Source: an uncultured virus (IMG/VR IMGVR_UViG_3300009079_000019)
Taxonomy: Duplodnaviria; Heunggongvirae; Uroviricota; Caudoviricetes
Reading direction: 5' to 3' (one strand)
DNA: 20,000 nt
Virus record (IMG/VR): IMGVR_UViG_3300009079_000019
Span: 51,484-71,483 of that record
Shown here: piece by piece, positions 1 through 20,000 of the stretch
How positions within the stretch are numbered: position 1 is the first letter of the stretch
How the letters are laid out: every line of letters begins with the position of its first letter
The notes under the pieces: generated by a model
What the model was told of the DNA's origin: nothing
The model's database searches: none
Seen by the model: only the letters and a program-made list of their open reading frames with translations
Made by a program: the position numbers and the translations under genes

Positions 1-980
1 AGATACAGCATCCATAATCTATTTGGATATCCTCCTATTTCGTAAATAGATGGAAAAACAGAAGATGTGGACAAGGAAAAGTTAAGACTGGCTTGAGCAA
101 ACAAAGTGCCCTCGCTTTGGTTATACCAACTTGAAAAGTTAGTCCCCGTAATGCTCGCCACATCAGCAGCGCGGGTGACGGTGGCGGAAGTGGTGGGGAT
201 GTAGGAGGTGGGGAAGGAGCCCGCTTCTAGTTGAAACCCCCAAGCAAAAAATCCGTCCCCGCTTGCTCCTGTCCCAAAAACCAATAAAGCAGGTTCTTCA
301 TCATCGGTGGAGGCGGATGTCCCTGTGACCGAACATCTATACCAGCCATTGCCAGCGGAGGAAATTTGAGCAGACGTTCCGCTAGACAATACATAACTTC
401 CGCTTCCAGTCAGTGTAAATGCTGCTGAAAACCCTAACCCACCTCCGTCCCGAACATCACCGTAAAGTTGAACCGTTGTAATTTCTGCTGCTTTCAAAAA
501 GCAGCTAAGAGTGTAAGCGGTCCCATTGGTAACTGGAATGGATTGCCTATTGTATTTACCCCAGAAAGCGCCACTAGTGCCTGTATTCCTTGTCAATTTT
601 GATGCCGTTAAAGTCCCATCTGGCGCAACAGTTGCATTTTCCGTAAATCCACCGCCATCATATCCAATGGAATAGTTGGTGTTGTTAAAAGCTTGGCTGT
701 AAGTAATCAAATTCGTCCTCGCCTCCTCCACCAACATCCCAAGACTTTCCCCCGTCGTTGGGTTGTGATCGAAGCGCGGGACGTTATTGCCAGCGGTCTT
801 GATCAGGCCATCGGCACCGACGTAGGTGGCAACTGAGGCGCCGGTCATGACGCGGGTGAACGTGATAAGATTATTTCCACTAATTCTATCAACCAAACTT
901 TTTTTATCAGCAAAAGTTAGGTCTAATGAAGGAACTCCGTATGCTTTATATAAGTTTTTTGCTCCAAGTTCAATTCCCAT
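1..980 (-). CDS. Phage virion fibre/head-spike-like beta-rich protein (3' end runs off the window)
   Basis: Manual translation from ATG at 980, open to the edge: MGIELGAKNLYKAYGVPSLDLTFADKKSLVDRISGNNLITFTR...ATYVGADGLIKTA..NVPRFDHNPTTGESLGMLVEEARTNLITYS...GNGWYRCSVT...WGFQLEAGSFPTSYIPTTSATVTRAADVASITGTNFSSWYNQSEGT. These motifs are typical of phage spike/fibre proteins. Preceded by a late promoter. Absent from the ORF track because its stop is outside the window. Confidence 0.8.
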   Translation of the reverse strand, partial: MGIELGAKNLYKAYGVPSLDLTFADKKSLVDRISGNNLITFTRVMTGASVATYVGADGLIKTAGNNVPRFDHNPTTGESLGMLVEEARTNLITYSQAFNNTNYSIGYDGGGFTENATVAPDGTLTASKLTRNTGTSGAFWGKYNRQSIPVTNGTAYTLSCFLKAAEITTVQLYGDVRDGGGLGFSAAFTLTGSGSYVLSSGTSAQISSAGNGWYRCSVTGTSASTDDEEPALLVFGTGASGDGFFAWGFQLEAGSFPTSYIPTTSATVTRAADVASITGTNFSSWYNQSEGTLFAQASLNFSLSTSSVFPSIYEIGGYPNRLWMLY

Positions 981-1003
981 TCTCTCTCAATATCTCTTTG
1001 TCT

Positions 1004-1011
1004 TATTTATG
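1004..1011 (-). promoter_or_regulatory. T4-type late promoter (CATAAATA)
   Basis: ATAAATA core 23 nt upstream of the ATG of the structural gene, in the intergenic gap. Confidence 0.65.
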
Positions 1012-1022
1012 AGTACTCGGTA

Positions 1023-1367
1023 CTACTCATCCCAAGGTGCTTTACGATTCATAAGTTCTTTCAACCTCTCCATTATAGCAGCATTTGGAGGTTCATTCAA
1101 CATTTCTACAATAGCATCATAATCTTCTCGGTGTAGTACAATCTGCTCTGCTTTGGCACCTTTACCCCAGAACTTCTCAAACTCCCAATCATACTCCATA
1201 TCACACCATCCAGAGTTGATAGAATACCAGAAGTCCCAGTATCTTTGATGGTCGTCCATTCTCCAATTAGAATGGTTAGTAAGACGAAACCAATACCAAA
1301 AACTGGTGTGCCGAAGATACTTGTTGCCGATTATAAGTTTGTTTAGAAATATGGGAAAGTCCATCAT
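1023..1367 (-). CDS. Hypothetical protein: Trp-rich N-terminal module plus DUF1778-like C-terminal tail
   Basis: Track ORF 1023..1403, start moved to 1367/1364 (AGGAGA upstream; the longer start overlaps the promoter). Contains DFWYSINSGW and the tail IVLHREDYDAIVEMLNEPPN..RLKELMNRKAPW. Confidence 0.7.
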   Translation of the reverse strand: MMDFPIFLNKLIIGNKYLRHTSFWYWFRLTNHSNWRMDDHQRYWDFWYSINSGWCDMEYDWEFEKFWGKGAKAEQIVLHREDYDAIVEMLNEPPNAAIMERLKELMNRKAPWDE

Positions 1368-1385
1368 TCTCCTTGTAATACAGAT

Positions 1386-1441
1386 ATTATACCAAAATCT
1401 CAATAAAAATCAAGTCTCCTTGTGCCAGTTCGTCAGGTGTC
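1386..1441 (-). promoter_or_regulatory. Early promoter cassette copy 1
   Basis: Minus strand GACACCTGACGAACTGGCACA (1421-1441), TTGATT (1408-1413), TATAAT (1386-1391). Confidence 0.75.
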
Positions 1442-2179
1442 ACATAGTTTTTTTCCACGACCACGAACCCAATTTTCTCCGGGACATTCTTCAGTAAATT
1501 TAGTATTTCCTTTGCCATCGTTCCACCATTTTTTATCTTTATTTGCCTCACCTATTTTTCTTTTAGTTTCTTCTGAAGGTGATTTGCCGTAAAGATAGTG
1601 TTTTTCTCCACTATATTTACCTTTAAGTGCTTCACTCTGTTTTCTTCTGCTTTCTTCTGAACGTGATTTACCGTACATAGCATTATTTTCACCTTTCTGT
1701 GCCTCACTCATTCTTTTTCTGGTTTCTTCAGAAGGAGATTTTTCATAATTATGATTTTTTTCACCTTTCTGCCTCTCACTTAATTTTTTTCTGGTTTCTT
1801 CAGAAGGAGATTTCCCATAATTATGAGAATTCTTACCTCGTTTACCGTATTGGGGATTATTTTTACCTTTCTTTGCTTCACCAATCTTTCTTCTGGTTTC
1901 TTCACTTTTAATAGTGCCAGAAGCACCTTCACCACCATTAGTTCTATTATGAAGAATACCAGTTCCTAAATCCTTTCTTCCGAAGATAGCAATCATATAA
2001 ATTTCGTGCCTGAATGCTTCTTGTTCTGATAGGTTTTGTTTTAGGAATATTATTCTTGATTTATCTTTTGGTGGTTTTAGTCCTTTTCTATTGGTGGAAT
2101 AAATTCTTCCTCCAGTTCCTTTACCAACATAATAAGGTGTCTTATCTTCACGCAAATATGCGTAAGTGTAGTAATACAT
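1433..2179 (-). CDS. GIY-YIG-family (Seg-like) homing endonuclease with NUMOD3 repeats
   Basis: [18 protein letters not shown]...E..AF.HE..MI..FGR......L.N.TNGGEG catalytic-type domain, five SEE(T/S)(R/K)(R/K)K..E NUMOD3-like repeats, C-terminal KKWWNDG...CPG.NW..GR. Confidence 0.85.
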   Translation of the reverse strand: MYYYTYAYLREDKTPYYVGKGTGGRIYSTNRKGLKPPKDKSRIIFLKQNLSEQEAFRHEIYMIAIFGRKDLGTGILHNRTNGGEGASGTIKSEETRRKIGEAKKGKNNPQYGKRGKNSHNYGKSPSEETRKKLSERQKGEKNHNYEKSPSEETRKRMSEAQKGENNAMYGKSRSEESRRKQSEALKGKYSGEKHYLYGKSPSEETKRKIGEANKDKKWWNDGKGNTKFTEECPGENWVRGRGKKLCDT

Positions 2180-2180
2180 C

Positions 2181-2284
2181 TGCTTCTAAATTGAGTTCGC
2201 AATACTATTTATACAAGAAAAGGTGCCAAAATGCACCTTTTCCACTCTTATGGATGCGAACTCATTAGAGCATTATTATTTATT
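2181..2284 (-). promoter_or_regulatory. Endonuclease leader: two late promoters, long imperfect inverted repeat and internal hairpin
   Basis: AATAAATA 2277-2284 and TATAAATA 2206-2213; arms 2255-2272 and 2181-2201 are complementary; hairpin 2217-2242. Confidence 0.7.
2214..2242 (-). terminator. Rho-independent terminator-like hairpin
   Basis: Minus strand GAAAAGGTGC-attttg-GCACCTTTTC-TT, a perfect 10-bp stem ending in a U-rich tract. Confidence 0.6.
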
Positions 2285-2511
2285 CACCATCTTCCTAATC
2301 GTAGTTTGCGTTCTTCTGATATGTATGGATTGTAAGGGTCATCATAAGGATAGACATATTCACAACACCAACCCCAACTGAGAGACTCCCAGAAGTCATC
2401 ATAACCATAAGGTTCTGGAGTATTATAACAAGATATGATGTATGAGATGTTGCGGAAACCCTCAATAAACCACTCACATTTAGTCATTTTCCAGTATTCT
2501 TTCCAAGTCAT
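2284..2511 (-). CDS. Hypothetical Trp/Tyr-rich protein
   Basis: MTWKEYWK...DDFWESLSWGW; the ATG overlaps the upstream stop (ATGA). Confidence 0.7.
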   Translation of the reverse strand: MTWKEYWKMTKCEWFIEGFRNISYIISCYNTPEPYGYDDFWESLSWGWCCEYVYPYDDPYNPYISEERKLRLGRW

Positions 2512-2663
2512 TCCCATTCCTCACTATCATAATACATTTGATACCAACCATAGTTTAGTTCCTCAAAAAATGCCAGTCTGTCTATGTTGTCATTATACTC
2601 GTAAAATCTGAAATAGAATACATTACGCCAGTGCCAATAAGCATCTTCAATCCAAGTCTTCAT
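2508..2663 (-). CDS. Hypothetical Trp/Tyr-rich protein (51 aa, not in track)
   Basis: MKTWIEDAYWHWRNVFYFRFYEYNDNIDRLAFFEELNYGWYQMYYDSEEWE; ATGA overlaps at both ends. Confidence 0.7.
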   Translation of the reverse strand: MKTWIEDAYWHWRNVFYFRFYEYNDNIDRLAFFEELNYGWYQMYYDSEEWE

Positions 2664-2857
2664 TTTCCTTCCAGTTCGTTTGCGATGGCAAGGAGTTCAT
2701 CTGCGTCACACTCCCGGTATCGTTGTGTGTGAGCAACAGCAGCACGGAGGGCAGCGGCGGCAGCAGCATTTGGTAGGTATCCGGCCGACCAATCCAGGCT
2801 TGATTTAGCGGCATTTGACACTGCCTGTGCGGCAGGAGAGAGTTGTTTGTAAGTCAT
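2660..2857 (-). CDS. Hypothetical Ala-rich protein, GC-rich
   Basis: MTYKQLSPAAQAV...AAALRAA...ELLAIANELEGK; start moved to the ATGA overlap at 2857. Confidence 0.7.
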   Translation of the reverse strand: MTYKQLSPAAQAVSNAAKSSLDWSAGYLPNAAAAAALRAAVAHTQRYRECDADELLAIANELEGK

Positions 2858-3039
2858 TTTCCTTCCAGTTCCTGTTTGATTTGTTTGAGGTTCATTCCTG
2901 CCCAAATATCAAGGGCAATATCTGCTTTTTGAATTGCGGTCCAGAGTTTAGGATAGTCTCTCCAATCCACAACATCATCATCAATTGCTATAAGCAAATC
3001 AAGAATACAGATTTTGTAGAGTTTTTCTGTTTCAGTCAT
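2854..3039 (-). CDS. Hypothetical protein
   Basis: Track ORF; ATGACTGA start; coupled at both ends. Confidence 0.7.
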   Translation of the reverse strand: MTETEKLYKICILDLLIAIDDDVVDWRDYPKLWTAIQKADIALDIWAGMNLKQIKQELEGK

Positions 3040-3260
3040 TTTCCTTCAATTTCATCTAAAACACCAGCAGCATAAGAACCAAAGTCAATCTCACCTAACT
3101 CTGTATCACCACAATACTCGGGCACATTCTCCATCATAAATTCATCAAGATAAAGAAACACACGAATTGCTCTGCGTTTATCGTGCTCGGTGATTATGGT
3201 ATGAGGTTCCGCAATAGTTTTCGCAACCATATCAAAGAATTGTTTCATAGTAATGTTCAT
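3036..3260 (-). CDS. Hypothetical protein
   Basis: Track ORF; first gene after the promoter cassette at 3289-3345. Confidence 0.7.
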   Translation of the reverse strand: MNITMKQFFDMVAKTIAEPHTIITEHDKRRAIRVFLYLDEFMMENVPEYCGDTELGEIDFGSYAAGVLDEIEGK

Positions 3261-3288
3261 TTGCTGTTTGCGAATTGCGTATGAGACT

Positions 3289-3345
3289 ATTATAGGGCAT
3301 CAAGGGGCATCAGTGGGATGCTCTTGTGCCAGTTCGTCAGGTGTC
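3289..3345 (-). promoter_or_regulatory. Early promoter cassette copy 2
   Basis: GACACCTGACGAACTGGCACA (3325-3345)-N30-TATAAT (3289-3294). Confidence 0.75.
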
Positions 3346-3515
3346 TCATCACTCAAAGAAACCCTGAGATTATCACCCCCAATATGAAGGTGAAATATCC
3401 TTCCATCATTCAAGTATATTCCACACCAATATACATCAGTATCCATATTTTCCCAGTGAACCATCTTCACATCTTCCAACACAAACTCATCAGGATTGGT
3501 AAGTCTTTCAGTCAT
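3300..3515 (-). CDS. Hypothetical protein (C-terminus read through the promoter cassette)
   Basis: MTERLTNPDEFVLEDVKMVHWENMD...; start moved to ATGACTGA at 3515. Confidence 0.7.
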   Translation of the reverse strand: MTERLTNPDEFVLEDVKMVHWENMDTDVYWCGIYLNDGRIFHLHIGGDNLRVSLSDETPDELAQEHPTDAP

Positions 3516-3721
3516 TTTGCTTCCCAGAGTTTTCCTTCCATACCACATTCGCGAAACCTTCTTGTAGCATCACAATAACGACCATCAGTTTTTCCAGTCA
3601 CAACATTTCCAGTTATAAGTGGATGTAAGCACAAATCAAATGTGTCCCCAGAACCAGTAATATGAGCAGACCAATCTTTTTTATAGTGCTTACAATCCTT
3701 ACATAATTTTATTTCAGTCAT
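3512..3721 (-). CDS. Small Cys-rich, probably Zn-binding, protein
   Basis: MTEIKLCKDCKHY...LCLHP...YCDATR...ECGMEGKLWE. Confidence 0.7.
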   Translation of the reverse strand: MTEIKLCKDCKHYKKDWSAHITGSGDTFDLCLHPLITGNVVTGKTDGRYCDATRRFRECGMEGKLWEAK

Positions 3722-3732
3722 TGGTAATTCTT

Positions 3733-3954
3733 TCATTCTCTTGAGTCATACAAATAAGCAACCAGTTTTACAATATGGCAATGGTCTTTGATAAATCCAA
3801 GTTCATTTAGTGCGTATTCTGCGTCCTCTTCAAGAAGATAGATTTTCTCTGTGGTTTTATGTAAATCCACATAGATTTCACCATCTTTTCGTTTCTGCAT
3901 CACCACATAAAATATGTGCCCCGACTTTGTGGGTATTGGAGTTGTAGTATTCAT
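3733..3954 (-). CDS. Hypothetical protein
   Basis: Track ORF; ATGA overlap with the upstream gene. Confidence 0.65.
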   Translation of the reverse strand: MNTTTPIPTKSGHIFYVVMQKRKDGEIYVDLHKTTEKIYLLEEDAEYALNELGFIKDHCHIVKLVAYLYDSRE

Positions 3955-4217
3955 TGATAAGGATTGGGTAGATTTTTGATGATTTCAGTAAAGAAAGCAA
4001 GACGGTCTTTGGTATAAGCAACATCTACATTATGTGTCTCACAGAGTTTCATAATCTTCATAGTCTTTTCGTTGTAAAAAGAGTATCCGTCAAATTGCCC
4101 GTACTCAACATTATCAAGAAGTGATTCCTTCATCAGCTCAAAGAGTTGAAAAAGTTCTTGTTGAGTGAGTTCTACTTGTCGTTCAGTTTGTTGGTGCCCG
4201 TTGAATGTGATTTTCAT
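3951..4217 (-). CDS. Hypothetical protein
   Basis: Track ORF in the packed array. Confidence 0.7.
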   Translation of the reverse strand: MKITFNGHQQTERQVELTQQELFQLFELMKESLLDNVEYGQFDGYSFYNEKTMKIMKLCETHNVDVAYTKDRLAFFTEIIKNLPNPYQ

Positions 4218-4218
4218 T

Positions 4219-4479
4219 TTAGTTTACAGAATAAAGTTCAAGAATACGACGGGCAACACAAATGGAAAGTTCTTTGTTGCCGATAGACATATCTTCGGTG
4301 ATGTTTTTAGAACCTTCTTCAAGTCCTTTTTCACTTGAACGAATGTAAATTCCACCATTATCAGCATTTAGTTCTACACGATAAACCATTTCCTCTGCTT
4401 CATCGGTGAGTTCATAAACATCGGTCAAATTATGAACAATTTGAGTTCCGGGAACGATATTGTAAGGTTGAAAAGTCAT
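4219..4479 (-). CDS. Hypothetical protein
   Basis: Track ORF; first gene after the cassette at 4503-4559. Confidence 0.7.
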   Translation of the reverse strand: MTFQPYNIVPGTQIVHNLTDVYELTDEAEEMVYRVELNADNGGIYIRSSEKGLEEGSKNITEDMSIGNKELSICVARRILELYSVN

Positions 4480-4502
4480 TGGAGTTCTGTGTGTTCTTAT
4501 GT

Positions 4503-4559
4503 ATTATAAGGCATCTGGTGCCCCTGTGGAGGGGTGTCTGTGCCAGTTCGTCAGGTGTC
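4503..4559 (-). promoter_or_regulatory. Early promoter cassette copy 3
   Basis: GACACCTGACGAACTGGCACA (4539-4559)-N30 including CCCCTCCACAGGGGCACCAGATGCC-TATAAT (4503-4508). Confidence 0.75.
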
Positions 4560-5051
4560 CAACAGTGCCTTAAGAGACTTAAGTGTAGATTTAAGTTTCT
4601 CATTTTCTTCCTCAAGTTCTTTAATCTTGAGGTCTTTATCATCTTGAAGAACTTCTTTCTTCTCAAGAATGGTTCCAGTTACGTTAGCACCCACAAGGTT
4701 AGCACCCTCAAGGTTAGCACCCTCAAGGTTAGCACCCTTAAGGTCAGCACCCTTAAGGTTAGCATACCTAAGGTTAGCATCCTCAAGGTCAGCACCCTCA
4801 AGGTAAGCACCCTGAAGGTTAGCATCCCGAAGGTCGGCACCCACAAGGTTAGCACCCTTAAGGTCAGCACCCTCAAGGTTAGCACCCCGAAGGTTAGCAT
4901 CCTCAAGGTCAGCACCCACAAGGTTAGCACCCTCAAGGTCGGCACCCTCAAGGTTAGCACCCTTAAGGTTAGCATCCCGAAGGTTAGCACCCCAAAGGTC
5001 AGCACCTTTAAGGTTAGCAAAGGGTTTGATTTCGTATCCGTTGATGTTCAT
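4551..5051 (-). CDS. Pentapeptide-repeat protein with C-terminal coiled coil
   Basis: About 23 tandem A(N/D)Lx(G/D) pentapeptides followed by [26 protein letters not shown]. Confidence 0.9.
4680..5020. repeat. 15-bp tandem repeat encoding the pentapeptides
   Basis: AGGTTAGCACCCTCA and variants in tandem. Confidence 0.9.
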
Positions 5052-5074
5052 CAGGTTTCTGTGTGTATGAGACT

Positions 5075-5119
5075 ATTATAGGGCATCTGGTGCCCCTGTG
5101 GAGGGGGTCTGTGCTGTCC
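5075..5119 (-). promoter_or_regulatory. Early promoter cassette copy 4 (upstream box internally deleted)
   Basis: Spacer nearly identical to copy 3; TATAAT 5075-5080; plus strand TGTGC-TGTCC instead of TGTGC-CAGTTCGTCAGG-TGTCC. Confidence 0.65.
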
Positions 5120-5470
5120 TCAAACCCAAGTTATTACATTTGCCTTTGGGTGTTCTTTACAAGCACCCAACACCTTTTCCACAAAGGGAACAAAGTCTTT
5201 ATAAGTTCCCCAACCATTAGAAGCATCAAACTGCTTATAATGCTCTGGATGAGATTTGAGTTTTAGAAGTCCTGCCTCAAGATGTGGAATAAGTTTATCA
5301 GCAGTTGGATTTTCATAAAGGTCATCAGGATGCCACAGACACTTATAGATGCCTGCTTCTTCTGCCATCGTATTCAGGTTGTGAGTGATGTTTCCAGAAT
5401 ACAACTCAACCTTATGAGGTTCAGGTGCTCCCGTATCAACTTCAATTTCCAACGAAATATCAAGAGACAT
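5120..5470 (-). CDS. Hypothetical phage protein
   Basis: MSLDISL...NITHNLNTMAEEAGIYKCLWHP...PEHYKQFDASNGWGTY...ACKEHPKA; sole gene between two cassettes. Confidence 0.8.
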   Translation of the reverse strand: MSLDISLEIEVDTGAPEPHKVELYSGNITHNLNTMAEEAGIYKCLWHPDDLYENPTADKLIPHLEAGLLKLKSHPEHYKQFDASNGWGTYKDFVPFVEKVLGACKEHPKANVITWV

Positions 5471-5493
5471 AATGTGTTTGTGCTTATGAGACT

Positions 5494-5549
5494 ATTATAG
5501 GGCATCCACAGGGGGATTGGTGGGGTCTTGTGCCAGTGTCTCAAGTGTC
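5494..5549 (-). promoter_or_regulatory. Early promoter cassette copy 5
   Basis: GACACTTGAGACACTGGCACA (5529-5549)-N29-TATAAT (5494-5499). Confidence 0.75.
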
Positions 5550-5746
5550 ACAGTCTCCCGAAGTTCTTTAATGAGTTCCTGTAAATCTCTTACATCTATG
5601 AGATCTTCACCCTCACCATCAGTATATGAATATTCCAGTATAACAAACTCCAGAGCAGCAGCAATTACTTTCTCTCTGTTTCCTCTTTTAGGTCGCAGAG
5701 TATGAGGCATCGTTGCTTCTATAATTCGGTCTGCTGGTGATAACAT
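5495..5746 (-). CDS. Hypothetical protein (reads through the cassette; stop lies in the -10 box)
   Basis: MLSPADRIIEA...VIAAALEF...TLETLAQDPTNPPVDAL*. Confidence 0.7.
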   Translation of the reverse strand: MLSPADRIIEATMPHTLRPKRGNREKVIAAALEFVILEYSYTDGEGEDLIDVRDLQELIKELRETVTLETLAQDPTNPPVDAL

Positions 5747-6066
5747 TATGCTACACCCTCCGCACTATCTTTGAATTCTTTTACTTTTTCAAGGAATGAA
5801 ATTGATTGTTGATAAAGTGCCTCAATCAAGTCCTCAATATCACTAATTGCGATATGAGTGTATTCTTGATTGAGGTTTTCACAACGGAGAGCATCAATCA
5901 TAGACTGAAATGCGATAATTTGTTGCTGTTCCATCGTTACGGGTGTTCCCCAAGAAAGTCCAGAAGTTTCAAGATTATGGAAATCATTATACCGTTGAAG
6001 AATACGATTACTTCTTTCTCTCCGTGCTGCTTCTTCAATCATTTCATCAAGTGTAGGGTCAGTCAT
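5746..6066 (-). CDS. Hypothetical protein
   Basis: Track ORF; ATGACTGA start. Confidence 0.7.
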   Translation of the reverse strand: MTDPTLDEMIEEAARRERSNRILQRYNDFHNLETSGLSWGTPVTMEQQQIIAFQSMIDALRCENLNQEYTHIAISDIEDLIEALYQQSISFLEKVKEFKDSAEGVA

Positions 6067-6314
6067 AAGTTCTCCAGTTCATCAACAAGTTTAAGAATGT
6101 CTTTTACATTTACGACATTAATTCCGTGGTCTCCATCAATATTGAAGTTATTATATCCAAGTTCTTCTGCTAATGTTCTCAATACGGCAGCATACTCATA
6201 ATAAGTTTTAGTAATCATAGGGTCTCTACCCTCACGAATAAGTTTCCCCAAAGTAGGAGAACCTTCGGCAACATTTCGTGCTGCTGCTATAATTTTTTGT
6301 GCTGTTTCAGTCAT
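6063..6314 (-). CDS. Hypothetical protein
   Basis: Track ORF; ATGACTGA start. Confidence 0.7.
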   Translation of the reverse strand: MTETAQKIIAAARNVAEGSPTLGKLIREGRDPMITKTYYEYAAVLRTLAEELGYNNFNIDGDHGINVVNVKDILKLVDELENL

Positions 6315-6660
6315 TCAGTTTCTCCGCAAGTTCTTCTGGTGTAAATTTGGTTTCTGTAATCATAAGACCCAATACTTCTTTAGATGGATTTTTAACATCA
6401 TAATCACAGAAGTAGTTTTTACTACGACTATCTTGATAATAAGTTCTTCCATCCTTATCTTCAAGATAGTTGATGACTCCAGCATAAAGAGATTTATTCT
6501 TTTGTCCTTCTACATACCTATCTAAAAACTCTGGATGTTTTTGAATAAACTCTGGAGATGTAATATCATCCAAGAAACATCGTTCTTCTTTATGAGGTTC
6601 TTCTTTGGAAACTAACCGAAACCCAAATCGGGTAAGTAGTTTGTTGAATAAGTCAATCAT
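6307..6660 (-). CDS. Hypothetical protein
   Basis: Track ORF; 8-nt overlaps at both ends. Confidence 0.7.
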   Translation of the reverse strand: MIDLFNKLLTRFGFRLVSKEEPHKEERCFLDDITSPEFIQKHPEFLDRYVEGQKNKSLYAGVINYLEDKDGRTYYQDSRSKNYFCDYDVKNPSKEVLGLMITETKFTPEELAEKLND

Positions 6661-6802
6661 TTTGTGCCTCCTGTTTTTCTATAAGTTCTTTCAATTTTTG
6701 TTTAGCATAATCCGTGAGTTCTCTTTTTGATTTTCTCAATTCATCAATTTCACTTTGAGATAGTAGAAACCCGTCTGGAATATTCCCATATTCTTCACTC
6801 AT
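6653..6802 (-). CDS. Hypothetical protein (49 aa, not in track)
   Basis: MSEEYGNIPDGFLLSQSEIDELRKSKRELTDYAKQKLKELIEKQEAQND; fills the gap exactly, and GGAGG near its end can serve the next gene. Confidence 0.65.
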   Translation of the reverse strand: MSEEYGNIPDGFLLSQSEIDELRKSKRELTDYAKQKLKELIEKQEAQND

Positions 6803-6989
6803 CTCTTATATCCTTGAACCATTTAGCAAATTCAATCCATTTTGTATCGTTGAATGCTTCTGAACGATTGGCAGCACTGTAATCTTGGTTCCCATTTTCA
6901 GCACAAAATTTATGAAATGCGTGTTTAATCTCACACATCATAAGGTATCGGTGCATATTAACCATTTCGCATATTTGGGCATCAGTCAT
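6795..6989 (-). CDS. Hypothetical protein
   Basis: Track ORF; start moved to ATGACTGA at 6989. Confidence 0.65.
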   Translation of the reverse strand: MTDAQICEMVNMHRYLMMCEIKHAFHKFCAENGNQDYSAANRSEAFNDTKWIEFAKWFKDIRDE

Positions 6990-7168
6990 CGTTCCCACGC
7001 ATAAGATTTCAGGAGTTCGTTGTCTCTTTCAAGTGTCTCAATTTTATCATACAAATCGTCAATAATTTCAATCAAAGCAGGATAAGAAATATTTTCTATG
7101 TCCTCCCCGTATTCTGGGTCATTATAGACATAATATTGAAGTTGTTTCGTAAGGTTGCGTTCAGTCAT
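6986..7168 (-). CDS. Hypothetical protein (coiled-coil C-terminus)
   Basis: Track ORF; ATGACTGA start. Confidence 0.7.
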   Translation of the reverse strand: MTERNLTKQLQYYVYNDPEYGEDIENISYPALIEIIDDLYDKIETLERDNELLKSYAWER

Positions 7169-7356
7169 TTGTTTTTTTGTTTCTCAAAGTATTCAGTAAG
7201 TCCTTCAAATGCTCCAATAGAAAAGGCAATCCAACCGGGAGACAATACCCAAATCCAACTCCAATCAATAGTGTGAGTTAGTTTAGCACAAATAAAAAGA
7301 AAGAGCAAACTTTCAAAAATGCCGATTTTCAGTTTACCGATTTTGATTGGGTTCAT
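7165..7356 (-). CDS. Small membrane protein
   Basis: LLFLFICAKLTHTIDWSWIWVLSPGWIAF hydrophobic segments; start placed at MNPIKIG. Confidence 0.7.
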   Translation of the reverse strand: MNPIKIGKLKIGIFESLLFLFICAKLTHTIDWSWIWVLSPGWIAFSIGAFEGLTEYFEKQKNK

Positions 7357-7357
7357 T

Positions 7358-7765
7358 TCAGTTGTCCTCAAATAATGAATTGAATGCTTTGAGATACTCA
7401 ATCACCCCGCATTTTGGTTCTTTTGCTTTTTGAAGGACTTCTTCCCAAGTGTATGCTTTACCAACAACTCCTACAACTGGTTCGGGAGTTTCATCAGTCA
7501 CAAGATAAACATCTTCTCTATTTTGAGGATGAGAAAATACATCATAATCTTGAGCATATTCAGTCACTTTGTCCATCCAATACTTTTGATTCAGAGTAGA
7601 AAAGTATCCGGCATCATCAGGATGAATAGTGGGATGAAGTTTCCCATCTTCAATCTTCACGATAAACCTAACACCTTCAAGAATTCGGTCTCCAACAAGA
7701 TAACCATCAAAAATGGCAGTATCAAATTGAGTTCCGTCTTCGGATTCAAAATAAAGAGCAGTCAT
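7358..7765 (-). CDS. Hypothetical protein
   Basis: Track ORF, 135 aa; TATAAT and an A/C-rich leader upstream. Confidence 0.75.
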   Translation of the reverse strand: MTALYFESEDGTQFDTAIFDGYLVGDRILEGVRFIVKIEDGKLHPTIHPDDAGYFSTLNQKYWMDKVTEYAQDYDVFSHPQNREDVYLVTDETPEPVVGVVGKAYTWEEVLQKAKEPKCGVIEYLKAFNSLFEDN

Positions 7766-7797
7766 AATGTGTTTGTGTTTGTAAGAGTATTATACAG
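7766..7797 (-). promoter_or_regulatory. Partial early promoter (-10 plus leader, no upstream GACAC/GGCACA box)
   Basis: TATAAT 7789-7794 followed by actcttacaaacacaaacacattATG, closely matching the leader at 5471-5499. Confidence 0.5.
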
Positions 7798-7936
7798 GGT
7801 TTCCGTCAATAAACATAGGGTGATTTGGATAAGAACTCCTAACCATCATCACCCTAATCATAAGAGAACCATAACTCCCAGATTGTTTCATTGGAGTTCC
7901 TTTTCTGGTGTGGTTCCAAGATAGAATACTCATAAG

Positions 7937-8167
7937 TCAATTACTCGCGTATGAAAAATATACACTATCATAACCTTCACGATAACCAACACTATATGCT
8001 TTACCAGCAACTACCTTTACTCCATCACCATATGCTTTATCGGCAACTACAAGAGCAAACTTCACAGCAACCTCACGAAATGCGTTGTTCATAAACAGTT
8101 CATCATTAGGAGAAAGACCAAACTCACTTCCATCTCCCCAGAGTTCAATAAGTTCTTGTTCGGTCAT
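7937..8167 (-). CDS. Hypothetical protein
   Basis: Track ORF; ATGA overlap. Confidence 0.65.
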   Translation of the reverse strand: MTEQELIELWGDGSEFGLSPNDELFMNNAFREVAVKFALVVADKAYGDGVKVVAGKAYSVGYREGYDSVYFSYASN

Positions 8168-8397
8168 TTGGAGTTCCTTTGTGTTCGTTGTTTTTTAAGT
8201 GCTTTGAAGTATTCGTATGTGTGAAGTGTAACCACCTCCATCTCAAAGTTGCTTACTAGAATAGTGAAAGAACAAATTGTGACGAGAGCATCAAGTAGTC
8301 CGGCAACAGGAGTGAGAAAACGAAAAATCCAACATTTGAGGGTTAGTTCTTTTCGTTTCCATAAACAGATTTGTGGTTTGAACTGATGGTTTTTCAT
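8164..8397 (-). CDS. Hypothetical protein, possibly membrane-associated
   Basis: Start moved to MKNHQF at 8397, downstream of the promoter; hydrophobic middle segment. Confidence 0.65.
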   Translation of the reverse strand: MKNHQFKPQICLWKRKELTLKCWIFRFLTPVAGLLDALVTICSFTILVSNFEMEVVTLHTYEYFKALKKQRTQRNSK

Positions 8398-8418
8398 CGG
8401 TTTGTTTCGTATGAGACT

Positions 8419-8474
8419 ATTATAAGGCATCTGGTGCCCCTGTGGAGGGGTCTTGTGCCGGTTTGGGAAGTGTC
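8419..8474 (-). promoter_or_regulatory. Early promoter cassette copy 6
   Basis: GACACTTCCCAAACCGGCACA (8454-8474)-N29-TATAAT (8419-8424); same spacer as copies 3, 4 and 7. Confidence 0.75.
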
Positions 8475-8672
8475 CTACCTCGCATCCTTTTCAAGTGTCT
8501 CAATACAGTCCATCCATCCAGCATTATAATCGGCATCATACTTGGTTTCTTCTCTATGATGAGTTTTCAACCAGTCCTTTACGACATCCACAATCTCATT
8601 CGCAATCACATCACCAGATTGAACGGCATCGTGAGTATAATACCATTCTGTAAGTCGTTCGTGGAGTTTCAT
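8475..8672 (-). CDS. Hypothetical protein (single-module member of the shuffled family)
   Basis: IVDVVKDWL...DYNAGWMDCIETL. Confidence 0.7.
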   Translation of the reverse strand: MKLHERLTEWYYTHDAVQSGDVIANEIVDVVKDWLKTHHREETKYDADYNAGWMDCIETLEKDAR

Positions 8673-9349
8673 TTCTTATTCCTCAACTTTGATTTGATTT
8701 TTGTGAGTGCGTCATTATATCCATCTACAAGTAATTCAGTATCTACATTTTGAGAACCAGCAGCTGATTGAAAATCGGGCAACCATTTTTCAATATTATT
8801 CAAAATATCTTCAAGTAATCCACCTGCTATAATACTATTATAATCTACCATACATTTACAAATAAGTTCTTCAAGAGTTTTACCTAACTCAAACTTCAAG
8901 AACTTGGGTTCATCAAACACTCCATCTTTCTTTGCTTTCCTCATAGCATTACGAAGTCCAGCATCAACTTGCTCTGGTGTTTGTGGAGTTAGGTAATCTT
9001 CCACACTCTCATCTGGATGCTCCTTACACCATTTCACACTCTCACGAACAATATCCCCCCATTTTTGTTCTTTTTTGGGTTCTTTTACTACAACTTGTTC
9101 CTGATAAAGTTTCTCCAACTTTCTTTCAGTTTCGTCTTCTACAAGATAAAAAACTTCACCATCTGTATCAGTTTTATACCAACCACCACAAATACCATCA
9201 TAAAGATTGCGATAATAAGTTTCTCCATTATATGAGACGATAGAAAACTCACCTGATTTTTCAAGGGTCATTTGAGTTTCTTCAAGTTTTTGTAGTTTCA
9301 TTTGAAGGAGAGCAATATCTTCTTTGAGTTGTTGAATGGTTTCAGTCAT
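8669..9349 (-). CDS. Hypothetical multi-module protein, paralog of 14040..14789
   Basis: MTETIQQLKEDIA...VRESVKWCKEHPD...PQTPEQV...WLP..QSAAGSQN...GYND; start moved to ATGACTGA at 9349. Confidence 0.8.
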   Translation of the reverse strand: MTETIQQLKEDIALLQMKLQKLEETQMTLEKSGEFSIVSYNGETYYRNLYDGICGGWYKTDTDGEVFYLVEDETERKLEKLYQEQVVVKEPKKEQKWGDIVRESVKWCKEHPDESVEDYLTPQTPEQVDAGLRNAMRKAKKDGVFDEPKFLKFELGKTLEELICKCMVDYNSIIAGGLLEDILNNIEKWLPDFQSAAGSQNVDTELLVDGYNDALTKIKSKLRNKK

Positions 9350-9593
9350 TTTCAGGTTCTTGTGAAGTTGGTTCATACTCTCCTACCTTATAATCTTTTT
9401 GTGCTCTCGCATATCCTTTTTCAAAGATATCCCAAGCAGAACCATATTTATCATCAAGTTTATCAGGATACCTACAATAAACTCTTTTGAATGCCTCTTC
9501 TGCTGGTGATTTGTGCTTCTCCATTTCTTTGAGAAGTTCTAATTTTGCTTGAAGGACTTTTATTTCTCCCTCTGTTTTTTCAATTTCGTTCAT
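9342..9593 (-). CDS. Hypothetical protein (coiled coil plus KSPxEEA module)
   Basis: EIKVLQAKLELLKEMEKHKSPAEEAFKRVY..YP...WDIFEKGY. Confidence 0.7.
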   Translation of the reverse strand: MNEIEKTEGEIKVLQAKLELLKEMEKHKSPAEEAFKRVYCRYPDKLDDKYGSAWDIFEKGYARAQKDYKVGEYEPTSQEPEND

Positions 9594-9813
9594 TTTCTTT
9601 CATACAAGGGTATTCAAACTTTTCACCGATTTGTTCTAATAGAGTGCGGGCAAAGAGGATTTCACCATAATCAGCACCATCCTCAAAGGCATCATCACTA
9701 TTTTCGGGGAGATAATAGTAATCTCCACCACCTTTACCATCATAGCAGTGTTTTTGTTCTGCGTATGTTTTGAGAACTCCAAGAAGAAGAGTGAGTTTTT
9801 CTTCGTTAATCAT
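9580..9813 (-). CDS. Hypothetical protein
   Basis: Start moved to MINEEK at 9813 (ATGATTAA 8-nt overlap). Confidence 0.65.
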   Translation of the reverse strand: MINEEKLTLLLGVLKTYAEQKHCYDGKGGGDYYYLPENSDDAFEDGADYGEILFARTLLEQIGEKFEYPCMKENERN

Positions 9814-9991
9814 TTTCCGTTCCTCCATAATACTTTTGTGCGTTGTAAGTATTCCACATTACAATCTTCTCAAAACATTCTCCCAAACTATAACAGTATC
9901 CAACATATTCATCAATATGTTCAGGGCCAGTATAGAGTTCCCACCGATAATCACCAGTTCCACTGATGTCTTGTGTGATTTCAATTCTCAT
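9806..9991 (-). CDS. Hypothetical protein
   Basis: Track ORF in the packed array. Confidence 0.65.
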   Translation of the reverse strand: MRIEITQDISGTGDYRWELYTGPEHIDEYVGYCYSLGECFEKIVMWNTYNAQKYYGGTEND

Positions 9992-10226
9992 TTACTTCCT
10001 TCTCCATTTTAGCACATCGTCCCATCATAAAACCGGAATAAAAACTCGCATATATCCATTTTCTCATTAGGTCTTCACGGGTCTTTGGGTCTTCAACGGC
10101 ACAATCTCCATAAAAGTATTCGTTTTTGAAAGAATAGTCAGTATGATTGGAATAAAACCATTCGTTGAAGAATGTTTCAATCTCATCAACAAACTCCCAG
10201 TCATTTATAGGGTAGTTTTTAGTCAT
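9981..10226 (-). CDS. Hypothetical protein
   Basis: Track ORF; ATGA overlap. Confidence 0.7.
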   Translation of the reverse strand: MTKNYPINDWEFVDEIETFFNEWFYSNHTDYSFKNEYFYGDCAVEDPKTREDLMRKWIYASFYSGFMMGRCAKMEKEVNEN

Positions 10227-10504
10227 CGTAGTTTATCCTTGAGTGTTTTGATTGCGTCATTCCAACCAGCATTATACTCTGGTAGTCCAACACCTTTTTT
10301 ATATTCAGGAATATTCTCCCTAATCAAATCCAGTACTCTAATAGTAATACCGTCTGTATCAACCCATTCAATAAGATTATCGTCTAGCAATCCATAGAGT
10401 TTATCATAAAAACTTTGAGGTTCTATGATACGTTGATACCTAACCCCCATAATGGTTACGGTGTCTCCTTCTATGAGAATTTTTGAGATGTCGGTTTCAG
10501 GCAT
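10223..10504 (-). CDS. Hypothetical protein (C-terminal YNAGWND module)
   Basis: Start placed at MPETDISK; ends EYNAGWNDAIKTLKDKLR. Confidence 0.7.
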   Translation of the reverse strand: MPETDISKILIEGDTVTIMGVRYQRIIEPQSFYDKLYGLLDDNLIEWVDTDGITIRVLDLIRENIPEYKKGVGLPEYNAGWNDAIKTLKDKLR

Positions 10505-10686
10505 AGTTTTACGGGTTGTTGAGGGTCTTGTGTCCAAAGTTGTTTATATGTAATCCATTTTTCTACACTAGTTTCCTGTTGTGCCGTCCAGTGGTTCCCA
10601 TACTCATCAATCGCATCCAAATAATGAATACCTGTCTTGGGGCAGATTACTCTGGATACTTGTGTGAATTTTAGTCGTTCAGTCAT
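10471..10686 (-). CDS. Hypothetical protein
   Basis: MTERLKFTQVSRVICPKTGIHYLDAIDEYGNHW; start moved to ATGACTGA at 10686. Confidence 0.65.
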   Translation of the reverse strand: MTERLKFTQVSRVICPKTGIHYLDAIDEYGNHWTAQQETSVEKWITYKQLWTQDPQQPVKLCLKPTSQKFS

Positions 10687-10861
10687 ATCCCTCAACACCC
10701 ATATCATACTGTGGTTTTGGTTGTCCTGCCATATTATAGCACCAATCACAAAACTCCATAGTTTCAATCATATCCGCATTCCAATTACAACACTCCACAG
10801 CAGTATGAAGAGTTGATAGAAACTCTGGTGTGAGAAGTTCTTTGAGTTCTTGTTTTTTCAT
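10679..10861 (-). CDS. Hypothetical Cys-containing protein, paralog of 14986..15171
   Basis: KQELKELLTPEFLSTLHTAVECC.W...FCDWCYN.AGQP. Confidence 0.75.
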   Translation of the reverse strand: MKKQELKELLTPEFLSTLHTAVECCNWNADMIETMEFCDWCYNMAGQPKPQYDMGVEGYD

Positions 10862-11091
10862 CAGTTCAACTCCATTTCAATACGATTGATTGCTGTTTGG
10901 TTTGCTTGAGGATTAGGAACATTTGAGAGTAGGTGAATGATTTCATAAAGTGTATCTCTACGAATTTGTTGAGCAAAATAAATGATTTCTTGAGCAGTTC
11001 CACTATATTCTACCCAAGTTTTTCCATCCTCTTCTGCTTCCCATTCTTCAAGGAACTCATCAGCAACTTCCAGGATTTGTTCTTTAGTCAT
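10861..11091 (-). CDS. Hypothetical acidic protein
   Basis: Track ORF; coupled at both ends. Confidence 0.7.
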   Translation of the reverse strand: MTKEQILEVADEFLEEWEAEEDGKTWVEYSGTAQEIIYFAQQIRRDTLYEIIHLLSNVPNPQANQTAINRIEMELN

Positions 11092-11261
11092 TTCGGCACA
11101 CAGAAATAAGAATAATTACCAGCAATCATACCAGAAACCCACTTTCCACCTTCTTTCAAACATTCTGTTTTCTCATAATTCACAACAAATCCGTTAAGGA
11201 TTGCGAAAAGTAGAAGTATTCCAAGAATAATAAAAAGTATTGTGAGTTCTTCTTTATCCAT
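11088..11261 (-). CDS. Small single-pass membrane protein
   Basis: MDKEELTILFIILGILLLFAILNG...ECLKEGGKWV...FCVPK. Confidence 0.7.
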   Translation of the reverse strand: MDKEELTILFIILGILLLFAILNGFVVNYEKTECLKEGGKWVSGMIAGNYSYFCVPK

Positions 11262-11433
11262 TATCTTCATCCTCCACAGGAAACATAGATTCATACTCTT
11301 CATCAGTCAGTGTGAGATACTGAACATCAGCATCTTGGTGTTCTTCGGCATACACCAGTTGATAGTGAGCAAAATCACTCAAACTGGTGCTACCATATTC
11401 TACAAGACCATCAACAAGGCAGAGGTAGTTCAT
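11254..11433 (-). CDS. Hypothetical acidic protein
   Basis: Start moved to MNYLCLVDG at 11433 (AAGGAG upstream). Confidence 0.7.
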   Translation of the reverse strand: MNYLCLVDGLVEYGSTSLSDFAHYQLVYAEEHQDADVQYLTLTDEEYESMFPVEDEDNG

Positions 11434-11434
11434 T

Positions 11435-11614
11435 TCAGGTGTTCTCCTTAAACCATTCATCACCATAGATTTCAAGGATTTGTTGAGTGAGTTCTTCCTC
11501 ACTCAAATCCTTATAGTCATTCACCAAATACTCATAAAGCATTTCTTCTTTGATTTGTTGAGACATACTATCCATAATGAAATTCACATAATCATCAACG
11601 AGTTTGGTAGTCAT
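11435..11614 (-). CDS. Hypothetical protein (59 aa, not in track)
   Basis: MTTKLVDDYVNFIMDSMSQQIKEEMLYEYLVNDYKDLSEEELTQQILEIYGDEWFKENT. Confidence 0.7.
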   Translation of the reverse strand: MTTKLVDDYVNFIMDSMSQQIKEEMLYEYLVNDYKDLSEEELTQQILEIYGDEWFKENT

Positions 11615-11760
11615 TCTAATACATCAATAAGTTTGTTAAACATCCAAGAGATTATGAGTGCCTGTCCCCAAGTAAGAGGAAAGAAAGACACAAGTGCCCA
11701 ACCCATCAATCCCACAAAAATATAAAATCCAATTGTTTCACCAATCTCGTGTTTAGTCAT
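11611..11760 (-). CDS. Small membrane protein (49 aa), copy A
   Basis: MTKHEIGETIGFYIFVGLMGWALVSFFPLTWGQALIISWMFNKLIDVLE; near-identical to 16728..16877. Confidence 0.75.
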   Translation of the reverse strand: MTKHEIGETIGFYIFVGLMGWALVSFFPLTWGQALIISWMFNKLIDVLE

Positions 11761-11761
11761 T

Positions 11762-11983
11762 TCAGTTCACCTTGAAGAGTTTGTAGATGGCATCAGCAAC
11801 AGCAAGTGCTTCTACATTTCCCATACAAATATGTTGAATTCGTTTATCTCCTTTTTCTTTATCAAACTGCCAATAAGAAATGGTGCATCCATCGCATCCC
11901 ACATCAATATGAGTGTCTTCTACCGTATACCAATAATCTCCGTATTCTTGAATACGAACTTGGTTTGTGATTTCAATAGTCAT
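11762..11983 (-). CDS. Hypothetical protein
   Basis: First gene after cassette copy 7; weakly similar in layout to 4219..4479. Confidence 0.7.
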   Translation of the reverse strand: MTIEITNQVRIQEYGDYWYTVEDTHIDVGCDGCTISYWQFDKEKGDKRIQHICMGNVEALAVADAIYKLFKVN

Positions 11984-12009
11984 TTGGAGTTTGTCTTGTG
12001 TATGAATGT

Positions 12010-12065
12010 ATTATAGGGCATCTGGTGCCCCTGTGGAGGGTGTCTGTGCCAGTTTCTCAAGTGTC
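12010..12065 (-). promoter_or_regulatory. Early promoter cassette copy 7
   Basis: GACACTTGAGAAACTGGCACA (12045-12065)-N29-TATAAT (12010-12015). Confidence 0.75.
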
Positions 12066-12166
12066 CTCTGTTCCTCAAGGATTGTTTCAAAAATCATGCT
12101 AGTGTAGGTTTCTGTTGCTCCCCAGTGTCTTGCTAATCTTATAATGTCTTTATCTTTATAAGTCAT
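12011..12166 (-). CDS. Hypothetical protein (51 aa, reads through the cassette)
   Basis: MTYKDKDIIRLARHWGATETYTSMIFETILEEQRTLEKLAQTPSTGAPDAL*; stop lies in the -10 box. Confidence 0.55.
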   Translation of the reverse strand: MTYKDKDIIRLARHWGATETYTSMIFETILEEQRTLEKLAQTPSTGAPDAL

Positions 12167-12413
12167 CCACATAAACCTCAAAGATAATTTTATTAGGCAT
12201 AATACTCATTACATCCCTTTCCATACTCATACTCGCAACCTGTGCTTTTCCTTGTTGGATTTTATCTGCTACTTGTTGAAAAGATACTTTCAAGTCATCA
12301 CGGTCATAACATTTTGCGAGTTTTCGTGGTTTTGGTTTCTCTACTGGTTTTGGAGGCTCTGGTGGTTTTGGATTGTGAATTTCATTATATTTTTCAATTA
12401 GTGGATTAGTCAT
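12156..12413 (-). CDS. Hypothetical protein, paralog of 17861..18145
   Basis: NPLIEKY.E...YD.DDLK.SFQQVA...AQV.SM.ME...NKI.FEVYV. Confidence 0.75.
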   Translation of the reverse strand: MTNPLIEKYNEIHNPKPPEPPKPVEKPKPRKLAKCYDRDDLKVSFQQVADKIQQGKAQVASMSMERDVMSIMPNKIIFEVYVDDL

Positions 12414-12514
12414 TTCTCACACCGATGTAATGGAATACGAAGAAACTGAAAGAACCTTCCAGTCCATCCTATCATATCCCCGCATTTAGGACAACAATAC
12501 GATGGGTAGGTCAT
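12410..12514 (-). CDS. 34-aa zinc-ribbon-like microprotein, copy A
   Basis: MTYPSYCCPKCGDMIGWTGRFFQFLRIPLHRCEK; ATGA overlaps at both ends; duplicated at 18345..18449. Confidence 0.7.
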   Translation of the reverse strand: MTYPSYCCPKCGDMIGWTGRFFQFLRIPLHRCEK

Positions 12515-12696
12515 TTCAATCCAATCAGTTTAGCAAAATCAGGAGTGATAGTAAGGTTTTGTTCTCTTACAAGATTACGAACTTCCTTACGGAGATGAAG
12601 ATACTTATCTCGGTATTCTGTGAGATACTTTTGTGCTCGGTTCTTTTCATCAAAGTCCTTTTGGTGTTCGTAAGTTCTGGTTTCGTAGTATCTCAT
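12511..12696 (-). CDS. Hypothetical protein
   Basis: Track ORF; coupled at both ends. Confidence 0.7.
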   Translation of the reverse strand: MRYYETRTYEHQKDFDEKNRAQKYLTEYRDKYLHLRKEVRNLVREQNLTITPDFAKLIGLK

Positions 12697-13238
12697 TTTT
12701 CATCCACCCAGAAAAATCCAAGAAGATTTTTCATAAAGAAACGGACTATAAAATTCGGTTTAGTCGGCATATAATACTTGAAAGACCTACAATTACCGAA
12801 TGTATAGTATCCTTCGTGTTTATTTCCTTGTTTAATCACAAAACTGGAAGTAATATTACTACCAGTCGCAATAAGGTTAGAATATGTAAGTTTAGGTGGA
12901 AATTGTCCGTGTTCCTTCGCATACTCAAAGTTATCAATAATTCTATTGAACTTTGTATCATACAAAGTTTCAGCAATATACTTTGACTTATAAAAACTAT
13001 TCTTTGTTCTCTCAATCAAATCATCAATCTTCTCATCCAATTCTTGCGATATTTCTTCCAGAGTTTTACAAGGTTCAGGTATATCAAGATAATCTTTGAT
13101 TACATCAAAATACTCATAATCTTCGGTGAAATAAAAACAACCAAGAATATAAGGAAGAACACTTTGAGGTGCTCCTTTCAGTTTCTCTGGATTGAGTTTA
13201 TATCCTGATGGTCCTATTTTTAGTGTTGGTTCAGTCAT
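12693..13238 (-). CDS. Hypothetical protein
   Basis: Start moved to ATGACTGA at 13238; C-terminal KPNFIVRFFMKNLLGFFW. Confidence 0.75.
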   Translation of the reverse strand: MTEPTLKIGPSGYKLNPEKLKGAPQSVLPYILGCFYFTEDYEYFDVIKDYLDIPEPCKTLEEISQELDEKIDDLIERTKNSFYKSKYIAETLYDTKFNRIIDNFEYAKEHGQFPPKLTYSNLIATGSNITSSFVIKQGNKHEGYYTFGNCRSFKYYMPTKPNFIVRFFMKNLLGFFWVDEK

Positions 13239-13239
13239 T

Positions 13240-13440
13240 TCAAATACCTGCGTCAGCATCAATAGTGAATTCTGCTTTGTCTGTGATAATCTCTACACTC
13301 ATATCATTCATAATGTCGGCAATCAAATCCCTTACCCTCTCCCTTGACTTGTGAGTATATACTCCATTCCAGTTTGATACCATTAGAGAGTGGTTGAAAG
13401 TATCAATAATAACTGCAAGTTCGTGTGCTGTGATTTTCAT
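13240..13440 (-). CDS. Hypothetical protein
   Basis: Track ORF. Confidence 0.7.
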   Translation of the reverse strand: MKITAHELAVIIDTFNHSLMVSNWNGVYTHKSRERVRDLIADIMNDMSVEIITDKAEFTIDADAGI

Positions 13441-13658
13441 TTGTTCTTCACCCAGTTACAATCAAAAAATACTTTAGACCAGAACCTTACCCAAGCATTA
13501 GGAACTTTACCTTCTTGTGGCACCCAAGTCATAGGAGAAAAACTAGCATCACCACCAAACGCATAACAAGTCCAGTTAGATAGTTTTGGTTGTGTGATAG
13601 TATATGTGTTTGATTTATTGTAATCAGCAGGAAAAGTATATTCAGTATATTCAGTCAT
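13437..13658 (-). CDS. Hypothetical protein
   Basis: C-terminal VPNAWVRFWSKVFFDCNW resembles that of 12693..13238. Confidence 0.7.
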   Translation of the reverse strand: MTEYTEYTFPADYNKSNTYTITQPKLSNWTCYAFGGDASFSPMTWVPQEGKVPNAWVRFWSKVFFDCNWVKNK

Positions 13659-13810
13659 CGTATTCCAATTTTGAGAGTGCCTTTCAGTTCATTATAAAGT
13701 CCATTCAATCCCTGTCTCCTATCATTATCAGTTACATCAAGAATATGATACAATAGTCGTGCCTGTTCTTCGTCCAGTGTGATTTTGTAGTTCTTTTGAA
13801 TTTCAATCAT
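13655..13810 (-). CDS. Hypothetical protein (51 aa, not in track)
   Basis: MIEIQKNYKITLDEEQARLLYHILDVTDNDRRQGLNGLYNELKGTLKIGIR; ATGA overlaps at both ends. Confidence 0.7.
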   Translation of the reverse strand: MIEIQKNYKITLDEEQARLLYHILDVTDNDRRQGLNGLYNELKGTLKIGIR

Positions 13811-14043
13811 TTTGGGCAGTGGAGAAAATATTTGTATTCAGAAAGCATATTATATTGCCATTGAACTAAATCACAACCTTTGTATTCACTGACAACTGTA
13901 AAAGTTCCATGTTTCTCAACTGGTTCTGCAACTGCTTGTGCTTCTGGTTGTTTGAAACTCTCAAGAATAGCAGGCACCATAAAATACAGACAAGCAAGAC
14001 AAAATCCAGTAAGTAATCCAAGTGCGTATTGTGGGTATCTCAT
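13807..14043 (-). CDS. Small membrane-anchored or exported protein
   Basis: N-terminal hydrophobic helix, then FTVVSEYKGCDLVQW...YFLHCPK. Confidence 0.7.
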   Translation of the reverse strand: MRYPQYALGLLTGFCLACLYFMVPAILESFKQPEAQAVAEPVEKHGTFTVVSEYKGCDLVQWQYNMLSEYKYFLHCPK

Positions 14044-14789
14044 CGTAGTTTCCTCTTGATTTTATTGAGACAATCGTTGAAACCTTCTACAGTACACTCA
14101 ACATAAGCATTTTGAGACCCAGCGGCAGATTGTTCTTTCGGCAACCATTCTTCAATGGCATCCACAAGTTCCTGAAGTGATGTTTCTTTCTTGGTGAATG
14201 TATCATCCCACCAGTCAGCAATCACATCATAAAGAGTTTGTGGTTTGGTAGATGAAACTACACCTTGCTTGACTGCTTCCCTGAATGCTTCTTTCAATCC
14301 ATCAGCAACTTGCTCTGGTGTTTGAGGTTTCAAACAATCTAATGGGTCTTTATCTGGATTTTCTTCACACCATTTCTTACTCTCACGAACAGCATCTTTT
14401 ATTTGTTGTCCTTTCCCATAAGTAAATACCGCCCACCTAAACCAAGCAGCAGGAGAAAGTTCATAATAACCATCACTCAAATATCCACTCAACTTTTCAC
14501 CAAAACGAAGAGCAACAGATTTCCATTCATTATCTTCTTGTTCTTCTTGAACTTTTTCCATTACTTCCTTTGCGGTAGAGATTGCGTAAGCAAACTCATA
14601 TCCTGCTTGGAAACCTTGCCACCTTGTATCATCATACTGGGAGTCAGTTTCTAATTCAGGATATTGCCCCCACCAATCTTTGTAGCATTCTTCTACTGGT
14701 GATTTTGTTCGTTGCTGTTCTTCAAGTTTTTGTAGTTTCTCTTGGAGAATAGCAATATCCTCTTTGAGTTGTTGAATAGTTTCAGTCAT
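14040..14789 (-). CDS. Hypothetical multi-module protein, paralog of 8669..9349
   Basis: Shares the N-terminal coil, VRES.KWC, PQTPEQV and QSAAGSQN modules; also carries the KSPVEE module. Confidence 0.8.
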   Translation of the reverse strand: MTETIQQLKEDIAILQEKLQKLEEQQRTKSPVEECYKDWWGQYPELETDSQYDDTRWQGFQAGYEFAYAISTAKEVMEKVQEEQEDNEWKSVALRFGEKLSGYLSDGYYELSPAAWFRWAVFTYGKGQQIKDAVRESKKWCEENPDKDPLDCLKPQTPEQVADGLKEAFREAVKQGVVSSTKPQTLYDVIADWWDDTFTKKETSLQELVDAIEEWLPKEQSAAGSQNAYVECTVEGFNDCLNKIKRKLR

Positions 14790-14989
14790 TTCAAGTTCTC
14801 CCTTGCTTTGCGAGCAGTATCATAAAGTTCCCGAAGTCGTTGCGACCTCTCCTCTCGTTTTTTGACTTGTTCTGGACTATTATGCCACACACTATCAGTT
14901 CCGTGTAAAGGGCAATCTGGATTGAGGTTTTGAGTGTTTGAAGTTTTGGTTCCTATTTGAATGTAGGAACAGGTGCATTTGGTAGTCAT
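14786..14989 (-). CDS. Small Cys/His Zn-binding-like protein
   Basis: KCTC...NPDCPLHG. Confidence 0.7.
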   Translation of the reverse strand: MTTKCTCSYIQIGTKTSNTQNLNPDCPLHGTDSVWHNSPEQVKKREERSQRLRELYDTARKARENLK

Positions 14990-15171
14990 ACATCCTCCAT
15001 ATCAAAACTCATATCATATTTTGGTAGTGGTTGTCCTGCTACATTATAGCACCAATCACAAAAGTTCATACTCTCTACCATATCAACATCCCATCCACAA
15101 CACTCCACAGCACTATGAAGTGTGGAAAGAAACTCTGGTGTGAGAAGTTCTTTGAGTTCTTGTTTCGTCAT
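14986..15171 (-). CDS. Hypothetical protein, paralog of 10679..10861
   Basis: KQELKELLTPEFLSTLHSAVECC. Confidence 0.75.
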   Translation of the reverse strand: MTKQELKELLTPEFLSTLHSAVECCGWDVDMVESMNFCDWCYNVAGQPLPKYDMSFDMEDV

Positions 15172-15368
15172 CGGTTCATCCAGTCTCTCAAATCAACAAT
15201 TTCATACCAATCACAACCCCAATCCCGTCCATTTACGGTATATCCTTTGGTTTTTTTGGGTTCTACTTGTGCCTTTGCTTCTTCATAGGTAGAGAAACAC
15301 CCAACCCAATCACCAGTATCAGCAGAAGGGTAATAATTGTCTCCAGCAATCAGCAAATAAGTTTTCAT
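15168..15368 (-). CDS. Hypothetical phage protein
   Basis: YLLIAGDNYYP....GDW.GCF.TYEEA...DWYEIVDL. Confidence 0.75.
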   Translation of the reverse strand: MKTYLLIAGDNYYPSADTGDWVGCFSTYEEAKAQVEPKKTKGYTVNGRDWGCDWYEIVDLRDWMNR

Positions 15369-15514
15369 CGTAGTTTCCTCAACATTTCATAGTAAATGTT
15401 TAACTCCCTCCGCACCGCATTCAATTCACTATGCGTTGCACCAAGAGATTGAAGAGTATCAAACTCTTCGTGCAATACATTAAGTTTGGATTGAATCTTT
15501 TGTTTGTCAGTCAT
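15365..15514 (-). CDS. Hypothetical protein (49 aa, not in track)
   Basis: MTDKQKIQSKLNVLHEEFDTLQSLGATHSELNAVRRELNIYYEMLRKLR; first gene after cassette copy 8. Confidence 0.7.
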   Translation of the reverse strand: MTDKQKIQSKLNVLHEEFDTLQSLGATHSELNAVRRELNIYYEMLRKLR

Positions 15515-15537
15515 CGGGTTCCTTTGTGTATGAAAGT

Positions 15538-15594
15538 ATCATACATCAAAAAAAGGCACCTGTAAAGTGCCCTTGTGCCTGTTTGGAAAGTGTC
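15538..15594 (-). promoter_or_regulatory. Early promoter cassette copy 8
   Basis: GACACTTTCCAAACAGGCACA (15574-15594); TTTACA (15561-15566)-N17-TATGAT (15538-15543). Confidence 0.7.
15548..15571 (-). terminator. Intrinsic terminator embedded in promoter cassette copy 8
   Basis: Minus strand GGCAC-tttacag-GTGCC-TTTTTTT. Confidence 0.65.
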
Positions 15595-15639
15595 CTTATG
15601 CTACTCGTTGCTTCTGGTTACGACACACATAAGCATTTT

Positions 15640-15647
15640 TATTTATA
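15640..15647 (-). promoter_or_regulatory. T4-type late promoter TATAAATA with no sizeable downstream ORF
   Basis: Exact consensus in an intergenic gap. Confidence 0.6.
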
Positions 15648-15651
15648 CTGA

Positions 15652-16155
15652 CTACTTTAGGTTCTCCTCCAAAACAGTAAGACATTCTTCATATCCTTTC
15701 AAATATTCTCCAGTCATCACATTATGAGTGTATTGAGACAGCCATTCTTTTACAATTCCACAAAACTCATCACAATCAGGTACAATCCATACTGTTTCAT
15801 GAAATAATTGATGAAGAGTTTTGAGTTCTCCCCGTTCTTGTGCGGTTTCTTTCACCTTCTCTTCATAAGCAGCATCATAACCCTTCTGGAAAGCATCCCA
15901 AGAAATTACATTCCAATTATCTAGTGGAGTAAGGTCTTCACTAACATCTTTCACAGGATACTTACCATAAACTCTTTTATATGCTTCTTCTACTGGTGAT
16001 TTTGTTTTTTCCAGTTCTTCAAGGAAAGAGAGTTTCTTTTCCAATACTTTGATTTGTGCTTTTACTTCTTCAATTTCAGTCATTTGTTCTTTCTTTTCAA
16101 GAGGGCCATAAACTTGTTCCATTAGATTTTGGAAGTCCTTTTCAATACCAAACAT
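15652..16155 (-). CDS. Hypothetical multi-module protein (alternative internal start at 16083)
   Basis: MTEIEEVKAQIKVLEKKL...KSPVEEAYKRVYGKYP...WDAFQKGY...KEWL...EYLKGYEECL. Confidence 0.75.
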   Translation of the reverse strand: MFGIEKDFQNLMEQVYGPLEKKEQMTEIEEVKAQIKVLEKKLSFLEELEKTKSPVEEAYKRVYGKYPVKDVSEDLTPLDNWNVISWDAFQKGYDAAYEEKVKETAQERGELKTLHQLFHETVWIVPDCDEFCGIVKEWLSQYTHNVMTGEYLKGYEECLTVLEENLK

Positions 16156-16355
16156 TATAATACCTCCAGTTCTTCAATAATGGATTTGATTTGTTTGAGA
16201 TTATCATAAAGTTCTTTATTGAAATCATAACATTCAGTCAAATGGTCTATGTTGTTGTCCTCAAAGTTAGTTTCCTCACGGATTTCCCAAGACAAACCAT
16301 CCATATCTGCTGCTGTTTCTGTGAGAAAGTATTCAAGTGTTTCAAGTAAAGTCAT
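16155..16355 (-). CDS. Hypothetical acidic protein
   Basis: Track ORF; coupled at both ends. Confidence 0.7.
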   Translation of the reverse strand: MTLLETLEYFLTETAADMDGLSWEIREETNFEDNNIDHLTECYDFNKELYDNLKQIKSIIEELEVL

Positions 16356-16549
16356 AATACCTCATTATCAAAGTTGTTTAGATAGTTCCAAAACCACAAC
16401 ATATCATCATCACTCACATATTCCTCATACCTTTTACCATATTCACTATAATAAATGTGAGGATACATTACTCTAAACCACCAATCAAAACACCATCTCC
16501 ACATCAATCTTCGCAACCAAAACTGTTTGAGATTATATGAAAGTTTCAT
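16352..16549 (-). CDS. Hypothetical Trp-rich protein
   Basis: Start moved to MKLSYN at 16549 (ATGA overlap). Confidence 0.65.
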   Translation of the reverse strand: MKLSYNLKQFWLRRLMWRWCFDWWFRVMYPHIYYSEYGKRYEEYVSDDDMLWFWNYLNNFDNEVL

Positions 16550-16731
16550 TTCAGTTTCTCCAAGCAAATAGAACAGAGACAATCATCAGTTTTAGGAACT
16601 CTAAACATTATGTGATTACCAGAACAACAATCCCTATCACCACATTTTCTACATTCATCACAAACCCACTCCTTTTGATTACGACATTTTACGAAATCTT
16701 CAAGAGTGTATTGTTGGAGAATAGAAGTCAT
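16546..16731 (-). CDS. Cys-rich Zn-finger-like protein
   Basis: CDECRKCGDRDCC...CLCSIC. Confidence 0.7.
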   Translation of the reverse strand: MTSILQQYTLEDFVKCRNQKEWVCDECRKCGDRDCCSGNHIMFRVPKTDDCLCSICLEKLK

Positions 16732-16877
16732 TCTAATACATCAGTAAGTTTGTTATACATCCAAGAGATTATGAGTGCCTGTCCCCAAGTAAGAGGAAAG
16801 AAAGATACAAGTGCCCAACCCATCAATCCCACAACAATATAAAATCCAATTGTTGCTCCAATCTCGTGTTTAGTCAT
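16728..16877 (-). CDS. Small membrane protein (49 aa), copy B
   Basis: MTKHEIGATIGFYIVVGLMGWALVSFFPLTWGQALIISWMYNKLTDVLE. Confidence 0.75.
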   Translation of the reverse strand: MTKHEIGATIGFYIVVGLMGWALVSFFPLTWGQALIISWMYNKLTDVLE

Positions 16878-17041
16878 TTTATGTTCCCCGTGAGAAATAC
16901 TTTGAGTGTCTTTCCGTCATTATGAAAACTTACCTGAACTTGGGAACATTCATCCCATTCATCCCAAAAAAACTCTTCACCCTCACTTGAGATGACTTCA
17001 ACACGATTTACATTTGGATACTTTTGAATGTTTTCAGTCAT
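16874..17041 (-). CDS. Hypothetical protein (55 aa, not in track)
   Basis: MTENIQKYPNVNRVEVISSEGEEFFWDEWDECSQVQVSFHNDGKTLKVFLTGNIK. Confidence 0.7.
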   Translation of the reverse strand: MTENIQKYPNVNRVEVISSEGEEFFWDEWDECSQVQVSFHNDGKTLKVFLTGNIK

Positions 17042-17247
17042 TTGAGGTTCCTCATAATGAATTCTTTGTATTCTCTTTGCCCCAACTTATAAGCATTCAT
17101 AGAATAGTCGGTGTCTGGATATCCAATAGTATTAGGCAACCATTCTTTGAGTGCTTCAATCATAAACTCTATATTTCTTGGGTCAATTTTTCCACCACCT
17201 TCTTTGAGGACATAAAAGAAAAATGAGTTCTTGTTTGCTTGGTTCAT
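17038..17247 (-). CDS. Hypothetical protein (KEWLP module)
   Basis: Start placed at MNQANK 17247 (GGAG upstream). Confidence 0.65.
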   Translation of the reverse strand: MNQANKNSFFFYVLKEGGGKIDPRNIEFMIEALKEWLPNTIGYPDTDYSMNAYKLGQREYKEFIMRNLK

Positions 17248-17317
17248 TTCAATATTCTCCGTTGAGTTTTCTGATTCCACACTCAAGTTCATAAATGCGT
17301 TCAGTCATTTCAGTTGC

Positions 17318-17647
17318 TCAAAATTTCTCTTCAATTTCTTGTTTTGTTGCTACTTCAACAGTAGGATAATTCACATCCTCATAACCATACAATTCAAAAT
17401 TTCTAATCAGGTCTGTAACAAGATTATCGCACAGATAATCAGCAAAAATGTTCGGGTCAAGTTCTCCATCATATGTAAGCATATCATCATCCTTATGCTT
17501 TTCAGGGTCAAACCTAATATAAAAAGTTACTTTATAACCTTTTAGGTTTTCCAAAGCACCCTTTAACTTCTGTTGTTCCTTATGCTTTTGGATTTGAAGT
17601 TCAAGTTCGTTGAGTTGTTCTTCGGTCAGTTGTGAAAGGTCAATCAT
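17318..17647 (-). CDS. Hypothetical protein
   Basis: MIDLSQLTEEQLNELE...; first gene after cassette copy 9. Confidence 0.75.
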   Translation of the reverse strand: MIDLSQLTEEQLNELELQIQKHKEQQKLKGALENLKGYKVTFYIRFDPEKHKDDDMLTYDGELDPNIFADYLCDNLVTDLIRNFELYGYEDVNYPTVEVATKQEIEEKF

Positions 17648-17670
17648 CAGGTGTCTGTGTGTATGAGAGT

Positions 17671-17727
17671 ATTATAGCACCAACAGAGGCACCCAGAGCG
17701 TCCCCTTGTGCCAGTTGTTCAAGTGTC
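17671..17727 (-). promoter_or_regulatory. Early promoter cassette copy 9
   Basis: GACACTTGAACAACTGGCACA (17707-17727)-N30-TATAAT (17671-17676). Confidence 0.75.
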
Positions 17728-17877
17728 CTCACCAAAGTTCTTATAAATCGCATCCACCCATATCTTATCAAAATATTTTCTGTCTTCATCAGTAATCATA
17801 TTTGCTCTCATATACTCTTCAAGTGTGGTGTTATTATCATCCAAGTATTTTTGGAGTTCTTCAAGGTTTATAGACAT
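17719..17877 (-). CDS. Hypothetical protein (52 aa, not in track)
   Basis: MSINLEELQKYLDDNNTTLEEYMRANMITDEDRKYFDKIWVDAIYKNFGEDT*; stop lies inside the cassette box. Confidence 0.65.
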   Translation of the reverse strand: MSINLEELQKYLDDNNTTLEEYMRANMITDEDRKYFDKIWVDAIYKNFGEDT

Positions 17878-18145
17878 AAACCTCAAAGGTTATTTTATTC
17901 ATATGGTCTCCAAATTCCATATTCATACTTATCACCTGTGCCTCATCATTTTGGAGTTGTTCTGCGACTTGTTGAAAAGAAGTTTTCAAGTCATCAAGGT
18001 CATAAGATTTGAGTGTTGGAGGTTTTGATTTCTTCAGTTCATCTGCGAATGTTTCTTCACCCTCATAATCTTCTATTCTTGGAAGTTTTGGTTTCTCTTT
18101 CTTTCCGTAAAGTTCCTCATATTTTTGTAGTAAAGGGTTCATCAT
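17861..18145 (-). CDS. Hypothetical protein, paralog of 12156..12413
   Basis: NPLLQKYEE...YDLDDLKTSFQQVA. Confidence 0.75.
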   Translation of the reverse strand: MMNPLLQKYEELYGKKEKPKLPRIEDYEGEETFADELKKSKPPTLKSYDLDDLKTSFQQVAEQLQNDEAQVISMNMEFGDHMNKITFEVYVYKP

Positions 18146-18348
18146 TCTAAAATAATATCACAACCGTCGTTTCGTAAGTTCAACGACCATACAGATTTTA
18201 CCACATTTGATAGATTATTACCAACACTCATCCACACCTCAAAATCCTCACCATACTCATTTGTATCAGGAAGAACACTCAAGATTTCTTTGAGTTGCCG
18301 AATGGTGAGTGCGTCAGTTGTGAATGGTTGGGTTCTTATATCAGTCAT
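18142..18348 (-). CDS. Hypothetical protein
   Basis: LTIRQLKEILSVLPD...GEDFEVWM; ATGACTGA start. Confidence 0.7.
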   Translation of the reverse strand: MTDIRTQPFTTDALTIRQLKEILSVLPDTNEYGEDFEVWMSVGNNLSNVVKSVWSLNLRNDGCDIILE

Positions 18349-18449
18349 TTTTTACACCGATGTAATGGAATACGAAGGAACTGAAAGAACCTTCCAGTCC
18401 ATCCTATCTGTTCTCCGCATTTAAGGCAACAATAAGATGGGTGGGTCAT
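18345..18449 (-). CDS. 34-aa zinc-ribbon-like microprotein, copy B
   Basis: MTHPSYCCLKCGEQIGWTGRFFQFLRIPLHRCKK. Confidence 0.7.
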   Translation of the reverse strand: MTHPSYCCLKCGEQIGWTGRFFQFLRIPLHRCKK

Positions 18450-18574
18450 TTCACTTCCTCACTAACTGGTGTTTCCATAGGTTCAATAAGTAAAACAGTT
18501 GCATCGGGGGATGTTTCTGCAGTCAAAAGAGGTTTCCATTTTTTTATAAGTTTTTGAGTTTCTTCTTCAGTCAT
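18446..18574 (-). CDS. 42-aa microprotein resembling the N-terminus of T4-like gp23
   Basis: MTEEETQKLIKKWKPLLTAETSPDATVLLIEPMETPVSEEVK; ATGA overlaps at both ends. Confidence 0.6.
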   Translation of the reverse strand: MTEEETQKLIKKWKPLLTAETSPDATVLLIEPMETPVSEEVK

Positions 18575-18756
18575 TCTTTATCCCCAATAAGAAATTTTTC
18601 ATTCTCCAATCGTCTCAAATGGTCTTTCAAGAGTATATCACATAAGAACTGCGTATCTGTATATCTGGTTCCAAAATAAGGTTCCCATTTATCACAATAA
18701 GGACAACCAATTCTTGCGTTTTCTATATCTATTACGATGGTATGGTTTTTAGTCAT
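18571..18756 (-). CDS. Small CxxC protein
   Basis: IGCPYCDKW...FLC....DH. Confidence 0.65.
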   Translation of the reverse strand: MTKNHTIVIDIENARIGCPYCDKWEPYFGTRYTDTQFLCDILLKDHLRRLENEKFLIGDKE

Positions 18757-18779
18757 TTGTTTATGGTGTTGGTTGGTAG

Positions 18780-19250
18780 TCAGTCATAAGGAATCCATTC
18801 GGCAAAACTAAAGATATAAGCAAGTCCCCATTCTAATGTATGAGGTGGTAGTTCGTCAATATGATTAAACGCAAGTCGTCTTGCTTCCAAGATGCGTTCT
18901 TTACCTACCGCAAGTAGATTTGCTTTAGAACCTTTGAGAAACTCATTATAATCTGCCTGATTATTCTGTTTCACACCAGAGATATACAATCGTCTCATTT
19001 CAGTAAAAAGTTCTGCGGTTTCAGGGGCAAATGTAATCACTTCTTCCCCCAAAGGGATTTCCATAGTTTTTATCGCACTCATTGAAAATTTCATCGCATC
19101 TCTGCTTTCTTCTACTGATAAGGCATCCTCATCCTCATCACGAAACTTATGTTGAATACACCCATTTGAGCATTCTATGACCCTCAACAGAGCAATCTTA
19201 TCCTTTTCTGCGTCCGGTAATTCAGCAAATCTTGCGTCCCAGTCAATCAT
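18780..19250 (-). CDS. Hypothetical protein
   Basis: Start moved to MIDWDARF at 19250, overlapping the endonuclease stop (ATGA). Confidence 0.75.
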
Positions 19251-19942
19251 TTTCTTCCAAGTCTCCAACCATCACCGGGACATTCTACCATCCTTTTACA
19301 ATTTCCACAACCATCATTCCACCACTTTTTACCTTTAGTTTTACCCTTCTTTACCTCACTTTGTTTTCTTTTAGTTTCTTCTGAATGAGTTTTACCTTTT
19401 CGTATCTCACTCATTTTTCTTCTGGTTTCTTCTGAAAGAGTTTTACCTTTATGTGCCTCACTCATTTTTCTTTTTGCTTCTTCCGAATAAGTTTTACCCT
19501 TCTTTACCTCACTTTGTTTTCTTTTCGTTTCTTCTGAATGAGTTTTACCTTTTCGCGTATCACTCATTTTTCTTTTGGTTTCTTCTGAAAGAGTTTTACC
19601 TAACATATAAGTATTACCTTTTTTCACTTCACTTTGTTTTCTTTTAGTTTCTTCACTTGGAACCCATCCAGAAGCACCATCACCACCATCTGTAAGGTTG
19701 TGAAGAATACCAGTTCTCAAATCTTTCCTACCAAAAACAGCAATCATATAGATTTCGTGTCTAAATGCTTCTTCTTCGGTTAAGTTTTGTTTGAGGAATA
19801 TAATTCTCGATTTATCTTTTGGGACACCTATTCCTTTTCGATGCTTTTTATATGCCCTATTACCTTTACCTTTACCAATATAGTAAGGTGTCTTATCTTC
19901 ACGCAAATATGCGTAAGTATAAAACCTATTAGGATTTACCAT
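19247..19942 (-). CDS. GIY-YIG-family homing endonuclease with NUMOD3 repeats, paralog of 1433..2179
   Basis: [21 protein letters not shown]..., six SEE(T/A)(K/R)RK repeats (mostly 17-aa period), KKWWNDG...CPGDGW..GR. Start placed at ATG 19942 by analogy with the leader of the first copy. Confidence 0.85.
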
Positions 19943-19947
19943 AGTTC

Positions 19948-20000
19948 TGCTTCTAAATTGTGTTCGCAATACTATTTATACAAGAAAAGGTGCCCGAAGA
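19948..20000 (-). promoter_or_regulatory. Endonuclease leader, second copy (truncated by the window edge)
   Basis: 19948-19994 matches 2181-2227 with one mismatch, including TATAAATA 19973-19980 and one hairpin arm. Confidence 0.75.

What the first reader, a model, noticed from the sequence alone, without database searches (positions are those of the whole stretch)
3032..18787. ATGACTGA as a universal gene connector: a start codon with stops in both other frames, 19 exact copies
Seen: plus-strand TCAGTCAT begins at 3032, 3508, 3714, 6059, 6307, 6982, 7161, 9342, 10679, 13231, 13651, 14782, 15507, 16076, 17034, 17301, 18341, 18567 and 18780, each at a probable or possible gene start. ATGACTGA has TGA at positions 2-4 and 6-8, so an out-of-frame upstream ORF always ends inside it. 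All three outcomes occur. 4-nt overlaps: 3036/3039, 6063/6066, 7165/7168, 14786/14789, 18345/18348. 8-nt overlaps giving ...D* ends: 6307/6314, 9342/9349, 10679/10686, 18780/18787. In-frame fusion: 16083 inside 15652..16155. Variants ATGATTGA/ATGATTAA behave likewise (6653/6660, 9806/9813). Inference: a standard junction giving translational coupling and recombination microhomology would let micro-genes be swapped in any order without an integrase.
Basis: partly seen in the sequence, partly recalled or inferred. Interest (0 to 1): 0.8.

Follow-up and report, generated by a model that had tools for sequence, protein, structure and literature searches.

The report
Start codons as phage gene-swap joints
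In a virus of freshwater cyanobacteria, dozens of tiny genes are chained so that each start codon also supplies the previous gene's stop, and related viruses gain, lose and reorder whole genes mostly at those start codons, which offers a simple answer to how such orphan-gene arrays get shuffled.

Summary
The 19 copies are real (about 2 expected) and confined to the overlapped micro-gene array of a T4-like cyanophage related to S-SRM01 and S-PM2 ('ORFanage'). Across 201 overlapping loci of relatives, gene exchange breaks at start codons: 316 of 1244 shared blocks begin exactly at the A of an ATG, and 96 of 149 clean whole-gene indels have start codons in register (control 6%). Shared letters there exceed chance (7.9 vs 5.9 nt). 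The second stop (nt 6-8) is a DNA-level signal, beyond Met-Thr-Glu bias (synonymous OR 3.3). It is absent from long genes and from T4-like enterophages. The exact 8-mer, however, is not the joint: it is no commoner at indel ends than at neighbouring starts (37/184 vs 329/1313), and 61 of 92 events have it at neither end. The connector is ATG(A) plus a few letters; ATGACTGA is its consensus. A longer promoter repeat is a second exchange site. In-register swaps also occur in T4-like enterophages (11/23). Best model: microhomology recombination at starts, filtered by selection. The scan noted kindred junctions on other DNA.

The parts
2284..19250 (-). Array of about 64 overlapped micro-genes (ORFanage / hyperplastic region); of 66 curated genes 60 start ATGA, 30 ATGACT, 15 ATGACTGA; junctions: 36 at -4, 7 at -8, 5 at +1, 3 at -1
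3032..3039 (-). ATGACTGA, 4-nt overlap
3508..3515 (-). ATGACTGA, 4-nt overlap; one end of a 439-bp two-gene indel against L132/L133
3714..3721 (-). ATGACTGA in frame, 5 codons inside ORF 3512..3736 (possibly the true start)
6059..6066 (-). ATGACTGA, 4-nt overlap
6307..6314 (-). ATGACTGA, 8-nt overlap
6982..6989 (-). ATGACTGA, 4-nt overlap
7161..7168 (-). ATGACTGA, 4-nt overlap
9342..9349 (-). ATGACTGA, 8-nt overlap; one end of a 464-bp two-gene indel against L066 (8 shared letters)
10679..10686 (-). ATGACTGA, 8-nt overlap
13231..13238 (-). ATGACTGA, 1 base after the upstream stop
13651..13658 (-). ATGACTGA, 4-nt overlap
14782..14789 (-). ATGACTGA, 4-nt overlap
15507..15514 (-). ATGACTGA, first gene behind a promoter repeat, no overlap
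16076..16083 (-). ATGACTGA in frame behind a 24-codon leader (MFGIEKDF...); in 5 of 7 other versions the same leader is fused in frame to other Met-started modules
17034..17041 (-). ATGACTGA, 4-nt overlap
17301..17308 (-). ATGACTGA opening a 19-codon ORF (relic or very small gene)
18341..18348 (-). ATGACTGA, 4-nt overlap
18567..18574 (-). ATGACTGA, 4-nt overlap
18780..18787 (-). ATGACTGA, 8-nt overlap, opening an 8-codon relic of a gene that is intact in relatives; it still supplies the stop of the upstream gene
6653..6660 (-). Variant ATGATTGA, 8-nt overlap
9806..9813 (-). Variant ATGATTAA, 8-nt overlap; other end of the 464-bp indel
11600..11762 (-). Gene duplicated at 16717-16879 (94% identical); the similarity runs from its own start to the next gene's ATGACT
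12405..12518 (-). Gene duplicated at 18340-18453 (89% identical); start-to-start unit
17641..17731 (-). Promoter repeat of about 85 nt (GACAC..TGGCACA, variable spacer, TATAAT-like box, leader); second exchange site
15507..15597 (-). Promoter repeat copy (folds well, z -4.8)
11979..12069 (-). Promoter repeat copy
8388..8478 (-). Promoter repeat copy
5463..5553 (-). Promoter repeat copy
5042..5132 (-). Promoter repeat copy (lacks the upstream half)
4473..4563 (-). Promoter repeat copy
3259..3349 (-). Promoter repeat copy (z -3.1)
1355..1445 (-). Promoter repeat copy

Best explanation
The array behaves as a set of gene cassettes that run from one ATG to the next. SHOWN: recently shared blocks and clean indels begin and end at start codons; the upstream gene keeps its overlap type whichever gene follows; shared letters at these joints exceed chance; ATGA-started families have more different upstream neighbours; the stop at nt 6-8 is enriched at the synonymous level. 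INFERRED: ordinary phage recombination (template switching or annealing on about 5-8 shared letters during T4-type replication) joins two starts in register. Such joins survive because both genes stay whole, in frame and coupled, while most other joins are purged. Because a cassette usually has no stop of its own (the -4 type borrows nt 2-4 of the next gene, the -8 type nt 6-8), a gene that begins ATGAnTRA terminates either kind of neighbour and shares most letters with other starts, so such starts accumulate. ATGACTGA is the commonest spelling of this start, not a recognised site. Where the 85-nt promoter repeat is present, exchange mostly uses it instead.
For: Left ends: 316 of 1244 exactly at the A of ATG, 59% within -10..0 vs 8.5% for random positions; right ends peak at +4 (206 of 1283) and +6 (111). 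Indels: 96 of 149 with starts in register vs 6% for shifted registers. Shared run 7.9 vs 5.9 nt, reached by 0 of 5000 resamplings; both sides contribute. Overlap type kept with the upstream gene in 447 of 569 (expected 41%; -8 kept in 70 of 84), but with the downstream gene in only 327 of 720 (expected 38%). Simulation: random joins plus a viability filter put at most 1% at ATG; with 5-6 shared letters and 1-3 codons of tolerance, 49-77%, against 64% observed. Stop at nt 6-8 in 38% of 320 families at -4 joints, where it is unused, vs 5-12% further in; synonymous test 122/144 vs 59/94, OR 3.3, control OR 0.92. The T excess is specific to stop-forming contexts (AA 66/82 vs 35% further in; A[CT] 24/53 vs 40%). 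Neighbour diversity 4.0-4.6 for ATGA starts vs 2.95 for others, p<0.001. The same contig's promoter-rich micro-genes have 0 of 39 ATGACTGA starts vs 14 of 65 in the array, p=0.0009.
Against: The microhomology excess is modest (capped at 10 nt: 6.6 vs 5.8), and 17 of 92 events share only 3-4 letters. 53 of 149 indels are not in register. The one laboratory deletion in this kind of array (S-PM2d) has 1 shared letter and lies inside genes. The double-stop advantage in mobility is weak (p=0.046 for other ATGAnTRA starts, p=0.11 for ATGACTGA, against other ATGA starts), and double-stop starts are not enriched at indel ends (89/184 vs 658/1313). The second stop is also enriched at promoter-first starts (OR 2.75). 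Events are collapsed by family or k-mers but are not phylogenetically independent; the viability rules of the simulation are my own assumptions.
Confidence: 0.65

Rival explanations
1. Translation alone shapes the start (ATGA overlap for reinitiation, a favoured Met-Thr-Glu/Asp/Lys/Asn N-terminus, out-of-frame stops as error proofing). Breakpoints gather at starts only because selection removes other joins; shared letters play no part.
For: Met-Thr starts are common also in the promoter-rich region (12/39 vs 30/65, p=0.15) and at promoter-first genes (ATGACT 26%). Fourth-site A enrichment is general in bacteria (PMC5850271, abstract). The 8-mer is not enriched at breakpoints.
Against: Homology-free joins plus selection give at most 1% in-register joins at ATG in the simulation vs 64% seen. 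Shared runs exceed those of neighbouring starts. The nt 6-8 stop is at background in long genes (12% of 173) and in T4-like small genes (14% vs 11-12%).
Confidence: 0.2
2. A dedicated activity (a phage recombinase, or a nuclease or R-loop linked to translation initiation) cuts or joins at start codons, making an integrase-like cassette system whose attachment site is the start.
For: Base-level sharpness of the peak at the A of ATG; 14 of 92 indels share only 4 letters and 3 only 3; swaps at ATG occur even behind promoter repeats (6 of 32).
Against: No recombinase family among 35 window proteins scanned (the contig is partial). No conserved site beyond ATGA. A passive model reproduces the share. 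In-register swaps also occur in T4-like enterophages (11/23).
Confidence: 0.08
3. One reading: the exact 8-mer is the universal connector and upstream genes join in any frame.
For: It is the commonest first octamer of small genes (263 of 2984); pairs of alternative followers both carry it somewhat more often than expected (32 of 321 vs 20); all three frames are seen in the window.
Against: 37/184 at indel ends vs 329/1313 at neighbouring starts; neither end in 61 of 92; frame is kept with the upstream gene.
Confidence: 0.05

Closest known systems
S-PM2 'ORFanage' region (Puxty et al. 2015, PMC4503421; parts 1-3 of 4 read, i.e. the main text without references)
   Same: Same kind of region and shared genes; 15 of S-PM2's 27 copies of the 8-mer lie in its first 15 kb. 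The paper reports intense shuffling and freshwater enrichment.
   Different: The paper says the mechanism 'remains unclear', thinks PeSLs unlikely and proposes mispackaging or illegitimate recombination; in the text read it does not describe start-codon joints. Its laboratory deletion does not use one.
PeSL promoter/stem-loop cassettes of T4-type phages (Arbiol 2010, PMC2839356, 12 passages; Comeau 2014, PMC4122927, parts 1-2 of 3)
   Same: Integrase-free exchange of whole ORFans at a repeated sequence in hyperplastic regions. The 85-nt promoter repeat here works like a PeSL (26 of 32 swaps behind it end upstream of the ATG, nearly all within the repeat).
   Different: The start-codon joint has no promoter, hairpin or intergenic DNA; the shared sequence has a median of 6 nt and lies inside two coding frames.
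Short conserved boundary sequences vs illegitimate recombination in phage mosaicism (as set out in Pope 2011, PMC3029335, 4 passages)
   Same: Module boundaries at gene boundaries; a short shared sequence at the boundary.
   Different: Here the boundary sequence is the start codon itself with 1-5 further letters, measured over many events; the result lies between the two classical models.
Termination-reinitiation at ATGA/TGATG overlaps (Huber 2019, PMC6728339, 9 passages)
   Same: 36 of 65 curated junctions are ATGA overlaps.
   Different: Overlap density is far above the <10% the paper gives for Cyanobacteria; 8-nt overlaps and a spare second stop are common; the word 'recombination' does not occur in that paper.
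Integron cassette arrays (features recalled, not from a call)
   Same: Arrays of single-gene, promoterless cassettes that change order.
   Different: No integrase found, no attC-like intergenic element, genes overlap.

Membership tests
PeSL (applied to the 8-mer / start joint) | Composite sigma70-like promoter with stem-loop, Shine-Dalgarno and start codon in intergenic DNA | tested here: not met
   Joints are overlaps of -4/-8/-1 with no intergenic DNA
PeSL (applied to the 85-nt promoter repeat) | Repeated promoter motif upstream of ORFans in a hyperplastic region | tested here: met
   9 copies with a TATAAT-like box before gene starts; promoter activity inferred from sequence only
PeSL (applied to the 85-nt promoter repeat) | Stem-loop | tested here: inconclusive
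   2 of 7 copies fold better than shuffles (z -4.8, -3.1); 5 do not
PeSL (applied to the 85-nt promoter repeat) | Gene exchange with crossovers inside the repeat | tested here: met
   26 of 32 swaps end upstream of the next ATG, nearly all within the repeat; 6 of 143 clean indels
PeSL (applied to the 85-nt promoter repeat) | Excised mini-circles | not testable with these tools
   Only assembled contigs were available
Boundary (linker) sequence recombination | Short conserved sequence shared by unrelated modules at their boundary, with crossovers in it | tested here: met
   ATGA within the shared run in 68 of 70 perfect-run indels; 96 of 149 in register
Boundary (linker) sequence recombination | Homology long enough for general homologous recombination (tens of bases; recalled) | tested here: not met
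   Median 6 nt; 19 of 92 reach 10 nt
Integron | IntI tyrosine recombinase nearby | tested here: inconclusive
   No such Pfam hit in 35 window proteins scanned; the smaller ORFs and the rest of the partial genome were not scanned
Integron | attC sites between cassettes | tested here: not met
   Genes overlap or abut; no intergenic repeat other than the promoter repeat
Termination-reinitiation coupled pairs | Overlapping stop and start codons | tested here: met
   46 of 65 junctions at -1, -4 or -8
Termination-reinitiation coupled pairs | Downstream translation depends on upstream translation | not testable with these tools
   Needs reporters or ribosome profiling

The most novel reading that the evidence does not exclude
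The cyanophage ORFanage is an evolved, integrase-free cassette system whose attachment site is the start codon. Cassettes lack their own stop and borrow it from whichever gene is plugged in next, and the double-stop start ATGAnTRA was selected because of shuffling, as a universal adapter that terminates either kind of upstream cassette. This would be selection for evolvability written into eight coding bases, possibly with excised single-gene circles as intermediates.
Probability: 0.35. Interest if true: 0.8.

Novelty: new variant of a known kind. Interest (0 to 1): 0.6.

Why it matters
Puxty et al. 2015 left open how cyanophage ORFanage genes are acquired and shuffled and set PeSLs aside. The base-level breakpoint map answers that for this clade with a testable rule (join start to start on about 5-8 shared letters). 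It also gives numbers to the old question whether phage mosaic boundaries come from shared boundary sequences or from random joins plus selection: here both seem needed. The array-specific spare stop is a candidate case of coding sequence shaped by the need to be swappable. S-PM2 and S-SRM01 are cultured, so the test is within reach.

Tried and rejected
1) Exact 8-mer as the recombination site: rejected. 2) Pure amino-acid bias: rejected by the synonymous test and the interior control (after ACT, GA 0.167 inside genes vs 0.40 at starts). 3) S-PM2d laboratory deletion as a positive example: it is not one. 4) Uniqueness to cyanophages: in-register swaps are not significantly rarer in T4-like enterophages (11/23 vs 96/149, p=0.17; 10 indels of about 99 bp against L232 were dropped as likely assembly gaps); left ends at -3..0 in 47 of 167. 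Only the double-stop consensus is absent there. 5) The first gene caller missed many small genes and was retrained. 6) The test of left ends where both copies are promoter-first (30 of 30 upstream of the ATG) is biased, because the filter demands non-homologous flanks; it is not used as evidence. 7) Sequencing runs: only contigs were available, so no expression level, start site or rare deletion could be seen; the RNA run holds parts of the array in another gene order but is not shown to be transcribed. 8) The script stopped at a division by zero after the results cited; the rest was rerun. 9) The junction printout for L132 found no exact anchor; that event rests. 10) Literature searches for start-codon-precise phage breakpoints returned nothing relevant; some searches gave the papers cited. 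The library lacks most subscription papers, and no supplements were read, so earlier remarks on this may exist. No structure prediction, complex prediction or protein homologue search was run; they do not bear on the question.


Full report
Setting. The window is the end of a 71,483-bp virus contig. Its other long ORFs read like T4-type tail sheath, terminase, neck and baseplate proteins (names recalled from the translations, not from a library hit). The closest annotated records are Synechococcus phages S-SRM01 (reservoir isolate) and S-PM2, Kyanoviridae. All called genes in the window are on the minus strand. Between two NUMOD3-bearing endonuclease-like genes lies a chain of about 64 genes, mostly 34-120 aa; of 35 window proteins scanned, 32 had no Pfam hit. 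This is the kind of region called the ORFanage in S-PM2. Puxty et al. (PMC4503421, parts 1-3 of 4 read) report intense shuffling there, call its mechanism unclear and consider PeSLs unlikely.

Observation. The 19 copies are exactly where stated, against about 2 from dinucleotide shuffles and 0.34 starts from codon shuffles (15 observed among 66 curated genes). Ten are 4-nt overlaps, four 8-nt overlaps, two in-frame internal ATGs and three have no overlap; two of the 19 open only 8- and 19-codon ORFs. The motif is confined to the array: none on the coding strand of the other 51 kb. In five related genomes (S-SRM01, S-PM2 and three IMG/VR records) 16-28 copies lie on one strand and cluster in the array, most clearly in four. 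The assembly is supported by an independent 5,197-bp contig at 99.96% identity and by multi-kilobase contig pieces of three DNA runs, none spanning the whole stretch.

Data set. Four protein scans and one promoter-pattern scan of viral contigs, the two isolates and the own contig gave 201 sequences, 2.96 Mb, 9,230 called genes and 1,384 families. Many loci overlap or are near-identical, and two of the four query genes themselves start ATGACTGA, so counts were de-duplicated or voted per family. The gene caller has no term that rewards overlaps. At neighbouring settings it recovered 76 of 79 and 105 of 108 annotated genes, with 63 and 90 exact starts, so about one start in six may be wrong.

Is it codon bias? 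ATGACTGA is the commonest first octamer of small genes (263 of 2,984 after de-duplication of 9,071 rows to 3,820) and occurs in 0 of 173 genes of 250 aa or more (p=3e-7). After ACT the next codon begins GA in 40% of starts but 17% inside genes. At 4-nt overlaps, where it is not used, a stop at nt 6-8 is present in 38% of 320 families against 5-12% at later positions. The third base of codon 2 is T in 122 of 144 cases where that makes a stop and 59 of 94 where it does not (OR 3.3, p=1.6e-4), with no such effect at codons 5-13 (OR 0.92). Near-miss contexts show little or no excess. Against a purely junctional reading, the motif and the synonymous effect persist, weaker, at promoter-first genes (12 of 160 families; OR 2.75), and Met-Thr as such is as common in the contig's promoter-rich micro-genes (12 of 39 vs 30 of 65, p=0.15), though ATGACTGA is not (0 of 39 vs 14 of 65, p=0.0009). 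In 800 small-gene starts of 40 T4-like enterophage loci the octamer is 0.6% and the second stop near background.

Where do genes break? Ungapped blocks of at least 90 nt and 90% identity with non-homologous flanks were found without reference to genes. Of 1,827 left ends 1,244 lie in gene-dense DNA; 316 start exactly at the A of an ATG and 59% within ten bases upstream of it (8.5% for random positions). Of 1,855 right ends 1,283 were kept; they peak 4 and 6 bases into the next gene (206 and 111), with a broad tail in the last codons of the shared gene (35% at -30..+2). After collapsing by family the shares are 496 of 766 and 337 of 720. When a gene is followed by different genes it keeps its overlap type (447 of 569, expected 41%; -8 with -8 in 70 of 84); when it is preceded by different genes it does not (327 of 720, expected 38%). 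The unit therefore runs from one ATG to the next, and most units borrow their stop from the next gene.

Clean indels. Of 143 family-collapsed indels, 70 have a perfect shared run containing a start, 51 lie within 12 nt of a start, 6 in the promoter repeat, 5 in other long runs and 11 elsewhere. ATGA is within the run in 68 of 70, ATGACT in 27, ATGACTGA in 5 (part of that output was cut, the tallies were not). With another collapse, 96 of 149 have start codons in register against 6% for shifted registers. For the 92 with ATG at both ends the shared run averages 7.9 nt against 5.9 for neighbouring coupled starts (0 of 5,000 resamplings; 6.6 vs 5.8 when capped at 10). The octamer is at 37 of 184 ends against 329 of 1,313 neighbouring starts (p=0.17), at both ends in 6, at neither in 61. 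Window examples are the two-gene blocks 9350-9813 (absent in L066, 8 shared letters) and 3516-3954 (absent in L132/L133, 5 shared letters). The only laboratory deletion known to me, S-PM2d, has 1 shared letter and cuts inside two genes, so it does not follow the rule.

Mechanism. In a simulation on 1,245 real junctions, homology-free crossovers that leave both genes nearly whole fall at ATG in register in at most 1% of cases; requiring 5-6 shared letters and allowing 1-3 codons of damage gives 49-77%, bracketing the 64% seen. The viability rules are mine. T4-type recombination proteins are reported in all cyanomyoviruses then sequenced (PMC2984593, 7 passages); which of them acts here is not shown. 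Families that start ATGA meet more different upstream neighbours (4.0-4.6 per six alleles) than others (2.95); double-stop starts are only marginally higher than other ATGA starts. I therefore put 0.65 on microhomology joining at starts filtered by selection, with the double stop favoured because it terminates both kinds of upstream cassette. That last step is the least secure. An 85-nt promoter repeat (9 copies in the window) is a second, PeSL-like exchange site: of 32 swaps behind it 26 end upstream of the next ATG, nearly all within the repeat, and 6 at the ATG.

Comparison and novelty. It works like the boundary-sequence model discussed in Pope et al. (PMC3029335, 4 passages) and like PeSL shuffling (PMC2839356, 12 passages; PMC4122927, parts 1-2 of 3), but the joint is neither a PeSL nor an integron site. 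ATGA overlaps and fourth-site A enrichment are known as translation features (PMC6728339, 9 passages; PMC5850271, abstract). In-register swaps also appear in T4-like enterophages (11 of 23 after dropping 10 probable assembly gaps; p=0.17 against the cyanophages), often with the ribosome-binding site carried along, so the principle is general and the cyanophage arrays are an extreme form with a distinctive double-stop consensus. Four searches for a published description of start-precise breakpoints found none, within a library that lacks most subscription papers; supplements were not read. Earlier notes of this scan describe similar joints on other DNA; they are unchecked leads and were seen after the analysis.

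Verdict. Observation confirmed; interpretation partly supported; new variant of a known kind; interest 0.6.

Noticed in passing
window 4551-5051 (-): Pentapeptide-repeat protein (Pfam PF00805) behind its own promoter repeat; source of the 15-nt periodic repeat.
   Followed up: partly
window 1433-2179 and 19247-19942 (-): Two NUMOD3-bearing endonuclease-like genes, 77% alike over 236 nt, bracket the array; each has a shared upstream module. Earlier scan notes discuss such control modules.
   Followed up: no
window 3-980 (-), contig C1 51189-52463: A 424-aa ORF whose body is higher in GC (47% in the first kb) than its surroundings and has no Pfam hit; it may be a captured module.
   Followed up: no
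contig C1 about 36,000-51,000: A second micro-gene region with most genes separated by spacers and many copies of the promoter core on both strands; no ATGACTGA starts.
   Followed up: partly
window 8669-9593, 14040-14789, 15652-16155: Proteins built from shared coiled-coil-like N-terminal modules (MTETIQQLKED..., MTEIEEVKAQI...) and other shared blocks; one 1,297-bp indel against L201 falls in such internal homology, not at a start.
   Followed up: partly
many loci, e.g. window 11760, 17308, 7356: Unrelated genes end in a shared tail reading GAACTGAA before the next ATG (..ELK*); it lengthens some microhomologies to 11-15 nt and itself holds an out-of-frame stop.
   Followed up: partly
L002 5798/15340 vs L003: The S-PM2d deletion joint lies next to an offset 7-letter repeat but shares only one letter in register.
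   Followed up: partly
L232: Repeated apparent deletions of about 99 bp against several relatives, probably assembly gaps.
   Followed up: no
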